Shown here piece after piece: positions 1 to 64,000 of a stretch of 64,000 nt of DNA. Below the pieces are notes generated by a model. The model searched no databases. It saw nothing but the letters and a program-made list of their open reading frames with translations, and had not been told where the DNA came from. Position 1 is the stretch's first letter, and each line of letters starts with the position of its first letter. Made by a program: the position numbers and the translations under genes. This DNA comes from a virus, in the IMG/VR virus record IMGVR_UViG_3300033182_000581, positions 94,492 to 158,491 of that record. The stretch is one strand, 5' to 3'.

Positions 1-1083
1 AAATACACTGGAAATCCGGGCGATAAGTTAGTACATAAACACTATAAAAATATTGAAATTGAACTAATAGAACCTACAAATAAAGGATGGAAGGTATATC
101 AAAGTGTAGATGGTAAAAAACCAAAGATAAAATATTTTCATAAACAAGATATAGTAGGGAACACGGCTTTGTTCGAATCAGAACAATTAGATGAAAAACT
201 AATCACATTCTCAAACAGGTCACCCTACGGACAGATAGTCTTTATGGCAGGTGGTGCTGGTAGTGGTAAAGGATTCGCAATTGATAACTTTATTGATTCA
301 GCAGGATTCAAAGTAAGAGATGTTGATGAAATGAAAAAAGCAGTTGGTAAATTAGGCCAATTGGGTAAAATCTCAGTAGATGCTTGGTATAAGAAATTTG
401 GTAGTAAATTATCAGAAAAAGATAGAGCTCACGTCGAAGAGTTTGTATTGGGTAAGGGGATGAGTATTGCAGATGTTGCAGCTGATTTGAAAAACCCAAA
501 CAACGTAATGTCTCTACACCTAATCGTAGATGCAATGGGGTTGAAAGATAAATGGTTAATCAATATGTTAAAGGGTAAATCAAATAAAGAAACCCTACCA
601 AACCTATTGTTCGATATCACAGCAAAGAAGGTTGGTTCAATCACATCTGTAATCAAACCATTATTAGATGCCGGATATGAAGCTAACAACATTCACCTTA
701 TTTGGGTATTAACAAACTACCATTTGGCAGTTTCTCAGAATAAGAGTAGAGCGAGAGTTGTTCCTGATGATATCCTATTGTTAACACATGAAGGTGCTGC
801 TAAAACGATTTGGAGTATCTTAACTGGTGGACTACCAAAAGGATTGAATGGTAGAATCGATGTGATTCTGAACAACAGAGAAAATACAGTAATGTTCAAA
901 GATTCTAAAGGAAATGAAATGAAAGGTGCTGTGAAAGGATTCAAATCACTTCCTGTTAAGAAGCAGGGTGGTGGTATAATGCCAGAGAAGGTATGGAAGA
1001 AGATACTTTATGGTTGGATTTCAGATAACGGACCTAAGACTGTTGATTTACGCAAACCTTTAGACCAACAAATGAGTAAATAA
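1..1083 (+). CDS. P-loop kinase, zeta-toxin/AAA_33-like (5' end outside window)
   Basis: Walker A GGAGSGKG, then DVDE and a LWVLTN..AVSQNKSRARVVP lid-like segment. Frame is open from base 1, so the TTG start at 169 in the track is probably not the real start. Confidence 0.6.
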   Translation, partial: KYTGNPGDKLVHKHYKNIEIELIEPTNKGWKVYQSVDGKKPKIKYFHKQDIVGNTALFESEQLDEKLITFSNRSPYGQIVFMAGGAGSGKGFAIDNFIDSAGFKVRDVDEMKKAVGKLGQLGKISVDAWYKKFGSKLSEKDRAHVEEFVLGKGMSIADVAADLKNPNNVMSLHLIVDAMGLKDKWLINMLKGKSNKETLPNLLFDITAKKVGSITSVIKPLLDAGYEANNIHLIWVLTNYHLAVSQNKSRARVVPDDILLLTHEGAAKTIWSILTGGLPKGLNGRIDVILNNRENTVMFKDSKGNEMKGAVKGFKSLPVKKQGGGIMPEKVWKKILYGWISDNGPKTVDLRKPLDQQMSK

Positions 1084-1084
1084 A

Positions 1085-1216
1085 ATGGCAAAAGTTACAT
1101 CAAATTCGATAGAATCTAAGAGTAGAAAACGTAGAGGTAGGCACTCTAAGAAGAAAAGTTCAAATAATAAGAACTCTAAACACTATAAGAAGAAATACAG
1201 AGGGCAGGGTAGGTAA
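1085..1216 (+). CDS. small basic protein (43 aa, Lys/Arg-rich)
   Basis: Read by hand: MAKVTSNSIESKSRKRRGRHSKKK...YRGQGR; starts right after the upstream stop. Confidence 0.55.
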   Translation: MAKVTSNSIESKSRKRRGRHSKKKSSNNKNSKHYKKKYRGQGR

Positions 1217-1222
1217 TAAAAC

Positions 1223-1278
1223 TTAACAATTTCTTAACATTAAAGGCTTGGTAATACCAGGCTTTTTTTGTATCTTTA
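1223..1278 (+). promoter_or_regulatory. class I promoter cassette, copy 1 (with embedded hairpin/U-tract)
   Basis: TTAACA-N5-TTAACAT, CTTGG, TATCTTTA; hairpin AAAGGCTTGG-TAATA-CCAGGCTTT followed by T-run. Confidence 0.75.
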
Positions 1279-1300
1279 CTATGTAAAAGAGAGATAAGTT

Positions 1301-1648
1301 ATGAATTATTTAGTTGACCCACAAAGTTTAGTTTTCAACTCTCACCGAATTAATGGTTTCACCAAAATGATTGGTGATGAAAAAATCCACCAATGGGAGT
1401 TGTTGGATATCGCAACTGAAGTTGCTGAAGAATGGACTAACGATTGGCCTGAGGACCAGGGATTCGGTTCTTCAGATATGACCTATATGATTAAGGACTT
1501 CATTGATAATGTGATTACTTCAGTTTATATGAAGAATGGTATGAGTAGTAGTATGTATATGACCAAATTTACTCCTTCTCTCTCAGTAGTTCCTTACTCT
1601 GAAGAGGAGCATCACAATAAGGTTCAACAAATGGAAAGTGGAATTTAA
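1301..1648 (+). CDS. hypothetical protein
   Basis: 115-aa ORF directly behind the cassette; its stop lies inside the next cassette. Confidence 0.75.
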   Translation: MNYLVDPQSLVFNSHRINGFTKMIGDEKIHQWELLDIATEVAEEWTNDWPEDQGFGSSDMTYMIKDFIDNVITSVYMKNGMSSSMYMTKFTPSLSVVPYSEEEHHNKVQQMESGI

Positions 1649-1699
1649 CAATTTAATAACATTAAAATTTGGTTATATCAAAAATAAGTGTTATATTAG
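1645..1699 (+). promoter_or_regulatory. class I promoter cassette, copy 2
   Basis: TTAACA 1645, TAACAT 1657, TTTG 1668, TATATTAG 1692. Confidence 0.75.
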
Positions 1700-1728
1700 T
1701 ACTGTAATTGAGAGTTAAGAGTTATAAA

Positions 1729-2328
1729 ATGAAAAATATGAAAAATATGAAAAATCCAAAGAAATTTAAGTTTGAGTTAGAAGGTGTAATGTTTGAATTA
1801 CCAATCAAATTCCTAAAGAAAGTAGATTGGAATGGTAATCCACTTCCAAAAGCTAAAATCAATATGAACCATGTGGCTGCTGCTAATGTGGTTAAACAAT
1901 ATGTTAAAAAGAAATACCCAAATGTTGTGGTGAGTTCATCATCAGATTCTTTCTCTATGGGTAACTCAGTTAATATTTACATCTCAGATGAGTATGGTAA
2001 CGGAGTTGATGAATCAATTATCAAAGATGTTGACCGATTCGGTTCTCAGTTTGAATATGGTCAGTTCAATGGTATGATTGATATGTACGAACATCACAAC
2101 AAAGATGTACGAACTGATAATGGTACTGAAATCGATTATGGTGTTAAGTACCTTCATGTTCAGAATCGACCAAAGTTCTGTACTGTTCCTGATATTGTTC
2201 GAATGATTAAAGATATGATGGCTGGTAAATATGTTTACGGACCAATCTCTTTAGAGAAAGCTATCGGTGAGGTTAAAGGTTATGGTGGTACTGAAAATAA
2301 CATCAAAAAAGCCCTTCAATTAATTTAA
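1729..2328 (+). CDS. LPD29-like (large polyvalent protein domain) protein, paralog 1
   Basis: KKKYPNVVVSSSSDSFSMGNSVNIY resembles the LPD29 K-FP-VKFSV-S--YSGG-SI-V motif; paralog at 12123. Confidence 0.55.
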   Translation: MKNMKNMKNPKKFKFELEGVMFELPIKFLKKVDWNGNPLPKAKINMNHVAAANVVKQYVKKKYPNVVVSSSSDSFSMGNSVNIYISDEYGNGVDESIIKDVDRFGSQFEYGQFNGMIDMYEHHNKDVRTDNGTEIDYGVKYLHVQNRPKFCTVPDIVRMIKDMMAGKYVYGPISLEKAIGEVKGYGGTENNIKKALQLI

Positions 2329-2379
2329 CAATTAAATAACATTAAAATTTGGAAATTACAATAATATTTCGTATATTAG
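2325..2379 (+). promoter_or_regulatory. class I promoter cassette, copy 3
   Basis: TTAACA 2325, TTTG 2348, TATATTAG 2372. Confidence 0.75.
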
Positions 2380-2397
2380 TATTGTAATAAGAGAGAT

Positions 2398-2751
2398 ATG
2401 AAACAAAAAACTATTTTCAGCGATATTGATGGGACTCTTGTCCATCAAGTACCATTCGAACAAATCGACCCATTCCTTTCAATTGCGCTACCAGGTGTTG
2501 TTGAAACATTCACTCGATTGTTCAAAGAAGGACACCACATCGTTTTAACAACTGCACGACCTGAAAGTTTGCGTGATTTAACTATTCAGGAGATGGATTT
2601 GTTGGGTATTCCATTCCACCAATTGGTGATGGGTATCGGACGTTCTGAACGTATCCTAATCAACAACAAAAGTGTAGAGAATCCATCAGAAGTTCGTGCT
2701 ACTGCGATTGAAGTAGAAAAAGATGGTGGCATCGAAGGTTACGGATTGTAA
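2398..2751 (+). CDS. HAD-superfamily phosphatase (small, PNKP-like)
   Basis: Motif I DIDGTL, motif II LTTAR. Confidence 0.75.
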   Translation: MKQKTIFSDIDGTLVHQVPFEQIDPFLSIALPGVVETFTRLFKEGHHIVLTTARPESLRDLTIQEMDLLGIPFHQLVMGIGRSERILINNKSVENPSEVRATAIEVEKDGGIEGYGL

Positions 2752-3065
2752 TGAAAACGATAGTAGTACATACACCAAAGCGGTGTAGGAAACCTAAGAT
2801 AGATGTATTTGATGACCATATAGATAAGGTTAACAATCCACGCTCTAAAAAATACCTACCCGAAGATACAACCATTCACGCAATGGGTATGGGTGGTGAT
2901 GGGTTGATTGCATACTATAAAGAAAAGTTCTTTGGTATCAAACGAACACCGTTATCTACACCTAAGAAAGTAACTAAGCAAAAGGTTGATAAATCAGAGT
3001 TAAAGAAAGCTTTAAAGAAACAAAAACAATTCCTAAACGGAAAAGTTGATAAATCTTTTTGGTAA
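2751..3065 (+). CDS. hypothetical protein
   Basis: ORF translationally coupled to the upstream gene (TAATG). Confidence 0.65.
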   Translation: MKTIVVHTPKRCRKPKIDVFDDHIDKVNNPRSKKYLPEDTTIHAMGMGGDGLIAYYKEKFFGIKRTPLSTPKKVTKQKVDKSELKKALKKQKQFLNGKVDKSFW

Positions 3066-3089
3066 TCTCAAAAATTATTTGTATATTTG
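3058..3089 (+). promoter_or_regulatory. Bacteroidota-type sigma70 promoter (class II)
   Basis: TTTG-N20-TATATTTG. Same geometry at 6844, 18407, 21717, 22638, 23786, 36121 and 56603; variants at 17327 and 30266. Confidence 0.75.
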
Positions 3090-3093
3090 TATT

Positions 3094-3267
3094 ATGAGTT
3101 TAACTAAACGTTGGATAGAAGAGCAGAAAATGATGGGTAATGACCCACTCCACGAGGAACATGAAGATTTTGTGGATGAAGATTATCAGTATCGTGAATG
3201 GTGTTATTATTCTAACCTACCATCTCCTGAAATGTATGATGATGGTGAAGAACAAGATATTGAATGA
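3094..3267 (+). CDS. acidic hypothetical protein
   Basis: ATG just after the class II promoter; the longer start in the track overlaps the promoter. Confidence 0.6.
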   Translation: MSLTKRWIEEQKMMGNDPLHEEHEDFVDEDYQYREWCYYSNLPSPEMYDDGEEQDIE

Positions 3268-3608
3268 GAGAATTGATTATGGGTATGGGCCTAATATTCG
3301 TAGGCCAGATGTTGATTTGGTATCAAACCAATGGACAGTTTGTATGGAAATGGTTTAAACACCATCCACTACTTCTTGCCATTGGATTTGGTACTATAAT
3401 CTCATATTTACTAATTTGGGGTACACGTTTTACTGTATCTTACTTTGATGGATTACTATGGCCAGGTAGATTTATAGCATTTGGAATGGGTATCATTTCA
3501 TTTACGTTTCTGACGTGGGGTTATATGGGTGAGGGTATCACTACAAAAACATTGGTGTCATTGGTATTGGCAACATCGTTGGTTTTTATTCAGATATTAT
3601 GGAAATAG
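3264..3608 (+). CDS. small multi-pass membrane protein (EamA/SMR-like size)
   Basis: About four hydrophobic segments in 114 aa. Confidence 0.65.
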   Translation: MRELIMGMGLIFVGQMLIWYQTNGQFVWKWFKHHPLLLAIGFGTIISYLLIWGTRFTVSYFDGLLWPGRFIAFGMGIISFTFLTWGYMGEGITTKTLVSLVLATSLVFIQILWK

Positions 3609-3835
3609 AAAAAATAAGAAATCTAAGAGAATCTACCAAAATGCAACAAATCCATATGATTAACCATATTTGGGATATTATATGGAAAAGTGGGGATACA
3701 AAAGGTATCCCACAATGGAGAGATAGAAATAGATTATATAAATTAGATACGAAATTAAAAAAAGAATCATATTTATTAACGTACAAAGACTTCCAATTTT
3801 TGGATAGTATGTACCAAAAGTATATAAGAATTTAA
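3599..3835 (+). CDS. hypothetical protein
   Basis: ORF in tight operon packing. Confidence 0.55.
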   Translation: MEIEKIRNLRESTKMQQIHMINHIWDIIWKSGDTKGIPQWRDRNRLYKLDTKLKKESYLLTYKDFQFLDSMYQKYIRI

Positions 3836-3846
3836 ATTATATTAAA

Positions 3847-4065
3847 ATGAAAACAATTACAAATGCACTTTTAGGTGTATCCTTAGTAATCTCATTGGCA
3901 ATCATCGCAGCATTGATTTTCGCAACACCCGTATGGTTGATTTGGAATCTCGTAGTAGTAGATGTATTCAATGCACCACATTTATCATTTTTTGATACAC
4001 TATGGATTATGTTAATGATTCGATTTATCATTCCATCTGAAACTAAAACTAAAGAAAGTAAGTAA
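3847..4065 (+). CDS. small membrane protein
   Basis: Two hydrophobic stretches. Confidence 0.6.
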   Translation: MKTITNALLGVSLVISLAIIAALIFATPVWLIWNLVVVDVFNAPHLSFFDTLWIMLMIRFIIPSETKTKESK

Positions 4066-4066
4066 G

Positions 4067-4675
4067 ATGAAGAAAGGTGATATCATGCCAAATGGATTTG
4101 TGCTGGGTAAGGGGAGAACTCCATTAAACCTTACTGAAGCTCAGATTCGTTATGCTATGAAGAACTCTAAATCAAATAGTGGTGCGGCTCGATTCTTAAA
4201 TGTATCCCTTACTACATATGAAAAGTATGCGAGAAGATACATTGATGAAGAGAGTGGAAAAGATTTGTGGGATTTACAAAAGAATAAAAGGGGTAAGGGT
4301 GTAAAAAAACCATACAATGTAACAAAAGGTAAATACGCTCTTAAAGATATCTTAGATGGTAAGTATCCTAAATATTCAGTACACCAACTGAAGAATCGAT
4401 TATTGAACAACGCAGATAAAGTAGATTTCAAATCATGTTGTCATAATTGTGGATATGAAGAGAAACGAATAACCGATGATAAGATTCCTTTGATATTAGA
4501 CCATATCGATGATGATTGGACTAATCACCTCAGAGAAAATCTTAGATTCTTATGTTACAATTGTTTCCACAATTTAAAAGGAAATATCAGAGGTGGACAA
4601 CCTCAATGGAGAGTAGAACAGGTTCAAAAAGCAAAAGAAACTATAAAACGTAAAAACAACAAAAAAGAGGAATAA
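4067..4675 (+). CDS. HNH endonuclease with N-terminal HTH-like region
   Basis: CHNC...LILDHIDDDWTNHLRENLRFLCYNC HNH/zinc motif; N-terminal SNSGAARFLNVSLTTY looks like an HTH. Confidence 0.75.
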   Translation: MKKGDIMPNGFVLGKGRTPLNLTEAQIRYAMKNSKSNSGAARFLNVSLTTYEKYARRYIDEESGKDLWDLQKNKRGKGVKKPYNVTKGKYALKDILDGKYPKYSVHQLKNRLLNNADKVDFKSCCHNCGYEEKRITDDKIPLILDHIDDDWTNHLRENLRFLCYNCFHNLKGNIRGGQPQWRVEQVQKAKETIKRKNNKKEE

Positions 4676-4678
4676 GTT

Positions 4679-6286
4679 ATGGGTAAAGAAATCTTTCACG
4701 GAAAAGAAAGTAGGGAAAAATTACTAAAGGGTGTAAACGAGTTAGCTAATGCAGTATGTGTAACTTTGGGCCCGCGTGGTAGGAATGTCATCATTGAAAA
4801 GGAAGGAACACCTCACATTACAAAAGATGGGGTTACTGTCGCAAAGTCTATTGAATTTACGGACTCCACTAAAAACTTGGGTGCACAAATCATCAAAGAA
4901 GCATCTCAACAAACCGCTGATAACGCCGGTGATGGTACAACCACATCAACCGTGTTGGCTCAACACATTTTCAACGAAGGTATGAGAGCAGTTGAGAGTG
5001 GTGCAAATCCTATTGAATTGTATAGGGGAATGCAGATTGGTGTTAAAGATATTGTAGATTCTTTGGTAAAGAATGTATCATTGAGTGTAAAAACCAATGA
5101 AGCAATTAAAAACATCGCAACTATCTCAGCAAATGGTGATGAGGAAATCGGTGGAATTATTGCAGAAGCAATTCATCAGGTTGGTAATGATGGTGTAGTT
5201 ACCGTTGAAGAAGGTAACAACAATGAAACCACTTTAGAAATTGTAGAAGGTTTAGAATTCGATAAAGGGTATCTATCTCACTTCTTTATGAACAATCAAT
5301 CGAAATTGGCGTGTATTCTAAATGAACCACAAATTCTATTGTATGATGGTTCGGTAAACAATATGGATGATATCATTGGTATCTTAGAGAAGGCATCTAT
5401 GAGTAATTCTCCGATTGTAATTATCGCCCACGATGTACAAGGTGATGCATTGGCATCTATGGTTGTAAACTCAGCAAGAGGTACATTACAATGTTTGGCA
5501 GTGAAAGCACCTGGCTTTGGTGGTGAACGTACTGAGATTATGAAGGATATGGCTGCGTTGACGGGTGCAACCCTAATCACATCAGAAATGGGATTAACAT
5601 TGGAAGATGTTACTGAAGAACATTTGGGGAGTTGTGATAAAGTAGTATCTGATAAAACTAAAACATCAATCATTGGTGGACATGGTGAGAACGAAGATAT
5701 TGAGAATCGTATTACTATTATCAAAGCAGAGAAAGAGAAATCCGAATCTGATTTTGAAAAGGATAAACTACAAACTCGTCTATCAAAACTATCAGGTGGT
5801 GTGGCAGTTATCAAAGTAGGAGCAGAATCTGAGGTTGAGTTGAAAGAAAAGAAAGATAGAGTAGATGATGCTATTCTATCAACCAAAGCAGCACTGGAAG
5901 AGGGTATTGTACCAGGTGGTGGTGTTGCACTAATTCATTCTCGTAATATTATCAAAGAAAGACGTGGTGGATTATCTGATGATAGGAATAAAGGTATCGA
6001 TATTATTGAATCAGCATGTGAGGCACCATTTAGAGCTATTGTTAAAAACGCAGGGTTATCATCAGATTCACTATTAGATAAGTTGAATAATTCACCAAAA
6101 CCAAATCCACAAATCGGATATAATGTAGTATCAGAAGAGTTTTGTGATTTGATTGAAGCTGGTGTGGTAGACCCTACAAAGGTAACGAGAACTGCAATTG
6201 AGAAAGCAGTATCAGTAGCAGGTACATTACTTACTACTGAGTGTATGGTGGTTAATGAACCATCGGATGATAATGAAAAATCTTAA
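4679..6286 (+). CDS. groEL: chaperonin GroEL (Cpn60)
   Basis: VTLGPRGRNV, TKDGVTVAK, GDGTTT, KAPGFG, EGIVPGGG, GVVDPTKV; no C-terminal GGM tail. Confidence 0.98.
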   Translation: MGKEIFHGKESREKLLKGVNELANAVCVTLGPRGRNVIIEKEGTPHITKDGVTVAKSIEFTDSTKNLGAQIIKEASQQTADNAGDGTTTSTVLAQHIFNEGMRAVESGANPIELYRGMQIGVKDIVDSLVKNVSLSVKTNEAIKNIATISANGDEEIGGIIAEAIHQVGNDGVVTVEEGNNNETTLEIVEGLEFDKGYLSHFFMNNQSKLACILNEPQILLYDGSVNNMDDIIGILEKASMSNSPIVIIAHDVQGDALASMVVNSARGTLQCLAVKAPGFGGERTEIMKDMAALTGATLITSEMGLTLEDVTEEHLGSCDKVVSDKTKTSIIGGHGENEDIENRITIIKAEKEKSESDFEKDKLQTRLSKLSGGVAVIKVGAESEVELKEKKDRVDDAILSTKAALEEGIVPGGGVALIHSRNIIKERRGGLSDDRNKGIDIIESACEAPFRAIVKNAGLSSDSLLDKLNNSPKPNPQIGYNVVSEEFCDLIEAGVVDPTKVTRTAIEKAVSVAGTLLTTECMVVNEPSDDNEKS

Positions 6287-6842
6287 AAAGTTAATATACC
6301 AATATAAGTTCCTCAAACTTGAGTTGGATGATAGGAAGGATGAGCACTCAGAACTCTCAACAGAGTTCGAGTCTCTCTTTTCCGATATCATACCAAAGCA
6401 GGATTTTAACGAAGAAGAGATTGTAAAAGAAACACTCAGTAAAGAAAATGTGGAAAAAAAACCACAACCTGAGATTGATGATAAGGTAAAGAAGATTTAC
6501 AAAGATGTGGCTAAGAAGTTACATCCAGATAAAGGTGGTGATGAAAATACATTCAAAGAGTTGAATGATAGGTACAAAGCAAACGATTTATTGGGTGTGG
6601 TTGAATTGGCTACTGAAAATAATGTTGAGTTTGATATCTCAGAAGAAGATGAAGCACATTTGATTGATACAATCACTCAGATGAATAAAAAAATCGAACA
6701 TTATAAAACAACGTTGGCATATGTTTGGAAGTATGGTAATCAGATGCAGCGATATGGTGTACTACAAACACTGGCTCAACACTTAGGTAAAAAAATTGAT
6801 ATAGAAGAACTGAACGAAGATATTCGTAATATGTTAAAATAA
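6273..6842 (+). CDS. J-domain (DnaJ-like) protein
   Basis: KKIYKDVAKKLHPDKGGDENTFKELN contains the HPD motif; gene overlaps the end of groEL. Confidence 0.8.
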   Translation: MKNLKKLIYQYKFLKLELDDRKDEHSELSTEFESLFSDIIPKQDFNEEEIVKETLSKENVEKKPQPEIDDKVKKIYKDVAKKLHPDKGGDENTFKELNDRYKANDLLGVVELATENNVEFDISEEDEAHLIDTITQMNKKIEHYKTTLAYVWKYGNQMQRYGVLQTLAQHLGKKIDIEELNEDIRNMLK

Positions 6843-6895
6843 ATTTGGTAAATTAGAAATTAAGTTGTATATTTGTATCAAACAAACACAAAAAA

Positions 6896-7147
6896 ATGAA
6901 AACAATTAAAAAATTTGGCAAGAAGATTCGTTACTCAATTGATGGAGTAAATGGTTCATGGATGGTAGTTGAAGAAGGTGGTGAACAATGGGTTCATGCT
7001 ACTAAAAAGGATATGAAAATTCCAAATATTAAAACCCAACCATTACTTTGTAATCGTAAGGGTATGTGGGATTTGTTAATTCACTTTGGTTGTGATAAAT
7101 CAGAGTTGAATGAAGTGTTCAGAAAAGAGGTGAATGAATCTGTTTAG
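6896..7147 (+). CDS. hypothetical protein
   Basis: ORF behind the class II promoter at 6844-6875. Confidence 0.65.
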   Translation: MKTIKKFGKKIRYSIDGVNGSWMVVEEGGEQWVHATKKDMKIPNIKTQPLLCNRKGMWDLLIHFGCDKSELNEVFRKEVNESV

Positions 7148-7284
7148 AAATACTATTTTTGATAATACAGCGAAAGTAGAACAAAATAATTTCTTCCAAT
7201 ATTCAAATATACTAATACCTTTAAACCTTAATACAAAACTTACCATATTTATATGGGAAAGATTGTACGAAGAGTATGATATAA

Positions 7285-7689
7285 ATGAAAGTAGTTTGCG
7301 GAATACTGATATGGAATGATAAAGTTCTGATTGGTAAGCGGTTAGATAGTAACACTATTTATCCAGGTAAATGGGAATTTCCTGGTGGTAAGGTGGATGA
7401 AGGTGAAACTGTTGATGATGCACTTATCAGAGAGTTCAAAGAAGAGTTAGATATTGATATCTACCCATTCCACGAATTTAGAACATTATCAGAGGGCGAT
7501 TTAGAGTTTACTCCTATGCCTGTGAAACTTAGAGGTGGAAAAGCAAAACTACTTGCACATGAGGAAATTAAATTTGTAGATAAGAAGGAATTCTTTGAAA
7601 TGGATTTAACACCACTAAGTAAGGAAGCAGGTCAAATATTATTTGATTCATATAGTATATTTTTAAGGAAGGAGAAACCAAATGTTTAA
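7285..7689 (+). CDS. mutT: NUDIX hydrolase (MutT-like)
   Basis: Nudix box [24 protein letters not shown]. Confidence 0.85.
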
Positions 7690-7903
7690 GAAGTTCGCCC
7701 GCAAGTTTTCTAATTGGAAAGCGGAAGAAAAAAAGTTAGAGAAAGAGCAAATCGTAGAAGATTTTGAAGATTTAAGTGGTAGTTGGTATGAGAGTGCAGG
7801 TAGTGTATTTGTATCTCAGAGAGAATTGGAAAGAGAATTATTCAATCCAAACGATAGAAGTATAAACTCAGAAAAAAATGAAGGTACAAAACATAATCAT
7901 TGA
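7682..7903 (+). CDS. hypothetical protein
   Basis: ORF overlapping its neighbours. Confidence 0.55.
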
Positions 7904-8138
7904 AGATGATAAAATCATCATCGTAAACTCAGAAGGTGGCCAACACCACATTTATAATAATGAAGTTAGAGGTGCTCATAAAACATGGGTTGATAACATC
8001 AAAGCATGTGCTTTATCTCTAATGAATGATTACGAACAAAAAGATAATTTTGAATTTCAAGATTGGCAAAACACTCTGTTGGATGGGATGGATGGTTTAG
8101 ATGGGTTTGATGGATTTACAGATATCTTTGAAAGTTGA
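7878..8138 (+). CDS. hypothetical protein
   Basis: 86-aa ORF. Confidence 0.6.
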   Translation: MKVQNIIIEDDKIIIVNSEGGQHHIYNNEVRGAHKTWVDNIKACALSLMNDYEQKDNFEFQDWQNTLLDGMDGLDGFDGFTDIFES

Positions 8139-8194
8139 ATAAAAAGAAATATTTACATATTTATATACAAAGTAAAGTATTATAGGACATTAAT

Positions 8195-8716
8195 ATGGCA
8201 GCACAACAATCAATTACAGAAGTTGAACTTTCCGAATATCAAGCAAGTGTATTCGTTGAGGCAGAAAATATACTAAGAAACGATGGTTACTTAGGTGAAG
8301 ATTTATTTGAAGATACATACGTCATTCAAAAGGCGATGGTTGAATATATCGTTTTAAATATAACTGATATAGGTACATCGGCAGAGATTTCATCAGATGC
8401 AAGACAAGTTTATAATGGTATACTTGATATTGTAGAAACTGCAGTAGAACCAACACCAACACCATCACCATCACCATCTTCACCTCGTAGAACTGGTTCA
8501 CCTGTTAAGAGTAGACGACCCATACTAGTAGGAGCCGGAACTGCAGTACCTGCCGCTGTCGATGGGTCTGGTGTAACTCAAGTTATACAACAAAATTTAC
8601 AAAAGGCAAGAAACAATAATTCACCAACTACCGGAGTTGTGAAAACTGGTGGTAAAGTACCACGTACTGGTGGTAAAGGACTATTTAAAAATAAAAATCA
8701 ATTAAGAACACTATAA
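8195..8716 (+). CDS. hypothetical protein with Pro/Ser/Thr-rich linker and basic tail
   Basis: PTPTPSPSPSSP linker; preceded by ATATTTAT (8157) and AGGA RBS. Confidence 0.7.
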   Translation: MAAQQSITEVELSEYQASVFVEAENILRNDGYLGEDLFEDTYVIQKAMVEYIVLNITDIGTSAEISSDARQVYNGILDIVETAVEPTPTPSPSPSSPRRTGSPVKSRRPILVGAGTAVPAAVDGSGVTQVIQQNLQKARNNNSPTTGVVKTGGKVPRTGGKGLFKNKNQLRTL

Positions 8717-8734
8717 TACTAAAACGAATAAGTT

Positions 8735-9463
8735 ATGAATTTTTTAAAGAAGTTATGGAAATCATCTAAAGGTGAAGTAAAAGAAGTGCAGCCAGAAACG
8801 AATCCAACTCCTACCGAAGAATGGATTCAGATTCCTAAAATTATACATCAGATTTGGATTGGTGATGACCCAATGCCAGAACATTGTGTTGAATTCACTC
8901 AACAAATGCAAGAACTCAATCCTGATTATGAATATCGATTGTGGGGTAATGAGATTTTTGATGAAGTTTATAAAGATGATGTATTCCTAAAATACTATCG
9001 AACTGACCCAACTGTCTATAAATGGGCGTTTATCGCGGATAGAATCAGATTATTATTACTTAGAGATTATGGTGGTATCTATTGTGATGTAGATGCAAAA
9101 CCAATTCAATCATTCGATGTGGTTAGAGATAAACTAAAACCACATCATACCTTTTTCTCAGGTATGAAACCATCACAAGAGAACAATACATTAGTAGATT
9201 GTACAGTTTATGGTTCAGCACCCAATTCACGCATTATTAACCTTTGTTTGGATACATACACAAATATAGAATGGGCGAATGGGTGTAGAATGTTCTCAGA
9301 TAAAATCATAGAAGAATGTGATTCTGATGTTGCACTATTTAATTACAAATATTTCTATGATAGTAAAATCACCGATGATACAGTAGTTTTGCATGATGTA
9401 GAAGATACGAGGTTGATTAGTTGGGCATTTAGTGATGAGGACAGAAAAAGAGAAAATTGGTAA
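8735..9463 (+). CDS. glycosyltransferase family 32 (OCH1/DXD sugar-binding type)
   Basis: IPKIIHQIW, ADRIRLLLLRDYGGIYCDVD. Confidence 0.88.
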   Translation: MNFLKKLWKSSKGEVKEVQPETNPTPTEEWIQIPKIIHQIWIGDDPMPEHCVEFTQQMQELNPDYEYRLWGNEIFDEVYKDDVFLKYYRTDPTVYKWAFIADRIRLLLLRDYGGIYCDVDAKPIQSFDVVRDKLKPHHTFFSGMKPSQENNTLVDCTVYGSAPNSRIINLCLDTYTNIEWANGCRMFSDKIIEECDSDVALFNYKYFYDSKITDDTVVLHDVEDTRLISWAFSDEDRKRENW

Positions 9464-9465
9464 TT

Positions 9466-9834
9466 ATGGATTCTATAAAGAAGTATTACGAACTATTTGG
9501 TGATGGTGAAGAAAAATCCATCAGTAGAAAAGATTTCGGTGAAATCCTCAAACAAAAACTCAAAGAAATTGAAGAAGAAAAATCCAATCTATTAGAACAT
9601 ATAATGGAATGGTATCCAGATAACCAATTCATAAAAGCAGATGGGTTAGATGACGCAATCATTGGAGTAGATATCAACGATTTAAGATTGATATATTCAC
9701 AAAAAAAAGTGATGGATATTTTAATTAGTAGAGATGGTATGGATGAAGAAGAAGCACATGAATACTTTATGTTTAAGTTTCATTCAGCATATGTAGGTGA
9801 TAGAACTCCGATTTGGTGTATGGATGAATACTAA
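9466..9834 (+). CDS. conserved phage hypothetical protein
   Basis: KADGLDDAIIG...EEAHEYF...AYVGDRTP, a pattern I recognise as common in large phages. Confidence 0.7.
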   Translation: MDSIKKYYELFGDGEEKSISRKDFGEILKQKLKEIEEEKSNLLEHIMEWYPDNQFIKADGLDDAIIGVDINDLRLIYSQKKVMDILISRDGMDEEEAHEYFMFKFHSAYVGDRTPIWCMDEY

Positions 9835-9839
9835 TAGAT

Positions 9840-10049
9840 ATGGAAGTAGATTTACACGGTGTAAGACATAGTGAAGTTGAAAAAGTATTAGAAGATAACT
9901 TCTTAGTAAGAGAGAATAGAGATGGGTGGAGAATCATAACAGGCCACTCACCTATGATGAAAGATATCGTAACTGATTTCTTAGAACGTAATGGATATCA
10001 ATGGTATCTTCCAAGTTGGAATATGGGAATGGTAATCGTTATTGATTGA
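9840..10049 (+). CDS. stand-alone Smr (small MutS-related) domain protein
   Basis: VDLHGVRHSEV...IITGHS matches the Smr DLHG / ITG-G pattern. Confidence 0.7.
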   Translation: MEVDLHGVRHSEVEKVLEDNFLVRENRDGWRIITGHSPMMKDIVTDFLERNGYQWYLPSWNMGMVIVID

Positions 10050-10050
10050 T

Positions 10051-10218
10051 ATGGTAACATATAAACATAAAGGAATAGAATACGAAATACTAGGTGAACG
10101 AAAGGAGATACTCTTATCTGATTTCAAATACTGCGAATCCATAGGTGATTGGAAAACCATACAAAATAGAATCACAAATGGTACGATGTACGGATGGTTA
10201 AAAGAATTAAATAAATGA
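10051..10218 (+). CDS. hypothetical protein (55 aa)
   Basis: Read by hand: MVTYKHKGIEYEILGER...; fills the gap between neighbouring genes. Confidence 0.5.
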   Translation: MVTYKHKGIEYEILGERKEILLSDFKYCESIGDWKTIQNRITNGTMYGWLKELNK

Positions 10219-10502
10219 TAGTATTTGAGGCAAGAACATTAGAAGAACTTATCGTTGAGGTAAGGGAGAGAGAAGTAGAGATAGGAGTAGAATCCGTAAT
10301 CTCAACTCTTATAGGATTACAAACTGGTGTTGAGGTGGTGAAATTAGATATAAAAACAACCGATGAATTAAAAGAAGAATTTGATTTTTCATTGGAAGTA
10401 ATCATAGAAGATTACGAGGAAACATTCAGAAAGAATAAGGATAAGTTAATCAAAGCAGAAGAGTACGAACTCCTATCAGAAATACAAACATATATCGGAT
10501 GA
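10215..10502 (+). CDS. hypothetical protein (C-terminal UVR-like motif)
   Basis: LIKAEEYELLSEI resembles a UvrB/C motif. Confidence 0.55.
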   Translation: MIVFEARTLEELIVEVREREVEIGVESVISTLIGLQTGVEVVKLDIKTTDELKEEFDFSLEVIIEDYEETFRKNKDKLIKAEEYELLSEIQTYIG

Positions 10503-10570
10503 TAAATCCAAAGTGAGGTAGAATAAAATAAGCTAAATGATATAGATAAATGTGATAATAATATTACATA

Positions 10571-10614
10571 TACCCAACTATTAAGTAATACTTACCCAAC
10601 TATTAAATAATACT
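10571..10614 (+). repeat. 22-bp tandem repeat x2
   Basis: TACCCAACTATTAA(G/A)TAATACT twice. Confidence 0.75.
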
Positions 10615-10635
10615 TATAGTAAAGAGGAGTCTAAA

Positions 10636-11115
10636 ATGAAACCATTATTAACACTATTACTACTGTTACTATGGACAATAGGTAATGGACAAACAAAACC
10701 GCGACCACGAACATCAGATAATTGGGGTGTAGAACTATCAGCAAATATCTCTAATTATAACTCACTATCCATTAGCATAGAAAAAGAGTTCCATTATAAC
10801 AATTGGACATTCGGGCCAAGAGTAGAGTTGGTAAATCCATTTGATTCTATATCATATAAAGGTGGTGATACTACATACCAAATGAACGCTCAGATAAGAA
10901 TAAGATTAGCACAAGTAGAGTATAGGGTAAACCCATCTATAAAGATAGGAATATCTCCATTTTGGATGTTAGGACCCCTCCCACAAAGAGGATACTATAA
11001 GACACCCACATCTATATATGCAGATTTCAGATTGAAAAATGACCTGTTCTTTGTAACAACATTCACCACATCTCAGAGAGAAATGGTACAACTATCCGTT
11101 CGGAAGAGATTGTAA
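10636..11115 (+). CDS. secreted/outer-membrane beta-rich protein
   Basis: Signal peptide MKPLLTLLLLLLWTIGNG; alternating beta-strand-like segments. Confidence 0.55.
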   Translation: MKPLLTLLLLLLWTIGNGQTKPRPRTSDNWGVELSANISNYNSLSISIEKEFHYNNWTFGPRVELVNPFDSISYKGGDTTYQMNAQIRIRLAQVEYRVNPSIKIGISPFWMLGPLPQRGYYKTPTSIYADFRLKNDLFFVTTFTTSQREMVQLSVRKRL

Positions 11116-11295
11116 AAAAAAGTGAGGTAGAATAAAATAACCTCAATAATAAAGAAACTACCTTATATACTAATAATAACCCATACTATACATATTACTC
11201 TATAAAGAGAATAATAACCCATACCGTTCCCACCGTAGGTTACCGACCGAAGGTGTGTAGAGAAAAAATTCCAGAGGAATTTCTATAAAAGCCAT

Positions 11296-11323
11296 AACCT
11301 CCTAATCCATAGGGGGTTTTTTT
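11296..11323 (+). terminator. intrinsic terminator
   Basis: AACCTCCT-AATCCAT-AGGGGGTT plus T-run. Confidence 0.6.
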
Positions 11324-11657
11324 ATACCCAAACTCCCCCATAAAGCCCTACTAAAATACCCACTTTCTACCACATTTCACCACTTTCCATAAAACTCTAG
11401 CACTCTCTAACCATTCCCTATCAGTATTACCTAATATTGGGAATGGGAGGCCTCCCCGCCAAGGCCATAAATCCCCTCCCCGCCAAAACCAATGATATCC
11501 CATTTATACCAAACTCCCCTTAGGGGAAGGGTAGGGTAAGAAAATGAGGTGTAAATGAAATAAGCTCATGCACTTTTTTGTGAAGAAAACAAATTTTTAT
11601 GCCCAGAAGTTATTAACTGACAGAGTGTCATAGTGGCTTTATGGGGCACTGAAAAAG

Positions 11658-12043
11658 TTATCAACACCCATTTTATGACATTATGTCACCCGAAGCGGGA
11701 TAAAAATGGGGCATAAAAAGTTATCCACAAAGTTATTAACATACTGACATATTGTCTGTTGATAAGTTTCTTTAGCTTTATTTGGAATTCTCCCATTTAT
11801 TTCGTATCTTTACAGGGGGGTTATATATAAAAAAACTGCCCATTTATGGGTAACACTCCAAAACCCTTACCAGCAGTCGGGTTTCGAGGGTATCTCGATA
11901 GCTATAAAAGTTTATAAATCTCCAATATTGGGAAGATAAAGTTATCCACAATGCTGCCCTGTTCCTATAATTGGAATAAATAGTTACATTTGTAACACGC
12001 TGTGTTTACTATTTATGGGGGGTTGTGGATATCTTGTGGAAAA
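11658..12043. promoter_or_regulatory. DnaA-box cluster
   Basis: Perfect TTATCCACA at 11721 and 11942; TTTTCCACA (minus) 12035; one-mismatch boxes at 11658, 11757 (minus) and 12024 (minus); weaker box at 11733. Confidence 0.65.
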
Positions 12044-12044
12044 C

Positions 12045-12100
12045 TTAACACAAATTTAACATTAGGGATTTGGATATATGGGGATAATGTGTTATCTTTA
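12045..12100 (+). promoter_or_regulatory. class I promoter cassette, copy 4
   Basis: TTAACA 12045, TTTG 12069, TATCTTTA 12093. Confidence 0.75.
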
Positions 12101-12122
12101 CTATGTAAAAGAGAGATAAGTT

Positions 12123-12695
12123 ATGAAAAACAAGAAAATCAAAATCGAGTTGGGTGGTCAAATGTATGAGTTGAACGCCAAGTGTTTACGAGAAAATACC
12201 TACGGAGCTGGTAAGAACGTAGGAAAATACCTTTACATCAGTCACGCTGATGCTGGGTCTTTGGTGAAACAATTTGTTAAGAAGAATTATCCTAATGTGG
12301 TATGTAAGGTGAGTTCATCCTCTTTTAGTGGTGGTAACTCTCTTGATGTTTATGTCCACGATAAATTAGGTAACCCCATCGCTCAAGACATTTACGACAA
12401 TATTAACCGATTCGCCCACCAATGGGAGTATGGTAAGTTCAACGGAATGTTCGACATCTACGAGAACTATGAGTCCGCCGGAGCGGTGTCTGACAACGGA
12501 ACGACCATCCAAGCCGGTGTTAAGTATGTGAATGTTTACAACCGAGCTAAATTCGGAACGATGGAAGCTATCCTCTACGAAGTAATGGAAGAGGGTCGTG
12601 AGTTCGGTGAGGTCACCAAGTTCTACACCGATTCAACCACCAAAAACCAAGTGGTTCGAGCTCAAAAAGTTCTTTCAGAGTTAGGTAAGATTTAA
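12123..12695 (+). CDS. LPD29-like protein, paralog 2
   Basis: KKNYPNVVCKVSSSSFSGGNSLDVY; YGKFNGMFDIYE and GVKYVNVYNR are shared with 1729..2328. Confidence 0.55.
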   Translation: MKNKKIKIELGGQMYELNAKCLRENTYGAGKNVGKYLYISHADAGSLVKQFVKKNYPNVVCKVSSSSFSGGNSLDVYVHDKLGNPIAQDIYDNINRFAHQWEYGKFNGMFDIYENYESAGAVSDNGTTIQAGVKYVNVYNRAKFGTMEAILYEVMEEGREFGEVTKFYTDSTTKNQVVRAQKVLSELGKI

Positions 12696-12747
12696 CACAA
12701 AGTTAACATTAAAAGTTTGGAACTTTGAGAATTATTCACTACATTTA
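12692..12747 (+). promoter_or_regulatory. class I promoter cassette, copy 5
   Basis: TTAACA 12692, TTTG 12716, TACATTTA 12740. Confidence 0.75.
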
Positions 12748-12769
12748 CTATGTAAAAGAGAGATAAGTT

Positions 12770-12985
12770 ATGAAACAACTAGAAGAATTAGTAAATGATG
12801 GATATGAAGATTTAACTATATCAAAACAAAACTTTATTACATTAATAGAAAAATATGGACATAATATACCGATACTTATCAATAATAAAAAGGTATGGAT
12901 TCACTTTACGGAATCTGATAAAATATTAGTAGAATGTGATATAAGTGATGGAAGTGGTATAGAATTAAATATTGAAGAAATATGA
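12770..12985 (+). CDS. hypothetical protein
   Basis: ORF behind cassette 5. Confidence 0.6.
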   Translation: MKQLEELVNDGYEDLTISKQNFITLIEKYGHNIPILINNKKVWIHFTESDKILVECDISDGSGIELNIEEI

Positions 12986-13245
12986 AACATAAAAGACTAA
13001 CTCAAGAACAATTAAAAGAGTATGAAAATAAAAAACTCACTTCAAAAGATATAATAGAAATGGAAGAAAAGGGTTTTAGAATACCGCTAATGGTAAAATT
13101 ATATAATTTAGAAAAAGAAGATAAAATAAGTTTTACCGAAGATACACTAACAGATATGTTAAAATTTGCTATTGAAAATGAGTATTATGAAAAAGCAGCT
13201 ATATTAAAATCGTATTTAGATAATCACATCACACCCAACAATTAA
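12982..13245 (+). CDS. hypothetical protein with C-terminal UVR motif
   Basis: AIENEYYEKAAILKS. Confidence 0.6.
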   Translation: MKHKRLTQEQLKEYENKKLTSKDIIEMEEKGFRIPLMVKLYNLEKEDKISFTEDTLTDMLKFAIENEYYEKAAILKSYLDNHITPNN

Positions 13246-13323
13246 AGCACCTTTATCAAATTAATTGATATTTATTAGTATAGATGAGATAATCGAAAAA
13301 ATAATAATCTAAATTCAAGATAT

Positions 13324-13518
13324 ATGAAGAATCAGTATGGTAAGAAGTATCAGTATGGATACCAACCCAAAATTAATTACTGGAAGTACAAGTGGAATCA
13401 AGCCTTAGAGATGGGTGATGTAGAAGGAGCACTCCGAGCAGAGTGGAAGGTAGAATACTTTACCCAACGCCAGTTAGATATCTACGGGCACCATATGGTG
13501 GTAGGGAATGTAATATAA
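13324..13518 (+). CDS. hypothetical protein
   Basis: ORF after ATATTTAT at 13268. Confidence 0.55.
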   Translation: MKNQYGKKYQYGYQPKINYWKYKWNQALEMGDVEGALRAEWKVEYFTQRQLDIYGHHMVVGNVI

Positions 13519-13719
13519 GAGATGGGCCACAACCACCCTTCGTAAGCCATTATAGGCGATGAAAGATACTCGTGCAGGGGGGTGGGGGTATTTTCTCGTA
13601 ATCCTCTGAGAATCAATGACTTAGACGTGGGCTTAGTTGGTTTTTATGCAGAGGTCGCTTTTTCTCTCTAGGGAAAACCTATCTGAAGTGGTATGTAGTA
13701 CATATGAGGTAAATAATAA

Positions 13720-13775
13720 TTAACATAAAGTTAACATTGGAGATTTGGTAGTTTGGGTTATTATTATTATATTAG
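13720..13775 (+). promoter_or_regulatory. class I promoter cassette, copy 6
   Basis: TTAACA 13720, TTTG 13744, TATATTAG 13768. Confidence 0.75.
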
Positions 13776-13794
13776 TAGTGTAATAATGAGAGAT

Positions 13795-14076
13795 ATGATT
13801 TACAATAAAGAAAGTTTTAAGAGTTCGGTTGTTGGACTTCCAAAAGAAGAGTTAGTGTTACTCCACTCATCTATCAGAGTGGCAATGGCCAAAACTCCAA
13901 AAGAGAAACGTCGTGTTATGAACCAATGTGAAAGACTAAGGAAGGTTGTGTTTGGAACTGATGTGATTGAACGATTAGAAGGGTTGGATAGAAAGGTACT
14001 ACTATCTATGTTGAATTCAACCAACGGAATCTTAATGAAGAAATCATATAGTGAAACAGGTAGAATGAATTGGTAA
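13795..14076 (+). CDS. hypothetical protein
   Basis: ATG after GAGAGAT; the start given in the track lies inside the promoter. Confidence 0.6.
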   Translation: MIYNKESFKSSVVGLPKEELVLLHSSIRVAMAKTPKEKRRVMNQCERLRKVVFGTDVIERLEGLDRKVLLSMLNSTNGILMKKSYSETGRMNW

Positions 14077-14087
14077 TTAGATAATCT

Positions 14088-14474
14088 ATGAAAAACCCAA
14101 TTAACGAATCTGGCCTAAAACTTGAAGAGTCATTAGAGAACTACTTGAGGGTCAATGGGTTACCTTATAAACGAAACTCCAATGGTATTGATTTTATTGT
14201 AGGCGATGGTCAGTATTATATAGAATGTAAGAATCAAACACAAGGTGGTTCAGTAAATGAGAAGTTACCACATACCATTTGGAAGTATCAGCAAAAGTAT
14301 GGAATGGACACGATGTACATTATTCAACCATATACTGATGGTATGGGTGTGGTTATGAACCATATACAATGGTTGGAGTCTATGTTAGGTATTAATGTAC
14401 ATATTGTATCGTATGAAGATATGTGTAATGTGTTGAGTGGTAATAAAATTGACCCACCATCAATCTATTGGTAA
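14088..14474 (+). CDS. PD-(D/E)XK nuclease (restriction-endonuclease-like)
   Basis: LEE..., IDFIV...YYIECKNQ catalytic pattern. Confidence 0.7.
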   Translation: MKNPINESGLKLEESLENYLRVNGLPYKRNSNGIDFIVGDGQYYIECKNQTQGGSVNEKLPHTIWKYQQKYGMDTMYIIQPYTDGMGVVMNHIQWLESMLGINVHIVSYEDMCNVLSGNKIDPPSIYW

Positions 14475-14939
14475 ACAAGCGACGCAGGATTAGATATCCA
14501 TTCTTCAGAAGTAAAGGATGACAAGTGGAATGGTATAACACTTAAAAGATTATAGAGATATGAATAATGTTATATACATAGATGGTATTGGGTATAAGGT
14601 TATTACCAAAAATCGAATTAACTCAGATGGTGTATCAGAGCCATATGATATTTATGAACCTTTAAATTAAGATATGAAACGGGATAAACAATATAGGGAT
14701 TCAGCCCTATTCGCGGGAATTGGTATGATTAGTTTCGTTGCCATAGTTATTGGAATGATAATCTATAATATAGTGGTAAATGGGATTGGTTAAAAAATGG
14801 AAAGGAAAACTGCTCACCAAACTATTTGTGGAATGGGTGCGGGAATCTAAGGATGTCGAAGCCCTTCAGTTCTCTAAGGAACTGATTTCCAATAGGTTAG
14901 ATATGGTAGAGGGTAGAATTAGAGTTATAGGATTCCGAA

Positions 14940-15203
14940 ATGATATTAAGTGAACGACAGTGGAATGCATTGGGTAAAATGCTTGGTGGTAACTCTGAGT
15001 ATTCGGATAGGATTTCAGGCGGGGGTTCTACCATAACCCTTAAACGCATATCCCATCTTCAGAACTCTTATCTACTTACCTATAATGGGAATATAGAAGT
15101 AGAGATACATAGGTATTCAGAGATATCTAATTATGATTTAACCCTTTTACATACTCTATGGAATCTATGGGTAGCTCGTAATTATCCTAAAGAGTTAGAT
15201 TAA
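14940..15203 (+). CDS. hypothetical protein
   Basis: 87-aa ORF. Confidence 0.5.
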   Translation: MILSERQWNALGKMLGGNSEYSDRISGGGSTITLKRISHLQNSYLLTYNGNIEVEIHRYSEISNYDLTLLHTLWNLWVARNYPKELD

Positions 15204-15232
15204 GTAATTTATTTTTTACATCACTTTTGAAA

Positions 15233-15489
15233 ATGTACAGATACAATATAGATTCGTTTGATTGGGATGGAATCCTTTTCCACGCAAAGTTATCCCAATT
15301 ATGGGATTCCGATAGGCGAGGTAGGTGGCTTTCCCAATGGTAAACGACAATTCGTTATAGAGAATGAAAGGGCTGGTGGGTTTCGTAGAATTCCAATGTG
15401 AAGAGTGGGAAGAAGAAGGTCTTTACTGGCGATTCACATCTGAGGATGGGATTCCCCTAAGAGTATTTGTAGATGGTGAATGGGCGTAG
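15233..15489 (+). pseudogene. possible frameshifted gene remnant
   Basis: Three short overlapping + frames give a continuous protein-like read (MYRYNIDSFDW / FPNGKRQFVIENERAGGFRR / FQCEEW...SEDGIPL) if two +1 shifts are assumed. Confidence 0.3.
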
Positions 15490-15573
15490 ATTGTTGACGG
15501 GCCTGCATGCGAAAGGAATTGAAAATTTCTTTTAAAAGCACACCACTTCGGGTGGTCTGATGGGCACGAAGAT

Positions 15574-15628
15574 TTAACAATTTTTTAACATTGGGATTTG
15601 GATATATAAAAAATTATTCGTATATTAG
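15574..15628 (+). promoter_or_regulatory. class I promoter cassette, copy 7
   Basis: TTAACA 15574, TTTG 15597, TATATTAG 15621. Confidence 0.75.
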
Positions 15629-15653
15629 TACTGTAATAAGAGATTAAAACAAT

Positions 15654-16013
15654 ATGATTATGAACTTCAATGACATTAAATTCGGAACTCACCCAAATGG
15701 GAGAGGTATTCAAGGTAAGTTAAAAGTGAATGGGTTTACCCTAAGTGTGGTGGCCGGTTCATCTGCTTACAGTACACCGCGCGAAGATTTGAATTCACCT
15801 GATGATTTCAGTTCGTTTGAAATTGCAGTGTTTGATTCCAATGGTGATTGGGCAACTCAAACATTCTTTCCTGATTTAGGTGATGATGTTAAAGGTTGGG
15901 TAGATAGAGATGAGATTACTGAGTTGATTGGTAAACTTCAAAACCACATCCCTAATAACACAATTGCTGGTGTTGATTTTACCGATTCACTAAACCTACT
16001 GAATAATCTTTAA
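15654..16013 (+). CDS. hypothetical protein
   Basis: LSVVAGSSAYS...FEIAVFD pattern; behind cassette 7. Confidence 0.7.
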   Translation: MIMNFNDIKFGTHPNGRGIQGKLKVNGFTLSVVAGSSAYSTPREDLNSPDDFSSFEIAVFDSNGDWATQTFFPDLGDDVKGWVDRDEITELIGKLQNHIPNNTIAGVDFTDSLNLLNNL

Positions 16014-16026
16014 AACAAAAGAGAGT

Positions 16027-16128
16027 GAGTAAGGCAAAACTTGTTGGTATGATATGTAAAGAGCAGTTGCAAATGCTTGAGGAAAACCACCCATTTTTTG
16101 GAATAAAGAAAGTCCTCACACCTTACTC
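16027..16128 (+). ncRNA. candidate structured RNA
   Basis: Intergenic; GAGTAAGG/CCTTACTC closing stem, inner TGAGGA/TCCTCA and GAGCA/TGCTT stems. Confidence 0.35.
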
Positions 16129-16154
16129 TATTTTAACCTTTAACACCAAAGACA

Positions 16155-16715
16155 ATGAATAAATTTAAGTTTTTAAAAGTATTTAATTCACCATTCAAAA
16201 GACCAAAACTTAAATGGTATTTTGGAAAGGTTGCAATTGGTACTCCATATTTTTATCCACGAAGATGGGTTAAACATACACCAAAAACTGCATCTAAAAT
16301 TGCATTTGAAAAAGTTAACAAAATGAATGTTGACATTAGTAAACGTAGAGATGCTTACAATAAATGGTATAATTCAACGTTGAATTCTAGATATGCCGTT
16401 CCAAAAAAGATTGGATTTGACTTTGTAGGATTAGGTTGGAAAATAAAATGGACTGATACGGATTACCGATTTGAATGGAATCCTATTTGGTCATTCGTTT
16501 TCTTTAAGTGGCAAATTGCAGTATCATTTGTACCAGATGATTGTCATCACTATTGGGCTTGTTGGTTAACTTATGAAAATAATACTGATAAAAATCTACC
16601 AGCTGAAGAACGAATTAAGATAGCCAAAGAAATTAATCCTGAGGTTTGGACTTCAAGTCGTGAGGGTAAAGAAGAAACAATTTGTTATTGGGATAAAGTT
16701 TTAAAAGAAAAATGA
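16155..16715 (+). CDS. hypothetical protein (Trp-rich)
   Basis: 186-aa ORF. Confidence 0.7.
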   Translation: MNKFKFLKVFNSPFKRPKLKWYFGKVAIGTPYFYPRRWVKHTPKTASKIAFEKVNKMNVDISKRRDAYNKWYNSTLNSRYAVPKKIGFDFVGLGWKIKWTDTDYRFEWNPIWSFVFFKWQIAVSFVPDDCHHYWACWLTYENNTDKNLPAEERIKIAKEINPEVWTSSREGKEETICYWDKVLKEK

Positions 16716-17110
16716 AAGAGTTTATTAATCGATACAATGATGTATTCACATTTGAATACAATGATAGAGGTAACATCCAATGGAGTGGTAACTTTGAACA
16801 TTGTCGTTTTGGAGTTGCTAATGTGTATGATGATGCATACAATGAATATAAGAAAGATGGTGGTACACTATCTATGAAAGAATTCATTAAGGAAGTTCAT
16901 TACTACGATTCTGAATCCTTTGAATCATCGGAGATTTCCAAAGCATATCGTGGGTTGGTGTACTCTGATTGGAATACCATCACAATGGTAGACCCAAGTG
17001 GTGGCCCATACATTAGTAAGGGATTGGATATGGGTCTTTTTGAAATGGAAGGAAAAGTAACTGGATTCACTCCTAATGAGAGTGGATACGAAATTCATAT
17101 AGAAAAATGA
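16712..17110 (+). CDS. hypothetical protein
   Basis: Coupled ORF; VDPSGGPYI motif. Confidence 0.7.
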   Translation: MKEFINRYNDVFTFEYNDRGNIQWSGNFEHCRFGVANVYDDAYNEYKKDGGTLSMKEFIKEVHYYDSESFESSEISKAYRGLVYSDWNTITMVDPSGGPYISKGLDMGLFEMEGKVTGFTPNESGYEIHIEK

Positions 17111-17362
17111 TAGAGTTTAAATGGATGGTAGTGATACTAACGATTGTTGTTAGTGCATTGTTTATATACTTAACAGGTAAAGAAGAAAATGAAAATATCA
17201 ATAAGTAGTATATGGGGTCAGATTTATATCTTACCCTTTATTAAGTTGACACATACCCGAACACTAAATGGTGATTTGGAACTAATCATTGGTTGGTTAA
17301 AGTGGGAGATTATTTTTGGAATTTAATTTGGTAGTTTCAAAAATATTTAGTATATTAGATGT

Positions 17363-18043
17363 ATGAGAATTTGGCACATATCAGATACACACACGTATCA
17401 TAGATTGTTGGAAGTTCCAACTGATATTGATATGGTGATTTTTAGTGGGGATTGTTCTAATCCAAGAGACCCTTATCCAAACGAAGTTGAGGTAAGGGGT
17501 TTTATTGATTGGTATCGTACACTAAAGATTCCCCATAAGATATTTGTTGCTGGAAATCACGATACTTCTATTGAAAAACGATTTGTAACAAAAGAAGATT
17601 TTGAATATCACAAAATCATCTACTTAGAAAACGAAGATGTAACTATTGATGGACTGAAAATCTTTGGTTCACCTTACACTCCAAGATTTGGATACGGTTG
17701 GGCGTGGAACAAAGAACGACATAAGTTAGATAGGATTTGGAGAAACATCATTGATGAAGATGTGGATATCATTATCACTCACGGACCACCAAAAGGAACT
17801 TTAGATTTATCGTTTGATAGAAATAGGTGTTTAGAGAGATGTGGTGATAAATCTCTACTCAATAGAGTAATGGAAGTTAATCCAAAGTTGTGTTTATTTG
17901 GACATATTCATAATTGTGAAGATGTGATAAATCAAGGTACAATGACTTTAAGCGGATTAGATACTATCTTTTCAAATGGTTCGGTAATGAAAGATGGTAA
18001 ATTTGGTACATTAACATCAAACGGAAATATATTTGAACTATGA
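17363..18043 (+). CDS. calcineurin-like metallophosphoesterase
   Basis: ISDTH, SGD, AGNHD, ITHGPP, FGHIH. Confidence 0.9.
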   Translation: MRIWHISDTHTYHRLLEVPTDIDMVIFSGDCSNPRDPYPNEVEVRGFIDWYRTLKIPHKIFVAGNHDTSIEKRFVTKEDFEYHKIIYLENEDVTIDGLKIFGSPYTPRFGYGWAWNKERHKLDRIWRNIIDEDVDIIITHGPPKGTLDLSFDRNRCLERCGDKSLLNRVMEVNPKLCLFGHIHNCEDVINQGTMTLSGLDTIFSNGSVMKDGKFGTLTSNGNIFEL

Positions 18044-18399
18044 TAACTGGAGCACAACCTAAGATTCTGTTAAAACAAGATGAGAATGGGAATCTTAAAA
18101 TGAATGATGAAATGGGTAAGCTACTATTTGGCGATACCGAAATGAACTGGAAGTTAGTTAGAGAACGAGATGGATTAACCAAACAATCTAAGGAAGTAAT
18201 ATGGCTTGAATGGAATGAAGATGGTACATTCAAATCTAAACATGATGAACCTGCAGTTAATAGGAGTTTGATTATGTCCCCATTCAATCAGTTCTTTACC
18301 TGGCAAACCACATCGATTACTGAGATTGTAGAAGAAAGAGATGGGTATCTAAAGTTCAAAACACAAAATTCAAACTATGAGTTATTTAGATTATCTTAA
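18040..18399 (+). CDS. hypothetical protein
   Basis: Coupled ORF. Confidence 0.7.
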   Translation: MITGAQPKILLKQDENGNLKMNDEMGKLLFGDTEMNWKLVRERDGLTKQSKEVIWLEWNEDGTFKSKHDEPAVNRSLIMSPFNQFFTWQTTSITEIVEERDGYLKFKTQNSNYELFRLS

Positions 18400-18465
18400 A
18401 AATAAATTTGGATATATCAAAAATAAGTTGTATATTTGTATCAAATAAACATTGAGTATAGCGTA

Positions 18466-18852
18466 ATGAGTAAACGAAAAGTAATTAACGTAACCTATCG
18501 GAAGGATAGTCAAACGTTTCCTGATTGGATGAAGTATGAGGTTGAAATCCTCAACGAAGATGGTACTACTGAATTGATTCCAGCGTATGGTAAAGACCTG
18601 CAGGATGCATTGAGTAGAGTAGTACATGATTCCAAAGTAGAGAAGGTATCAAAGGTAGTGGATAAAATTCCAACAGTTGTATGGCCATTTGTATGGCTTG
18701 TATTGTTGGGTATTGCAGTAACATACATCACCACATATGGTTATTTGTTTGGTGATTGGATTGGGTTCGCATACATTGGTAGTATGTTTATAATTAGTGG
18801 TATCACACTATCCATTTCAAATTGGTTTAACCTAAAGAATAGGGATAAGTAA
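18466..18852 (+). CDS. membrane protein
   Basis: Two C-terminal TM segments; behind class II promoter at 18407. Confidence 0.7.
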   Translation: MSKRKVINVTYRKDSQTFPDWMKYEVEILNEDGTTELIPAYGKDLQDALSRVVHDSKVEKVSKVVDKIPTVVWPFVWLVLLGIAVTYITTYGYLFGDWIGFAYIGSMFIISGITLSISNWFNLKNRDK

Positions 18853-19020
18853 ATGAGTGGACCATATAAGAGATACGTTCCTGATATTGAGGATTTAGAA
18901 AAGAAAGATAAGAAAACTATTTGGGAGATGTATCATAAGGTAGAAATCTTTATCGGGCCATCCGATAGTATCAAATACATAAATAAAGTTTTAGAAGAAT
19001 ATGGCAAAGAAGAAAAGTAA
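18853..19020 (+). CDS. hypothetical protein (55 aa)
   Basis: Read by hand: MSGPYKRYVPDIEDLEK... Confidence 0.5.
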   Translation: MSGPYKRYVPDIEDLEKKDKKTIWEMYHKVEIFIGPSDSIKYINKVLEEYGKEEK

Positions 19021-19450
19021 AGACTACGATAATATATGGAAGGAGTTTCAATCCGACCTTACCAATGGTGAGTTGCAGAATAACTACAATGGATTCAAAG
19101 ATAAGGTAAATGATTTGATTCCTCAACATGAAGATGCGTTTATCCACCACCAAAAGATGGAGAAACAAATTTCAGAATTGAAGGATGCTATTCTGATGTC
19201 TGCCCTTAATGGTGTATCATCTGAATCTCTTAATCGTAAGATGCGGGATTTGGAATCTGCATGTGAAGAGTTAGAAGAACAAATGAATATTATTTATTCT
19301 CAAATCAAATACTATGAAGATTTGATTTCTAAGTATGAAGATTGGTCTGAACGCAAACTCTTTATTTGGTGGAGAGTGTTTACCACATTAGATGATACTA
19401 CACCTAATTGGGTTGAGTGGAAAGAAATATATAAAGATAATATTATTTAA
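19001..19450 (+). CDS. coiled-coil hypothetical protein
   Basis: Heptad-rich 149 aa. Confidence 0.65.
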   Translation: MAKKKSKDYDNIWKEFQSDLTNGELQNNYNGFKDKVNDLIPQHEDAFIHHQKMEKQISELKDAILMSALNGVSSESLNRKMRDLESACEELEEQMNIIYSQIKYYEDLISKYEDWSERKLFIWWRVFTTLDDTTPNWVEWKEIYKDNII

Positions 19451-19452
19451 TT

Positions 19453-19821
19453 ATGAAACTTGATTTTAGAACTCGTACTACCTATACGATTACACAGGTA
19501 TCACCAAATCCAATTACATTGGATAGTGAACAATTCAGAAATGCAAACCCACCATTCGAAGGTAGTACCATTGAAGATTTTTGGGATTACATCACCGATG
19601 TACTTTCTGATTTTGAAGCAGAAGAGTTTATAAATGATAACGAAGGTGTACTATCCGATGATTTATTGGATTCGCTATACGAAACGTTTGTAGAATACCC
19701 ATCAGAGATAATGTTTGATTCACGTACTAAGAGTGAAGATATTATTATTGAAGGTGGGGTTATCGATAAAGAGTACACAAAATACAATGGATTTAACGCA
19801 GAATTTAATACTGATTACTAA
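19453..19821 (+). CDS. acidic hypothetical protein
   Basis: 122-aa ORF. Confidence 0.65.
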   Translation: MKLDFRTRTTYTITQVSPNPITLDSEQFRNANPPFEGSTIEDFWDYITDVLSDFEAEEFINDNEGVLSDDLLDSLYETFVEYPSEIMFDSRTKSEDIIIEGGVIDKEYTKYNGFNAEFNTDY

Positions 19822-20363
19822 TGGCAAATCACGTAACAACAACACTAGAAGTGGTATCCGATGAACCACAAGTATTTCAACAACTAAAGAGTTGGTTTGA
19901 TAATAAGAATTGGGATGAACTTTCCGATACTATGTTCCTATACAATACATTGTATCCAGAAGCAAATGGAGTTTATGATAGAAGTGAATATACAGATAGG
20001 ATGGGTTCTAAATGGGCATACATTGATGATATGGAAATAGAAGATGATTACTTTAGAATGAATGTTGTATCTGCATGGTATTTTATTGAATATGGTATTG
20101 ATAAATTAGGAAAACTTCTAAATCAAATTGATGAGAAGGTATTACTTAAATACACATTTGAAGATGAATCATTAGACCCAATTGGTGGTGGTGCTTGGTA
20201 CAAAGGTGAGATGGAGTTTGAAGAGGATTCATATGAATGGCCTGATGAAGAAGAGTTATCAGAAGAAGAGTATGATTTAGAAATGGATTCGATGTATGAG
20301 AACGTATATACCATATGTGAAGAACTTATGGAAGATGCTGTAACATCCTTAACATCTGAGTAA
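19821..20363 (+). CDS. acidic protein, possibly YubB/DUF1281 ferredoxin-like
   Basis: MANHVTTTL...GSKW...SAW...YTFEDE pattern. Confidence 0.5.
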   Translation: MANHVTTTLEVVSDEPQVFQQLKSWFDNKNWDELSDTMFLYNTLYPEANGVYDRSEYTDRMGSKWAYIDDMEIEDDYFRMNVVSAWYFIEYGIDKLGKLLNQIDEKVLLKYTFEDESLDPIGGGAWYKGEMEFEEDSYEWPDEEELSEEEYDLEMDSMYENVYTICEELMEDAVTSLTSE

Positions 20364-20367
20364 ACAT

Positions 20368-20423
20368 TTAACAATTATTTAACATTAGAGGTTTGGTTAT
20401 TCCAAACCTTTTTTGTATATTTA
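20368..20423 (+). promoter_or_regulatory. class I promoter cassette, copy 8 (with embedded terminator hairpin)
   Basis: TTAACA 20368; AGGTTTGG-TTATT-CCAAACCT plus T-run; TATATTTA 20416. Confidence 0.75.
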
Positions 20424-20445
20424 CTATGTAATAAAAATGAGAGAT

Positions 20446-20676
20446 ATGAATAGTATAGATTTAAGTCGAGAGATGGCATGGGTAACATTCTTCAATGAAG
20501 GTTGGCAAACTGTATGGTATCCTGTAACTGATGTTGCTGGTAACCATTTAGAGTGGAGTGATTCTATTATGGATTTCTGCCGAGCACAATTCAATAACGA
20601 AAATAATTGGGTATCGTTTGGTATTGCACCTACATCTCAAATGATACTGATGAACTCCGTTCGTGATAATCTTTAA
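20446..20676 (+). CDS. hypothetical protein
   Basis: ATG after GAGAGAT. Confidence 0.6.
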   Translation: MNSIDLSREMAWVTFFNEGWQTVWYPVTDVAGNHLEWSDSIMDFCRAQFNNENNWVSFGIAPTSQMILMNSVRDNL

Positions 20677-20686
20677 TGTATAGTAT

Positions 20687-21013
20687 ATGAGAAAAGTTGT
20701 TAGTAAACAAAAAGCATTAGACCTAATTGGTGGTACTTATTTGGTTGGTAAGTTGGTTGGATACACTTACTCCGAATTAGTAGACCTTATGGGTGAACCT
20801 ACCTTTAGTGAAGGTAGTGATGATGGTAAGGTTCAAAAAGAATGGGTAGTTATTGATGGTGATAATGTGTTCACTATCTATGATTGGAAAACATATGATG
20901 TTGAATATACCATTACTGAAAATACCATTTGGAATGTGGGTGGTAAGAAACTTGCATACGAATTCATTGGTAAGTTAGAATCTAAGTTGAACGCCAAAAA
21001 AGAATTAGTATAA
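20687..21013 (+). CDS. hypothetical protein
   Basis: DDGKVQKEW...FTIYDWK...WNVGG pattern. Confidence 0.7.
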   Translation: MRKVVSKQKALDLIGGTYLVGKLVGYTYSELVDLMGEPTFSEGSDDGKVQKEWVVIDGDNVFTIYDWKTYDVEYTITENTIWNVGGKKLAYEFIGKLESKLNAKKELV

Positions 21014-21495
21014 TGGGATACAATCCGTTCCGATGGTACACATCAGGTAAGTATCGTAAGAAACCACTATACTCGTCTGCACCACTATTACTGAAAATTC
21101 GTAATGGTGATTTTGAGTATTCACCTTTTTATAAAGAGGCAGAAGATAATCATAAGATGTATGATAAGATGTATAATGAGTATATGAATACATCTCCAAT
21201 TCAGAACATCAATGATAAGAAGCATGAAGCCCACCAACACGCTAAGATGAAACGAATCAAAGCGATGAAGTTAGAAGAGAAGGGTTGGGAAGAAGAGCAG
21301 GTTCGTTTGGCTCAATTACGAAAAGAGTTGGAATCTGAATTCGGTAAAGACCTTTGGGATAAGTGTTTAGAGCGTCAAAGGGGAAAGGGTACTACTGAGG
21401 ATATGTATTGGTGGTATAAGAAACAATGTAAGATGGGTATGACACCATCGGAGATTGCTATTCAATTAGGTAGAAAAACAACTAAAGGATTATAA
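21013..21495 (+). CDS. hypothetical protein
   Basis: Coupled 160-aa ORF. Confidence 0.7.
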   Translation: MGYNPFRWYTSGKYRKKPLYSSAPLLLKIRNGDFEYSPFYKEAEDNHKMYDKMYNEYMNTSPIQNINDKKHEAHQHAKMKRIKAMKLEEKGWEEEQVRLAQLRKELESEFGKDLWDKCLERQRGKGTTEDMYWWYKKQCKMGMTPSEIAIQLGRKTTKGL

Positions 21496-21496
21496 T

Positions 21497-21715
21497 ATGA
21501 AGTACGACCCAAACAAACCTTTAACAGCCGAGGAAGTAGATAAACTTGGAAAAGATGATTTTGATGCGTTTCTCGAATACTTAGATTCAATGCAGGAATA
21601 CAAACAAAAAAACTTTAAAGAAAAGGTAAGGGCTGCTAAAAAAAAGAAGCACGATATGTTAAAAGAAAGTGGTGTAAAGAATGTTAAAACACATCGTTCT
21701 CAATGGTTCGATTAA
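21497..21715 (+). CDS. hypothetical protein
   Basis: 72-aa ORF. Confidence 0.6.
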   Translation: MKYDPNKPLTAEEVDKLGKDDFDAFLEYLDSMQEYKQKNFKEKVRAAKKKKHDMLKESGVKNVKTHRSQWFD

Positions 21716-21752
21716 ATTTGGAAATTTAAAAAATAATTTGTATATTTGTAAT

Positions 21753-21917
21753 ATGAAAATAACTAAATATGGACACTCTTGGATTTTAATGGTATTGGGT
21801 ATATTATTTACCTCATCCGATTCATTACTATCCTCATTCATTGGTGGTATCTTAATTGGTACATCTGTTTTAATGGCTAGACAATCAGGTATAGAGGATG
21901 CCTCCAAAAATGAGTAA
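21753..21917 (+). CDS. small membrane protein
   Basis: Behind class II promoter at 21717; hydrophobic. Confidence 0.55.
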   Translation: MKITKYGHSWILMVLGILFTSSDSLLSSFIGGILIGTSVLMARQSGIEDASKNE

Positions 21918-22108
21918 TGGGTTATTGGTCAGATAAATGTTTTATGTGTTACTTCGTTGGTACACTTGTTGCGATTGTATCATTATCAACACATAGTATT
22001 GTAAAACAAAATAAAAAAGAGAAACGTTATGAACATAACACAAGAGGGAGAGGACCAGTTTCAGATACGACAAAAACCGCAGGATATGAAAGCAATTTTA
22101 GAATTTAA
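21917..22108 (+). CDS. small membrane protein
   Basis: One TM segment; coupled start. Confidence 0.45.
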   Translation: MGYWSDKCFMCYFVGTLVAIVSLSTHSIVKQNKKEKRYEHNTRGRGPVSDTTKTAGYESNFRI

Positions 22109-22322
22109 TTTACCTGAAGATAATCAGGACTTCAAACTAGCAACCAAAGGTTCATGTTGGTGGCATGTTTGTTGGGAGATGGACCAATGGTTGAGACAAC
22201 AATACAAATATATGTCCGATGATGAATATAGTGCGGATAAGTATAATGCTTATTATGAAGCTAGACAGAAACTCTTTGAGTTGATGCAGGTGAATGGTGT
22301 AAGTTTAGCTGATGTAGAATGA
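22086..22322 (+). CDS. hypothetical protein, duplicate copy A
   Basis: MKAILEFNLPEDNQDFKLATKG...; near-identical to 24750..24986. Confidence 0.75.
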   Translation: MKAILEFNLPEDNQDFKLATKGSCWWHVCWEMDQWLRQQYKYMSDDEYSADKYNAYYEARQKLFELMQVNGVSLADVE

Positions 22323-22636
22323 GAACAATCAAACAATTCATTCGTAGAGTAAAACGTACTTATGCGTTTCTACCCATCATTTGGAAAGGATATGATTGGG
22401 ATTATGGATACGCAATCGAACTATTCAGATACCAATTAGAACGTACTGCTGATTTCTTAGAAAGTGATAAGGCAGTTACAATGGATGCACATCTACACGC
22501 TAAAAAAATCAGAACCGCAATTAGATTGATTGATATGGTTTATGGTGATGAGATGATATCTTTTGAAAGATGGAAAAAGGCTGAAAGAGTACTTTGGAAA
22601 TTTATTTCACATAATATCAAACATTGGTGGGATTAA
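22319..22636 (+). CDS. hypothetical protein
   Basis: 105-aa ORF (DWDYGY...WWD). Confidence 0.7.
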   Translation: MRTIKQFIRRVKRTYAFLPIIWKGYDWDYGYAIELFRYQLERTADFLESDKAVTMDAHLHAKKIRTAIRLIDMVYGDEMISFERWKKAERVLWKFISHNIKHWWD

Positions 22637-22693
22637 ATTTGGATATATAAACTTTGTGTTGTATATTTGTAAAAGTTCTTTGATATTTAAGAA

Positions 22694-22782
22694 GCTCGGG
22701 TGGTGGAATTGGTAGACACGCCGGACTTAAAATCCTGTGGGCAGTAATGCCCGTGCGGGTTCGATTCCCGCTCCGAGTACCA
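22694..22782 (+). tRNA. trnL: tRNA-Leu(TAA)
   Basis: Cloverleaf with GGTAGACAC D-arm, CT-TAA-AA loop, long variable arm, TTCGATT T-loop, encoded CCA. Confidence 0.92.
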
Positions 22783-22843
22783 AGTGGGGAGTTACACAAT
22801 ACGCGTTGGAACTATGTAACTTTAAAATAGAACCCCACAATAT

Positions 22844-22917
22844 GCACCCATAGCTCAATTGGATAGAGCAACGCACTTCTAATGCGTAGGCTACAGGTTC
22901 GACTCCTGTTGGGTGTA
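22844..22917 (+). tRNA. trnR: tRNA-Arg(TCT)
   Basis: GCACCCA/TGGGTGT acceptor, ACGCA-CTTCTAA-TGCGT anticodon arm, TTCGACT T-loop. Confidence 0.93.
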
Positions 22918-22923
22918 CAAAAA

Positions 22924-23090
22924 GTACTTACCACGCTACCCATAAGAACAGCGTCCCAGGGTAAGTCTTTTGCGAGAGAGATAGTGAAGCTGTTAGTTAA
23001 TGGTGGTGTTAAAAGGATGAAAAAGGGTTTAGAGTAATCCGAGCGCAAACAAACCATTAATCAGTAACCCTGAAAGACCCGAAGTCTCTC
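22924..23090 (+). ncRNA. candidate structured RNA(s) in the tRNA-Arg/tRNA-Ser spacer
   Basis: ACTTACC/GGTAAGT enclosing ACGCT/AGCGT; GAGAGA/TCTCTC enclosing TTAATGGT/ACCATTAA. Confidence 0.45.
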
Positions 23091-23096
23091 TTTAAT

Positions 23097-23181
23097 GGAA
23101 GATTGGCAGAGTGGTCGAACGCACTTGACTTGAAATCAAGCGTACAGCAATGTACCGTAGGTTCGAATCCTACATCTTCCG
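23097..23181 (+). tRNA. trnS: tRNA-Ser(TGA)
   Basis: GGAAGAT/ATCTTCC acceptor, CTTGA-CTTGAAA-TCAAG, long variable arm, TTCGAAT. Confidence 0.93.
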
Positions 23182-23220
23182 CAAAGGTTATCGTTCTTTG
23201 ATTTAAAAATAGGAGAAACT

Positions 23221-23649
23221 ATGGAAATAACATCATTTATTTTAGGTGTATGTGCGGCTATCGCATTGTTGATAGTTGTGGGTACGTTTGTGAATTATAT
23301 GAGTTTTAAATTACTCAAAAAGCAAATGGATGATATCAGTAGAACACTACATGATATTGAGCGTGATATCTACGATAATGTAGATGAGTTAAATAAAGAA
23401 CTTCACAACGAAGTTGATGAGTTAAATAAAGAACTTCACAACGAACTTGATGAGGTTTACAAAACAATCGATTCCAGATTTGATAAGTTTGAGAATCGAA
23501 TGAATCGTGATATCTACGATAATGTAGATGAGTTAAATAAAGAACTTCACAACGAAGTTGATGAGTTACACAACGAACTTGATGAGGTTTACAAAACAAT
23601 CGATTCCAGATTTGATAAGTTTGAGAATCAAATCAATCAAAACAAATAA
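23221..23649 (+). CDS. membrane-anchored 11-residue-repeat coiled-coil protein
   Basis: N-terminal TM helix; DELNKELHNEV repeats; AGGAG RBS. Confidence 0.75.
   Translation: MEITSFILGVCAAIALLIVVGTFVNYMSFKLLKKQMDDISRTLHDIERDIYDNVDELNKELHNEVDELNKELHNELDEVYKTIDSRFDKFENRMNRDIYDNVDELNKELHNEVDELHNELDEVYKTIDSRFDKFENQINQNK
23362..23629 (+). repeat. internal tandem duplication (period 144 bp) containing 33-bp subunits
   Basis: 23362-23497 recurs at 23506-23629, identical except a 12-bp deletion. Confidence 0.9.
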
Positions 23650-23677
23650 TTAATTAACCCTAAAGAATGATAACCTT

Positions 23678-23759
23678 CGGGATGTGGTGAAATTGGTAGA
23701 CACGCTGGTTTTAGGCACCAGTGCTTCACGGCTTGTGGGTTCGAGTCCCTCCATCCCGA
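23678..23759 (+). tRNA. trnL: tRNA-Leu(TAG)
   Basis: CGGGATG/CATCCCG acceptor, CTGGT-TTTAGGC-ACCAG, variable arm, TTCGAGT. Confidence 0.9.
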
Positions 23760-23824
23760 CTTTAGAAAAAAAATTCGAAAATATATTTGGAAGTTTGAAA
23801 AAACTTTTGTATATTTGTATTCAA

Positions 23825-24091
23825 ATGAAATGGGATAGTGTAAATATAACCGATAAGATTCATTACTTGAAAAAGTTAATGGAGAATACTGATAGTGTTG
23901 ATATCGGTGATATGTATATTGTTCAAGCCCTAATTACAGGTTCCCTAAACACAAGAGATGCTGATGATGATTATGGATTCAAAATCCAACCACATCACAT
24001 TGAGTTTATGAGAAAGTTATGGAATGTTGCTATTGAGAATCAGCACGATAATTCCGTTATTAATAAAATCAAACAAGAAATTAAATCATAA
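23825..24091 (+). CDS. hypothetical protein
   Basis: ATG after the class II promoter at 23786; the track start (23684) lies inside a tRNA. Confidence 0.65.
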   Translation: MKWDSVNITDKIHYLKKLMENTDSVDIGDMYIVQALITGSLNTRDADDDYGFKIQPHHIEFMRKLWNVAIENQHDNSVINKIKQEIKS

Positions 24092-24432
24092 TGGATTACA
24101 AATCAATACATAAACTGATGGAAATTCAGTACCTTAAAGGCAGGTTAGATGAGTTGTACAAAGGATATGTTCCTAACAGTAATTCATCTAATAATCGATA
24201 TGTAGATTGTCGTATCTCTAAGTATGAGGATAAGTTGAAAGAGATAGATGAGATTGCGTACCATTTGTATGAAGTAGAACGTACCAATGTTAAATTCTCT
24301 AAGGATAAATCTAAAAGAGATATGAAGCAACTCTTATCCGAAATAATGGATGTTATGAATACAACTCCATTGAATCCAGATGTTTCAACTCTTATGGATA
24401 AGATTAAATTACAAATTCTTAAATATGACTAG
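24091..24432 (+). CDS. hypothetical protein
   Basis: Coupled ORF. Confidence 0.65.
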   Translation: MDYKSIHKLMEIQYLKGRLDELYKGYVPNSNSSNNRYVDCRISKYEDKLKEIDEIAYHLYEVERTNVKFSKDKSKRDMKQLLSEIMDVMNTTPLNPDVSTLMDKIKLQILKYD

Positions 24433-24583
24433 CGAAGAAGAAATTGAAGAGATTCTATATGAAGCATCCGCATATGGACTTCGTACTGAAGTGATGGATT
24501 CGGCAAACAAAGAGATGGAAGAAAATCCAAACCTTTCTAAGGTCGACGCATATCAACGGGCATATTATGAATGGATTAAATGA
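24425..24583 (+). CDS. hypothetical protein
   Basis: MTSEEEIEEILYEASAYGLR... Confidence 0.6.
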   Translation: MTSEEEIEEILYEASAYGLRTEVMDSANKEMEENPNLSKVDAYQRAYYEWIK

Positions 24584-24753
24584 AACCAACTACGAAGGAA
24601 GTAGAACAGGCAATTGATAGAACATGCATTCACTATGATTCAATCGTAGAGAATGTTGTACGTCATAGTGTATATAAGTTAGACAAGAACTTTGCTAAAC
24701 ACATTGATGATACATTAGAAGCATTAACAAAAGCACACCAATCGATATTATGA
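24580..24753 (+). CDS. hypothetical protein (57 aa)
   Basis: Read by hand; ATGA overlaps at both ends. Confidence 0.5.
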   Translation: MKPTTKEVEQAIDRTCIHYDSIVENVVRHSVYKLDKNFAKHIDDTLEALTKAHQSIL

Positions 24754-24986
24754 AAGCAATTTTAGAATTTAATCTACCCGAAGATAACCAAGAGTTCAAA
24801 CTTGCAACCAAAGGTTCGGATTGGTGGCATGTTTGTTGGGAGATGGACCAATGGTTGAGAGCACAATACAAGTATATGCCTGATGAAGAATTTACGCAAG
24901 ATAGATATGATGCGTATGTTGAGGCCAGAGAAAAACTATTTGAATTGATGAGTGAGAATGGTGTAAGTTTAAATGATGTACAATGA
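24750..24986 (+). CDS. hypothetical protein, duplicate copy B
   Basis: Paralog of 22086..22322. Confidence 0.75.
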   Translation: MKAILEFNLPEDNQEFKLATKGSDWWHVCWEMDQWLRAQYKYMPDEEFTQDRYDAYVEAREKLFELMSENGVSLNDVQ

Positions 24987-25231
24987 TAGAACAAGAACTT
25001 ATTGATTTAGGATTTGAGAAGTTTGAAGAAACTGCTGAGAACAGTGGGTATCCTAACGATTGGTATTACTATACAATTGATATAGGTGATATCTCTTTCA
25101 TTACAAATGATAGCGATGATGCAGAAAAGAATGGGTGGAAGGTTTATCTCTTTGATTATGAATCAATGGAAATCGCCGACTCCACTCAAGCACGAACCCT
25201 AATTGAAATCATAAAGAGTAACACCAAATGA
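24983..25231 (+). CDS. hypothetical protein
   Basis: Coupled ORF. Confidence 0.65.
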   Translation: MIEQELIDLGFEKFEETAENSGYPNDWYYYTIDIGDISFITNDSDDAEKNGWKVYLFDYESMEIADSTQARTLIEIIKSNTK

Positions 25232-25599
25232 AGTTAGCAGTAATCGCACATGATGGTAAGAAAGCGGATATGGTATCGTTCGTAATGAAACGATTACCAT
25301 TCTTCAAACGTAAAGATGTTGAACTTGTGGGAACTGGAACTACTGGCACTATGATTATTCATGCTGGCCTAAAAGTAGAGAGAGTGGCATCGGGTCCAAT
25401 GGGTGGTGATGCGGAGATTGGTGCGATGGTAACCAGAGGTGAGATTGATGGAGTAATCTTCTTTAGAGACCCGTTAGATAAACACCCACACGATGTAGAT
25501 ATCTCAATGTTGATGCGATTGTGTGATGTACACGAAGTACCACTTGCTACCAACTATCGTTCAGCACATATTATGATTAAGTATTTTGAAAACAAATGA
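25228..25599 (+). CDS. mgsA: methylglyoxal synthase
   Basis: LAVIAHDGKK, GTGTTG, SGPMGGDAEIG, FFRDPL, HPHDVD, RLCDVHEVPLATN. Confidence 0.95.
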   Translation: MKLAVIAHDGKKADMVSFVMKRLPFFKRKDVELVGTGTTGTMIIHAGLKVERVASGPMGGDAEIGAMVTRGEIDGVIFFRDPLDKHPHDVDISMLMRLCDVHEVPLATNYRSAHIMIKYFENK

Positions 25600-25808
25600 A
25601 TAAGCTCGATAAACAATATCAAGAACTACTAATGACCATACTTGAGTATGGAGTAGATAAATCGGATAGGACTGGTACAGGTACCAAGTCCATCTTTGGT
25701 TACACCATCCGACATAATATGGAAGATGGATTTCCCCTACTAACCACAAAGAAGATAGCAGTCAAAACTATGATGACTGAGTTGAAGTGGTTCTTAGAGG
25801 GAGATTAA
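25596..25808 (+). pseudogene. thyA: thymidylate synthase N-terminal fragment (70 aa)
   Basis: QYQELL..I...DRTGTGT.SIFG...FPLLTTKK...ELKWFLEGD then stop; the catalytic Cys region is absent from this window. Confidence 0.85.
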
Positions 25809-25811
25809 CAT

Positions 25812-25867
25812 TTAACAATTTCTTAACATTGGGGGTTTGGAAAAATCCCCTTTTTTTGTTATCTTTA
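25812..25867 (+). promoter_or_regulatory. class I promoter cassette, copy 9 (with hairpin/U-tract)
   Basis: TTAACA 25812 (extra copy at 25805), GGGG..CCCC plus T-run, TATCTTTA 25860. Confidence 0.75.
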
Positions 25868-25896
25868 CTATGTAAAAGAGATAAAGATTAAATAGT

Positions 25897-26094
25897 ATGA
25901 AAAATTATCAAGCAATTTTGTTAGTGTTAGTTGGATTCGGATTGAGTATCGGAACTATGTTCGGTAAGGTTCAATCCTTAATACATTTTGCGGGTGTTAT
26001 CAATGAAATGGGATTCGCGTTTTTGTCATTTATGATAGGTATAATCGGATTGTGTTCGATTAACTACACTAAAATTTACAAAGCACTGATTTAA
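25897..26094 (+). CDS. small two-TM membrane protein
   Basis: Hydrophobic 65 aa behind cassette 9. Confidence 0.6.
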   Translation: MKNYQAILLVLVGFGLSIGTMFGKVQSLIHFAGVINEMGFAFLSFMIGIIGLCSINYTKIYKALI

Positions 26095-26118
26095 GGTGTT
26101 GATAACTTGTTGATAACT

Positions 26119-26174
26119 TTAACAATTATTTAACATAGAACATTTGGATATATCAGAAATATTCACTACTTTAG
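26119..26174 (+). promoter_or_regulatory. class I promoter cassette, copy 10
   Basis: TTAACA 26119, TTTG 26143, TACTTTAG 26167; preceded by two TGTTGATAA boxes. Confidence 0.75.
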
Positions 26175-26184
26175 TACTGTAATA

Positions 26185-28365
26185 ATGAGAAAGGATAAAC
26201 ATATGAGAGATAACACAAAATATTCTTCGTACTGGTTACGTGGTGATTTGTTTGATGATGACTCTAATGATGTTGTTGATGCAGTTGAGAAGAAACAATC
26301 GAATCTTCTCGCTCTCGCTTCATATAAACGAGCTATCTCAAACTTTGTTAACATTGTAACCAATGAGAACATCAAAGTAATGTTCGACCAACGTGGTGAT
26401 AATTCCTACACCGATGGTAAGACGGTTACCATTTCCGCTAAGATGGATGATAAGGAATTTGACCCGACAGTTGGTTTGGCGTTGCATGAGGGTTCTCACA
26501 TTAAGTTAACTGATTTTAGTTCCCTTCAACAACTAAACAATCACAACTTTCCACATCCATTAGATTATGATTACATTTCTTCTTTGGAAGAAAAACACAA
26601 TATGGGATATGATAGTGTTCGTAATTGGATTGCTGGTGTTGTTAAGGATTTGTTGAATGTGATTGAAGATAGACGTATTGATTATTACATCTACTCTACC
26701 TCACCTGGTTACAAAGGTTACTACCACGCAATGTACGATAAGTACTTCAACGCTAAGATTATCGATAAAGGACTTCAATCCTCTGAGTATCGTACTGAGG
26801 ATTGGGAATCTTATATGTTCCGTATCATCAACATCACCAATGAGAATCGTGATTTGGATGCACTTCCAATGTTACGAAAAGTTTGGGAGTTGATTGATTT
26901 GAAAAACATCAACCGACTTCAGAATACTCAACAGGCGTTTGAGTTGGCTTGTGAGGTTTTCAAAATGGTAGAAGATTCACTTCCAAAATCTCAACAACCT
27001 GAGCAGGGTGATGGTAATGGTAATGGTGATTCTGATAACAATGAACAACAACCGGGTGAAGGTGCTGGTGGCGGTGGTGATAACTCCGAAACCAATGGTA
27101 CTGATAATACTGAAGGGCCTGAGAATGATGGTCAATCTAAGCAAGATTCCAATGGTACTGATGATACCAAAGGTGATGCAGAAGGAGATGATGTAAAGAG
27201 TGGTCGTTCTTCTTACAATCCCAATGGTGCTGGTGGTGATGGTTCTAATAACCAACCTACTGATAACAAAGTTGATGGTGGTGAAGGCCCACTTTCAGAC
27301 CGACAAAAGAAACAATTAGATAACGCTATTAATAAACAAAAGAAGTTTCAAAATGGTGATATCACAAAGAAGAAAGTTGGTAAGAACGAAAATCAAAAGT
27401 TAGAAACTCTATCTAAGGCTGGTATCGATGAGAAGCTGGCAGGTAAGGATTACCAATCAGGTCGTTATTGGAGAAATGATAAAGCAACATCTGTTGTGAT
27501 TGTTCGTAACTTCACTAAGGCATTGGTTGATTCAGATACCATTGATATGTTATCTTCTTACTCTTGGTACACTGACCGTAATCAGGAGGCCATCAACAAA
27601 GGTATTCAGATTGGTACTATGTTGGGTAAGCGTTTGAAGATTCGTTCTGAAGAACGTTCGTTGATTACTCCGCGAATGAAGAGTGGTCGTATCTCTGGTC
27701 GTTTGTTACATGAGTTGGGTATGGGTAATACACAAATCTTTGACCAGACTGTAATCAACAAACACAAACCGGCATTGATTCACATCTCCATTGATGCAAG
27801 TACTTCGATGGGTGATGGTAAGTGGACTAACTCACAAATTGCGGCAGTTGCAATCGCTAAGGCCGCTTCGATGACTAATAATCTTGATGTGGTTATCTCA
27901 TACCGAGCCATTCAAGAAGGTGGTCGTTCACATAAATCAGTACAACCTTTGATGTTCATTGCTTACGATTCTCGTAAGGATAAGTTCACTAAGATTCAAC
28001 AATTGTTCAAATACATTCGGACGTGTGGTACTACTCCAGAAGGTTTGTGTTTTGAATCAATTTTAAATGAGATTACCAAAACCAATGGTGGTGTTGATTC
28101 TTACTTCATCAACTTCTCAGATGGATGGCCAGGATTCTCTAACTCTGATATTGAGTATAGTGGACAGGCTGCTATTGACCACACCGCGAATCAGGTTAAG
28201 AAGATGAGAATGGCTGGAGTTAAGGTTCTATCTTACTTCATCGAAGAAGGTTACTATGGTGGGGCTATTGATAACTTCCAAAAGATGTATGGTAAATCTG
28301 CTGAGAAGATTGATGTTACATCACTCATCCCATTGACACGAACTTTAAATAAAATGTTTGAATAA
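26185..28365 (+). CDS. VWA-domain protein (CobT/MoxR-partner-like) with HExxH region
   Basis: LHEGSH, IEDRRID, G/N/D-rich linker, C-terminal VWA: IDASTSM, TPEG, FSDG. Confidence 0.8.
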   Translation: MRKDKHMRDNTKYSSYWLRGDLFDDDSNDVVDAVEKKQSNLLALASYKRAISNFVNIVTNENIKVMFDQRGDNSYTDGKTVTISAKMDDKEFDPTVGLALHEGSHIKLTDFSSLQQLNNHNFPHPLDYDYISSLEEKHNMGYDSVRNWIAGVVKDLLNVIEDRRIDYYIYSTSPGYKGYYHAMYDKYFNAKIIDKGLQSSEYRTEDWESYMFRIINITNENRDLDALPMLRKVWELIDLKNINRLQNTQQAFELACEVFKMVEDSLPKSQQPEQGDGNGNGDSDNNEQQPGEGAGGGGDNSETNGTDNTEGPENDGQSKQDSNGTDDTKGDAEGDDVKSGRSSYNPNGAGGDGSNNQPTDNKVDGGEGPLSDRQKKQLDNAINKQKKFQNGDITKKKVGKNENQKLETLSKAGIDEKLAGKDYQSGRYWRNDKATSVVIVRNFTKALVDSDTIDMLSSYSWYTDRNQEAINKGIQIGTMLGKRLKIRSEERSLITPRMKSGRISGRLLHELGMGNTQIFDQTVINKHKPALIHISIDASTSMGDGKWTNSQIAAVAIAKAASMTNNLDVVISYRAIQEGGRSHKSVQPLMFIAYDSRKDKFTKIQQLFKYIRTCGTTPEGLCFESILNEITKTNGGVDSYFINFSDGWPGFSNSDIEYSGQAAIDHTANQVKKMRMAGVKVLSYFIEEGYYGGAIDNFQKMYGKSAEKIDVTSLIPLTRTLNKMFE

Positions 28366-28559
28366 TGATACTAAATTTAGAACGATTAAATTTGGAATAC
28401 ATCTATTGGACTGTTGATAATGGAGAATGTCGAAACTCAGATGATTTGAGATTCGGCCAGTTTCTCCACAACAAATACCAATTGGATGGATTATCGGATG
28501 TGTTTTATGTAGAAAACGCAACATCTGCTTACGAAACTTTGTTAAAAGATTTAACATAA
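28365..28559 (+). CDS. hypothetical protein
   Basis: DLRFGQFL motif. Confidence 0.6.
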   Translation: MILNLERLNLEYIYWTVDNGECRNSDDLRFGQFLHNKYQLDGLSDVFYVENATSAYETLLKDLT

Positions 28560-28606
28560 ACTTAACATTAAAAGTTTGGATATATCAGAAATAAGTGGTA
28601 CTTTAG
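28551..28606 (+). promoter_or_regulatory. class I promoter cassette, copy 11
   Basis: TTAACA 28551, TTTG 28575, TACTTTAG 28599. Confidence 0.75.
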
Positions 28607-28625
28607 TACTGTAAGATTGAGAGAT

Positions 28626-28844
28626 ATGAGAACGACAATTGAAGTAAAAAAAGTTTTGGATTACGTTAACAACCAACTTGCTCGTACTGATGAGTATTGT
28701 GATGATAAGTTTAAGGCTGGTATGTGTACGATGATTGAACGAGTGTTGTATGATACTAATCAGTATAATGGTTATACTCCATTGAATGATGCGAATGTAG
28801 GTGAGGTTGGTTACTACAATCGATTTTACCACATGAAAAGTTAA
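28626..28844 (+). CDS. hypothetical protein
   Basis: Lies between cassettes 11 and 12. Confidence 0.65.
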   Translation: MRTTIEVKKVLDYVNNQLARTDEYCDDKFKAGMCTMIERVLYDTNQYNGYTPLNDANVGEVGYYNRFYHMKS

Positions 28845-28896
28845 CAATTTGATAACATTAAAAATTTGGAGTTGTGAACCTAAATCACTATCTTTA
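28841..28896 (+). promoter_or_regulatory. class I promoter cassette, copy 12
   Basis: TTAACA 28841, TTTG 28865, TATCTTTA 28889. Confidence 0.75.
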
Positions 28897-28934
28897 CAAA
28901 GTAATAAAAGTTAAAAAATAAACAATAATTAGAT

Positions 28935-30203
28935 ATGGCAAAAGCACAAAGATTTGTATTCCTCAAAGTTGTTCGTAATGAGAACAAAGAGTTGATTTTG
29001 GTAGACACCAATGGTGTTGAGTTTTTAGTTCCTCAGATAAATGAGAAAGGAACTTCACTTTATAAACGAGCCGTTGCATCGGCTAACAATCCTTCAAAGT
29101 ATTGTTTCAAAGCTCGTGTTAGTGGTAACCTTACTAATGGTTCGGTTGAATTCGGACGTGTTCCGGCTGAGAAGTTTAATGGGGCTGAACCTGTTACAAA
29201 CTTCAATCAACCAAATGGTGGTTTGGAAGCATTCAAAATGACTGTAACTCCTACACCATCGGAAGCTGTTGAGAAACCAATGGAAGAAGATTTCCTAAAG
29301 TTCATTCACTCTGAGGCTAATGGTTTGAAACCAAAGATGTTGTTTATGAGTGAACTGAAATGGAAGTATCTGATTCGTAACATTCTTCGTGGTAAGAACA
29401 TTATGATGACTGGCCCGGCCGGTTGTGGTAAGACCATGGCGGCTAAGGCGGCTGCAAATTCCATTGAAGGTTACAATACCGAAATCTTCAATTTGGGTTC
29501 AACGCAAGACCCCCGAGCTACTCTGATTGGGAATACTCAGTTCGATACTAAGAAAGGTACGGTCTTTAACCCATCACCTTTCGTTAAAGCAATTCAAACT
29601 CCAAACACTGTGATTGTGTTGGATGAGATTAGCCGGGCTCACCCTGAGGCTCACAACATTCTGATGACTGTGTTGGATGCTGGACAACGTTACCTACGTT
29701 TGGATGAGGCTGCAGATTCACCTGTTGTGAAGGTTGCTGAAGGCGTTTCCTTCATCGCCTCCGCTAATATCGGTAATGAATATACCGCAACTCGTCAACT
29801 TGACCGTGCGATTGTTGACCGATTCACAATCATTGAGATGGATACTCTTACTACTGAAGAGGAATCTAAACTACTTCAAATGATGTACCCATCGGTTGAT
29901 ATGGCACTTATCAAATCAGTTGCAGAGATTACTTCAATGACCCGTTCTGAGGTTAAGAAAGAAACTCCACAACTTACGAACTCACTATCGACTCGTACAG
30001 CGGTTGAGATTGGTTCTCTACTATACGATGGGTTCTCATTGGCTGAGGCTGCTGAAATCACTATCTATCCTCTCTTCGATGACGCGGGTGGGGCTCAATC
30101 AGAACGTACTTACATTCGACAGTTCGTTCAGAAGTTCGTTGGTTCTACTGAAGAAGAAAATCTCTTCAATACTGAAACCGAAGATTTAAATAACCCTTTC
30201 TAA
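28935..30203 (+). CDS. MoxR/CbbQ/CobS-type AAA+ ATPase
   Basis: Walker A GPAGCGKT, Walker B IVLDEISR, ASANIG, LDRAIVDRF, STR. Confidence 0.9.
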   Translation: MAKAQRFVFLKVVRNENKELILVDTNGVEFLVPQINEKGTSLYKRAVASANNPSKYCFKARVSGNLTNGSVEFGRVPAEKFNGAEPVTNFNQPNGGLEAFKMTVTPTPSEAVEKPMEEDFLKFIHSEANGLKPKMLFMSELKWKYLIRNILRGKNIMMTGPAGCGKTMAAKAAANSIEGYNTEIFNLGSTQDPRATLIGNTQFDTKKGTVFNPSPFVKAIQTPNTVIVLDEISRAHPEAHNILMTVLDAGQRYLRLDEAADSPVVKVAEGVSFIASANIGNEYTATRQLDRAIVDRFTIIEMDTLTTEEESKLLQMMYPSVDMALIKSVAEITSMTRSEVKKETPQLTNSLSTRTAVEIGSLLYDGFSLAEAAEITIYPLFDDAGGAQSERTYIRQFVQKFVGSTEEENLFNTETEDLNNPF

Positions 30204-30229
30204 TTGTTTAGTGTTTAACTAATGGGTAG

Positions 30230-30255
30230 ACCCCACCACTTCGGTGGGGTTTATT
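30230..30255 (+). terminator. intrinsic terminator
   Basis: ACCCCACC-ACTTC-GGTGGGGT followed by TTATT. Confidence 0.75.
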
Positions 30256-30316
30256 CTAAATTAAATTTGGAAAACAATTTTATTTTTTGTATATTTATCA
30301 AACAACAATAAAAGAT

Positions 30317-30637
30317 ATGGATATAAAATCCCTTACAAACGACATTTACGAATCCTTAAAAGAAGATGGGCTCTTTAAAAGTGAGTTTATAGATGGGTAT
30401 AAGTTTAAAGCTCGATTCTATAAAACAATGAGTAACTCAAATGTTACTACAAAACAACTAAATGCTGAATCAATTATGGGTTTAGTAATGGAAATCACCA
30501 AAGAGATAATCAAAGAGAATGTTGATAATACAATTTCCGAATTAAAAGATAAGGGAATACTCAATGAGGTTGAAATTGAAGATGGTGAGATTGGTTATGT
30601 ATTAAATGAAAATGTAAATATAGAAAGTTATGAGTAA
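30317..30637 (+). CDS. hypothetical protein
   Basis: Behind promoter at 30266. Confidence 0.6.
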   Translation: MDIKSLTNDIYESLKEDGLFKSEFIDGYKFKARFYKTMSNSNVTTKQLNAESIMGLVMEITKEIIKENVDNTISELKDKGILNEVEIEDGEIGYVLNENVNIESYE

Positions 30638-31034
30638 CGAAAACGAAAATTTAATACCTGAAGATTATTGGAATGAACTAACTCAGGAAGAAAAAGATGT
30701 ACTCGCATCCGCAGCATCTGAAATGGAAGAGTATCTATCACAACCTACCGATGAGTGGCATGAGATGGATGAGGGTTATTACCAACATCTAAGACAACGA
30801 TTTGGTAAAGGTGAAGATGAGATTGGCCCACGTCATTTTAAACAATACCAAAATGCGTTTCTGCCAATCCAAATGATGGTAATTCCAGCAGGTAGACAAC
30901 ACAATGGTGAAGAGATGATTCAGTACTTCCACACCTTAACTGAAGATATGGAGTTGGGTGAATGTAATGGTTCTTATGAATTAGTTACTGAATCAGAATT
31001 AGAAGAAAAATTTAATATCAAATATAATAATTAA
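30630..31034 (+). CDS. acidic hypothetical protein
   Basis: 134-aa ORF. Confidence 0.65.
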   Translation: MSNENENLIPEDYWNELTQEEKDVLASAASEMEEYLSQPTDEWHEMDEGYYQHLRQRFGKGEDEIGPRHFKQYQNAFLPIQMMVIPAGRQHNGEEMIQYFHTLTEDMELGECNGSYELVTESELEEKFNIKYNN

Positions 31035-31044
31035 AATCAAAGTT

Positions 31045-31245
31045 ATGAAGTATTACATTGCAAAAGTAAAAGTAGTTACAACCGATGACAAGGGTCGTCA
31101 AAAGAAAACGATGGAACAATATTGTGTACACGCAGTATCAGTAACCGATGCAGAAACTAAGGTACATGAAGAATTTAAAAACGATGGTTTGGAATTCGAA
31201 GTTACATCAGTATTAGAAACTAAAATCATAAAAGTTATTAGTTAA
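31045..31245 (+). CDS. DUF4494-like protein
   Basis: YIAKVK...KKTMEQYCVHAVSVTDAE resembles Bacteroidota DUF4494. Confidence 0.6.
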   Translation: MKYYIAKVKVVTTDDKGRQKKTMEQYCVHAVSVTDAETKVHEEFKNDGLEFEVTSVLETKIIKVIS

Positions 31246-31254
31246 GGAGAATTA

Positions 31255-31476
31255 ATGAATTATGTAACTGGTTCGACTGTAATAGTTAGTGTATTTAATG
31301 TTCTTAAAGTAGGTAGTGTTGTAGATAAAGCTACTGTTAAAAAGGGTATTAGATACACTATTAAAACCGAAGATGGTAAGATACATGATAACGTATTTGT
31401 TGATACTAAAAATGTAGATTCATTTATTAATAGTAGTCTTACTAAATCATTTTTGAAATCTAAGGATAATGGATAA
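31255..31476 (+). CDS. hypothetical protein
   Basis: AAGGAG RBS. Confidence 0.6.
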   Translation: MNYVTGSTVIVSVFNVLKVGSVVDKATVKKGIRYTIKTEDGKIHDNVFVDTKNVDSFINSSLTKSFLKSKDNG

Positions 31477-31759
31477 GAAAAAATTCAATCGTATAAAGAA
31501 GCAGGTTCTAAAGAAGTATCCCAAAGCACAAACTAAAATCAATAAAGATGGGATGTATTATGTATCAACAGGTACAGAAGAATCTGTAATTACTGAATAT
31601 ATGATACCACCACAATCAAGTGTATCAATGGCTTGGTTGGTAGTTAGTGAAACTTTAAAGGCACATCAGAATATAGAACGTACAAATCCAAATAGAATGG
31701 ATACTGCTTCTTTTGAGAAAAAGTTCAATAGAATTTCAAATAGAAATAAACGTAAATAG
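31469..31759 (+). CDS. hypothetical protein
   Basis: Basic 96-aa ORF. Confidence 0.6.
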   Translation: MDKKKFNRIKKQVLKKYPKAQTKINKDGMYYVSTGTEESVITEYMIPPQSSVSMAWLVVSETLKAHQNIERTNPNRMDTASFEKKFNRISNRNKRK

Positions 31760-31821
31760 TTGATTTCATTAAAGATATTTTCATATTTATTGTAAATAGT
31801 TTAATACTTAATTACAATCTT

Positions 31822-32112
31822 ATGAAAAAATACAACGGAAAGCCAAGAGGTAGAGTAAATCACGGTGGTGCAACAAACGAAAAAGATAGAGAGAGGTTAC
31901 GCAAGTTAGGAAAGAATTATAACTCAATTGATTTTTTGATGAGTGATAATCTTAATGAATCTAACTACACCGATAAAAGTCAACCCATTGGCACTTTAGA
32001 AGTTGGAAATGTTTCTGTTGATTTGACTTGGTCAGAATGTTCTAAGATTATGGAAACATTAGAAAACGCACAACTTACTCACAAACAAAAAATTCGATTA
32101 GGATTATTTTAA
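31822..32112 (+). CDS. hypothetical protein
   Basis: After ATATTTAT at 31783. Confidence 0.6.
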   Translation: MKKYNGKPRGRVNHGGATNEKDRERLRKLGKNYNSIDFLMSDNLNESNYTDKSQPIGTLEVGNVSVDLTWSECSKIMETLENAQLTHKQKIRLGLF

Positions 32113-32115
32113 TGA

Positions 32116-32541
32116 ATGGAAACATCAGAATTCTTTAAACAACTTGGATTAGGAGACCCGGATATGGAGAAAGCCCGAGAATGGGTTTCCTATTCCAAAT
32201 TTGAAGAAGCAGTTCCTGATATTCTTACACTATCTGAGTTTGTTGATACTGTACTTAAAAAATCTGTTGTGGATAACGCAAAACCACATCAATGGTTTTC
32301 TGAGAGATATATGGTTACTAAATACATATCATCTACTCAACCTGCGAATGATGAGTATATCAAAAAATTAGATACTAAGATTTCACATCTAAAGGAATCA
32401 ATTCCAACCGAACCAAACTATGAACATATACATAGATTCATTGAGATTTTATCTACTGAAGTTCATACAAAGCGAAATATACTTCCTAAAGAAGTTTTGG
32501 AATATTTGAATGAATTGTACAAAGGAAAGGGAAAACGATGA
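32116..32541 (+). CDS. hypothetical protein
   Basis: 141-aa ORF. Confidence 0.65.
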   Translation: METSEFFKQLGLGDPDMEKAREWVSYSKFEEAVPDILTLSEFVDTVLKKSVVDNAKPHQWFSERYMVTKYISSTQPANDEYIKKLDTKISHLKESIPTEPNYEHIHRFIEILSTEVHTKRNILPKEVLEYLNELYKGKGKR

Positions 32542-32550
32542 TATTTATAA

Positions 32551-32745
32551 ATGATGGGTATAGAACAAATTAAAGAACCATATAAGAGTAGTATACTTGA
32601 AATACTAAACTCTGATTCTGATTCCGATAGGGTATTTCAGAAACTAAAATTATATATGGTATCCGAGTCATACTTTAAAGAAGTTATAGACGAACCAACG
32701 TGGTTAGCCTATGAGATTCACAAACAATTCAATAAGAGGAAATGA
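32551..32745 (+). CDS. hypothetical protein
   Basis: 64-aa ORF. Confidence 0.5.
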   Translation: MMGIEQIKEPYKSSILEILNSDSDSDRVFQKLKLYMVSESYFKEVIDEPTWLAYEIHKQFNKRK

Positions 32746-33125
32746 TTATGACAAGTACTGAATATTGGGATGAGAGTGAATTCAACTTCTTTAATCAATT
32801 GGATGATGTAGATAAACTACTATACATCTATGATTTAATGATTGGTGAATTCGTATATGAATACAATGGTGAAGATGTATCCCTTCCCATCTTTGAATTT
32901 GAATTTGAAGAAGAAGAAAAAATCAGACAAGATGTTTTAGTATCATTTACAGAGGATGGTGATATTAAGTTCGAAGGTGGTGATTTGGATGTATTAGAAA
33001 ACGCTGCAAGATTTATGGTTACAAATGGATTATTACTTACAAATCGTAAAGTTTCATTTATACATGAAACTGTGATTCTTACTTATACTTTATTAGGTGA
33101 AGGGTTACCAATCTCAATGAACTGA
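32742..33125 (+). CDS. acidic hypothetical protein
   Basis: 127-aa ORF. Confidence 0.6.
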   Translation: MIMTSTEYWDESEFNFFNQLDDVDKLLYIYDLMIGEFVYEYNGEDVSLPIFEFEFEEEEKIRQDVLVSFTEDGDIKFEGGDLDVLENAARFMVTNGLLLTNRKVSFIHETVILTYTLLGEGLPISMN

Positions 33126-33224
33126 CAGATTGTCAGTACTATATGACATAATTTCCTATTTTATAATTTGGTACATAAGTTGAAATATACTGAGTGTATG
33201 TTTTAAAAATTAAAAGGAGATAAT

Positions 33225-33575
33225 ATGTTTATTACAAACCGAACAATTGACAGATTATTTGATGATGTTATGAAAATGAACCACCGTAATGTATGGAACT
33301 CATTGTATGATAATATGAAAGTAGAAGATGATGAACTTATCATGCAGTTTGATGTACCTGGCTTTTCGAAGAAAGATTTTAAAATCAAAGTAGAAGATTA
33401 TGTATTAACTATTGAAGGTGAGACTGATACTCGTACTTTTAATAAACAATACAAATTGAATAAAGATTGGGATACATCTAAAGTATCTGCTAAGGTTGAG
33501 AATGGTGTATTAACAATCACTACACCTAAGTTAGAAGAAAAGAAATCAAAGGTTATTGAAGTAGTTGTTAAGTAG
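33225..33575 (+). CDS. small heat-shock protein (Hsp20/alpha-crystallin)
   Basis: DVPGFSKKDFKIKVED..LTIEG...AKVENGVLTITTPK; AGGAG RBS. Confidence 0.92.
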   Translation: MFITNRTIDRLFDDVMKMNHRNVWNSLYDNMKVEDDELIMQFDVPGFSKKDFKIKVEDYVLTIEGETDTRTFNKQYKLNKDWDTSKVSAKVENGVLTITTPKLEEKKSKVIEVVVK

Positions 33576-33775
33576 TGTTTTGTAAAGAAGTTATAGATAG
33601 GTCGGGTAAACTCTATATAGTACTCAGAAAGATTCGGATTGACCACAATCCCATCGTTCAGGCTTGGAGAGAACATCTTAGAGCTGATATTGTTTTAAAG
33701 AAAGAACCATTCTATTATTTTTGTGAAGAGATTATAGATGTTGAACCGATAGATGAAAATTTAACACAAACTTAA
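33575..33775 (+). CDS. hypothetical protein
   Basis: GTG start coupled to the hsp20 stop. Confidence 0.55.
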   Translation: MFCKEVIDRSGKLYIVLRKIRIDHNPIVQAWREHLRADIVLKKEPFYYFCEEIIDVEPIDENLTQT

Positions 33776-33816
33776 CATAGGGGAGTTGGATAACTCCCCT
33801 TTTTTTATTATCTTAG
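33761..33816 (+). promoter_or_regulatory. class I promoter cassette, copy 13 (with terminator hairpin)
   Basis: TTAACA 33761; AGGGGAGTT-GGAT-AACTCCCCT plus T-run; TATCTTAG 33809. Confidence 0.72.
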
Positions 33817-33850
33817 TAGGGTAATTAAGTGATAGTATATTTATAGTATT

Positions 33851-33982
33851 ATGAGTGATAACAAAGACAAACTACAAAAAGTTGAACTTACCATGCAGGA
33901 GATATGGCAAGCAATGCGTGGTAACGTCTATAAGAATAAGAAGAAATATACTCGTAAAAAGAAACATAAAAACAAAGAATAG
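33851..33982 (+). CDS. small basic protein (43 aa)
   Basis: Read by hand: ...NKKKYTRKKKHKNKE. Confidence 0.55.
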   Translation: MSDNKDKLQKVELTMQEIWQAMRGNVYKNKKKYTRKKKHKNKE

Positions 33983-33984
33983 TT

Positions 33985-34887
33985 ATGGGAAATTTAGGTT
34001 ATGCCTGTATTAATATGACGTTGGGTAAGCAGGGTATTACTACCAATCGTAGTATGATTAAACGCACGTTTAAAGAAAAAGGTATTCCATACGCATCTGA
34101 ACTTAGTATTCAGAACGTAAGGGATTTGATTGAAATTATTAAGTGGAATGAACAGAATGATATTAAGTTCTTTAGAATGAGTTCTGATGTATTTCCTTGG
34201 GCTTCTGAATATTCTCTATCGGAACTACCACATTACCATCGCATCAAAAATCTTTTGACTGGTGCGGGTCATCTTGTCAACAAATACGACCATCGTATCA
34301 CAGCACATCCAGGCCCATTCAATGTATTGGTATCTCCTAATGAGAATGTAGTTCAGAATACCATTACAGACCTATCTATACACGGCGAAGTATTTGACCT
34401 TATGGGTTTATCTCGTACTCCATACAATAAATTAAACATCCATTGTAATGGTGTTTATGGTGATAAACAATCTGCTATGGATAGATTCTGTAAGAATTTT
34501 GAACGATTACCAGAATCCGTACAGACTCGATTGACTGTTGAGAATGATGATAAGGCATCAATGTATTCTGTAAAAGATTTGATGTACATTCACGAACGTA
34601 TTGGTATTCCGATTGTGTTCGATTACCATCACCATAAATTCAATACTGGCGATTTATCAGAAGAGGAAGCTCTTAAACTCGCAGTTAGTACTTGGGGTGA
34701 TATTAAACCTGTTGTTCACTACTCTGAGAGTAAATCGTTACATGAGAATAACGATAGTATTAAACCACAAGCACATTCAGATTACATATCTGAAACTATT
34801 AACACTTATGGACTTGATGTAGATGTTATGATAGAGGCAAAGGCCAAAGAATTAACCCTTTTAGAATACAGAGGCGTTAACGCATAG
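33985..34887 (+). CDS. uvsE: UV-damage endonuclease (UvsE/UVDE)
   Basis: LGYACIN, FFRMSS, HPGPF, LNIHCNG, RLTVENDDK, FDYHHH, HYSES, HSDY, MIEAKAKE. Confidence 0.95.
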   Translation: MGNLGYACINMTLGKQGITTNRSMIKRTFKEKGIPYASELSIQNVRDLIEIIKWNEQNDIKFFRMSSDVFPWASEYSLSELPHYHRIKNLLTGAGHLVNKYDHRITAHPGPFNVLVSPNENVVQNTITDLSIHGEVFDLMGLSRTPYNKLNIHCNGVYGDKQSAMDRFCKNFERLPESVQTRLTVENDDKASMYSVKDLMYIHERIGIPIVFDYHHHKFNTGDLSEEEALKLAVSTWGDIKPVVHYSESKSLHENNDSIKPQAHSDYISETINTYGLDVDVMIEAKAKELTLLEYRGVNA

Positions 34888-35018
34888 TATGGGGTTAAGC
34901 TTGTTGAAATATCTTAATTATTTTCTTTTTAATATTTATTATCAGATTTATGGGGTTGTTTTACAACTCCATTCTTCTTATAAGAAAGAATTTGATATAA
35001 ATACAAATCAGGAATTTA

Positions 35019-36119
35019 ATGAAACTAAAAATCAGTAAATTTGTTGATAACTTTTTTTCAAAAAGTACTTGGTTCATCATTTTGATGAGTTTAAGTACTC
35101 TTGCATTAGCAGGTTCAGCAGCATACTATTCCGTATTCGGATTAAGTTCTTTATTCGCTGGAGCACGATTTGAAGTTATTATTATGGCATCCGCATTAGA
35201 GTTCTCCAAACTTATATTAGCATCTTACCTACACAACCATTGGAAGAGGGCTGGTTGGATGAAGTGGTATCTCACAATAGCATTAGTAACACTTATGTTA
35301 ATCACATCAGCAGGTATATATGGATTCTTAACATCAGCGTATCAGAAAACTGCAGACCAATTGGGTGTAATGGATAAACAGGTTGAAGTTGTAGAGTTAA
35401 AGAAAAATAGATTCGAAGAATCATTATCGGGTTATAAAATTGAGAGAGAACAATTAAATACATCAATATCAGAATTAACCAAAGGATTATCTAATAACGT
35501 AATCACATATACAGATGCAGATGGTAATCAGGTTACCACCACATCATCTGCGACCCGTAGAGTATTAAATAATCAATTAGATGATATGAAAACTCAGCGT
35601 GAAAATGTATCCATTAAGATGGAAGCATTAACGGATTCAATAACTAAATTGGATTTACAGATTTTAGATTTAGAATCAAATAATGAGGTAGCCGCAGAAG
35701 TAGGCCCACTAAGATATATGGTAGAGATTACTGGAAAATCTATGGGGGTGATTGTGAATTGGTTTACACTACTAATTGTATTTGTGTTCGACCCACTTGC
35801 AATCTCAATGGTAATCGCATTAAATAAACTTATAAATAAGGAAGGTGATGGAAATAGTAATAGTACTAACACTCAGTTGTTTAGCAACATTGATGTTGTG
35901 GAAATACCCACCGATGATGAAACGGATGGGAGTTCAATACCAGTTTCTAAAACAAAAGTGGGAGAAAAAAGAAAAGAAACTCCACAAAAAGAAATTAAAA
36001 AACCTAAAAAAGAAAAAGTAGAATTCATACCTACTGATGAGGACGCCGTAAACATATATGGTGAACCTAAAAAGAAAAGATATAACGATTCAGTTGCATC
36101 CGCAGAAGGTCGTAAATAA
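35019..36119 (+). CDS. membrane coiled-coil protein (conserved in large phages)
   Basis: Three N-terminal TMs (LEFSKL, GIYGFLT), long coiled coil, C-terminal TM (FVFDPLAI). Confidence 0.75.
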   Translation: MKLKISKFVDNFFSKSTWFIILMSLSTLALAGSAAYYSVFGLSSLFAGARFEVIIMASALEFSKLILASYLHNHWKRAGWMKWYLTIALVTLMLITSAGIYGFLTSAYQKTADQLGVMDKQVEVVELKKNRFEESLSGYKIEREQLNTSISELTKGLSNNVITYTDADGNQVTTTSSATRRVLNNQLDDMKTQRENVSIKMEALTDSITKLDLQILDLESNNEVAAEVGPLRYMVEITGKSMGVIVNWFTLLIVFVFDPLAISMVIALNKLINKEGDGNSNSTNTQLFSNIDVVEIPTDDETDGSSIPVSKTKVGEKRKETPQKEIKKPKKEKVEFIPTDEDAVNIYGEPKKKRYNDSVASAEGRK

Positions 36120-36187
36120 ATTTGGTTAATTCAAATTTTATTTGTATATTTGTATCAACAAACTTTAAAAAACACTTTTAAAAGCAT

Positions 36188-36826
36188 ATGGGTGATTTAT
36201 ATAACGAAGGTAGAACCACTACAAGTGGTAACATTGATGTAGAGTATAGTACTCCATCAACTGAGAGAGAGAAATGGTTTCAAGAGTTCAGAGAATTTGA
36301 TTATGGATTGGATATCAGAGATAACGTTATCTTAGTTCAAGATGAAATCATTCAGGGATTAACATTCGATGTATTATCGAAAGTTAGATTGTTAAGAAAA
36401 ATAAATCCTGATTTGAAATCAGTTACAATTCTACTTAATTCACCAGGTGGTGATGTTGTAGAAACATTAGGGTTGATTGATTATATTCGCTCTTTGGATT
36501 CAAATGAAGGTATTAAAACAAATATCGTATGTAGAGGTTCAGCTATGAGTGCAGCAGCATTGTTACTCGCATCAGGTACTGGTGTTAGAGCAGCATCTAA
36601 ACACTCTAAGATTATGGTACATCAATTATCTACATTCGCCGCAGGTAAACTTTCTGATTTAAAATCAAACGCAAAGTTTGCTGAGCAATTAGAAAACGAT
36701 TGTAACACCATTATGGAAGAGTGTACAAAGAAAGATAAGAAATGGTGGGAAGAGAATCAGCAAAACGATTACTTCTTATCAGCTGAAGATGCATTAGGAT
36801 TAGGAATCATAGATAAAATAATTTAA
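36188..36826 (+). CDS. clpP: ClpP-like serine protease
   Basis: LNSPGGDV, GSAMSAA (catalytic Ser), SKIMVHQ (His), DYFLSAEDALGLGIID. Confidence 0.88.
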   Translation: MGDLYNEGRTTTSGNIDVEYSTPSTEREKWFQEFREFDYGLDIRDNVILVQDEIIQGLTFDVLSKVRLLRKINPDLKSVTILLNSPGGDVVETLGLIDYIRSLDSNEGIKTNIVCRGSAMSAAALLLASGTGVRAASKHSKIMVHQLSTFAAGKLSDLKSNAKFAEQLENDCNTIMEECTKKDKKWWEENQQNDYFLSAEDALGLGIIDKII

Positions 36827-36829
36827 GTT

Positions 36830-37126
36830 ATGGAATATAGTTACAAACCTTTAGGGGATAGAGTTGTTGTTAAGATTGTAAAACGACACGATGAGAAAAC
36901 AGCAGGTGGGTTGTATAAACCATCTGGTTCAGATACTACAATGATGGGTGAAGTTGTTGCAGTTGGAAATGGATTATTCACACAAACTGGGGATTCAATC
37001 CCAATGACAGTTAAAGTAGGAGATACAGTTCTATTAGAAGGAACTGGATTTAAACATAAGAACGGAAAGGATACTTACCACATTTACAGAGAAAGTGAGT
37101 TACTATCCGTATTAAACGAAAAATAA
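36830..37126 (+). CDS. groES: co-chaperonin GroES (Cpn10)
   Basis: KPLGDRVVVK, KTAGGLY, GEVVAVGNG, VKVGDTV, RESELL. Confidence 0.95.
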   Translation: MEYSYKPLGDRVVVKIVKRHDEKTAGGLYKPSGSDTTMMGEVVAVGNGLFTQTGDSIPMTVKVGDTVLLEGTGFKHKNGKDTYHIYRESELLSVLNEK

Positions 37127-37138
37127 AAACAAAAAGTT

Positions 37139-37906
37139 ATGATACACATTTTAGATGAAAATCAAATTGCAGATAACTACGAAAAGTTTCGTAAGTTAAT
37201 TAACCAAACATTTACAGGTGAACGATTGGAAGTACTAAATAAAATGTACGACCAACTTGAAGATAGAATCGTATTAACACCTGCATCATCAATTGAACAT
37301 TTTCATAATGCGTTTGCAGGTGGTTATATCGACCACGTTTTGAGAGTTACCAGAAATGCTATTAAACTTTATGATTTATACGAATCATTGGGAATGCCAT
37401 TGGATTTTGATAAGGAAACTTTAATCTTTGTTGCACTTCATCATGATTTAGGTAAAGTGGGTAATCATGAGGAGAGTTGGTATATCCCAAATGATTCTCA
37501 ATGGCACATTGAAAATCAAGGTAAGATTTACAAAACAAATCCAAATATGCATTGGATGGATACAACTGATAGAACTTTTTGGTTACTAAACCATTATGGT
37601 ATTAAAGTTACTGAAAAGGAATATATTGGAATCAAATTAACTGATGGGTTGTATGTTGATAGTAACAAAGATTACTTAATCAGTTGGAATAAAGACCACC
37701 GATTAAAAACTCAGTTACCAACAATAATGCATCAGGCAGATTTAATTGCAGCTAATTTTGAAAGAGATAGAGTTATGAATTCAGATAAGCAAATTGAATC
37801 TAAAAACGTTGGTGGTAGACCAACTAAGAAACAAAAATTAGAAAACGTAACTATGCCAGAGAAGATTGATTTCAAATCTATCTTTGGTGAAACAGAGGAA
37901 GTATAA
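37139..37906 (+). CDS. HD-domain hydrolase
   Basis: FHNAFAGGYIDHVL, LHHDLGK, HQAD. Confidence 0.85.
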   Translation: MIHILDENQIADNYEKFRKLINQTFTGERLEVLNKMYDQLEDRIVLTPASSIEHFHNAFAGGYIDHVLRVTRNAIKLYDLYESLGMPLDFDKETLIFVALHHDLGKVGNHEESWYIPNDSQWHIENQGKIYKTNPNMHWMDTTDRTFWLLNHYGIKVTEKEYIGIKLTDGLYVDSNKDYLISWNKDHRLKTQLPTIMHQADLIAANFERDRVMNSDKQIESKNVGGRPTKKQKLENVTMPEKIDFKSIFGETEEV

Positions 37907-37907
37907 T

Positions 37908-38201
37908 ATGGAATTATTATTCATAGTTATATTGTCAGTTTCAACCTTACTATTAGGATACACAACATACAATCTCCTTCGTAAAAACGAAGCATTAGAA
38001 GATGAGATAGAGTTTGCAGATAAGTATTTAGAATCTGCGTTCGAATCAATGAAGAGTGCATATGAGAGAATGAAGAAAGTGGATAGGTTAGGTTCGTTTG
38101 AGGCTGATGATGAGAGTGGATACATCTTTGAAGAGATTAAATCCGCATTGGAACAATTAAACGAAACATTTAACTTAGATGCCGAAGAAGAGAAAGAATA
38201 A
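37908..38201 (+). CDS. membrane-anchored coiled-coil protein
   Basis: N-terminal TM; FEADDESG. Confidence 0.65.
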   Translation: MELLFIVILSVSTLLLGYTTYNLLRKNEALEDEIEFADKYLESAFESMKSAYERMKKVDRLGSFEADDESGYIFEEIKSALEQLNETFNLDAEEEKE

Positions 38202-38895
38202 AAGGTATTTCACAAAGATTACTGAGATTGCTATAAACGCCTATAATAATTGTGATGACCAGAAGTTAAAAAATAGAATCTATAATAGATTCATTCATTA
38301 CCCATTTGATAAATTAGCAGAGAACGTAATCCACACATATAAAACTTATTATTTCGATGTACCATACGAAGATGTAAAAGCAAGTGTAGTTGCATTCTTA
38401 AATGAGAAGATTCACAAATTCAATGGTGCAAATGGTAGAGCATTCTCATACTTTACAGTAGTTGCGAGAAACTATTTATTCAACGAGAACAATGCCAACT
38501 ACGCCAGAATGAAAGTAAGGGAAGATTTAAGCAAAGTAGATTCATCTCGTAATATCGTAAATGAGGTTGTTAGTCAACAATTACAAGAATCTAAATCAGA
38601 TTTCTTTGATTACTATACACAATATATAGATTATCACTTAGATGATTTATTTACAAAGGATAGAGATAAAGCAATTGCAGATTCAATAAATGAATTATTT
38701 AAAAACAGAAACGATTTATATTCATACAATAAGAAAGCACTTTACATACTTATTAGAGAGAGGACTGGAGTTCATACTCAGTACATAACAAAAGTGGTTG
38801 GTAAAATGAAAACCATTTACGCGGAACTTTATACTGAGTACAACAAAAAAGGACACTTTGAAATAACATATAAGTTAAAGGACAACAATGGATAA
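38179..38895 (+). CDS. phage sigma-factor-like protein (T4 gp55-like late sigma candidate)
   Basis: KFNGANGRAFSYFTVVARNYL resembles sigma region 2 of gp55-type factors; immediately upstream of the structural module. Confidence 0.55.
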   Translation: MPKKRKNKRYFTKITEIAINAYNNCDDQKLKNRIYNRFIHYPFDKLAENVIHTYKTYYFDVPYEDVKASVVAFLNEKIHKFNGANGRAFSYFTVVARNYLFNENNANYARMKVREDLSKVDSSRNIVNEVVSQQLQESKSDFFDYYTQYIDYHLDDLFTKDRDKAIADSINELFKNRNDLYSYNKKALYILIRERTGVHTQYITKVVGKMKTIYAELYTEYNKKGHFEITYKLKDNNG

Positions 38896-39253
38896 GGATA
38901 CTGAATTATTTAAAGGTAAAACATTTTCGGATATTATGTCAGATGTTTATCACAATTCGAAAAAGAAAGATAGACAGCTAAAACTTCTTATTGCACAATT
39001 AGAACCATTGGTTACAAACATCCAAGATGCTACTGTGGTAGTTCCTTTGATTAAAGAGTATATGGAAGTATCTATAAAGAATGATGAACAAATCGTAAAA
39101 CTTGCGGCAATCGTTCAACGAATGATGAAAGATGCCAACTCAGAAGATGGTGGTGGTTTAGGTTTAAGTGAAGAAGAAAAGAAACAACTTTTAGAAAATG
39201 CAAAAGCAATTGATGAGAAAATAGAATCTCTTCAAAACGATGAGGATGTATAA
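38888..39253 (+). CDS. conserved hypothetical protein
   Basis: VPLIKEYMEVSIKNDEQIVKLAAIVQR. Confidence 0.7.
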   Translation: MDKDTELFKGKTFSDIMSDVYHNSKKKDRQLKLLIAQLEPLVTNIQDATVVVPLIKEYMEVSIKNDEQIVKLAAIVQRMMKDANSEDGGGLGLSEEEKKQLLENAKAIDEKIESLQNDEDV

Positions 39254-40245
39254 TGAGCTCGTTTCAATCAGGAACAATACAAGCCATAACACTAAAGGAT
39301 GATAATCCGAACGAAGTTTATAGTATTCAAGTATTAACTGCTAAGGGTGGTGGTAATTTTGAAACCGCATTCCCATTGGATACTAATATAAAACGAATAC
39401 CATTATTAGGTGAAAGTGTTATATTAATTTCCGCATTAGGACCTGAAGGACAGGGTGGTAGTAGACGGCAAATACAATATTATCTAAACCCAACCTCAGT
39501 TCAAGTAAATGTACACAATAATGCATTACCCAAAGGTGCTGTAGCAAAGATAACGGGTGGTACTTCATCTGGTATACCATCTGCTGCAGCAGGTAACCCC
39601 GCCGTAACTAAAGTATCATCTGATACAGATTTAGGTAAGGGGTTTGTAGAAAGAACTGATGTGGGCTCATTACAACCATTCATAGGTGATGTTTTATTTG
39701 AAGGTAGGTTTGGTCAATCACTAAGATTCGGATACACACCTGAGGGTGCAAACACAACCAAAAAACCTACTTGGAGCGCATCAAAACCTTCAGACCCAAT
39801 TACCATACTATCTAATGGTAGAAAAGAACCAGGTGAGTTTAATAAGTTTATAATAGAAACTATCAATGATGATTTATCATCTATATACCTAACATCATCT
39901 CAAAAAATAAAATTAACTACATCCCAAACAAACTTAGGAATGGGTGTTGATGTACAATCACAATTTGATAAACCATCAGTAATCATTACATCTGATAGGG
40001 TCTTATTAGATTCTAAAAAGGATTATATAATCCTATCGGGTAAGAAAGATATCATAAACGCAACCCCTAATTGGGCGATGGAGATGGATAAGATGTTTAC
40101 AATCTTAGAAGAGCTAATTCAACAATTAGCAGATTTAACAAAGGGAACAGCAACCTTTAGTACAGGTGTTGGACCAACTGGCCCTGCAACCAATGTAGCA
40201 CAGGTTGAAAAACTTTTAGCAGATTTAAAACTAATGAAACAATAA
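39253..40245 (+). CDS. baseplate hub/spike (gp5/GpV-like) protein
   Basis: N-terminal OB-like region (IPLLGESV), EGRFGQSLRFG, C-terminal beta-repeats and GPTGP. Confidence 0.6.
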   Translation: MSSFQSGTIQAITLKDDNPNEVYSIQVLTAKGGGNFETAFPLDTNIKRIPLLGESVILISALGPEGQGGSRRQIQYYLNPTSVQVNVHNNALPKGAVAKITGGTSSGIPSAAAGNPAVTKVSSDTDLGKGFVERTDVGSLQPFIGDVLFEGRFGQSLRFGYTPEGANTTKKPTWSASKPSDPITILSNGRKEPGEFNKFIIETINDDLSSIYLTSSQKIKLTTSQTNLGMGVDVQSQFDKPSVIITSDRVLLDSKKDYIILSGKKDIINATPNWAMEMDKMFTILEELIQQLADLTKGTATFSTGVGPTGPATNVAQVEKLLADLKLMKQ

Positions 40246-40246
40246 T

Positions 40247-40816
40247 ATGGCAGCGTTGTGGACACCATATACAATCGCAGTTGCAGCATGGTTTGATGCA
40301 CCGATAGAAAAAACTGAAGAAGAAACTGCTAAGTTCTTAGCAAACGCATATAGGATTGCGGTAGCACCTACAATGATATCTTTAGTTCCTGGTTCTACTA
40401 TTATATCAAAACCACCTATTAAACCAATGGAAGATGCTATATTAGATACTATCAATCAAATGAAAAATGGTGAAGGTAAACCAACCGTACCAATGTTTAC
40501 TGGTTGGGCAACTGAAATAGTTAACTATTGGGCTGCTGTAACATGGAATCCACTACCACCACCGATTGGATATGTATCACCAACAGTAGGACACTCCGTT
40601 ATATCGGGTGGTACACCATCACCATTAGATTCTGCGTTATGGAACGCATTTAATAACGAACCACTACCTACACCTATGGGAATTATTATAGCAAATAAAT
40701 TAGTAACCGCGTTCAGAGGACACTTCTTAACAGTTAGTGGTGTATATAACGGATTAATTCCAGCAGCACCATCACCAGCGCCAGGGCCACCATTCCCATG
40801 GACAGGGTTAGTATAA
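40247..40816 (+). CDS. Pro-rich structural protein
   Basis: Context; ends PPFPWTGLV. Confidence 0.55.
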   Translation: MAALWTPYTIAVAAWFDAPIEKTEEETAKFLANAYRIAVAPTMISLVPGSTIISKPPIKPMEDAILDTINQMKNGEGKPTVPMFTGWATEIVNYWAAVTWNPLPPPIGYVSPTVGHSVISGGTPSPLDSALWNAFNNEPLPTPMGIIIANKLVTAFRGHFLTVSGVYNGLIPAAPSPAPGPPFPWTGLV

Positions 40817-40854
40817 AAATAAACAATTTGATATTTATATAAAAGTATATTATT

Positions 40855-41364
40855 ATGAAGGCAAAAGAATTAGCACAATTATTGGAAGTTGTAGTTCGTA
40901 AGGTAGTAAGAGAAGAACTTAAACCTATCATTTCAGAGGTTAAGAAAAATTCTAAACCTGTAATGAGAGAACGTGCAGTTGACAATAGTAAAATTAAAAA
41001 AGACCCATTGGATATCAACATATCAGATATCCTAAAGGAAGAACGTAAGCCAAAACGACAAACACAAAAGTTTACAAATAATCCAGTACTTAATGATTTG
41101 TTGAATGAAACTGCAAATGATGGTGAGTGGAGAAATATGGAATCGACTTTCACATCACAACAAGCACAAGGATTTAATAGAGCCCAAATGGCAGAAATGT
41201 TAGGATATGGTGATGGGGTTGCTACTCCACAAAATATGGCACCCAATGTAGGGCCCGATGGTGAACCTATGAATGTAAATATCGAAGGTACTGCGGTTGG
41301 TGATGCGTTGACAAGAGATTATTCTCAGTTGATGAAAACCATCAACGCAAAGAAGGGGAAATGA
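40855..41364 (+). CDS. hypothetical virion-associated protein
   Basis: After ATATTTAT at 40831; LTRDYSQLMK motif. Confidence 0.6.
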   Translation: MKAKELAQLLEVVVRKVVREELKPIISEVKKNSKPVMRERAVDNSKIKKDPLDINISDILKEERKPKRQTQKFTNNPVLNDLLNETANDGEWRNMESTFTSQQAQGFNRAQMAEMLGYGDGVATPQNMAPNVGPDGEPMNVNIEGTAVGDALTRDYSQLMKTINAKKGK

Positions 41365-41367
41365 TAA

Positions 41368-41808
41368 ATGGCTAAACAACGTAAAGAATATTCATACAAC
41401 CCATTAGATTTAGAAAAAGATGTTGCGATTGGAGTGATGTTACCATTTGGGAAACCAAGTGGTTTGTTTCAATTAAGTTACACAACTGAGGAACAGGCGG
41501 TATCTAACCTAAAAAATCTATTACTAACCCGTAAGGGTGAGAGACCATTTCAACCCAACTTTGGTTCAGATGTGTATTCTTTATTATTTGAAAACATTAA
41601 TTCAGGTCTATCAGATATATTAACCGAAACACTTACAGAAGATATTAATTTTTGGTTACCATACATAATTATTGATGATATAGTTATTGATGTAGTTGAA
41701 GATAGAAACTATGTTAAAATTGAATTATCATTCAAAGTAACTGAACAAGGTGCTAATAAACGAATTACATTATTTGTAGATTCGGCAGGAACTGCAAACA
41801 TAGAATAG
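41368..41808 (+). CDS. baseplate wedge protein gp25/GpW-like
   Basis: NLKNLLLTRKGERPFQPNFGS..L+FE. Confidence 0.9.
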   Translation: MAKQRKEYSYNPLDLEKDVAIGVMLPFGKPSGLFQLSYTTEEQAVSNLKNLLLTRKGERPFQPNFGSDVYSLLFENINSGLSDILTETLTEDINFWLPYIIIDDIVIDVVEDRNYVKIELSFKVTEQGANKRITLFVDSAGTANIE

Positions 41809-41815
41809 GTATATT

Positions 41816-43756
41816 ATGGCAAAAGAGGCTAAAAAAGATTTAGTACAAAAGGATGTAAAGTTCATTGGTAGAGATTTCGGAGAAATCAGAAAAAACCTTA
41901 TTGATTTTACTAAAACGTATTTTCCAAATACATACAATGATTTTAATGAATCATCTCCAGGTATGATGTTTATGGAAATGGCATCCTATGTTGGTGATGT
42001 ACTTTCATTCTATACAGATACACAATTAAGAGAATCTCTTTTAACAAACGCTGAAGAAAAATCAAATTTATTTAATCTTGCAATGGCGTATGGGTATAAA
42101 CCCAAAAATTATGTACCTGCAACAACTACGTTAGATGTATTTCAATTAGTACCATCAAAAGGAAGTGGTGATAATGTAAGACCCGATTATGATTATGCTT
42201 TAAAAATTGCAAATGGTATGCAGGTTGGTTCATCTGAAAACAATAATGTAAACTTTATTGCAGCAGCAGAAGTAGATTTTTCAGTATCATCATCACTCAA
42301 CCCAACTGATGTAACCGTATATCAAATTGATGCAAATACCAACGAACCAATTTACTACCTACTTAAAAAACAGGTTAAAGTATCAAGTGGTAAATTAAAA
42401 ACAAAAGAATTTGAATTTGGTAGTCCAAAGATATATGATAAAATAAAAATAGTAGATGATACTATAATTAGAATCAAATCAATAACTGATGATGATGGGG
42501 ATGAATGGACACACGTACCTTACTTAGCACAAGATACTGTATTCGAACAGGTTGAGAATAATGAAGATAATTCAACTTCATTTGTAGAGTATAGTGGAGA
42601 AACTCCATATCTTTTAGAATTAAAGAGAGTTCCAAAAAGATACATCACAAGAGTTGAGGATAGTGGAGTTATGGTTATTCAGTTTGGTGCTGGTATATCT
42701 CAAAACGCAGATGAAGAATTAGTCCCAAACCCAGATAACGTTGGTTCTAACCTATATAATATCGTTGGTGATTTAGACCAGGGTATTGACCCATCCAACT
42801 TCTTATATACTAAAACATATGGAGTAGCACCATCCAACACAACTTTAACTGTTGAGTACTTAGTTGGTAATGGTATTGCAGATAACGTTCCTGCGAAAGA
42901 TTTAACAAACATTGTATCAATAACATCTACGTTTTTAAATGAACGTAATTTGGATAGCACTCTTACAGAGTTTGTAAGAAATTCAGTAGCAGTAACAAAC
43001 CCAGAACCCGCAAGAGGTGGTCGTAGTGAAGAAACATTAGAGGAGATTCGTAACAACGCAATGGCATTCTTCGCAGCACAAAATAGAACGGTAACCAGAG
43101 AAGATTATGTAATGAGATGTTATGCGCTACCACCACAATTTGGTGCATGTGCAAAAGCATACTTAGTACAAGATTATCAAATTGAAAATAAAAAGGCAGA
43201 TGGCACAACAATTTCATCTGAGATACCAAACCCATTGGCATTAAACTTATATACAATGGGATATACTGATGATAAAAAATTAACACCTTTAAACCCTGCA
43301 ACTAAAAATAATCTGAGAAACTATATTTCATATTATAGATTGTTAACAGATGCGGTTAACATTAAAGATGCGCATATCATTAATATTGGTGTTGATTTTG
43401 AAATTACAGTATTACCAGATTACAATTCAAACGAAGTTCTTTTAAGATGTATTGATAAACTAAAAGATTACTTTAATATTGATAATTGGAGAATCAACGA
43501 ACCAATTCAATTATCAAAAATATATGTAATGTTGGATGGTGTTAAAGGCGTACAGAGTGTAATTAGACCCGATAGAGATGGTAAGGGTGGATTACAAATA
43601 TTCAATAGATTTAACGGAAACTATTCACCAAACAAATATAGTATAAAAAATGCTACAAAGAATGGTGTAATATATCCAGCAAAAGACCCATCGATATTTG
43701 AGGTCAAATTCCCCAATACCGATATTAGAGGTAAGGTAGTAACACAATCATTCTAA
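41816..43756 (+). CDS. baseplate wedge protein gp6/baseplate-J-like
   Basis: RDFGEIRKNL, DVLSFYTD, GG..EETLEEIR.NA..FFAAQNRTVTREDY. Confidence 0.9.
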   Translation: MAKEAKKDLVQKDVKFIGRDFGEIRKNLIDFTKTYFPNTYNDFNESSPGMMFMEMASYVGDVLSFYTDTQLRESLLTNAEEKSNLFNLAMAYGYKPKNYVPATTTLDVFQLVPSKGSGDNVRPDYDYALKIANGMQVGSSENNNVNFIAAAEVDFSVSSSLNPTDVTVYQIDANTNEPIYYLLKKQVKVSSGKLKTKEFEFGSPKIYDKIKIVDDTIIRIKSITDDDGDEWTHVPYLAQDTVFEQVENNEDNSTSFVEYSGETPYLLELKRVPKRYITRVEDSGVMVIQFGAGISQNADEELVPNPDNVGSNLYNIVGDLDQGIDPSNFLYTKTYGVAPSNTTLTVEYLVGNGIADNVPAKDLTNIVSITSTFLNERNLDSTLTEFVRNSVAVTNPEPARGGRSEETLEEIRNNAMAFFAAQNRTVTREDYVMRCYALPPQFGACAKAYLVQDYQIENKKADGTTISSEIPNPLALNLYTMGYTDDKKLTPLNPATKNNLRNYISYYRLLTDAVNIKDAHIINIGVDFEITVLPDYNSNEVLLRCIDKLKDYFNIDNWRINEPIQLSKIYVMLDGVKGVQSVIRPDRDGKGGLQIFNRFNGNYSPNKYSIKNATKNGVIYPAKDPSIFEVKFPNTDIRGKVVTQSF

Positions 43757-43766
43757 GGAGATAATA

Positions 43767-45794
43767 ATGATATATAGAATATACGGACAAAAGGATACTA
43801 CCATCTACGAACATGGACTTCGTAGAAACCAAAACACAGGTATGGATTCTGTATTGGAGATTACAAAATTCTTCGATGAAGATACTGATGAGAATTGGGT
43901 GGGTAATAGTAGAATCTTAACTCAGTTTGATTTATCTCCGATATCATCATTAATATCATCTGGTGATATTTCTGGTACTAAAAAATTCTATCTAAACCTA
44001 ACATCGGTTGATGAAGTGGATGTTCGTGCTGAATATCAATTAAACGTACATCAAGTATCTGGTAGTTGGATTAATGGGCTTGGTAAATATAATGATAACC
44101 CAATAAACACATCGGGATGTAGTTGGGTATATAGAAATGATAATGAACTATGGAGTGTATCATCCGCGCAAACGTTTAATGGTATCAGAGAGTTTGGAAT
44201 TCCAACTGAAGGTATCGTATTATACGAAGGATTTTCTGAAGGAACTGGTTCTTTATTCTTAACGCAATCAATCAATGATGTTAGAGGTAATACACCAACC
44301 ATTAACATAACTGATGGTAGATTAATTATATCGGCATCAAATTATGCAGGTACTACATTAGTATTCCCAGCACAATTAGATGAAAACCAAACCTATGGAG
44401 TTCAATTCCAAATCGACCCTGGTTCATTTGATGATATACAATTTAGAGTTTTAGATGCAGATGGTGTTTTAAAAGCAGATGGTGATTATGAAGGGTTTGT
44501 TGGAGCAATTACAACACCATCAACACAATCGTTTGATTTAACATCCACAACCGCAGGGGAGTATCAATTACAATTTACATTCTTTGATGGTAGTGGTGAT
44601 GGTACAACAACAACCGGTTCATTTGATGAAATATATGTTTACGAAAAAACAGGTAATACAATTGCGTATGAAACCTTTGCGTATAACAAAGGTGGATTTT
44701 TATTAAGAAACGTTGTTAAAAATACAAATGATGAACTACCTCGTATGTTTGTATCCGAATCTAAATTAAATTTATATGCAGACAACATCGGTGGTGGTGA
44801 CGCAACATTCATTGAAACCTTATCAACTAATTTAGAATATACTTTAAGTTGTGAGGTTGACCCAGGTGATTATCCTGAAATAGGATTTACCATATACGAC
44901 CCAAATGGGTTAAAGTATAGAAATGGTGTTACCGGTTTATCTTCATCATTTACAACACCCCAAACTCAATCAATAGTGTTTACACCACAGATTGCAGGTG
45001 ATTATATATTTGCGTACACATTCTTTGATTCTGGTTCTGCAGGTGCTAGTGGTTCATTGGATAACTTTAAAATAGTTTATTCGGGCTCAATACCACAACC
45101 ACCACAAATTGAAGCTGGGTATTATAAAAATAAAGGTGGTGCCACATGGTACACATCATCAGTAAGTAACACCACTATATCCCAAACATTCAACAAATAC
45201 ACTAAAGATTTAAATGTTGAAGTTACTGATTATGTTAATGATTGGTTGAGTGGTAGTAGAGAAAATAATGGATTCCTTATCAAAAGACCCGCAGCTCAAG
45301 AAAGTGGTTCTATTAGATATGGTTCATCCAAGTTCTTTTCAAATGAAACCAATACAATTTATGTACCTACATTAGAAGTAAGATGGGTTACGGGTTCATT
45401 TGAGACTGGTTCATTAAGTGAACTTACTGATGATAACATTACATTATACGTTAAGAATATACTTACTGAATATAAGGAAACTTCTAAAGCAAAACTTAGA
45501 GTGATTGGTAGAGCTAAATATCCACAAAGAACATTCTCTGATACATACCCATATACTACTATTAAATATTTGCCAGAAACTACTTATTATCAAGTAAAAG
45601 ATGTTGAAACCAATTTGGCGTTAATTCCATATGATACAACTTACACAAAAGTAAATTGTGATTCAACTGGAAATTATTTTGATTTTTGGTTTAATACATT
45701 ACAACCTGAAAGATTCTATCGTTTTGATTTCAGAGTGGATAGAAACGGAAAGAGTGAGTACTTCGAAGGACCGATATTTAAAGTGGTTAGATAA
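43767..45794 (+). CDS. baseplate/tail structural protein with two inserted beta-sandwich repeats
   Basis: KDTTIYE N-terminus and RENNGFLIK..PTLEVRW (DNRLRE-like); internal repeats VDPG...TTP.TQS...AG.Y...TFFD. Confidence 0.65.
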   Translation: MIYRIYGQKDTTIYEHGLRRNQNTGMDSVLEITKFFDEDTDENWVGNSRILTQFDLSPISSLISSGDISGTKKFYLNLTSVDEVDVRAEYQLNVHQVSGSWINGLGKYNDNPINTSGCSWVYRNDNELWSVSSAQTFNGIREFGIPTEGIVLYEGFSEGTGSLFLTQSINDVRGNTPTINITDGRLIISASNYAGTTLVFPAQLDENQTYGVQFQIDPGSFDDIQFRVLDADGVLKADGDYEGFVGAITTPSTQSFDLTSTTAGEYQLQFTFFDGSGDGTTTTGSFDEIYVYEKTGNTIAYETFAYNKGGFLLRNVVKNTNDELPRMFVSESKLNLYADNIGGGDATFIETLSTNLEYTLSCEVDPGDYPEIGFTIYDPNGLKYRNGVTGLSSSFTTPQTQSIVFTPQIAGDYIFAYTFFDSGSAGASGSLDNFKIVYSGSIPQPPQIEAGYYKNKGGATWYTSSVSNTTISQTFNKYTKDLNVEVTDYVNDWLSGSRENNGFLIKRPAAQESGSIRYGSSKFFSNETNTIYVPTLEVRWVTGSFETGSLSELTDDNITLYVKNILTEYKETSKAKLRVIGRAKYPQRTFSDTYPYTTIKYLPETTYYQVKDVETNLALIPYDTTYTKVNCDSTGNYFDFWFNTLQPERFYRFDFRVDRNGKSEYFEGPIFKVVR

Positions 45795-46978
45795 TGGCAG
45801 AAACAAAAGTAGATAAAGTTGCAGAACAAATTGAGAGAAGAGATATTCGAAGAAATTTCTCTAATCAAATTATATCATATGGATTACCTGAAGATGGTAA
45901 TTTAAAATATGGGTATAAGAGATTGCCTGCAAAATCGGTAGTGTATCCAACTCTGGCATATGACAAAACCATTGATAGATTATCATCAGAGTTAATATCA
46001 AATTCGGGTGATTTAAGAATTACTGAACAAACATTAAATTATATAAAATTCTTAACACCATCTGGCGAGGCTGAATTCGAAGATACATTTAGTGGTAGAT
46101 ATGCAATAACTAATGGTGCAACTGAAGTTCCAGGTGGCGGTACATCTTGGACTGGATATAGAGATAATCACTGGATTAATCCATATGTAGCACCTGGTGA
46201 TGTTACAACTTATCTTGACTATAGAAATAATTTTAGACACGGCGGGTATCGTACCATTCCGTTTGATGATACAGAAAAAGGGCCTGATTTAAAAAATGGT
46301 GGTTATGTAATTACACCCGAACTTATTGAAAGTGGTAAGAGTTTAAAACTCACTGCAATAATCGGAATCGCAAATGAACTAAAAAATAGTGCTGGTAACA
46401 ATTTGGATAGGTCTGTACTATATAAGTTCAAATTTAATAGAATTAGAAAACCATATGAATCAAATTTCCCCGATAACTTAGGAAACGCGAAGTATGAGTC
46501 ATTTGATAGAGGTGAATATGGATTTATAAAAGTAGAGTTTGATGTATTAAATTCTAAAATGCAAGTTGGTGATATTTGGGAACTACAAGGACAAGTAACG
46601 ACGGGTTTCAGAGGATGTTTCTTATATGGTAACAACTCTATATTTAAAGTAGATGTAATAGAAACTCCATTAGTTCCAACCACAACTAACAGAGCACCAA
46701 GTAGAATAACCAAAATGCAACCATCCCACATAAAAACATCACCTGCAACTACGGGTTCACCAACCATCTCTGATGGTGGTTCAGTAGCCGGAGTTGGGAG
46801 TACAAACCCTAGAAGTGGTGCTGGGACTAGAAGTGGTGCTGGAGCAAGTTCATCATCTAACAGTGGTGATGGTTCATCTAGAAGAGGTCGTAACAGTGGT
46901 GATGGTTCATCTAGAAGAGGTCGTAACAGTGGTGATGGTTCATCTAGAAGAGGTCGTAAAAGCAAAGCTACGCTTTAA
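45794..46978 (+). CDS. structural protein with low-complexity S/G/R tail
   Basis: Context; C-terminal (NSGDGSSRRGR)x3. Confidence 0.6.
   Translation: MAETKVDKVAEQIERRDIRRNFSNQIISYGLPEDGNLKYGYKRLPAKSVVYPTLAYDKTIDRLSSELISNSGDLRITEQTLNYIKFLTPSGEAEFEDTFSGRYAITNGATEVPGGGTSWTGYRDNHWINPYVAPGDVTTYLDYRNNFRHGGYRTIPFDDTEKGPDLKNGGYVITPELIESGKSLKLTAIIGIANELKNSAGNNLDRSVLYKFKFNRIRKPYESNFPDNLGNAKYESFDRGEYGFIKVEFDVLNSKMQVGDIWELQGQVTTGFRGCFLYGNNSIFKVDVIETPLVPTTTNRAPSRITKMQPSHIKTSPATTGSPTISDGGSVAGVGSTNPRSGAGTRSGAGASSSSNSGDGSSRRGRNSGDGSSRRGRNSGDGSSRRGRKSKATL
46858..46959 (+). repeat. perfect 33-bp tandem repeat x3
   Basis: TAACAGTGGTGATGGTTCATCTAGAAGAGGTCG at 46858, 46891 and 46924. Confidence 0.95.
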
Positions 46979-46989
46979 TAGGAAAGTAT

Positions 46990-49900
46990 ATGGCAATAGA
47001 TAGATATCAAAAACCAGAAATACTAACTGATGTGAAAACACCAGTAGATAGTGTTGCCGTATATTCTTTTTTAGATACGGCACGTATCAATAAAACTTCA
47101 TTGGTATTAACTTCAGAATTGTTAAACCAATCATATGTACATAAACACGTTTATTCTGAGAATAATTTATTACATTCATCGGTATCACCACTACAATACG
47201 AAGTAACTTCCGAAGAAAATGCAGATTATACATATGATATTTTATTAACACCTGAAAAGGATGTTAGAAGGGTGGGTGCTGAACGAGGTACATACAGCAT
47301 TGTATATAATTTTCTAAAACCATTCTCATCAGAATTAAAAATATTAAACATATCTGCAGATTCTACTGAGATTGAATTGGAAGTAGATAATCCAAACTAC
47401 AGTCTGAAAAAATTATATGATTTAGTAAATAGTAGTAAAAACTATAAAGATAATTTAGTTTTAAATTTTGGTAAGAACAATCTATTCACAATAACGGATA
47501 TTGGTTTTGCTAATAACGAGTCGATTGGTGAGCAATTGCGTTGGCCAAAACATCCAAATGGTAAATACAACGGATTTGATGTTACATACTTTCCATCTGA
47601 AGAAGATGGTGATAGAAACATTTGGATAGAGGTTTATAAAAAAACCAGATTAACTACTGGTAGGGCTACATCATTCACACCAATAGTAGATGAAAAAACT
47701 TGGGAAGTTAAATTTGAACCATTAAGAGATGTTAATGGTACTCAAGTATTTTTCTCAAAAAATTCACAAGAATTTGATAGAAGATATGAAATAGAAGAAG
47801 GATTGAGAATACCTGATGATATATTTGATAATATATACTATGGTAATCATCCATTTTCTAAATTTAAAATATTTAACCCATACACATCAGATACAAATAA
47901 GTTAAAAAATGTTGTTGTAAAATTATATACGGAATTACCAGCTGAGTTTGAAAACAAAATCCCAAAGATATCACTTTCTTTAAGAGAGGATTATATCGAA
48001 AGAGTATTAGTATACCCATACATCAAAGAAGAGGAATATGAAGATTTTTCATATGCAAATTTTGATATTGATATGGGTAATTATGGTAAATCACAAGGTA
48101 CTGATTTCAAAACTTGGAACTCTCTTTTAGATACAACCCTATCAACATCTCAACAAATTATTGATAAGTATATTAGTGGTTCTTTTGGTGAAGTGAATTT
48201 AAATATAGATTACAGTAATTTTAAAAACTTTGTAAATTATTCATCTGCAGTTGAAAGGGTTAACAATTTAAAATATAAATTAGAGTTAATAGAATCGTAT
48301 GATGCTAGAATTAATACGTTAAGTTCAGTAAGTGGTTCACAAGCATTAACTAACATATCTCAATCCTTAAACAGACGAGCTAATGTTATTAGTGGTATGG
48401 ATGGTTGGGAACGTTGGATGTATTATGAAACCACAGGTTCTTTATATACACATTATAGTGCATCATCATATGTTATAAGTCCCTGGCCACATTACGATGA
48501 ACATCCTAAAAAGCTTTATAGTGTTACATCATCACAGGCAATATCACATTTCAACGGATTGATTGACTCTGCAAGTATATACGATACTTTAAATGATGCA
48601 AGATTAACAAAAGTAATTCCTGCATCAATTGTTGAAGAACCATTGAATAGAGATTATGTGTTGTTTATTGATATGATTGGACACCACTTTGATATTACAT
48701 GGAGTTACATCAAAGCACTAACATCAATCAATGAAAGAGAAGAACACCCATACGATGGTATGCCAAATGAGATGTTATATGATGTGGCAAAATCTATGGG
48801 GTGGAAACTAACACATGGTAAAGACCGTTCTGATTTATGGAAGTTTGCAGGTGGTACTGATAAGTTTGGTAATTACATTCAAACAGGTTCTTTACAAACT
48901 AAATCAGATGAACAAATCAATTATGAGGTTTGGAGAAGAATTGTAAACAACATTCCATACTTACTTAAAACAAAGGGTTCTGCACGGGCAGTAAAAGCAT
49001 TGATTGCAACATATGGTATCCCACAATCATTCTTATCAATCAGAGAATATGGTGGGCCTATGATTGAAGATGTTAGACCTATTTGGGAACATGATAGATT
49101 CGTATACCATCTTAGAATGGATACTAATAATTATATTACCACACCGTGGGATAAGATTGCAGATATTAACCCAAAAACATACTTAAACAGAGACCCTAAT
49201 TCAATTGATACTATTGAAATTCAGTTCCAACAAAATTTAATTAGAACCTCATCGTTACTACACAAAGGTTCTGATTTTGCAGTTTTGTTAGAACCAATAT
49301 CAAGAACATCTGGTAGGGGTAATATTCATTTTTATTTAAGTGGCAGTGGTGGTTACAAATCAGCATCCATTGATGATGTTCCTGTTTTTGATTCTAAGAT
49401 GGGTACTCTATTAGTTCAGAGAGAATCATCGGTAGATGATATTACAAAAAATAATGAATATAAAATTCAATATAGAAAAAATGTAAAAGATAGAATCAGT
49501 ACATCGAAATCCGCGAGTATTGATATCGACGGTGCAACTGAATCATCATACAACGCGGCGTGGACTGGTAGTGGGGATGTAACATTTAGTAATACATTAC
49601 CAACAGGCGGACCATCTATTTGGGCTGATGCAGAGTATATGAGTGGTTCTATTCAAGAGATTAGATATTGGGCTCAACCTCTTAAAGATATTGTAGTAGA
49701 TGAACACACCCTTTCAAGAGAAACTTATCATGGTAATTCTGCAACTTCATCTTACTTTGATTTAAAGTTTAGATTCATACCAGATTCTCAATTAAAAACA
49801 GTTACAAATCCAGATGGGATTCTCTCACAACATCCTAATCAGAGAATTACTGAAACTGATAGTGGGTACATTTTATCAGCATCTTTATACAACTTTGAAA

Positions 49901-51366
49901 GAGATGATTTAAGAGGTGTAACCGAAGAGTACTACACTAAAGTTCCATCTGCTGGTGCTAATAACATTATGAATAATAAGGTTAGAGTTGAATCTAATCG
50001 ATTGACTGGAATCTTAGACCCAGATAAAAAGAAGGAAAAAGCACAATACGATTCAGCGCCTGTTGATTCAAATCAGGTTGGTGTTTATATGTCTGCTACA
50101 AAGATGTATAATGAGGATATCTACAATCACACTGGATATTTTGAGATTGATGATTATATTGGCAACCCTGATAGAAGGCCAGGTTATACTGAACAAAACG
50201 AAGAATTAGATTATGTTCGTAGGCAGGTATTTAAAAAGTATAGTTCTAAAAACTTAATCAATGATACAATCGATATGTTGGCAAGATACGATTTCTCAGT
50301 ATTTGAACAAATCAGACAAACAATGCCAGCAAGGGTTGATTACAATTCAGGTATCTTAATTGAACCACACATCTTAGAAAGACCTAAGATGAAATCAAAA
50401 ACAAATGTTTCATACACAAACCCACAATATGATGTGGTACTTCCTGCTATTGATAGGCCGGTATCATCAGAATATATTAATTATGAAACTACAATTGTAA
50501 ATACCCAAAAAAGCCAAAGCGCCGAATACATTCTTTATGAAACTACGATACCACATCAAACAGTGGTTGTCGCTACGAAGCATGATTACACATCAAGTAT
50601 TGATACCACACAACTTCGTAATGTAAGTGCACAAAAAGATGACATAGAATCAGTAGGTAATCCTAATATTAAAAATATGTATTCTCCATCAACATACAGA
50701 TACACAATTCTATTCCCAACTGCATCTAATATTGATATTGGGTTTGGTGGTGGTTGGACTACTGGTTCAAATGGGTATTGGAATTACAATGTAACATCAT
50801 CCAATGCATTAGATGGAAAACCATCGAAGTATGCACTTAAAAATATTTACTTTTACAATACTGAATTATCAGCATCATTACGATTAAGTAATTCATCATC
50901 ATTAGTACCTGCATCGGTATCAACTGATGAACTACCACTATCGATTGAGAATCTCAGATATTTAGGTTGTAAGATGACATCCGATTCTTTAACAACAAAT
51001 TCACCTGATACACCAGATGGTAGACCTGTAATCGAAGTATTTGAAGCAGACCCGAATGTACTTATCTATACATCACAAACTGCAGAAGAGGGTAATTTGG
51101 ATGTAGATACCTCTACAAATCTACCAACTCTTAAATTAGAAGATTTAAAGGTTAATGAAGATATCAAATGGAGTAGAGAACAAGAATATAAAGAAGCTGT
51201 TGCTAAGTTTAGAAAAGAAATCGAAAAACTAATTCAGATAGAAAATGGTAGACGTTCAGAGTTTGATTTGAGATACGAACAAGAAAAAATGAGATTTGAA
51301 TTAGAACAACAACGAAGAGAAGAGTTTGATGTAATTAACCGACCTAATAGAATTATGGATGTTTAA
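46990..51366 (+). CDS. large baseplate/tail protein (1458 aa)
   Basis: YLLKTKGSARAVKALIATYGIP (wedge/tail-like), LamG-like GSIQEIRYW; position after gp6. Confidence 0.7.
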   Translation: MAIDRYQKPEILTDVKTPVDSVAVYSFLDTARINKTSLVLTSELLNQSYVHKHVYSENNLLHSSVSPLQYEVTSEENADYTYDILLTPEKDVRRVGAERGTYSIVYNFLKPFSSELKILNISADSTEIELEVDNPNYSLKKLYDLVNSSKNYKDNLVLNFGKNNLFTITDIGFANNESIGEQLRWPKHPNGKYNGFDVTYFPSEEDGDRNIWIEVYKKTRLTTGRATSFTPIVDEKTWEVKFEPLRDVNGTQVFFSKNSQEFDRRYEIEEGLRIPDDIFDNIYYGNHPFSKFKIFNPYTSDTNKLKNVVVKLYTELPAEFENKIPKISLSLREDYIERVLVYPYIKEEEYEDFSYANFDIDMGNYGKSQGTDFKTWNSLLDTTLSTSQQIIDKYISGSFGEVNLNIDYSNFKNFVNYSSAVERVNNLKYKLELIESYDARINTLSSVSGSQALTNISQSLNRRANVISGMDGWERWMYYETTGSLYTHYSASSYVISPWPHYDEHPKKLYSVTSSQAISHFNGLIDSASIYDTLNDARLTKVIPASIVEEPLNRDYVLFIDMIGHHFDITWSYIKALTSINEREEHPYDGMPNEMLYDVAKSMGWKLTHGKDRSDLWKFAGGTDKFGNYIQTGSLQTKSDEQINYEVWRRIVNNIPYLLKTKGSARAVKALIATYGIPQSFLSIREYGGPMIEDVRPIWEHDRFVYHLRMDTNNYITTPWDKIADINPKTYLNRDPNSIDTIEIQFQQNLIRTSSLLHKGSDFAVLLEPISRTSGRGNIHFYLSGSGGYKSASIDDVPVFDSKMGTLLVQRESSVDDITKNNEYKIQYRKNVKDRISTSKSASIDIDGATESSYNAAWTGSGDVTFSNTLPTGGPSIWADAEYMSGSIQEIRYWAQPLKDIVVDEHTLSRETYHGNSATSSYFDLKFRFIPDSQLKTVTNPDGILSQHPNQRITETDSGYILSASLYNFERDDLRGVTEEYYTKVPSAGANNIMNNKVRVESNRLTGILDPDKKKEKAQYDSAPVDSNQVGVYMSATKMYNEDIYNHTGYFEIDDYIGNPDRRPGYTEQNEELDYVRRQVFKKYSSKNLINDTIDMLARYDFSVFEQIRQTMPARVDYNSGILIEPHILERPKMKSKTNVSYTNPQYDVVLPAIDRPVSSEYINYETTIVNTQKSQSAEYILYETTIPHQTVVVATKHDYTSSIDTTQLRNVSAQKDDIESVGNPNIKNMYSPSTYRYTILFPTASNIDIGFGGGWTTGSNGYWNYNVTSSNALDGKPSKYALKNIYFYNTELSASLRLSNSSSLVPASVSTDELPLSIENLRYLGCKMTSDSLTTNSPDTPDGRPVIEVFEADPNVLIYTSQTAEEGNLDVDTSTNLPTLKLEDLKVNEDIKWSREQEYKEAVAKFRKEIEKLIQIENGRRSEFDLRYEQEKMRFELEQQRREEFDVINRPNRIMDV

Positions 51367-51377
51367 TATTTATTGAT

Positions 51378-52436
51378 ATGAGAGAACGAGAAATGAATTT
51401 AAGGGGTGAACCACAAAGACCTACTGATAATAGAGAAGTTGGTTCTGAGATGGAAGAAATTGTAAGACAAAAACTTGCACCCACATCTGAACGCCCTCTT
51501 ATTAAATCTCCAATGAATGCAGAATCAGAACAATCCGAATTAGAACGTGCAATTGAACCTTTGGAAGATATTGTAAAAACAGGTGAAGTATTAGATGATA
51601 ACAAACTAATCAGAGAAAAAGATAGAGTACGTCCTGAAGATATTGCAGATGTAGTATCGAAGCCAATTATACCTACAAAATCAGTACCACCTGTAATTGA
51701 TTCAAATAATGAGTTCTTTACTGAACAAGATAAAGCACGTTTGATTTTAGAAGAAGATAAACGTAGGGCAGTTAGTGACCAAAGAAAATTTGATTTTGAA
51801 AACGCATTCTTAGAAGAACAAGAACGTAGAGTTCAATTTGATGAGAAAATCAAAATTATGAAAGCTGAATTTGAGTTGTATCTTAAAAATACGTTTCCTG
51901 AATTTGTTGGTGATAGAAATATGACAGATGAAGATAAACAAAAAAATCAAGCGGATATCAAACGTAAAAAAGAACAAAACTCCACTAAGGTAAAAGAGTT
52001 ACAAAAGAAAAAAATAGAAAGATTGGAAAGAGAGAAGGAACGTAAGTTGATAGAATCTCAACTCAGATTAAATAAACTTACAGAAGGTGAAGTTCAAACT
52101 TTTTTTGAAGAAGAGATAATTATAGAACAAAAGGAAAAGATTGCTCAAAATCCTCAAATAGAAAATCTAAATCCAGTTCAAAAACAAATTAGAGAAGCTG
52201 AAGAAATGGAAATTAGAATGGGGAGGCCAATCGTTCCTCATAGAGATATAGTTGAAAGTGAAGAATCTGATTTTGATTCAAATTCAATGACTAAATCGAC
52301 TGATATTTTAATACGACCCATCAATGTTGAAGAAGAGTTTGGTAGACGACAACAAGAGAATCGTATGGAAATATTAAGAAATGAGTTAAATCAAAACCAA
52401 AGGGGCGAAGAAGATTATGTATCTACTTTAAAGTAG
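51378..52436 (+). CDS. highly charged coiled-coil hypothetical protein
   Basis: E/K/R/Q-rich; preceded by ATATTTAT at 51366. Confidence 0.6.
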   Translation: MREREMNLRGEPQRPTDNREVGSEMEEIVRQKLAPTSERPLIKSPMNAESEQSELERAIEPLEDIVKTGEVLDDNKLIREKDRVRPEDIADVVSKPIIPTKSVPPVIDSNNEFFTEQDKARLILEEDKRRAVSDQRKFDFENAFLEEQERRVQFDEKIKIMKAEFELYLKNTFPEFVGDRNMTDEDKQKNQADIKRKKEQNSTKVKELQKKKIERLEREKERKLIESQLRLNKLTEGEVQTFFEEEIIIEQKEKIAQNPQIENLNPVQKQIREAEEMEIRMGRPIVPHRDIVESEESDFDSNSMTKSTDILIRPINVEEEFGRRQQENRMEILRNELNQNQRGEEDYVSTLK

Positions 52437-52510
52437 AAAACAAAAAATTAACTTAATTTATTTTATTCACATATTTATAGTTGAATAATATTGTAAAAAG
52501 GTAAAAAAAT

Positions 52511-53176
52511 ATGGGATACTTAGATAATTCATCGATAACAGTAGACGCAATTCTCACCAAAAAGGGTAGAGAGTTACTAGCAAAGGGTAGAGATTACTTT
52601 GTAATCAGTCAATTCGCATTAGCAGATGACGAGGTTGATTATGAGTTGTGGAATCCAGCACACCCACTTGGTTCTGATTACTACGGAATCATTATTGAAA
52701 ACATGCCTATCGTAGAGGCAGTTACTGACGAAAACTATTCGTTAAGATATAAATTGTTAACTTTACCAAAAAACACAATTCGTATTCCAATTATTCAAAC
52801 AAACCCAAGTTCAATTAGTATAGAAGAAGGTGGACGTAGACAAGTTGTCTCTATTGAAACTAAAAATGGTGGTAATGATACATTAGGTTACACCGTAACT
52901 CTTCTTAACTCAGATGCAGCAACCATTATCGGTGATGGTGGCGGTATCGCAAATAATGAAGATAATGTGGGTGCTAACGAAGATAGAAGAAGTGTTACCA
53001 TTAGTACAAATTCAACATTTACAATTGTTTCAAAAGTATTGGCAGATAATACTGATATTTCAACTAAGATTTTTGTAGTTGGTAATGAAACGGGTGGTCG
53101 TTCTGAGATTACATTGACTGTAACTAATAATCCAGATATCACGGTTGGTAATACATTAGATTCAACATTAGGATAA
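52511..53176 (+). CDS. tail/baseplate structural protein
   Basis: DAILTKKGRELLA...FALADDEVDY resembles the N-terminal part of tail-collar/fibre attachment domains. Confidence 0.6.
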   Translation: MGYLDNSSITVDAILTKKGRELLAKGRDYFVISQFALADDEVDYELWNPAHPLGSDYYGIIIENMPIVEAVTDENYSLRYKLLTLPKNTIRIPIIQTNPSSISIEEGGRRQVVSIETKNGGNDTLGYTVTLLNSDAATIIGDGGGIANNEDNVGANEDRRSVTISTNSTFTIVSKVLADNTDISTKIFVVGNETGGRSEITLTVTNNPDITVGNTLDSTLG

Positions 53177-53196
53177 CAGATTAAAAGGAAATAGAT

Positions 53197-54291
53197 ATGG
53201 CAATTTTACCAGCAGGTTCGTTTAATACATCAAAGAGAGTATATACGGCATTTAAAGTAGGGGATGTTGTAGAAGGTGGTGTAGAAAAAGTAACAAGAGG
53301 TTTATGGAGTGGTAACGTAGGAACGTTAACTTCATTCTACACTTCTTCAGCACAATCATCTACTCAGAAACAATATTATTATGAGATTTTTGATGGGATA
53401 TCAACAAACTCAACATCAGAAGCACAATTCTCAGTAACGTATGGTCATAATGCGGGTAGTGGTTCTTTAGGACAGAATGAAGATTCTCCTTCAAACGCCA
53501 TCTATTCCCAATATGCACAAATCCTACTTCCAGACCAACAGAGAACATTTACATTTAATGATGTTTCGTCTGAGCACATTTACGCTATTAACATCAATAG
53601 AGCTAGATTGAAAGATAGGTTAGACCCAGGTAACTTCCAATTGAATTTAATCGAATTATCAGGTAGTGCTGAACTTGTTTACAACACAGGTTCTAATGTA
53701 GCAGTATCATCATCTAATAAAGTTGTTAAGTTGATTGATGATAGTGGTGATACTCAACAGGCTGCAACTCAAATTGGTAGAGTTTACAATTTAGTATCAG
53801 GTTCTATCAATAGTGGTGTTTACTCACCTAAAACTTACTATGGTTCAGTTTATCCAGAACAAGGTGTTATTATCCTAAATGCAGATACATTGGATACAGA
53901 ACTATCGTTTGGCTCTGTAACCGCATCAAACACAAATGGTGATAACGCATACAAACTATTAACGTCTATTAGTGGTGCCGCATCTTATAGTGAAGGTTTG
54001 AGTGGTGTGGATTATGGATTTGCTGCAAGAAATGAAGAAAGAGTACAATCAACATTCTATTTCGTAAGAGCTAAGAATGGTGAATACAACTTCTCAAATA
54101 ATCCATCTTTTGTAACTGGTTCAAATGGTTCGTTTAAACAACCAACATTTGCAAACAATCCAAAAACATATATAACAACTGTTGGATTATATAACAGTTC
54201 ACAAGAATTATTAGCAGTAGCTAAATTATCTCAACCAATTCTTAAATCATTCTCTAATGAAGTATTGGTTAAGGTTAAATTAGATTTCTAA
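53197..54291 (+). CDS. tail structural protein with C-terminal tail-collar-like motif
   Basis: YITTVGLYNSSQELLAVAKLSQP. Confidence 0.6.
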   Translation: MAILPAGSFNTSKRVYTAFKVGDVVEGGVEKVTRGLWSGNVGTLTSFYTSSAQSSTQKQYYYEIFDGISTNSTSEAQFSVTYGHNAGSGSLGQNEDSPSNAIYSQYAQILLPDQQRTFTFNDVSSEHIYAININRARLKDRLDPGNFQLNLIELSGSAELVYNTGSNVAVSSSNKVVKLIDDSGDTQQAATQIGRVYNLVSGSINSGVYSPKTYYGSVYPEQGVIILNADTLDTELSFGSVTASNTNGDNAYKLLTSISGAASYSEGLSGVDYGFAARNEERVQSTFYFVRAKNGEYNFSNNPSFVTGSNGSFKQPTFANNPKTYITTVGLYNSSQELLAVAKLSQPILKSFSNEVLVKVKLDF

Positions 54292-54309
54292 GAACTACGA
54301 TGATTTATA

Positions 54310-56184
54310 ATGGCAGAAGCACTGAAACCGATAAACGGGGGTGGATTACAACTCTACCCCTATAACACCCATAAACAATGGACTGTTACTGATATTAATT
54401 ATAGAAATGATTACTATTCAGTTTCGGTACTAAAAGGTATTTCACCAAGATATAACGAAAAAATAAACGTTTCTGAATCTATTGGGTTACCTGCGTATAG
54501 AGAGGTTGACCAGATAGATAACTCAAATTCTAATTCTACTGGGTTTTTAAATAGCAAACACCAAAAAGTAATTTGGAGTGGTTTAAATCAAATGTTCTTT
54601 AAACACAGACGTGGTATGGAACGTGATTTATACGCATCCGCATCTATATTCTCAGTTCCCCATAATCGAATGGGTGATGGTATTAAACCAGAAAGTATTA
54701 CCGTTTTAGATAATAGTGTTACATCATCTAACATCGATAACTTAAATCTTAGAGATGTAAAAATAGATGAGTATCATGGTAATTTAATTGATATAAATCT
54801 AAATACAGGCTCATACGTTCCATTTGGTAATTTGATAGGGTATTGGGGATTTAATGATGAAGTAGTTACACATAGAGTTAGTATAGATACACACATAGAA
54901 GATAGAAGTGGTTATCAACACCATGCATATGGTAGAGGGTTACTATATAATGGTGGAATCAAAACATCAGGATATAAAGAATTACCTTCTGGCACAAAAG
55001 TAACATTTAATGGTTCTGATTCTTATATTAGAGTAGACCATAATAAACAATTAGATTTTTACAAAGGTAATGATTATTCAATTTCATTATGGACTGTACT
55101 ACCAACATCTCAATCCGATACTACTTTAGATTATAATTGGTTAGTTAATAAATCGGGCACATACAGAGATTATGGCCAGGATAAAAAACTAAGGGATGTT
55201 CTCAGACGGGAAAATAAACGAAACCCAATATTTCCATTTGATTTAAAAATATACAACCAAAACACCTCAAACAATGGTAAGGTTGTTGCAACATTATCCG
55301 ATGGATTACGAAATGTAGAAGTAACATCTTCAACATCAATAAATGATGTATCGGAACATCATATCGTATTCAACAAAACAGGTTCTCTTTTAGAACTTTG
55401 GGTAGATGGGATTAAAGAAGTATCATCATCTATAAAACTAAAATCTCAGATAGCAAATACAGATGATATGTTATTTGGAGCAAGACATTTATCTGATGGG
55501 TACAATGATTTCTCAAATGAAGGTTTGGGTGTAATTAGTGGTTCATTGGATGAAATTAGAATTTATAGAAAGGGATTATCCTCTGCAGAAATCGAAGGAT
55601 TATCCAATAATGATTACAGAACTGGCTCTGCATATCAAACTAATGTGGTAGGTGAGGTATTCTATAAGCATGGGATTATGGTTGTATCAGACCCAAGACC
55701 AATTTACAAATATGTTTGGACTGGTGCTAGTGGTAGTTGGGATTATGGCACTGACCCTTCATATGGTTGGAGAACAAAATATAAATCAACAAAACAATTA
55801 CATGAAGTTTCTGTAATGTGTGAGATTGGTGCTAACGAATTCAACGTATCACAAAACCCATCTTTAAAAGTAAACAACAATCCTAATAGTGAATTCTTAC
55901 AAGATTTTGTAACAGGTTCAGATTTTAGAAACTATTTTACAACAATCGGATTATATAATCCAAATGGAGATTTGATAGCAGTTGGGAAGTTGGCATCAGC
56001 AATTCAAAATAGAGATGATGTTGATATTACAGTAAAAGTTAGATTTGATTTAGATGGACCATTTGGCACTCCAACGACTGGTTCATTAGAACCTGTTGGT
56101 AGACCTGCAACGATTACTAAAACAAAAGATGGAAAGTTTATTTGGAATAAATTAGATAGACCTAATATAGGTGTAAACGAATAA
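54310..56184 (+). CDS. LamG/concanavalin-domain tail protein
   Basis: FNGSDSYIRV, YSISLW, HHIVF, LWVDG, GSLDEIRIY; C-terminal FTTIGLYN..DLIAVGKL. Confidence 0.75.
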   Translation: MAEALKPINGGGLQLYPYNTHKQWTVTDINYRNDYYSVSVLKGISPRYNEKINVSESIGLPAYREVDQIDNSNSNSTGFLNSKHQKVIWSGLNQMFFKHRRGMERDLYASASIFSVPHNRMGDGIKPESITVLDNSVTSSNIDNLNLRDVKIDEYHGNLIDINLNTGSYVPFGNLIGYWGFNDEVVTHRVSIDTHIEDRSGYQHHAYGRGLLYNGGIKTSGYKELPSGTKVTFNGSDSYIRVDHNKQLDFYKGNDYSISLWTVLPTSQSDTTLDYNWLVNKSGTYRDYGQDKKLRDVLRRENKRNPIFPFDLKIYNQNTSNNGKVVATLSDGLRNVEVTSSTSINDVSEHHIVFNKTGSLLELWVDGIKEVSSSIKLKSQIANTDDMLFGARHLSDGYNDFSNEGLGVISGSLDEIRIYRKGLSSAEIEGLSNNDYRTGSAYQTNVVGEVFYKHGIMVVSDPRPIYKYVWTGASGSWDYGTDPSYGWRTKYKSTKQLHEVSVMCEIGANEFNVSQNPSLKVNNNPNSEFLQDFVTGSDFRNYFTTIGLYNPNGDLIAVGKLASAIQNRDDVDITVKVRFDLDGPFGTPTTGSLEPVGRPATITKTKDGKFIWNKLDRPNIGVNE

Positions 56185-56188
56185 AGTT

Positions 56189-56611
56189 ATGGCAAAAGGA
56201 AATTGGTCTCACATTCAAAAAATGAAAGGCCACAAAAGTGGTCTTGAAACCCAAATTGATGAGCAACTCAAAGCTCAGGGTATCGATGGTGAATATGAAC
56301 AGCATGAAATATCATACACCATCCCAGCAACAACACATACATACAAACCTGATTTTAAATTACCCAATGGTATATTCATAGAATCAAAAGGGTGGTTCTT
56401 GCCTGAAGATAGAAAAAAACACTTACTGATAAAGGAACAGAATCCTAATATGGATTTACGATTTGTTCTACAATCCCCAAACGGAAAAATATACAAAGGT
56501 TCAAAAACAACATATGCGCAGTGGTGCGAGAAGAACGGATTCAAATGGGCTAAGAAAGAAATACCACAAGAATGGATAGATGAAAAACCAAAACAAATAT
56601 TTTTTGGATAA
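56189..56611 (+). CDS. T7 endonuclease I-like Holliday-junction resolvase
   Basis: KSGLE, YKPDFKLPNGIFIESKG, DRKKHLLIKEQNP, TTYAQWCEKNGF. Confidence 0.92.
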   Translation: MAKGNWSHIQKMKGHKSGLETQIDEQLKAQGIDGEYEQHEISYTIPATTHTYKPDFKLPNGIFIESKGWFLPEDRKKHLLIKEQNPNMDLRFVLQSPNGKIYKGSKTTYAQWCEKNGFKWAKKEIPQEWIDEKPKQIFFG

Positions 56612-56641
56612 TTCAAATATTATTCGTATATTTGTAGTTAT

Positions 56642-57595
56642 ATGGAAGATAGACTCATTACTTTACTGGAATCTGTCTTAGGTAAATCTAAGAAAACATC
56701 AGGTGATAACTATGCGTTTTACTCTCCGTTTGTAGAACATTACAAACCAAAGTTGGAGATAAATGTTGCATTGAACTCATTAGGTGAGAACCCCTGGCAT
56801 TGTTGGGTATCTGATGAAAAGGGTAAAACAATACGTTCTCTTTTTAGAAAACTCAAAGTATCAAAAGATGTTTGGGAAGAACACAACTCTATTTTCAGTA
56901 GAAAGTATAGATATCGGAACGACCAAGCTACCGACCAAGCTACCGACCAAGCTACCGACCAAGTTGTACAACTTCCAAAAGAATACATCCCACTTTGGAA
57001 ACCATCCAACTCAGTAATCAGAAAACATGCATTACGATATCTAAATGATAGAGGGGTAACCCCATCTGAAATTATAAAGTATGAGGTTGGATATTGTGAA
57101 GAGGGTATATACAAACACAAAGTAATTGTACCATCATATGATAAAGATGCAAGATTAAATTATTTTGTAGGTAGAAGTTTTTATGATGGTGGTTTCAAAC
57201 ACAAAAATCCTGATGTATCGAAAGATGTAATTGGGTTTGAGATGTTTATAAATTGGGAATGTGATATAACCATTGTTGAAGGTAGTTTTGATGCAATGGC
57301 AATACGAATGAACGCAATACCATTATTTGGTAAATCAATCCAATCTAAATTATATTCCAAAATTTTGGAAAAAAAACCACCTGCTGTGAATATATGTTTG
57401 GATACCGATGCTCGGCAAAATGCACTTAAACTTGCTGAAAATTTTATAAATAATGATATATGTGTTAGATTAATAGAATTACCCGATAATCGTGATGCAT
57501 CTGAACTTGGATTTGATGTAATACAGGATTTAATTAAAAATACAAAACTTACTACATTTTCTGACATAATTCGTATGAAAATTGGGAATATCTAA
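56642..57595 (+). CDS. DNA primase (TOPRIM)
   Basis: N-terminal zinc-finger-like region (WHCWVS), IVEGSFDA, ICLDTDA. Confidence 0.85.
   Translation: MEDRLITLLESVLGKSKKTSGDNYAFYSPFVEHYKPKLEINVALNSLGENPWHCWVSDEKGKTIRSLFRKLKVSKDVWEEHNSIFSRKYRYRNDQATDQATDQATDQVVQLPKEYIPLWKPSNSVIRKHALRYLNDRGVTPSEIIKYEVGYCEEGIYKHKVIVPSYDKDARLNYFVGRSFYDGGFKHKNPDVSKDVIGFEMFINWECDITIVEGSFDAMAIRMNAIPLFGKSIQSKLYSKILEKKPPAVNICLDTDARQNALKLAENFINNDICVRLIELPDNRDASELGFDVIQDLIKNTKLTTFSDIIRMKIGNI
56920..56963 (+). repeat. 12-bp in-frame tandem repeat (about 3.7 copies)
   Basis: CGACCAAGCTAC repeats encoding DQAT in the primase linker. Confidence 0.92.
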
Positions 57596-57620
57596 TATTT
57601 ATATGTGAAGGGGTATAATT

Positions 57621-58460
57621 ATGAATGAATATAACAGAATTTGTAATCAATGTGGTAATACAATTATATATAAGACAAAATCACAATTTAATAATGCTGA
57701 AAAACATAATAGGATATGTAAGCGATGTGCTAATGTAAATCGTAATAAAGATAGAACTATACCACATCCAGATGTATTAACTAAAAGATGTAATCAATGT
57801 GGTAAGGAGCATGAATTTTCATCAAAAGTTAAATATATTCAGTCAAAACCAACTGAAAAATATTTATGTAAATCATGTGCTGTTAAAAAAGCACATACTG
57901 GTAAAACTATGTCGGAACAAACTAAATATGATATTGGTACTAAGGTTAAATCAGCATGGGGACGTGGTTGTTATGAATACGCTACAAAATGTTCTAGTGA
58001 AAGATGGTCTGGTGAAAATAATCCAATGTATAATTCTAATAGAACTGGTTCGTTAAATCCATTCTATAAAAAAACACATACGGATGATACCATACAAACT
58101 ATTATTAGCAAAAACACCAACCCATCAAACGAAACTCGCCTAAAAATGCGTAAATCCGCTATTGCTAGAATACAGTTGGGTGAAAATGGTGAAATGATAC
58201 CATCATACAACCCATCTTCAATACCAATCATAGAGGCAAAAGCAAGAGAATTGGGTATAACCGATTTACAGCATGCTGAAAACGGTGGTGAATACCACAT
58301 AAAAGAACTTGGATATTGGGTCGATGGATACAGTAAAGAAAAAAACATAGTAATAGAATATTATGAACCACATCACAAACGGCAAGTTGAAAAAGATAAA
58401 CGAAGGGAAAGTGAAATTACAGAATATTTGGGATGTAAATTCATAATAATTAAAGAATAA
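57621..58460 (+). CDS. free-standing homing endonuclease (zinc ribbons, NUMOD3-like repeats, PD-(D/E)XK/Vsr-like C-terminus)
   Basis: CNQC..CKRC twice, HTGKTMSEQTK, GSLNPFYKKTH, YWVDGY...VIEYYEPHH. Confidence 0.75.
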   Translation: MNEYNRICNQCGNTIIYKTKSQFNNAEKHNRICKRCANVNRNKDRTIPHPDVLTKRCNQCGKEHEFSSKVKYIQSKPTEKYLCKSCAVKKAHTGKTMSEQTKYDIGTKVKSAWGRGCYEYATKCSSERWSGENNPMYNSNRTGSLNPFYKKTHTDDTIQTIISKNTNPSNETRLKMRKSAIARIQLGENGEMIPSYNPSSIPIIEAKARELGITDLQHAENGGEYHIKELGYWVDGYSKEKNIVIEYYEPHHKRQVEKDKRRESEITEYLGCKFIIIKE

Positions 58461-58463
58461 TGT

Positions 58464-59165
58464 ATGAGAAAAGCAAAATTGATTAAGTATGATGGTAAAA
58501 TCAAAAAGATTTACCACATTGCTGATGTTCATATCAGAAATTTAAAAAGACATACTGAATATAGAGAAGTTTTCGAACGATTATATCAGTATATTGAAAA
58601 TACAAAAACGGATGATTCGGTAATCGTATTAGCAGGTGATATTGTTCACGCTAAAACCGATATGACACCAGAAGTGATTGAGATGACTCAAACATTTCTA
58701 AAAAGATTATCGGATATGTTACCTACAATCTTAATACCAGGTAACCACGATGCAAATCTAAATAATCATTCGAGGTTGGATGCGTTATCACCAATTGTTA
58801 ACGCATTAAATCATCCAAACCTACACTATCTTAAAAATGATGGTGTATGGAAAATGGGTGGAATTTCCTTTTCTCACTCTTCGATTTTTTCCGAATCAAA
58901 AGGAATCATTCCTGCGTCCGATGTGAGTGGGGATTATAAGATTGCATTATATCATGCTCCTGTTGATAAAGTAAAGACTGAGCACGGGTTTGAGATTGAA
59001 AACAAAAATGTGAATGTAGAATCATTTGATGGATATGATTTAGTTTTGTTAGGTGATATTCACGTTCCAAATCAATGTTTGCAGGAATTTCAAATTGAAA
59101 CGATGGAAATTGATGAGAGTGAATTGGAAGAATATCTAAAAAATGGATGGGAAATTTGTGAATAA
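58464..59165 (+). CDS. sbcD: SbcD/Mre11 nuclease, N-terminal piece
   Basis: ADVH, AGDIVH, PGNHD, YHAP, LGDIH; stops about 35 aa after motif V. Confidence 0.9.
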   Translation: MRKAKLIKYDGKIKKIYHIADVHIRNLKRHTEYREVFERLYQYIENTKTDDSVIVLAGDIVHAKTDMTPEVIEMTQTFLKRLSDMLPTILIPGNHDANLNNHSRLDALSPIVNALNHPNLHYLKNDGVWKMGGISFSHSSIFSESKGIIPASDVSGDYKIALYHAPVDKVKTEHGFEIENKNVNVESFDGYDLVLLGDIHVPNQCLQEFQIETMEIDESELEEYLKNGWEICE

Positions 59166-59230
59166 TCTTAGTGGTTTTGTATAATCGTAGATACTTATAT
59201 ATGGTTATACAAAATCAAAAGGAGATATAT

Positions 59231-60022
59231 ATGGCAAAGCGAAGAGCTAAATGGGTTGATAGGAATTGTGAGTATTGTAATACTAAATTTGAAATTAAAG
59301 AAAGTTCATTAAAATATGGTAGGGGTCGTTTTTGTAGCAGAATGTGTTCTGATAAGGCTAAGACTACCATAACGGGTAGTAACCATTATAACTTTGGTAA
59401 TAAGCATACAGATGAATGGAAATCTAAACGAAGTATCGAAACAAGAAAATTATGGGAAGATGATGATTATGTGAAAAAAGTAAAAGAAGGCCGTGATAGA
59501 TTTGTAAAACAGAATGGTTATCATCCTGGCACAGATGCACATTCCAAATCTAAAAGAAAAAATACAATGGTAGAGTTATACGGAATTGAACATAATTGGA
59601 ATGGTGAATATGGTAATCGTAGTTGTGATATTACTTGTGAGAACTTATATGGTAAATCTAGCATACAACTACGATTATCAGCATCAATGTCTGAAGAATC
59701 TGTTGAATCTCGTAGAAAAACCCTAATAGAAACCATATCAGGAGTTTCATATGATGAATGGGAATCTACAAAAACTGAGAAAGAATTATATTACAAAGAA
59801 GTATGGAGATATACAAGAAAACAAAATATTGAATTATTAGAAAATTACGAAAAACGTGCAAGAGCTGGTGAACCTGATGCATATCATTTAGACCACATAA
59901 TACCAATAATATATGGGTTTTATAACAATATACCAGCCGATGTTATTGGTGATATAGCAAACTTACAATTCATACCCGCATCTGATAACTGTTCAAAAAG
60001 CTGGAAATATGAAAAAGATTAA
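59231..60022 (+). CDS. free-standing HNH homing endonuclease inserted in sbcD
   Basis: CEYC..FCSRMC zinc ribbon, GSNHYNFGNKH, YHLDHIIP...NLQFIPASDNCSK; AAGGAG RBS before ATG 59231. Confidence 0.85.
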   Translation: MAKRRAKWVDRNCEYCNTKFEIKESSLKYGRGRFCSRMCSDKAKTTITGSNHYNFGNKHTDEWKSKRSIETRKLWEDDDYVKKVKEGRDRFVKQNGYHPGTDAHSKSKRKNTMVELYGIEHNWNGEYGNRSCDITCENLYGKSSIQLRLSASMSEESVESRRKTLIETISGVSYDEWESTKTEKELYYKEVWRYTRKQNIELLENYEKRARAGEPDAYHLDHIIPIIYGFYNNIPADVIGDIANLQFIPASDNCSKSWKYEKD

Positions 60023-62585
60023 AATACAAAGAAAAAAACCCAAAATTTCATATGTGGGTTCAACCATTATGCAAAATCACTCTGAAGCAAAATATCCTGA
60101 ACATGGTATTTTGGTATGGGATGTTGAAACGAAAGAATCTGAATTTGTTCCTATTCATAACGATTATGGGTATGTTACTGTTGATGTAGAAGATGGTAAG
60201 ATAGTTGGTACACCAAACATACCAAACAAACCACGTATGAGAGTTCGGGTAAAGAACACATCTCAATCAGCACTTAAAAAGGTTTTAGCAGAAATCAGAG
60301 TTGGTAGAAAAGTACAAGAGGTATCAATCCAAAAAGTAATTACTGATAAAAAAGATTTCGATGGTAGTTCTAATATTGTTTTACAAAATGTAAGAGATGT
60401 TGGATTCCAAAACAAATTGATTGAAGATTTCTTATCCGAAAGATATGTGGTGGGTGAAGAACATTTAGAAGTAATCCGAAATATCAACAATGATATCAAT
60501 CAGAAATTGGGAACATCAGTTGGTATGAAGAATATTATTTGGAAACCTAAAACATTTGAGTTCTCAAATATGTTTTCATATGGTACTAAGAATATAATTG
60601 ATTTTACCAATATGAAAGGTGCATATGGAATCTTCGCACCAAACGCTAGTGGTAAATCATCTCTATGGGATGCACTATCATTTTGTATTTACGATAAGTG
60701 TTCTCGTACCTCAAAGGCAATTGATGTATTAAATTACTCAAAGATGAGTTTCGATTGTAAATTTAACTTTGAAATTGAGGGAGTAGATTACTTTATCGAA
60801 AGGGTTGGTAAGAAATCACCTAAGAGGGGAACTGTTAAAGTAGATGTAAACTTCTATCGAATCAATGAAGATGGCTCTACTGAATCCTTAAATGGTGAAG
60901 AACGTAGAGATACAAACTCAATCATCAGACAATATGTTGGTTCATATGATGATTTTATTCTAACTGCAATGTCAAACCAATCTAATAGTGGTGGGTTCAT
61001 TGAGAAATCACAAAAAGAAAGAAAAGAACTTCTTGCTCAATTCTTAGACATGGATGTATTCGAACAATTGTATCAAGTGGCAAATGAAGAAATTAAAGAG
61101 TTAAGTGGTTTACTTAAAGATTATAAAAATCAAAACTTTACTGAGAAGTTATCTGATGCAGAAGAAAGTTTGATTGAAAATAAAAAGAATGTATCTAAAA
61201 CTCAAAAGTTATTAGATGAGTACAAACTGAAAAGAGTAGAGGTGGCCACTCAAATTGAAAGTTTATTATCACAACTAATTTCAGTAAATTCCGAAATAAT
61301 TGATACTGATAAGTTAATAGAAACAAAATCTGAATTAGAAGAACTTGCCAACATAAAGGCAACTGAGTGTAATGGTTATGTGGATACACTTGTTGATTTA
61401 GAATCTAAACTAAAACAAACCAAATCAGAGTTTGATAGGTATGATTTGATAGATTTAAAAGAGAAACATCTAAGGTACGAATCGCATGTTGCGATGGTGG
61501 AAGATATCAAAGACCAGATGGAAGATTTGGAAAGAGAAATTGAACATAAGAAAGAACACTTAGAGGGCATTGGTTCTCTTACATTTGATGATGGGTGTGA
61601 ACATTGTGTAAAGAATAAGAACACACCATTTGCACAGCAGGCACAATCATTAGAAAAAGAAATTAAAGAATTATCACTTATTTATTTGACTCGTTCTGGT
61701 GAATATGATGAAGCATCAATTAACAAAATAAAGTATGATGTTACAAATATTTTAAAAGAAGTTCAGATTTTAAAAACACAAATAACAGAATACGAATCTC
61801 AAATTGAAAAAGTAGAACTTCAAACAAAATCATGTAATTTAGAATTAACTGAACTACAAGGTAAGATTGAAAAAGTAGAATCTGACATCAAAAAATCAAT
61901 CGAACAAAAAGAATCGGTAGAGCATAATACAAAGATACAAAAAGAAATTGATAAATACAAAGAAAATTTAAAAGAAATTGAAGATTTAATATATGAAACT
62001 AATGATATCTTAATTGATGTTAGTGGTGAGGTTAAGATAGCAGAAAATACAATCAAAATGGTAAACGATTCTATTCAACGATTAGAAGATATGGAAACTA
62101 AGTATGAGGGGTATGAATATTATCTACAATGTGTAAAGCGGGATGGAATCCCATACGAACTAATTTCAGATGTTTTACCTAAATTAGAAATTGAGATAAA
62201 TAATATTCTACAACCATTAGTTGATTTCCAAATCCTATTGAATACTGATGGAAAGAACATCAATTCATATATTGCGTATGGCGATGATGAATTTTGGCCT
62301 TTAGAATTGACAAGTGGTATGGAGAAGTTTATTTCATCAGTAGCAATTAGAACTGCACTTACAAATGTATCGAATCTACCACGTCCAAACTTTATAGCAA
62401 TTGATGAAGGATTTGGTTCATTAGATAGTGATAACTTTAATTCATTATATTTATTATTTGATTACCTAAAAAACCAATTTGATTTCTTAGTAACTATATC
62501 ACACATTGATAAGACAAGGGATATGGTTGACCAAATCATAGATATCACAAAGGTGGGTGGATTTTCATCTATTAGATATTTATAA
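60009..62585 (+). CDS. sbcC: SbcD C-terminal piece fused to SbcC/Rad50 ATPase
   Basis: ISYVGSTIMQNHSE..HGILVWD (SbcD C-terminus); Walker A APNASGKS, zinc hook CEHC, signature LTSGMEK, Walker B FIAIDEGFGSLD. Confidence 0.9.
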   Translation: MKKIKIQRKKPKISYVGSTIMQNHSEAKYPEHGILVWDVETKESEFVPIHNDYGYVTVDVEDGKIVGTPNIPNKPRMRVRVKNTSQSALKKVLAEIRVGRKVQEVSIQKVITDKKDFDGSSNIVLQNVRDVGFQNKLIEDFLSERYVVGEEHLEVIRNINNDINQKLGTSVGMKNIIWKPKTFEFSNMFSYGTKNIIDFTNMKGAYGIFAPNASGKSSLWDALSFCIYDKCSRTSKAIDVLNYSKMSFDCKFNFEIEGVDYFIERVGKKSPKRGTVKVDVNFYRINEDGSTESLNGEERRDTNSIIRQYVGSYDDFILTAMSNQSNSGGFIEKSQKERKELLAQFLDMDVFEQLYQVANEEIKELSGLLKDYKNQNFTEKLSDAEESLIENKKNVSKTQKLLDEYKLKRVEVATQIESLLSQLISVNSEIIDTDKLIETKSELEELANIKATECNGYVDTLVDLESKLKQTKSEFDRYDLIDLKEKHLRYESHVAMVEDIKDQMEDLEREIEHKKEHLEGIGSLTFDDGCEHCVKNKNTPFAQQAQSLEKEIKELSLIYLTRSGEYDEASINKIKYDVTNILKEVQILKTQITEYESQIEKVELQTKSCNLELTELQGKIEKVESDIKKSIEQKESVEHNTKIQKEIDKYKENLKEIEDLIYETNDILIDVSGEVKIAENTIKMVNDSIQRLEDMETKYEGYEYYLQCVKRDGIPYELISDVLPKLEIEINNILQPLVDFQILLNTDGKNINSYIAYGDDEFWPLELTSGMEKFISSVAIRTALTNVSNLPRPNFIAIDEGFGSLDSDNFNSLYLLFDYLKNQFDFLVTISHIDKTRDMVDQIIDITKVGGFSSIRYL

Positions 62586-62609
62586 TAATAAAGAATGTAT
62601 GGAGTGTAG

Positions 62610-64000
62610 ATGTCTTTAATATTTAAGAAAGCAGCAAGAGAAGATTTATCCAAATTATCGGTATATGTTGATGATACATCAAACACATCACCGAAATATT
62701 TTAGAGTATCTGATGTACCTCAAGTTTTACAAAAAGGTAAAAACTTAATAAGGATATCAGCACACCCTACAAATTTGGTAGAGGGTTCTCAAATTCTTGT
62801 AGATGTAAGAGATTCTAATGGGAATCCAATCTATTTCGAAATACCCGATTATTTAGAAGCAGATAAGAGTAGAGTAATTTCTATTTGGGTTTATCACGAC
62901 AAAGGTGATGATAACACTGCGAACGGTGATGCTGTAATTACTTTGGTTGGTATTTCTAAAGTAGGTAACAATGGTGAACCAGTACCACAACGATTCAGAG
63001 GTAAACCAAATGTTAGATGGCAAACTACTGTAAATGTTGATAGAGATAGAAAGAATACATCATCTGTAATCTTTAAATCAAATATACTACCTTCAGTTGC
63101 AATATCTGAAAGTATTGAAGCATATCAAAACCAACCTCAAAGTGGTAATGAGTTATTACTCCAATCTCAAACAGGTACTGGTGTTAGATATTTATTTAGA
63201 GGTACAACCCCAATCGTACAACTAAACGATGGCACACAATTTAATCAGGAGATGGTTGGGTATTCATTTGTATTATCAAATTATGAATCACCCGCAGAAC
63301 CAATATCAAACTATCCAAACCCAAATAGTGATACATTTTATAGTTCATCTATATCTCAAATATTGGATGCAACTACTGCGGTTTTAAGAACACCATACAC
63401 AACATCTTTTGCAGATAGAGAAGGGTTAGTACACACTTACAATAACATTGAATCTGCAAATTATAGTATTCAATACTTTCAAACGGGTTCTAATATAGTT
63501 ACTGAAAATCAACGTTCATTTGCTAACTTAACACTAACAAATGTAAATCCAATCGCAGGTGTAGTTGATAAGGTAAAAGTATTAATTAAATCAGATGGGT
63601 TACCAGGTGAATATGAATTATTAAATGAGGTTACAGTACCATATAGTTCATCATTTAGTGTAAAAGTACCCGTTCCATCTGAAAACCTACAAGACCCAAA
63701 ATTATTAAAAATCCAATATCTAAACTCCATTGGTGAGATATCAAGAACTGAAACTATTACAAATCCATTTGTATTTCAAGGTGGTAACTTTTATTTTGGT
63801 GGTGGTGATAACCTTATAACGGGTTCTATCTATATATCAAACGCACTTGGTAGTGGTATTGAGGTTGGTGGTGCGAGTAGTGGATTCATGCGTTCGGTTG
63901 GGTTTGAAGGACAAACTTCAGCATCATTAGGTAAGGGGCCTGGTGGGTTCATTATTTATAGTGGTTCTAACGCATTAAGAATCGGTGAGGATTATCTACA
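62610..64000 (+). CDS. large structural (tail) protein, truncated by window end
   Basis: Open frame from ATG 62610 (MSLIFKKAAREDL...GKNLIRI...EVRDSNGNPIYFE-like) to the edge; ATATTTAT at 62576. Confidence 0.7.
   Translation, partial: MSLIFKKAAREDLSKLSVYVDDTSNTSPKYFRVSDVPQVLQKGKNLIRISAHPTNLVEGSQILVDVRDSNGNPIYFEIPDYLEADKSRVISIWVYHDKGDDNTANGDAVITLVGISKVGNNGEPVPQRFRGKPNVRWQTTVNVDRDRKNTSSVIFKSNILPSVAISESIEAYQNQPQSGNELLLQSQTGTGVRYLFRGTTPIVQLNDGTQFNQEMVGYSFVLSNYESPAEPISNYPNPNSDTFYSSSISQILDATTAVLRTPYTTSFADREGLVHTYNNIESANYSIQYFQTGSNIVTENQRSFANLTLTNVNPIAGVVDKVKVLIKSDGLPGEYELLNEVTVPYSSSFSVKVPVPSENLQDPKLLKIQYLNSIGEISRTETITNPFVFQGGNFYFGGGDNLITGSIYISNALGSGIEVGGASSGFMRSVGFEGQTSASLGKGPGGFIIYSGSNALRIGEDYL

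Follow-up and report, generated by a model that had tools for sequence, protein, structure and literature searches.

The window analysed here, 64,000 nucleotides (64 kb) from the 169-kb genome of an uncultured marine phage of Bacteroidota, contains thirteen promoter-like cassettes, each headed by the direct repeat TTAACA-N5-(T/A)TAACAT, which is exact at all thirteen positions and occurs on the + strand only. The coordinates given for them in the first-pass annotation are right, each holding the repeat; the pattern in its title, TTAACA-N5-TAACAT, is one base off and matches at none of them. The second repeat unit is WTAACAT, giving a period of 11 bp. When one mismatch is allowed, 14 matches are found in the window, against a mean of 1.42 and a maximum of 5 in shuffled sequence, and the only match beyond the thirteen cassettes is a near-match within a coding region. 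The whole genome contains 17 cassettes, none on the - strand, four of them outside the window (genome positions 38298, 38720, 55234 and 67716); the repeat is exact in 16 and has one mismatch in the 17th. In window coordinates, the cassettes are as follows:

1223..1286, + strand: cassette 1; repeat 1223-1240, -33 TTGG 1248-1251, -7 box TATCTTTA 1271-1278, TGTAA; terminator hairpin and T-run inside; next gene a 115-aa ORF (1301-1648)
1645..1707, + strand: cassette 2; repeat 1645-1662, -33 1669-1672, -7 box TATATTAG 1692-1699; TAA of the repeat doubles as stop codon of the upstream gene; next a 199-aa ORF (1729-2328)
2325..2387, + strand: cassette 3; repeat 2325-2342, -33 2349-2352, -7 box TATATTAG 2372-2379; next gene a 117-aa HAD-phosphatase-like ORF (2398-2751)
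12045..12108, + strand: cassette 4; repeat 12045-12062, -33 12070-12073, -7 box TATCTTTA 12093-12100; DnaA-box-like 11-bp repeats adjoin the upstream side; next a 190-aa ORF (12123-12695)
12692..12755, + strand: cassette 5; repeat 12692-12709, -33 12717-12720, -7 box TACATTTA 12740-12747; next a 71-aa ORF (12770-12985)
13720..13783, + strand: cassette 6; repeat 13720-13737, -33 13745-13748, -7 box TATATTAG 13768-13775; next a 96-aa ORF (13786-14076)
15574..15636, + strand: cassette 7; repeat 15574-15591, -33 15598-15601, -7 box TATATTAG 15621-15628; the gene row behind includes a calcineurin-like phosphoesterase (17363-18043)
20368..20431, + strand: cassette 8; repeat 20368-20385, -33 20393-20396, -7 box TATATTTA 20416-20423; terminator hairpin and T-run inside; next a 79-aa ORF (20437-20676)
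25812..25875, + strand: cassette 9; repeat 25812-25829, -33 25837-25840, -7 box TATCTTTA 25860-25867; an additional TTAACAT ahead of the repeat is the end of a truncated thyA; terminator hairpin and T-run inside; next a 65-aa ORF
26119..26182, + strand: cassette 10; repeat 26119-26136, -33 26144-26147, -7 box TACTTTAG 26167-26174; next gene CobT-like, 726 aa
28551..28614, + strand: cassette 11; repeat 28551-28568, -33 28576-28579, -7 box TACTTTAG 28599-28606; next a 72-aa ORF
28841..28904, + strand: cassette 12; repeat 28841-28858, -33 28866-28869, -7 box TATCTTTA 28889-28896; next gene a MoxR/CobS-like AAA+ ATPase (28935-30203)
33761..33824, + strand: cassette 13; repeat 33761-33778, -33 33786-33789, -7 box TATCTTAG 33809-33816; terminator hairpin and T-run inside; a short ORF, then UvdE (33985-34887), behind

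The order of the elements is the same in all thirteen: the repeat, 5-7 nt, the TTGG of the -33 element, exactly 19 nt, and a -7 box of the form TAnnTT(AG/TA), followed after 2-4 nt by GTAA (the TGTAA segment) and, another 3-32 nt on, by the first ATG. The end of the repeat lies 29-30 nt from the -7 box in the phage cassettes, and an intact -33 element, TTTGG, stands between the two. It is the half-sites of the repeat that are conserved, the 5-nt spacers being variable. A strong hairpin (-11.7 to -16.3 kcal/mol) with a T-run lies between repeat and -7 box in cassettes 1, 8, 9 and 13, and the remaining 13 of the 17 fold at -3.3 kcal/mol or weaker. It has to be noted that one cassette heads a gene row with a family-B DNA polymerase.

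Canonical promoters, phage regulators and relatives

The sigma-A consensus of Bacteroidota consists of a -33 TTTG, a spacer of about 19-21 nt and a -7 box TAnnTTTG. Every window copy has a canonical -33 element and spacer (TTTG plus 20 nt), and the -7 box always deviates in its last two bases, which make it end in TTAG or TTTA. Sites with the canonical pattern number 21 genome-wide, some three of them intragenic and perhaps spurious; the convincing TATATTTG promoters, around 18, are all without the repeat, the best match to it at any of the 21 sites having at least 3 mismatches of 12. The eight canonical promoters listed previously are correctly placed and, as had been claimed, lack the repeat. 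No cassette of this phage (0/17) has a -7 box ending in TTTG, so that a non-consensus -7 box strictly accompanies the repeat. The clade as a whole yields 94 unique cassettes, which end in TTTA (49), TTAG (35), TTTG (9) and TTAA (1).

The cassettes had been proposed to form an activator-dependent class of early or middle promoters. A distinct class of apparent activator type, with a non-consensus -7 box, is indeed what the cassettes form, but the label "early or middle" is unsupported, since nothing in the analysis bears on timing; what has been gathered points to an environmental signal (phosphate status) and not to a developmental switch. The same annotation drew an analogy with T4 middle promoters, in which an activator box is likewise joined to a downstream element of host type, and which make up a second class next to one of consensus host type. 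In T4, however, the MotA box takes the place of the -35 element, at -30, and depends on phage MotA together with AsiA-remodelled sigma-70, whereas here the -33 is intact, the box lies upstream of it (about -61 to -44) and matches a host regulon, and the phage genome contains no MotA homologue (no MotA_activ match at E <= 1). On these grounds membership of the T4-type middle class is not supported. Recognisable matches to Trans_reg_C, the OmpR/PhoB-type DNA-binding domain, or to Sigma70_r2 (sigma-70 region 2) were likewise absent from the phage genome. A 73-aa HTH_38/HTH_7 protein is encoded at genome positions 51967-52188, in an operon under a canonical promoter; the two most complete relatives with cassettes have it, and the one cassette-free relative lacks it, a co-occurrence made up of three records, of which the cassette-free one is also the most distant.

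Among IMG/VR relatives, the orthologous copies before cobT (cassette 10) and the AAA gene (cassette 12) are kept, in the same position, strand and geometry, where the flanking CobT-like protein is only 44-47% identical, and their half-sites are retained over this deep divergence. Four other records carry 11, 12, 8 and 5 cassettes on the gene strand only, with neither opposite-strand cassettes nor matches to the control pattern in these four. Cassette 11 and its 72-aa ORF behave as a unit that is present or absent, so that the arrangement [C]-o65-[C]-cobT-o64-[C]-o72-[C]-AAA of this phage (C, cassette) corresponds to [C]-cobT-[C]-AAA in relatives. The cassettes flank variable ORFs, and indels between close relatives start and stop at them, as in modules of the PeSL (promoter-early stem-loop) type; moreover, cassette-to-cassette joints are seen in DNA contigs of relatives, and thyA is cut off at cassette 9. 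The best reading is that the cassettes also serve as recombination borders of gene modules, in a PeSL-like manner, and homologous exchange, with cassette plus ORF being gained or lost, would take place there because the cassettes, each 60-90 bp long, are nearly identical in sequence. In T4-type phages, PeSL cassettes (PMC2839356, PMC4122927), which combine promoter and terminator, are also short and repeated; like those described here, they lie between small variable ORFs where a large T4-like genome is plastic, and they act as indel or exchange points between relatives. They differ in carrying strong constitutive early promoters, whereas the present cassettes join an apparent transcription-factor site to a non-consensus core; only 4 of these 17 have a real terminator hairpin, and some of them have orthologues stably maintained in deeply diverged relatives.

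The repeat at phosphate-uptake genes of cellular Bacteroidota

A scan of 185,579 genomes with the cassette pattern gave 58 matches, mostly in cellular Bacteroidota and at canonical promoters, with PHO4/Pit genes downstream in at least four lineages and, in addition, a Na/Pi cotransporter with a PhoU domain. The repeat (up to 2 mismatches, forward orientation, within 250 nt upstream) precedes pstS in 10 of 29 Bacteroidia genomes and pgk in none of 30 (Fisher p = 3e-4). More copies head Porin_O_P-pstS operons, and it is also found before pitA and at DUF47-PitA operons (4-5 of 30). Its orientation at the cellular genes is that seen in the phage, and the gap between repeat end and -7 box is 8, 19 or 30 nt, in helical phase, most copies lying at 8 or 19 nt and few at 30. 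Taking into account that the repeat fronts phosphate-uptake genes of Bacteroidota, it therefore looks like a Bacteroidia Pho box with the consensus TTAAYA-N5-TTAACA, no description of which was found in the literature searched. The phage repeat has the sequence found at hallmark Pho-regulon genes, the comparison being with Bacteroidia generally and not with an identified host species.

Other cellular matches precede genes without an obvious phosphate link, among them ComM/YifB, metK and a TetR gene that four Capnocytophaga species share; Capnocytophaga sputigena has 14 copies against 2 of the control, most of them before genes whose function is unknown or unrelated. Full-length PhoB-like (OmpR-family) regulators number two to six in every Flavobacteriaceae genome sampled, and a clear PstS is present in only 5 of 41 genomes sampled from this family; the operon of the best PhoB-like regulator of Flavobacteriaceae carries a different-looking repeat, GTTACC-N5-GTTATT.

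Like the classical Pho boxes of E. coli PhoB and cyanobacterial SphR, the phage copies, with their two units, are direct repeats with an 11-bp period, orientation-specific and in phase with the core promoter; they lie, however, two helical turns farther upstream. The E. coli box is situated 10 bp before the -10 and Bacteroidia copies usually end 8 nt before the -7, whereas the phage box does not abut or replace the -33 but stands upstream of an intact one. The half-site TTAAC(A) is near the 8-bp CTTAACCT of the SphR boxes, which is repeated in tandem two to three times with a 3-bp linker (PMC1906773).

Host PhoB as a proposed regulator, and alternative explanations

The first-pass annotation saw in tandem sites one helical turn apart the mark of an OmpR/PhoB-type regulator, and they do point that way; the host factor that it allowed for is a serious candidate, as the repeat also fronts phosphate-uptake genes of cellular Bacteroidota and the phage has no recognisable OmpR-type domain. 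Since the upstream repeat matches the sequence before those genes, about a third of the transcription units of the early region are probably tied to PhoB, the phosphate-starvation regulator of the host. The explanation towards which we incline, at slightly better than an even chance, is that the cassettes are sigma-A promoters boosted by host PhoB, responsive to phosphate and doubling as exchange sites; PhoB binding, activation and the phosphate response are the parts that we infer from sequence. The core would be a host-type sigma-A promoter (-33 TTTGG, 19-nt spacer, weakened -7 box TAnnTTAG or TAnnTTTA), above which a near-consensus Bacteroidia Pho box, with two TTAACA half-sites 11 bp apart, would lie two helical turns above its usual position. 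In a phosphate-starved host, phosphorylated PhoB, a member of the OmpR family, would occupy both half-sites (about -61 to -44) on the same helix face as at host Pho promoters, recruiting or stabilising RNA polymerase where the -7 box alone would be too weak. Thus, around 17 transcription units would be turned up according to the phosphate status of the host, including the DNA-polymerase row, the CobT-like/MoxR-like pair, UvdE, two phosphoesterase-type genes and many small ORFs. The four terminator cassettes would stop incoming transcripts, and the genes downstream of them would therefore rely on the cassette promoter alone.

By analogy, the nearest precedent appears to be the Pho-box control of cyanophage genes by host PhoBR. 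In cyanophage P-SSM2, pstS and phoA are reportedly under PhoBR by way of Pho boxes. Host PhoB binds promoters of cyanophage S-PM2d, that of the DNA polymerase gene among them (PMC10976474), a likeness to the polymerase row behind a cassette here. In both cases a lytic marine T4-like phage carries TTAAC-type repeats of its host, with an 11-bp period, before its own genes. Unlike the cyanophages, the phage studied here, which is known from sequence alone, has a host phylum, Bacteroidota, with -33/-7 promoters, and no pstS or phoA was noticed among its annotated cassette-driven genes; a handful of degenerate predicted boxes there contrasts with 17 near-perfect ones of fixed geometry here, in which the box stands above an intact -33, is paired with a systematically weakened -7 and forms part of a repeated 60-90 bp cassette.

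Against control by PhoB it can be argued that the host box usually abuts the -7 at 8 nt, replacing the -33, with the phage-like position in few host cases, and that a lytic phage would commit itself heavily by letting 17 promoters depend on phosphate starvation. The cellular matches at genes unrelated to phosphate, the different-looking repeat at the PhoB-like regulator operon, the few Flavobacteriaceae with a clear PstS and the co-occurring 73-aa HTH protein also speak against it. The cassettes could instead be a temporal class of middle type, read at their TTAACA repeats by a phage protein made from canonical promoters, the likeness to a Pho box being either coincidental or a form of mimicry by which the phage competes with PhoB or displaces it. 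The repeats are far nearer to one consensus than the host sites are, near-uniform sites are usual for phage temporal promoter classes, and the 73-aa HTH protein co-occurs with cassettes in the records tested. We consider this unlikely, taking into account that this co-occurrence comes from three records, of which the cassette-free one is the most distant, that the genome has no recognisable MotA, sigma region 2 or winged helix of OmpR type, and that the motif recurs with its orientation and helical phase at the pstS, pit and porin promoters of hosts, which would be left unexplained.

A different host regulator of the OmpR family, or another general host factor, answering a different signal such as envelope stress or another nutrient stress, would accommodate the many cellular matches before genes with no obvious phosphate link, the numbers in C. 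sputigena and the several PhoB-like regulators per Flavobacteriaceae genome, as well as the pit genes, which are not classical PhoB targets in several organisms. To our knowledge, however, pstS is the hallmark target of PhoB wherever the regulator has been studied; a third or more of the Bacteroidia sampled carry the motif before pstS, against 0 of 30 before pgk. This motif resembles, moreover, the experimentally defined cyanobacterial Pho box (PMC1906773), and such a regulator is in our opinion distinctly improbable. Even less credence is given to the view that the cassette is mainly a promoter-terminator module of PeSL type, mobile and recombinogenic, whose repeat would be a constitutive UP-like element or a hitch-hiker with no conditional regulation. 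The terminators in four cassettes, the gain and loss of cassette-ORF units, the cassette-to-cassette joints and the truncation of thyA would fit it, but half-sites are conserved while spacers vary, and these half-sites persist in orthologous copies across deep divergence; the counterpart in hosts marks phosphate-uptake genes specifically, being missing at pgk promoters; and homology suffices for recombination, an 11-bp repeat phased with the -7 box not being needed.

Extended to the whole clade of uncultured marine T4-like phages of Bacteroidota, control by host PhoB of a large non-structural block (around 17 units), together with a first definition of the Bacteroidia Pho box, is a proposal that we rate a little short of an even chance. 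The wiring would combine consensus Pho boxes with a deliberately weakened -7 box, and take in the DNA-polymerase row and the CobT-like/MoxR-like pair. If this is true, ambient phosphate would tune phage development at a scale not seen in cyanophages, and the Pho box of Bacteroidia would be defined for the first time by the same data, as TTAAYA-N5-TTAACA with its end 8, 19 or 30 nt ahead of the -7 box. In one metatranscriptome, contigs lie within cassette-driven genes and within other genes.

Architecture of the cassettes and the two promoter classes

The 13 cassettes of the window (numbered 1-13; coordinates prefixed w are those of the window, those labelled genome belong to the whole record), read at their coordinates, have the same order: TTAACA, 5 nt, (T/A)TAACAT, 5-7 mostly purine nucleotides, TTGG (the -33 element), 19 nt and a -7 box of the form TAnnTT(AG/TA), followed by 2-4 nt, GTAA, a short A/G-rich leader and the ATG. 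The pattern TTAACA-N5-TAACAT, under which these sites had been put forward in the first-pass annotation, is one base short and matches 0/13, although the sites themselves are real: corrected to N5 plus WTAACAT, it is exact at 13/13, always on the + strand, on which almost all the coding in the window lies. Allowing up to one mismatch, the window has 14 matches, whereas shuffled sequence has 1.42 on average and 5 at most. A spacer of 19 nt separates TTGG from the -7 box in 13/13, and the repeat ends 29-30 nt before that box. The whole genome (an IMG/VR record of 169,380 bp, 93% complete according to CheckV, the window being its bases 94492-158491) contains 16 exact repeats and one single-mismatch copy (TTAACG at 38298); all other genome-wide matches to the repeat have at least 2 mismatches, and none of them has a cassette downstream. 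All 17 cassettes are intergenic and span genome positions 38.3 kb to 128.3 kb, the non-structural part, the first half-site often being the stop codon of the preceding gene. Strong hairpins with T-runs are present in 4 cassettes, the -33 TTGG forming part of the stem, and the genes of the 13 cassettes without a terminator can thus also be reached by read-through from upstream canonical promoters. A sigma-70-like -35/-10 pair or an ECF-type promoter inside the repeat was rejected, since visual inspection showed no conservation 16-17 nt past either half-site.

Bacteroidota promoters follow the consensus TTTG-N20-TATATTTG. This canonical form has 21 sites in the genome, about 3 of them intragenic and maybe spurious. 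The repeat is absent from all 21, where its best match has at least 3 mismatches of 12, and TTTG is found in the -7 box of 0 cassettes of this genome. The contrast between the two classes that had been drawn from the sequence is correct, and stronger than originally stated, as the repeat and a TTTG -7 box are mutually exclusive in this genome. In the clade, 94 unique cassettes have -7 boxes ending in TTTA (49), TTAG (35), TTTG (9) or TTAA (1). The -33 element and spacer common to both classes suggest that a single holoenzyme would serve both.

At many canonical promoters (w3094, w56642; genome 47051, 65418, 68182, 92291) the ATG lies only 3-7 nt past TATATTTG, so that their mRNAs are probably leaderless or nearly so; cassette-driven genes have a leader of 10-30 nt, often with AAGAGAGATA. 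Four tRNA genes (Leu-TAA, Arg-TCT, Ser-TGA, Leu-TAG) are located at w22694-23760, behind the canonical promoter w22638. The depth of metagenome and metatranscriptome contigs is far greater here than anywhere else in the window, presumably due to cross-matching to cellular tRNAs.

Genes found behind cassettes include:
HAD-phosphatase-like protein
Calcineurin-like phosphoesterase
UvdE
CobT-like protein (w26185-28365) and MoxR/CobS-like protein, as a pair
Gene row with a family-B DNA polymerase, outside the window
Many small ORFs without assigned function

Conservation and border behaviour among related phages

Using the CobT-like protein as a query, 35 IMG/VR loci were collected. Members of the clade are present in marine, lagoon and aquaculture samples. 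The exact repeat is present in every relative down to about 47% identity in this protein, on the gene strand only, and more distant relatives have the same architecture with the half-sites TTAACG and TTAATA; the order cassette-cobT-cassette-AAA ATPase is kept throughout. Four whole related records contain 11, 12, 8 and 5 cassettes, again only on the gene strand (control pattern 0), and a more distant one, 147 kb long, contains 0. The information-rich columns are the half-sites, TTGG, TA..TT and GTAA, the 5-nt spacer within the repeat being variable. Purifying selection acts on the sequence and the spacing of the cassette, for which recent copying alone is an insufficient explanation. Near and distant DNA and protein searches against GenBank phages returned no close cultured relative from which the host of the phage could be named; a related phage contig sits in a Schleiferiaceae MAG bin, a weak hint as to that host.

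Units formed by a cassette and a small ORF are present or absent between closer relatives, and public metagenomes contain DNA contigs, from relatives, in which one cassette is joined to another (25843 to 28598, 15590 to 28598, 28568 to 20411); these joints are to be taken with caution given their short sides and low likeness. Next to cassette 9, thyA (w25596-25808) consists of the first 70 codons only, 77% identical to the gene that is found full-length at the corresponding place in the related phage locus L016 (L016:8554-9609), and its stop falls within an extra TTAACAT adjoining the cassette. A 3' remnant of thyA, of 13 codons (HPTIKAPLSN*), is located at w13225-13263, 12 kb upstream of the truncated gene and behind an unrelated ORF, and is also found in another phage locus (L013, near 9560-9600). 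The genome has one other Thymidylat_synt match, sub-threshold (E = 1.8e-5), in a 232-aa protein (genome 52205-52903). This border behaviour (indels, joints and the thyA cut) resembles that of the promoter-early stem-loop (PeSL) cassettes of T4-type phages (PMC2839356, PMC4122927), and would extend the role of promoter cassettes as recombination borders past enterobacterial and vibrio T4-like phages.

The repeat in cellular Bacteroidota

Scanning of the cassette pattern (repeat, TTGG, TAnnTT) over 185,579 prokaryote species, one genome each, gave 58 stretches, about 40 in Bacteroidota. A few belong to related phages whose contigs were binned into MAGs. The majority are promoters of cells in which the -7 box is the canonical TAnnTTTG, and behind which phosphate transporters are found strikingly often: PHO4/Pit in five Cytophagales genomes and three other lineages, as well as one Na/Pi cotransporter carrying a PhoU domain. 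For a matched comparison on pstS, the hallmark gene of Pho regulons, 30 pstS loci from 251 Bacteroidia genomes were scored for forward-oriented repeats with no more than 2 mismatches, up to 250 nt upstream (PstS is present in 155/251, a tally that includes G193 and G274 (unpublished), neither being the source of any locus or claim used). The repeat was found upstream of pstS at 10/29 scorable loci, versus 0/30 for pgk in the same class (Fisher p = 3e-4). The pgk control replaced a reversed pattern, in which ACAATT recurs inside TTAACAATT and which is consequently not independent of the motif. The repeat also precedes the Porin_O_P gene heading porin-pstS operons, and four or five of 30 DUF47-PitA operons. 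Its interpretation as an UP element was rejected, since the host counterpart is gene-specific.

In host promoters, 8, 19 or 30 nt separate the end of the repeat from the -7 box, and some arrays comprise three half-sites. The 8-nt position is the counterpart of the E. coli rule, in which the Pho box is placed 10 bp before the -10 box (PMC1906773), and the half-site is similar to CTTAACCT, whose repeats, with a 3-bp linker, constitute the experimentally defined cyanobacterial Pho box (PMC1906773). On this evidence, TTAAYA-N5-TTAACA very probably represents the sequence that PhoB recognises in Bacteroidia. A full-text literature search found no published description of a Bacteroidia Pho box and, as far as it showed, this consensus was previously undescribed; it is testable, and would allow Pho regulon prediction across the class.

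Regarding autoregulation, the same motif was not found at the best PhoB-like regulator of Flavobacteriaceae, which has a different 11-bp repeat: in loci L233-L239, GTTACC-N5-GTTATT, with an 11-bp period, is located about 75-100 nt before the regulator gene, a 347-aa kinase being next downstream, and its opposite strand reads ATAACA...GGTAAC, a reversed TAACA-type word. Capnocytophaga sputigena (G002, L109-L132) has 14 copies of TTAACA-N5-TTAACA versus 2 of the control pattern; one, shared by four Capnocytophaga species, precedes a TetR-family gene, another is near dnaA, and another is near a PHO4 gene in the opposite orientation. In gut and rumen Bacteroidales (loci L070, L071, L075, L092, L098), a longer block stands before unrelated genes, formed by ATAAATAACTnTTTCnnAAAnCTTAACAnnnnCTTAACAT and then TTTGG and TAccTTTG. 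It is shared among genomes of Prevotella and Bacteroidales, and resembles an independent promoter module, repeated or mobile.

Factors that could act on the phage cassettes

The strongest single result is the identity between the cassette motif and that of phosphate-uptake promoters in cellular Bacteroidota. The match is specific in orientation, phase and gene class, and holds against the matched pgk control; the earlier idea of an activator, with its hint at OmpR/PhoB-type regulators, gains comparative backing. In the phage, the boxes take up the in-phase position farthest from the -7 box (29-30 nt), and the -33 element downstream of them is intact. The half-sites would lie at about -58 and -47 if transcription starts at the conserved TGTAA, as judged from consensus geometry. 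Such an arrangement is class-I-like and, together with the weakened -7 box, fits an activator-dependent promoter. Pfam families Trans_reg_C, Sigma70_r2 and MotA_activ have 0 matches in the phage genome even at E = 1; thus an OmpR-family binder of the repeats, if any, must be the host's, and the analogy with T4 MotA is not borne out. The gene at w38179-38895, proposed as sigma-like (gp55-like), lacks Pfam support, its single match being at chance level (E = 0.035).

We lean, with somewhat better than even confidence, towards the cassettes being promoters boosted by host PhoB, the repeat acting as a phosphate-responsive Pho box, although the box position in the phage is non-canonical, part of the cellular matches have no phosphate link, a different repeat precedes the best PhoB-like regulator operon of Flavobacteriaceae, and, in the few records tested, cassettes and a small phage HTH protein occur together. 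This 73-aa protein (genome 51967-52188; L044:15967-16185), the one small HTH_38 protein given by a targeted Pfam scan, has a resolvase-type HTH (HTH_38 E = 7e-6, HTH_7), is encoded in a canonical-promoter operon between a MazG-like gene and a weakly thymidylate-synthase-like gene, and has homologues (54% identity) in two cassette-bearing relatives, being absent from the cassette-free record. It is the sole phage candidate found for a cassette-binding factor; a Pfam scan of 117 small ORFs showed no DNA-binding family among the best 25 of 64 families. A phage-encoded factor defining a temporal promoter class seems unlikely. The early or middle label given to the cassettes is not borne out. In a seawater metatranscriptome, contigs of a relative lie inside cassette-driven genes (20448-20621, 26320-26707, 28951-30306, 34676-34872) and canonical-promoter genes (18571-19428), 0 contigs bridging a cassette; as these contigs show no starts, carry no information on phosphate, and the RNA library may contain DNA, they are only compatible with the PhoB explanation and no evidence for it.

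The cellular matches without a phosphate link could also be accommodated by a host regulator other than PhoB, which the pstS enrichment leaves rather improbable. A module serving only recombination, or constitutive expression, would agree with the border behaviour of the cassettes and is more doubtful still, considering the specificity of the motif match. Host Pho-box control of phage genes is so far known in cyanophages (PMC10976474); here, control of that kind would be combined with PeSL-like cassette behaviour.

If large phages of Bacteroidota read the phosphate status of their hosts through PhoB at many promoters, their infection dynamics, burst size and auxiliary metabolism would hinge on the nutrient regime, a dependence that would become predictable from sequence. 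Phosphate is limiting across large parts of the surface ocean, and Bacteroidota have a major share in degrading the organic matter that blooms produce. The combination of an activator box with a crippled -7 box could also become a phosphate-responsive expression tool for Bacteroidota.

Further direct repeats with an 11-bp period adjoin two cassettes (w12024-12044, w26097-26118), in phase with the TTAACA repeats: cassette 4 is preceded by TGTGGATAT/TGTGGAAAA, and cassette 10 by two copies of TGTTGATAACT. In distant relatives (phage loci L026-L036), TGTGGATAAGTTGTGGATAAAT is located just upstream of the cobT and AAA cassettes and includes DnaA-box words in perfect form; beside the putative Pho box there may be a site for a second factor, possibly DnaA.

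Follow-up and report, generated by a model that had tools for sequence, protein, structure and literature searches.

A conserved array of DnaA-type boxes set against promoter repeats in the largest non-coding gap of a T4-like phage

The largest gap of the genome and its features

The largest ORF-free gap of this phage genome extends from position 11116 to the ATG at 12123 of the window, by which we mean the whole stretch of 64,000 nt that was analysed (positions 94,492 to 158,491 of the IMG/VR record IMGVR_UViG_3300033182_000581). It includes 886 nt without a + strand ORF of at least 40 aa, and the next largest such gap in the genome measures 460 nt. The gene upstream, which is the stable neighbour of the gap, encodes a 159-aa, beta-rich protein with a signal peptide that alignment identifies as secreted. 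Downstream lies the gene for a 190-aa protein without a known family.

The whole record comprises 169,380 bp and is 93% complete according to CheckV; its long ORFs are all located on the + strand. The replication and recombination set is of the T4 type and contains a family-B polymerase (PolB), a gp41-like DnaB_C helicase, a clamp loader, a UvsX-like recombinase and a ribonucleotide reductase. The nearest cultured relative of PolB is found in Microcystis phage Mel-JY01 (49.5% identity), followed by T4-like cyanophages (32%). The phage promoters are of the Bacteroidota type, with TTTG at -33, a 19-nt spacer and TAnnTTwr at -7, and metagenomes from lagoon, seawater and aquaculture contain about 92-99% identical DNA. 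From these two observations we infer that the host is probably a marine member of the Bacteroidota. The phage GroEL, used as a query, found no relative among the genome contigs searched and so gave no pointer to the host.

The features of the gap, and of one further locus with the same design, are as follows:

11172 and 11210: repeated word AATAATAACCCATAC
11266-11325 (+): two terminator hairpins ending the upstream operon, AAATTCC-AGA-GGAATTT followed by a 9-pair stem with a T7 run
11327-11520 (+): G-poor stretch (G 8%, C 37%)
11328 and 11509: repeated word CCAAACTCCCC
11572-11601: conserved A+T-rich tract (T6-G ... GAAAACAAAWTTT) to the left of the first box, with invariant columns in alignment A2
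11607-11769: box array I, with boxes at 11607, 11658, 11721, 11733 and 11757 and interleaved palindromes
11607: box AAGTTATTAAC, member of array I and the best-conserved single box
11618, 11676 and 11745: TGACA-N3-TGTC(A) palindromes interleaved with the boxes of array I
11641 and 11707: repeated word ATGGGGCA
11658 (+): one-mismatch box TTATCAACA
11721 (+): perfect DnaA-type box TTATCCACA
11733 (+): two-mismatch variant TTATTAACA, abutting the TTATCCACA of 11721
11757 (-): one-mismatch box TTATCAACA
11782-11814 (+): predicted internal promoter TTTGG-N19-TATCTTTAC, with -33 box, spacer and -7 box as in the 16 cassettes of the phage
11815-11836 (+): G6 run with a 15-nt pure A/T tract behind it, TTATATATAAAAAAA, located at the predicted start site or immediately after it
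11942-11950 (+): perfect DnaA box AAAGTTATCCACAA, a copy specific to the lineage of the window
11983-11996: palindrome GTTACATTTGTAAC
12024-12043 (-): reverse box pair, 11 nt apart, ending 1 nt before the TTAACA repeat
12024 (-): one-mismatch box ATATCCACA, first of the pair
12035 (-): one-mismatch box TTTTCCACA, second of the pair
12045-12122 (+): promoter cassette TTAACA-N5-TTAACAT-N6-TTTGG-N19-TATCTTTAC, predicted to drive the 190-aa gene starting at 12123
12079 (-): one-mismatch box
26097-26116 (-): second locus arranged in the same way, a pair of reverse TTATCAACA boxes, 11 nt apart, that stops 2 nt short of the cassette at 26119

Seven sites with at most one mismatch to TTATCCACA, two of them perfect, lie within 430 nt of the gap. 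Shuffled versions of the gap contain 0.34 such sites on average, and none of 1000 reaches seven. The remaining 63 kb of the window hold 40 other sites with at most one mismatch. Perfect boxes occur seven times in the entire 169,380-bp record and are clustered only in the gap, while the longer word AGTTATYMAC is present in eight copies against 1.0 expected, five of them in the gap region. All box coordinates of the initial annotation, and the presence of both orientations, were recovered, with 11733 graded as a two-mismatch and 12035 as a one-mismatch site; the repeated words that it reported are likewise all in place.

The left part of the gap begins with the end of the upstream operon, where a terminator-like site with a T run is predicted at 11296-11318. 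The G-poor stretch that follows carries CCAC units at 11360, 11370 and 11380, an exact 10-nt period. A switch from C-rich to G-rich on the + strand had been noted by eye; it is real, with a GC skew of -0.4 to -0.7 in 11330-11520 and positive values after about 11500, but it is only local. The A+T-rich tract at 11572-11601 is 30 nt long with 80% A+T. Together with the first box, it has a 36-nt match of 89% in an intergenic region of one Bacteroidia genome. Array I houses three of the four TGACA-N3-TGTC(A) copies of the genome, and the GTTACATTTGTAAC palindrome to its right is a candidate operator of a further dimeric factor.

Rfam (evalue mode) returned no credible family for 10500-12700 or for the gap of the relative L187, and ARAGORN detected tRNAs neither in the gap nor in its counterparts in relatives. 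RNA folds of 11817-12044 (+) and of 11327-11580 on both strands gave z-scores of -1.8, -1.1 and -1.1, and a structured RNA is therefore unsupported; the G-poor stretch has neither an Rfam match nor a fold signal. Two further candidates were not adopted. A possible leftward promoter at about 11590 (AAAATTTG, - strand) matches the -7 box imperfectly, and the hairpin at 11529-11514 on the - strand is not conserved in L187.

Boxes at promoters

Promoter cassettes number 16 in the genome and occur exclusively on the + strand. At five promoters, reverse boxes stop 1-2 nt before the TTAACA repeat. These are the cassettes at 12045 and 26119 in the window, at 6808 in the relative L003, and at 5058 and 5374 in L187 (5354 in L189). 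The homologue of the 12024/12035 pair in L187-190 includes a perfect box. The cassette at 26119 is located 14 kb from the gap and is predicted to drive a 726-aa gene. This wiring of boxes to promoters is absent from the initial annotation.

Array I is situated 20-170 nt upstream of the internal promoter at 11782-11814, which is invariant in alignment A2 and conserved across three lineages. L003/L004 have a full cassette with three TTAACA units at this place, where the window has tandem boxes. The G6 run and the A/T tract that begins at 11822 form the best-conserved block of A2, again across three lineages. This block is a candidate downstream unwinding or R-loop element, although 15-nt A/T runs are not rare in a genome with 66% A+T. 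We give even odds that the boxes control these promoters.

Conservation of the array in relatives

Relatives with the gap were recovered via homologues of the upstream gene. In L187-190, where this gene is 76% identical, the gap spans 1.0-1.7 kb with the elements in the same order as in the window. It contains 6-8 boxes, including 3-4 perfect ones, where 0.3-0.55 would be expected, and as many were seen in 0 of 1000 shuffles. L330 (63% identical) has five boxes and two TGACA-N3-TGTC palindromes, and L329 (62% identical) has only the variants TTATCAACA and TTATTAACA. A homologue of array I is present in all of these, and the IMG/VR contigs L003/L004 keep the gap with only 1-2 boxes, one of them perfect. 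In each of five loci, no shuffle out of 1000 attains the observed number of boxes. The initial annotation had made conservation of the boxes in relatives a check on its proposal; the boxes are conserved in L187-190 and L330, and the low count in L003/L004 and the variants of L329 speak against the preferred reading given below.

Other elements of the gap are kept as well. Both terminator hairpins are found in L003 and L187, one or two copies of the GTTACATTTGTAAC palindrome in L003 and L187-190, and the CTACCAC units in the window, L003/L004, L187-190, L329 and L330. Box 11607 (TTATYAAC) deviates from a perfect DnaA box in every lineage aligned. Downstream of the A/T tract, L187-190 carry other boxes in place of the 11942 copy of the window.

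Variants with about 92% identity from lagoon, seawater and aquaculture metagenomes (Logan contigs) span 11496-12118, and where their ends diverge, more perfect boxes occur in different flanks. Box positions thus turn over while the array and the 9-mer core persist, and selection on the core follows. This pattern indicates that array and core are maintained as binding sites rather than as a fixed sequence.

The downstream 190-aa gene proved a poor anchor, as L017-L019 have the gene (66-81% identical) without the gap. L005-L016 and L020-L053 contain no box cluster, and L060, the one relative of the upstream gene from IMG/VR, lacks the gap. A search of IMG/VR with the G-poor phrase retrieved the two relatives already known and, besides them, only four unrelated contigs, which is roughly the chance expectation. 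Among cultured phages, BLASTN of 10000-14000 gave only a 48-nt match and the upstream gene had no match; Microcystis phage Mel-JY01 has no box cluster.

Probable ligand, possible origin function and competing readings

In T4, oriF (uvsY) and oriG (gene 34) consist of a promoter and a downstream A+T element, the transcript of which forms an R-loop primer, and the review of T4 replication does not mention DnaA (Kreuzer and Brister 2010, PMC3016281). The gap described here is similar in that it belongs to a phage with a T4-type replisome and has a conserved promoter directly before an A+T element in a non-coding stretch, so that origin activity could be set by transcription. A T4-type minimal origin includes a promoter, and one is predicted from the sequence at 11782-11814. 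In contrast to T4, where the origins depend on the phage activator MotA and lack DnaA boxes, a Bacteroidota -33/-7 promoter is placed here amid DnaA-type boxes, and the A/T tract is only 15 nt long. The wiring of boxes to promoters and the oriF/oriG-like layout, with no DnaA-trios and no outstanding A+T tract, lead us to read the gap as the main regulatory non-coding stretch of a T4-like phage, a promoter and possible origin hub that may be gated by host DnaA (probability about 0.5).

Host DnaA is the most economical ligand because the cluster is conserved, the phage lacks a DnaA domain of its own (no match to Bac_DnaA_C at E up to 1), and the words match those of Bacteroidota clusters. Chromosomal clusters of Bacteroidota contain perfect boxes in an 11-nt tandem within the context AGTTATCCACA, as in the phage, and, next to perfect boxes, variants with A at position 6, among them the exact word AAGTTATCAACA. 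The tandem box word recurs across bacterial phyla, in more than 120 genome stretches. Against DnaA, the 12-mer AAGTTATCCACA shows no enrichment in 81 Bacteroidia genomes, with 32 occurrences against 61 for its reversed control.

The composition of the boxes fits DnaA less well. At positions 5-6, CC, CA and TA occur about equally; about half of the boxes have CA or TA, and the good variant TTATTCACA, with TC at these positions, is represented by zero copies among the phage boxes. By the rules known from E. coli (TTWTNCACA), boxes with A at position 6 or TA at positions 5-6 are weak sites. The original proposal of a role for host DnaA is supported by a unique, conserved cluster of Bacteroidota words and by the lack of a phage DnaA domain. 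On balance, host DnaA is the probable ligand, and another factor in its place appears rather unlikely.

If another factor does bind, GTTATYMACA may be the operator of a phage regulator or of a different host regulator, and the gap a hub of transcription alone with no replication start. Such a regulator would act with the factors of the TTAACA repeat and of TGACA-N3-TGTCA to time early promoters, and the likeness to DnaA boxes would be mere resemblance. This explanation accommodates the pattern at positions 5-6 and a conserved word that exceeds the DnaA 9-mer (A-rich, then G or C, then TTAT..ACA). It also fits a most conserved copy that reads TTATYAAC, the presence of variants alone in L329, the constant spacing and phase of the boxes relative to the repeats of five promoters, and a gap with two other palindromic operators and no clear unwinding module. 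However, each gap of two lineages contains the perfect TTATCCACA in 2-4 copies, metagenome variants show it again within different flanks, and the same variants and phasing are seen in the DnaA-box clusters of Bacteroidota chromosomes. The genome has no DnaA-like DNA-binding domain, and no candidate regulator gene travels with the gap, the secreted beta-rich protein being its only stable neighbour. We consider a transcription-only hub unlikely, though it is the strongest of the competing readings.

Bacteria have DnaA-regulated promoters and box clusters, such as datA and the mioC, dnaA and nrdAB promoters in E. coli and the DBCs in B. subtilis, and titrating clusters outside origins are an established class. 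The phage gap resembles them in having boxes beside promoters without an unwinding module, which is compatible with a role as regulator or in titration, and in the fixed position of boxes relative to several promoters. It differs in that the carrier is a lytic-type phage and in the fixed helical register of the boxes with TTAACA-N5-TTAACA at several promoters. The array could be nothing but a sink that soaks up host DnaA as the phage multiplies, with no role in phage initiation; host oriC would be shut off, and nucleotides and replisome parts would be freed for the phage. The mixture of strong and weak boxes without an unwinding module would suit this function, and the copy number of the phage would multiply the sites. 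Yet a sink needs neither a fixed promoter register, nor a conserved internal promoter, nor an interleaved second operator. In addition, 2-4 strong sites per genome make a modest sink and L003/L004 manage with one perfect box, so that titration alone is improbable.

The initial annotation favoured a host-style origin, which in its classical form would be a bidirectional oriC/BUS-type origin opened by DnaA itself. The basal unwinding system, reportedly the subject of work by Richardson in 2016 and Pelliciari in 2021, is said to combine tandem DnaA boxes, a GC spacer, DnaA-trios and an AT-rich region. The box half of such an origin is present: the largest non-coding gap harbours the cluster, strong and weak sites of the TTATCCACA type lie in both orientations, and they have an 11-12 nt tandem period in a Bacteroidota word context. 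The unwinding half is not apparent. No run of four or more relaxed trios ([TA]A[GA]) was found on either strand of 11100-12130, and the richest 30-mers of the gap have 80-83% A+T, with none above 83%, in a genome with 66% A+T; the conserved A+T-rich tracts are those at 11572 (30 nt) and 11822 (15 nt). No dnaA or dnaN gene is nearby.

Cumulative GC skew, the check suggested at the outset, rises monotonically over the 169 kb without an inflection, and its only dip is the local G-poor stretch; a skew switch is thus missing, but the test has low power because all genes are on one strand and the replisome is of the T4, recombination-driven type. Furthermore, no need for DnaA is known for T4-type phages. 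Origin by capture from the host was rejected, since the BLASTN matches of the gap in 401 Bacteroidia genomes are all 21-48 nt long.

A cluster that favours the origin reading occurs in an unrelated large viral genome. In G003, a 159-kb IMG/VR record without dnaA, 10 of 12 perfect boxes fall within 410 nt at the cumulative-skew minimum and a strand switch. It shares with our phage a gene-free stretch, several perfect boxes, the lack of a phage dnaA and promoters alongside. There is no sequence similarity between the two, and the phage has neither the strand switch nor the skew minimum; PHROGs annotation of the genes beside the G003 cluster was uninformative. Despite this precedent, a classical DnaA-opened origin in the phage gap is improbable, and the broader proposition that the region acts as an origin of any type falls somewhat short of even odds.

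In the origins of P1 (oriR), F and pSC101, DnaA boxes occur together with iterons and a Rep protein. The phage is comparable as a mobile element that may borrow host DnaA by way of consensus boxes, with phased short repeats nearby (CCAC, 10 nt). It deviates from them in encoding a complete T4-type replisome and in having no rep or partition gene beside the gap. The flanking genes belong to no Rep, Par or HTH family, an adjacent rep gene with iterons is missing, and the plasmid-like maintenance once suggested for this locus is not borne out.

A+T-rich non-coding DNA yields TTAT-type words and the gap has short, weak matches to Bacteroidia genomes, but the shuffles in five loci, an architecture shared by lineages with no more than 62-76% identity in the flanking gene, and the want of any long match in 401 Bacteroidia genomes make chance, or decaying captured host DNA without function, a very unlikely explanation.

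For the preferred reading, a hub gated by host DnaA, the following sequence of events can be envisaged. Strong (TTATCCACA) and weaker (TTATCAACA, TTATTAACA) boxes flank the internal promoter, with a further pair set against the repeat of the next cassette, and DnaA oligomers on these phased sites would set the activity of the two promoters. The internal transcript would start in the G-run and cross the A/T tract. It may serve as an origin transcript of the T4 oriF/oriG type, providing an R-loop primer for the phage PolB, the gp41-like helicase, the clamp loader and UvsX. The host initiator would then be required both for early transcription and for the initial round of replication that depends on an origin.

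A more far-reaching version, which we regard as quite unlikely, is that this lineage of T4-like phages has placed its origin transcript and a subset of its early promoters under the control of host DnaA, with the array also acting as a copy-number counter. The occupancy of the array by DnaA would start the T4-type replisome and time the early genes. As each new phage genome adds boxes, the array would dilute DnaA, early promoters and origin firing would be turned off, and recombination-dependent initiation would take over.

Tandem boxes are not confined to this phage. The exact tandem pair TTATCCACAGCTTATCCACA occurs in at least 120 IMG/VR contigs; none of the 80 that were compared is similar to the phage, and a dnaA gene is absent in five of five large ones (95-358 kb, three of them 96-100% complete by CheckV). 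Where the literature that we found mentions DnaA boxes in lytic phages, they are Ori-Finder predictions only (PMC11512268). What would be new here is a DnaA-box cluster, or DnaA-assisted type of origin, that belongs to a T4-type phage and keeps register with the repeats of phage promoters.

Textbooks present T4-type phages as the model of replication without a need for the host initiator. If the preferred reading is correct, phages with a complete replisome of their own would still read or exploit the replication-initiation state of the host. Taken with the many IMG/VR contigs that bear tandem boxes, this would point to a widespread coupling between phage and host that, in the literature found, has rested on sequence predictions.

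Repeats and palindromes in the gap

The gap, the largest ORF-free stretch of the phage genome (window 11116 to the ATG at 12123), is kept by relatives at loci L003, L187, L329 and L330, which together with the window represent five lineages. Within its G-poor stretch, the best-conserved portion in all five lineages is a set of phased CCAC units. They may serve as iterons for some protein, or else represent weak DnaA-type sites.

Window 11358-11389: three CCAC units with an exact 10-nt period (TTyyACCAC)
L003 ~3410-3440, L187 ~4360-4395, L329 ~3760-3785, L330 ~3805-3830: the same phased CCAC units in the relatives
Window 11618, 11676, 11745 and 33123: copies of the palindrome TGACA-N3-TGTC(A)

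The palindrome occurs four times in the 169-kb genome, against approximately 0.5 expected. Three copies lie inside the gap, the remaining one (33123) being upstream of hsp20, and in L003, L187 and L330 the motif is likewise interleaved with the DnaA-type boxes. TGACA-N3-TGTC(A) is a candidate operator for a dimeric regulator.

Two features of relatives have no counterpart in the window.

L187 5100-5350 (ENA contig k141_160689): ~250-nt non-coding segment downstream of a box-plus-cassette promoter
L329 4860-5000, L330 5170-5330: runs of C5-C8 with short A/T words between them (for example CCCCCTATATACCCCC)

The L187 segment terminates in a tRNA-like GGTTCGACTCCC arm, and searches of it with ARAGORN and Rfam returned no matches. 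In the more distant relatives L329 and L330, the C runs end in a CCCCC-TGGGGG hairpin followed by a T run.

Neighbouring gene and promoter cassettes

Window 10636-11115: 159-aa gene travelling with the gap
Window 1223-33761, + strand: promoter cassettes, concentrated in genome 95-128 kb

The product of the 159-aa gene has a signal peptide, conserved beta-rich segments and a basic C-terminus at its end, and these sequence features suggest a secreted or outer-membrane protein. Such a protein is unexpected in an early region. More than 85 homologues of the gene come from marine metagenomes, whereas cultured phages yielded none.

The cassette TTAACA-N5-TTAACAT-N6-TTTGG-N19-TAnnTTwr occurs 16 times genome-wide, always on the plus strand (16/16; none on the minus strand). 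Because the cassettes share their 3' parts, metagenome contigs cross-map between genes.

DnaA-box clusters in other genomes

L118 3830-4250 (G003:C1:58690-59103; IMGVR_UViG_3300045988_167780): viral DnaA-box cluster
L337 (G356:C70:112-147): 36-nt, 89% match to window 11582-11617 in a Bacteroidia genome
L333 (G045:C128:15230-15530): chromosomal DnaA-box cluster in a Bacteroidia genome, adjoining a nadA-like gene

In the unrelated viral genome G003 (159 kb, 96% complete), from which dnaA is absent, 10 of the 12 perfect DnaA boxes are packed into 410 nt, where cumulative GC skew is lowest and the minus-to-plus strand switch lies. As a candidate origin this cluster, of which L073 is a near copy, far outranks the window's gap. 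Among the matches listed, the exact tandem pair TTATCCACAGCTTATCCACA is found in at least 120 IMG/VR viral contigs, loci L066-L145 among them, often with 3-10 perfect boxes within 800 nt and with G+C varying widely (32-65%); cellular DNA filed in error may account for some of the short contigs.

Weak matches of the gap to Bacteroidia genomes include five of 27 on one 70-nt part of the query. L337 matches the conserved A+T tract and first box and sits between two divergent genes. The L333 cluster holds, within 300 nt, approximately 11 perfect TTATCCACA sites with three copies of TTATTCACA and four of TTATAAACA, and would serve as a reference for Bacteroidota box variants.

Follow-up and report, generated by a model that had tools for sequence, protein, structure and literature searches.

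The phage locus described here is probably a gene in pieces: a single-chain Mre11-Rad50 (SbcD-SbcC) nuclease, split by an inserted cassette, would be made as two polypeptides which reassemble without splicing. The window, i.e. the whole stretch of 64,000 nucleotides of viral DNA that was analysed, has three consecutive open reading frames at this locus. The ORF list confirmed them where the first-pass annotation had placed them. An N-piece and a C-piece of the nuclease, present as a single copy in this genome, flank a free-standing homing endonuclease gene (HEG). The interruption between the pieces amounts to 843 nt and both share a reading frame.

Table 1. Coordinates of the split Mre11-Rad50 locus (positions in the window).
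Feature	Positions	Strand	Description and basis
N-piece ORF (Mre11/SbcD phosphoesterase core)	58464..59165	+	233 aa; Pfam Metallophos, phrog_100, motifs I-V
Cassette-borne acidic tail	59076..59162	+	29 aa, net charge -9; DNA and junction alignments, AF2 secondary structure of contiguous homologue
Whole inserted cassette	59077..60056	+	980 nt in place of 32 nt of the intact allele
RNA hairpin in HEG leader	59165..59226	+	-22.7 kcal/mol, z = -5.5 (folding)
Free-standing HEG	59231..60022	+	263 aa; phrog_5104, weak NUMOD3, family alignment, presence/absence among near-identical genomes
C-piece ORF (basic head, rest of Mre11, complete Rad50/SbcC)	60009..62585	+	858 aa; phrog_77, AAA_23, SMC_N
Cassette-borne basic head	60009..60047	+	13 aa, net charge +7, last strand of insert mini-domain; alignments, residues 1-20 in predicted interface
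Remainder of Mre11 (last core strand SYVGS, capping domain, helical linker to Rad50)	60048..60533	+	AF2 model of homologous P0133 region
Rad50/SbcC ATPase	60534..62582	+	motif positions, family matches
Walker A	60639-60662		within Rad50/SbcC ATPase
Zn hook CEHC	61596-61607		within Rad50/SbcC ATPase
Signature	62310-62327		within Rad50/SbcC ATPase
Walker B	62391-62411		within Rad50/SbcC ATPase
H-loop	62493-62510		within Rad50/SbcC ATPase

The N-piece matched Pfam Metallophos (3e-13) and phrog_100 'SbcD-like'. All five motifs of calcineurin-like phosphoesterases are located within it, as had been claimed for the Mre11/SbcD metal-binding motifs: I ADVH (aa 20-23), II GDIVH (58-62), III GNHD (93-96), IV LYHAP (162-166) and V GDIH (197-200), the last with an Asp replacing the first His. 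The ORF then ends in the acidic tail. The C-piece starts with MKKIKIQRKKPKI (net charge +7) and continues with SYVGSTIMQNH. It matched phrog_77 'SbcC-like' (3e-53), AAA_23 (2e-12) and SMC_N, and carries Walker A (aa 211-218), the signature TSGMEK (768-773), Walker B FIAIDEG (795-801) and an H-loop (829-834), with a long coiled coil and a CxxC zinc hook (CEHC, 530-533) in between. Thus, the proposal that this ORF supplies the missing SbcD C-terminus together with a full Rad50 ATPase was borne out.

In relatives both pieces are one protein. The N-piece is 97% identical to residues 1-207, the C-piece 96% identical to residues 210-1057 of P0004, a contiguous 1057-aa fusion. It lies in a genome (L004) with the same gene order and 95% nucleotide identity up to both cassette edges. 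Contiguous fusions are also present in Microcystis phage Mel-JY01 (1066 aa), in LR756501 (1202 aa) and in more than 100 of the best 120 of 4,871 metagenomic matches. In three of the four metagenomes examined, contigs join position 59076 to 60057 through the 32-nt filler that marks an intact allele; none of the contigs of those metagenomes covered the HEG. The split form accounts for only about 4% of close relatives, and both in databases and in the metagenomes examined it is the intact allele that prevails; hence the split form could carry a cost. These comparisons support a single-chain fusion as the native state in this family, in line with the ancestral SbcD-SbcC fusion postulated earlier. 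The same split was found in at least nine independent assemblies (JGI, ENA, Logan, GenBank), which rules out an assembly artefact. A gene split by an HEG without intron or intein, and single in relatives, corresponds to the genes-in-pieces layout of the Aeh1 nrdA type.

In the Mre11 domain the cassette follows motif V (GDIH) and precedes the next core strand (YxGS); its boundaries are identical in the alignment with L004. It consists, in this order, of the acidic tail, a stop, the hairpin, the HEG, a start and the basic head. The HEG product has an N-terminal CxxC...CSxxC zinc-finger-like and a NUMOD3-like module and a C-terminal HNH-motif nuclease domain. The first-pass annotation had let an HNH gene fill the whole gap. 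Its 14-nt overlap with the downstream start stood (HEG stop at 60022, C-piece start at 60009); at the 5' end the likely start is ATG 59231, preceded by an AGGAG Shine-Dalgarno sequence, and not GTG 59171. The leader is then 65 nt long and forms a strong hairpin, which is conserved. Its inner stem comprises 18 bp (59172-59189 with 59200-59217), and in its outer stem the bases directly 3' of the N-piece stop pair with part of the Shine-Dalgarno AGGAG (59220-59224). The same hairpin is present in L007 and L095. Comparable hairpins have been described for mobE and for HEGs of fractured genes (PMC2677866). The HNH class of the nuclease is tentative: the family alignment has an invariant motif YHLDHIIP...NL.FIP..DN..K and the language-model neighbours include HNH clusters (0.88-0.90), yet Pfam HNH models and a PDB sequence search gave no match with the HEG, and the AlphaFold2 model is poor in the nuclease domain (pLDDT <50).

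At this one site the HEG is optional among near-identical genomes; it is lacking in L004 and in metagenome contigs, present in L095 and truncated in L007. The relatives span all stages of cassette gain and decay. A full HEG sits at the split point in the window and in L095, and an 87-aa stump in L007. HEG-less splits at the same point were found in L005/L006, L094, L088 and L090; in these the pieces are 29, 40 or 173 nt apart or overlap in a stop/start TAATG. Thus, the HEG is truncated or deleted while the split persists, and each split locus retains two intact ORFs. According to the first-pass annotation, its reading would be refuted by relatives that lack the HNH gene and yet are split at this very point. 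Literally, such relatives exist; however, they look like derivatives which have lost the HEG. In the window's clade this is suggested by the stump in L007 and by L005, where the HEG leader survives in its first bases. These alleles speak for a split that works even when the HEG is gone and not against an HEG origin, yet because they exist the HEG as maker of the first split is beyond proof.

Possibly, fission came first: an insert-bearing fusion would have split spontaneously at a hairpin turn, through a stop and a start like those of the TAATG allele, HEGs would have settled in the gap later, as is usual for free-standing ones, and the cassette of the window would be a pre-split module that gained an HEG. 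HEG-less splits on several very different backbones fit this sequence of events, as does L090 (P0124), in which a bare TAATG overlap is all that separates the pieces and which is sister to the contiguous, insert-bearing P0133. Two unrelated types of nuclease genes occupy the same gap, an HNH-family homologue in L092 and a TnsA-like PD-(D/E)xK (TnsA/Vsr-like) nuclease in LR756508. This doubt also exists for Aeromonas phage 25 and its gene 43A/43B (PMC2988022). On the other hand, the N-terminal zinc-finger module is common to the HNH and the TnsA-like genes, and P0280 is a nuclease-domain swap on the same HEG scaffold; therefore, a single HEG lineage with domain shuffling explains both types. 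The direction seen in the window's clade, with its leader remnants and the stump, is loss. For the window the question is moot since the whole cassette came laterally into an insert-less backbone. We consider fission first as rather unlikely.

Lateral movement is indicated by two lines of evidence. First, five split alleles are nested in five different clades of intact alleles (at least five); one of them, P0045, is 99% identical to the intact P0054. Family-wide at least nine changes are forced, and in at least five different backbones the cassette has been gained or lost. Second, in the same genome pairs the dS of the cassette (0.26-0.64) is two to four times lower than that of the backbone (0.74-2.6), a comparison based on 44 codons only. 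The cassette dN/dS is mostly around 0.2, again over just 44 codons. L094 and L005 have a co-converted flank of six codons in common. From the polyphyletic distribution, the short co-converted flanks and the lower cassette dS we infer that the HEG would cleave HEG-less alleles and that the cassette is then copied by repair.

How could two such pieces operate as one enzyme? The contiguous homologue P0133 is 45% identical to the protein of the window and, like P0150, P0192 and P0254, carries the same insert of about 45 amino acids. An AF2 model of its residues 1-400 had a pLDDT of 91 and matched the Mre11/SbcD structures 4hd0, 7dog, 1ii7 and 6s6v (E 1e-12 to 5e-14). The nuclease core with its capping domain was thus recognized on this 45%-identical relative and not on the two chains of the window. 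In the model the insert is made up of a strand (211-218), a helix (219-227) and two strands (231-236 and 239-246), and the break falls into the turn at 237-238. The model therefore suggests that tail and head are the halves of a strand-helix-strand-strand mini-domain, broken in the turn of its last beta-hairpin; the tail would contribute strand, helix and strand. The tail is missing from the intact allele of the window's lineage, which has no insert and only a 10-residue hairpin at this place. Of the earlier notion of a fracture inside a small insert with an acidic and a basic half, the two halves were retained and refined into one mini-domain, whereas its presence in the own intact ancestor was not: by sequence comparison, the insert halves evidently reached the lineage together with the cassette by lateral transfer.

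Next to this, a complex of the N-piece and the C-piece was predicted with a score of 0.94 compared with 0.00 for the best control. Among 78 solved complexes 51 came up to this mark, among 108 mismatched pairs 2. The predicted interface includes tail residues 188-232 and head residues 1-20. Part of the score may stem from the solved Mre11 fold which the model had memorised, since the pieces make up a single domain. The two pieces are thus predicted to bind each other via tail and head, and the suggested re-association of the halves agrees with this modelled interface.

Alternatively, the locus could be a recently inactivated pseudogene pair, in which the HEG insertion killed the function and the phage tolerates the loss. 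The split allele is a minority form and the break lies inside a catalytic domain, both compatible with inactivation. Under some conditions phage recombination nucleases can be dispensable. Yet both ORFs are of full length in at least nine split loci on backbones that are 45% to 99% identical, including some that have diverged since losing the HEG. Purifying selection acts on tail and head, and both are conserved even between distant lineages; in the tail the E, M, ExEL, YL and GW positions are kept among split alleles down to 45% identity. There are precedents, too: the split NrdA of Aeh1 is functional, and for phage 25 the pieces of gp43 co-purify (cited in PMC2988022 and PMC2677866). Together with the predicted binding this makes a pseudogene pair very improbable.

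A single polypeptide might still be restored by splicing. If tail and head were a degenerate or atypically short split intein, trans-splicing would ligate the pieces. The gene order (host N-part, HEG, host C-part, 3' overlap) is that of split-intein fractured genes, the tail starts with Cys in the window's clade, oppositely charged strands are known from split inteins (PMC2677866), and real LAGLIDADG inteins occur elsewhere in the same gene of relatives. However, the halves together have about 45 amino acids, far below a HINT domain, and Pfam intein models did not match the pieces. Of the split-intein blocks (Cys/Ser at position 1, terminal His-Asn, +1 nucleophile) no consistent set was found: the junction residues are unconserved, other split alleles have V, T or I as first residue, and no terminal His-Asn precedes Cys, Ser or Thr. 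Contiguous relatives keep the insert in a confidently folded mature protein. Dassa et al. scored their SbcD-like case as intein-less (PMC2677866). Trans-splicing is scarcely conceivable here.

Removal of the interruption at the level of RNA or ribosome, by a group I/II intron, bypassing or frameshifting, would likewise give one polypeptide. The pieces happen to share a frame in the window, and in phage T4 gene 60 bypassing can accompany HEG insertion (bioRxiv 10.1101/2022.08.31.505936). Against this, no Rfam intron or ribozyme model matched in 57400-60600 even at E = 10, as anticipated by the first-pass annotation, and no group I/II ribozyme core was recognizable around the HEG. Tail and head are conserved as protein, and the C-piece always begins with its own ATG. 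In HEG-less split alleles the gaps vary from -4 to 173 nt with the pieces in varying relative frames; 843 nt here compared with 29 nt (in another frame), 40, 173 and -4 nt in relatives cannot be served by a single device. The varying gaps and frames together with the lack of an Rfam intron thus argue against splicing, and such a removal has a negligible chance.

In the preferred reading, a gene in pieces, the HEG would cut intact alleles and repair would copy the cassette into them (homing). N-piece and C-piece would be translated separately, the C-piece from a start coupled to, or overlapping, the HEG stop, while the HEG would be restrained by the hairpin that sequesters its own ribosome-binding site. 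Through non-covalent strand complementation, with the opposite charges as an aid, the polypeptides would then rejoin to an active Mre11-Rad50; this would need neither RNA nor protein splicing.

The split of this gene by an HEG, apparently at the same point, is known since 2009 and is not new for the gene. In an SbcD-like gene from Lake Gatun (GOS) a Vsr-like HEG separates the two halves, which have gained 25 residues (C-terminal) and 9 residues (N-terminal) where they were fractured (Dassa et al., 2009, Nucleic Acids Res 37:2560; PMC2677866). Both cases agree in host gene family, in a free-standing HEG between the halves without intein, in extra residues only at the fracture (25 + 9 there, 29 + 13 here) and in the overlap of the HEG 3' end with the downstream ORF. 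The HEG is Vsr-like there and has an HNH motif here; going by the description, LR756508 looks like the Dassa type. That report deals with one short metagenomic locus; it does not mention a Rad50 fusion, near-identical intact alleles, states with a truncated HEG or none, or contiguous homologues with the insert, and gives no structural interpretation.

Another close system is nrdA-a/mobE/nrdA-b of Aeromonas phage Aeh1 (Friedrich et al., 2007, PNAS; Gibb and Edgell, 2007, J Bacteriol; cited in PMC2677866 and PMC2988022). There, an HNH-type free-standing HEG interrupts a critical enzyme region and two polypeptides reassemble, a hairpin over the ribosome-binding site restrains HEG translation and the HEG overlaps the downstream piece. 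The window shares this layout; its reassembly and the restraint of its HEG are predicted. The host enzyme is another one, and NrdA function is known biochemically, whereas that of the pieces in the window is predicted. Unlike the Aeh1 case, the cassette of the window brings extra coding sequence, the two mini-domain halves. Replication and recombination genes are split by or lie beside free-standing HEGs also in T4 gene 39/60 with mobA and in gene 43A/43B of Aeromonas phage 25, where the HEG is seg-like; gene 43 poses the same question whether split or HEG was first, and cassette-borne complementary peptide halves are not described for either (PMC2988022). T4 gene 60 also uses translational bypassing, unlike the case proposed here. 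Split-intein fractured genes (gp41, NrdA, NrdJ, IMPDH, DnaE) resemble the window in locus architecture and in oppositely charged interacting strands (PMC2677866); they differ in that here intein blocks are absent, the insert is far too small and the association is expected to be non-covalent. Finally, motifs I-V, capping domain, ABC ATPase, coiled coil and Zn hook are shared with E. coli SbcCD and T4 gp47/gp46, and the fold matches PDB 6s6v, 4lty and 1ii7. Motif V reads GDIH in the window and GHxH in canonical Mre11-Rad50. The canonical system consists of two genes cut at the domain border, whereas here the native state is a single chain and the cut lies inside the nuclease core.

The window derives from a virus record of 169 kb; a second copy of the gene was not found in the genome. 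The N-piece carries motifs I to V at residues 20-23, 58-62, 93-96, 162-166 and 197-200 and ends in an acidic tail of 29 residues (net charge -9). The C-piece starts with a basic head of 13 residues (net charge +7). It is followed by the next conserved Mre11 strand (SYVGS), the capping domain, a linker and a Rad50/SbcC part in which Walker A, CEHC zinc hook, signature, Walker B and H-loop are all present. The endonuclease gene (HEG) between them most likely starts with the ATG at 59231, which is preceded by AGGAG. The first-pass annotation had described this region (58464-62585) as an SbcD split by an HNH gene, with its C-terminal part fused to SbcC. Judged by the positions and motif content of all three ORFs, including the 14-nt overlap, this layout was accurate.

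Open reading frames of the split Mre11-Rad50 locus
Feature	Position in window	Strand	Product
N-piece ORF	58464..59165	+	233 aa; calcineurin-like phosphoesterase, SbcD/Mre11 kind
HEG	59231..60022	+	263 aa; ends 14 nt inside C-piece ORF
C-piece ORF	60009..62585	+	858 aa; rest of Mre11, then complete Rad50/SbcC

Of the 4,871 relatives retrieved in a protein search with the C-piece, the top 120 are mostly 1056-1057 aa long and include the phosphoesterase domain; the closest is 96% identical. On the contig of this closest relative, L004, the protein is encoded by a single 1057-aa gene with the same neighbors as in the window, a Laminin_G protein, endonuclease I and primase. The gene is also contiguous in the cultured Microcystis phage Mel-JY01 (1066 aa) and in the uncultured phage LR756501 (1202 aa). 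The uninterrupted state is an SbcD-SbcC fusion, as had been supposed. A single-chain Mre11-Rad50 with N-terminal Mre11 is the native state of a large phage family, which comprises thousands of metagenomic members and, among cultured phages, Mel-JY01. Its motif V reads GDIH, not GHxH. A literature search for natural phage Mre11-Rad50 fusions retrieved no paper, nor did one for Mel-JY01.

Alignment of the DNAs demonstrated that the window has a cassette of 980 nt in place of 32 nt of the intact allele, which encode a short hairpin between GDIHVPNQ and GSTIMQNH. The cassette comprises, in order, the tail (87 nt), TAA, the leader (65 nt), the endonuclease gene and the head (48 nt). In the flanks identity to L004 is 92-99% up to both cassette edges. 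In contigs from three of four independent metagenomes examined, position 59076 was joined directly to 60057 via the exact 32-nt filler, and none of those contigs covered the endonuclease gene. Insertion of the cassette is optional, and intact alleles are the common form. IMG/VR was also scanned with the N-piece and the best 80 of 400 loci were inspected. Their matches end at residue ~206-215, before the tail; hence these 80 are of the intact type. A scan with a tail alignment confirmed no split locus in IMG/VR, which may reflect the limit of the 37-aa tblastn confirmation.

Split alleles differ in what occupies the break. L095 has a full endonuclease gene, 86% identical to that of the window. 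After a 566-nt deletion the first 87 codons remain in L007. The gene is absent in L005/L006 and L094, where 29 or 40 nt lie between ORFs of 233 and 858 aa; the first bases of the endonuclease leader are still present in L005. In lineages at 45-52% identity the break is at the same point and is filled in several ways. L090 has a bare TAATG stop/start overlap, L092 a homologous HNH-family gene, and LR756508 another nuclease gene, which encodes a TnsA-like PD-(D/E)xK domain and has the zinc-finger module alone in common with the window's gene. In L088 a 173-nt spacer without endonuclease gene separates the pieces. This spacer (1139-1311) contains a palindrome, TTGTATATTTATATACAA, which is similar to the stem of the window's leader hairpin and may be left over from a lost endonuclease gene. 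The expectation that alleles without the endonuclease gene are contiguous held for the L004 type; L005/L006, L094, L088 and L090 are split without it.

An exhaustive search with the N-piece uncovered fusions of 1085-1099 aa (P0133, P0150, P0192, P0254) which match through the whole acidic tail and then continue. In a junction alignment three colinear allele classes were distinguished: a short hairpin (the majority), a contiguous insert of ~45 aa, and the same insert interrupted, invariably at one position. Residues 1-400 of P0133, modeled with AlphaFold2 (pLDDT 91), match Mre11/SbcD structures. In this model the insert forms a strand (211-218), a helix (219-227) and two further strands (231-236 and 239-246), and the break corresponds to the turn at 237-238. 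Given the contiguous insert-bearing fusions, the junction alignment and this model, the earlier idea that the fracture lies within a small insert, one half acidic and the other basic, was right structurally.

Did the insert belong to the backbone in which it is found? The closest intact relatives of the window are without it. In a tree built on 842 shared columns each of the five split alleles of the window's clade falls in a different clade of intact alleles, all five of these clades being well supported; identity is 97% between the window and P0004, the intact fusion of L004, and 99% between P0045 and the intact P0054. Family-wide, split alleles require at least nine changes. L094 is identical to P0054 up to GD and continues with the six-codon LHMPDQ flank of an L005-type cassette, a short co-conversion tract. 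In the same genome pairs dS was 0.26-0.64 in tail and head, taken over the 44 codons of the cassette, compared to 0.74-2.6 in the flanking gene; dN/dS of these 44 codons only was mostly ~0.2. The sequence comparisons show that in the window's lineage the insert arrived with the cassette, and that the cassette, together with the insert halves, has moved between backbones; it is under purifying selection.

Next we consider how a functional protein may be obtained. When 57400-60600 was scanned with Rfam (E up to 10), no intron was returned, only three chance-level sRNA/miRNA matches, in line with the earlier claim that a ribozyme is absent around the endonuclease gene. An intein was entertained in view of the Cys at the start of the tail and of an architecture like that of fractured genes. 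It was rejected because the halves are far too small, junction residues are not conserved or absent, and contiguous homologues exist. Translational bypass or readthrough was rejected as well: alleles differ in the length of the gap and in the relative frame of the pieces, which excludes a recoding device shared by all. The proposed two-chain complex was predicted to form from the N-piece and C-piece residues 1-175, with tail and head in the interface. The binding score was 0.94 (best control 0.00); 51 of 78 solved complexes attain that mark, as do 2 of 108 mismatched pairs. This pass may partly be owed to the model's memory of the solved Mre11 fold. Most likely the pieces are made separately: N-piece and C-piece would be translated as individual chains and would rejoin by strand complementation of tail and head. 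Endonuclease activity, homing and enzyme activity we infer.

A promoter/terminator scan gave counts not above those of shuffles; one TTGTGA-18-TATAAT site is located at 59156-59185, across the tail end. The locus occurred in no RNA run. The motif ATATTTAT, previously taken for a late promoter, is not commoner than chance in the window (18 found vs 15.8 expected). Its copies are all on the + strand (18/18), several directly before genes (57595, 62576).

The endonuclease leader forms a conserved hairpin (-22.7 kcal/mol, z = -5.5), the outer stem of which covers part of the Shine-Dalgarno sequence. The AF2 model of the endonuclease, built on a 9-sequence alignment, was too poor for a fold search (pLDDT 60, nuclease domain <50). 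Pfam did not match the last 62 aa, and the PDB contained no match by sequence. P0280 combines a window-type N-terminus with a Vsr-like C-terminus; thus, nuclease-domain swapping occurs on this scaffold. A common N-terminal part, made up of the zinc finger and a helical region, is followed by an HNH-motif, a Vsr-like (P0280) or a TnsA-like PD-(D/E)xK domain (LR756508; L002 2748-3665). A second free-standing endonuclease-like gene of 279 aa lies between primase and N-piece (57621-58460, also 57353-58460). Cys-pair modules and NUMOD3 (7e-6) are recognized in it, its C-terminus is weakly DUF559/Vsr-like (E 0.01), and both L004 and a metagenome contig which joins 57352 to 58461 lack the gene. The adjacent primase is identical to that of L004 over ~230 residues and ~45% identical in the last ~85, which looks like co-conversion or a mosaic boundary in the sequence. 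At residues ~93-107 (56918-56960) it has a tandem peptide repeat, DQAT x3; the L004 repeat is of a TDEA type with one unit fewer, i.e. it differs in copy number and sequence.

In some relatives (P0183, P0134, P0174, P0182, P0204) the Mre11 domain contains ~300 additional in-frame residues close to motif III (GNHD). A Pfam scan of the first four identified an intein splicing domain in P0183, P0134 and P0174 and a LAGLIDADG endonuclease in P0183 and P0134; in P0182 it detected no intein. P0183, P0134 and P0182 also bear the split-type acidic tail.

Homing endonuclease genes are usually thought to survive hidden in introns, inteins or intergenic DNA. The gene in the window interrupts the catalytic domain of a recombination nuclease. 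The Mre11-Rad50 fusion gene is a repeated target of selfish elements. At one site we have an unusually complete natural series: intact, contiguous with insert, split with endonuclease gene, split with a decaying one, and split without. Therefore, two questions become testable, how a protein tolerates being cut and whether a re-association module is cassette-borne. Either the natural single-chain Mre11-Rad50 or the naturally split Mre11 could serve structural work on the complex.

Tentatively, and against our own leaning, the ~45-aa insert might be a portable adaptor of the selfish cassette and not host sequence broken by chance. The oppositely charged halves of the strand-helix-strand-strand mini-domain would then travel with the endonuclease gene and zip the two enzyme pieces together without splicing. 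If so, many backbones would be open to colonization by the element within their Mre11 catalytic core. The adaptor would outlive loss of the endonuclease gene and could even be re-fused, and contiguous insert-bearing proteins would be scars left by earlier invasions.

It is established that free-standing endonucleases can produce genes-in-pieces, e.g. Aeh1 nrdA/mobE, T4 39/60/mobA and phage 25 gene 43 (PMC2988022). The principle is not new for this gene family either, as its fracture was reported in 2009: at one Lake Gatun locus a Vsr-like endonuclease gene breaks up an SbcD-like gene, without intein and with 25 and 9 extra residues at the fracture (Dassa et al., 2009; PMC2677866). To this case the window adds an HNH-motif endonuclease and the Rad50 fusion, and its relatives add the allele series and the structural reading, which are absent from the 2009 note. 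The Lake Gatun locus has the same 3' overlap as the window, and a leader hairpin of this kind is also documented for mobE and other endonucleases that fracture genes (PMC2677866). Compared with a split intein, the proposed adaptor would be the non-covalent counterpart.
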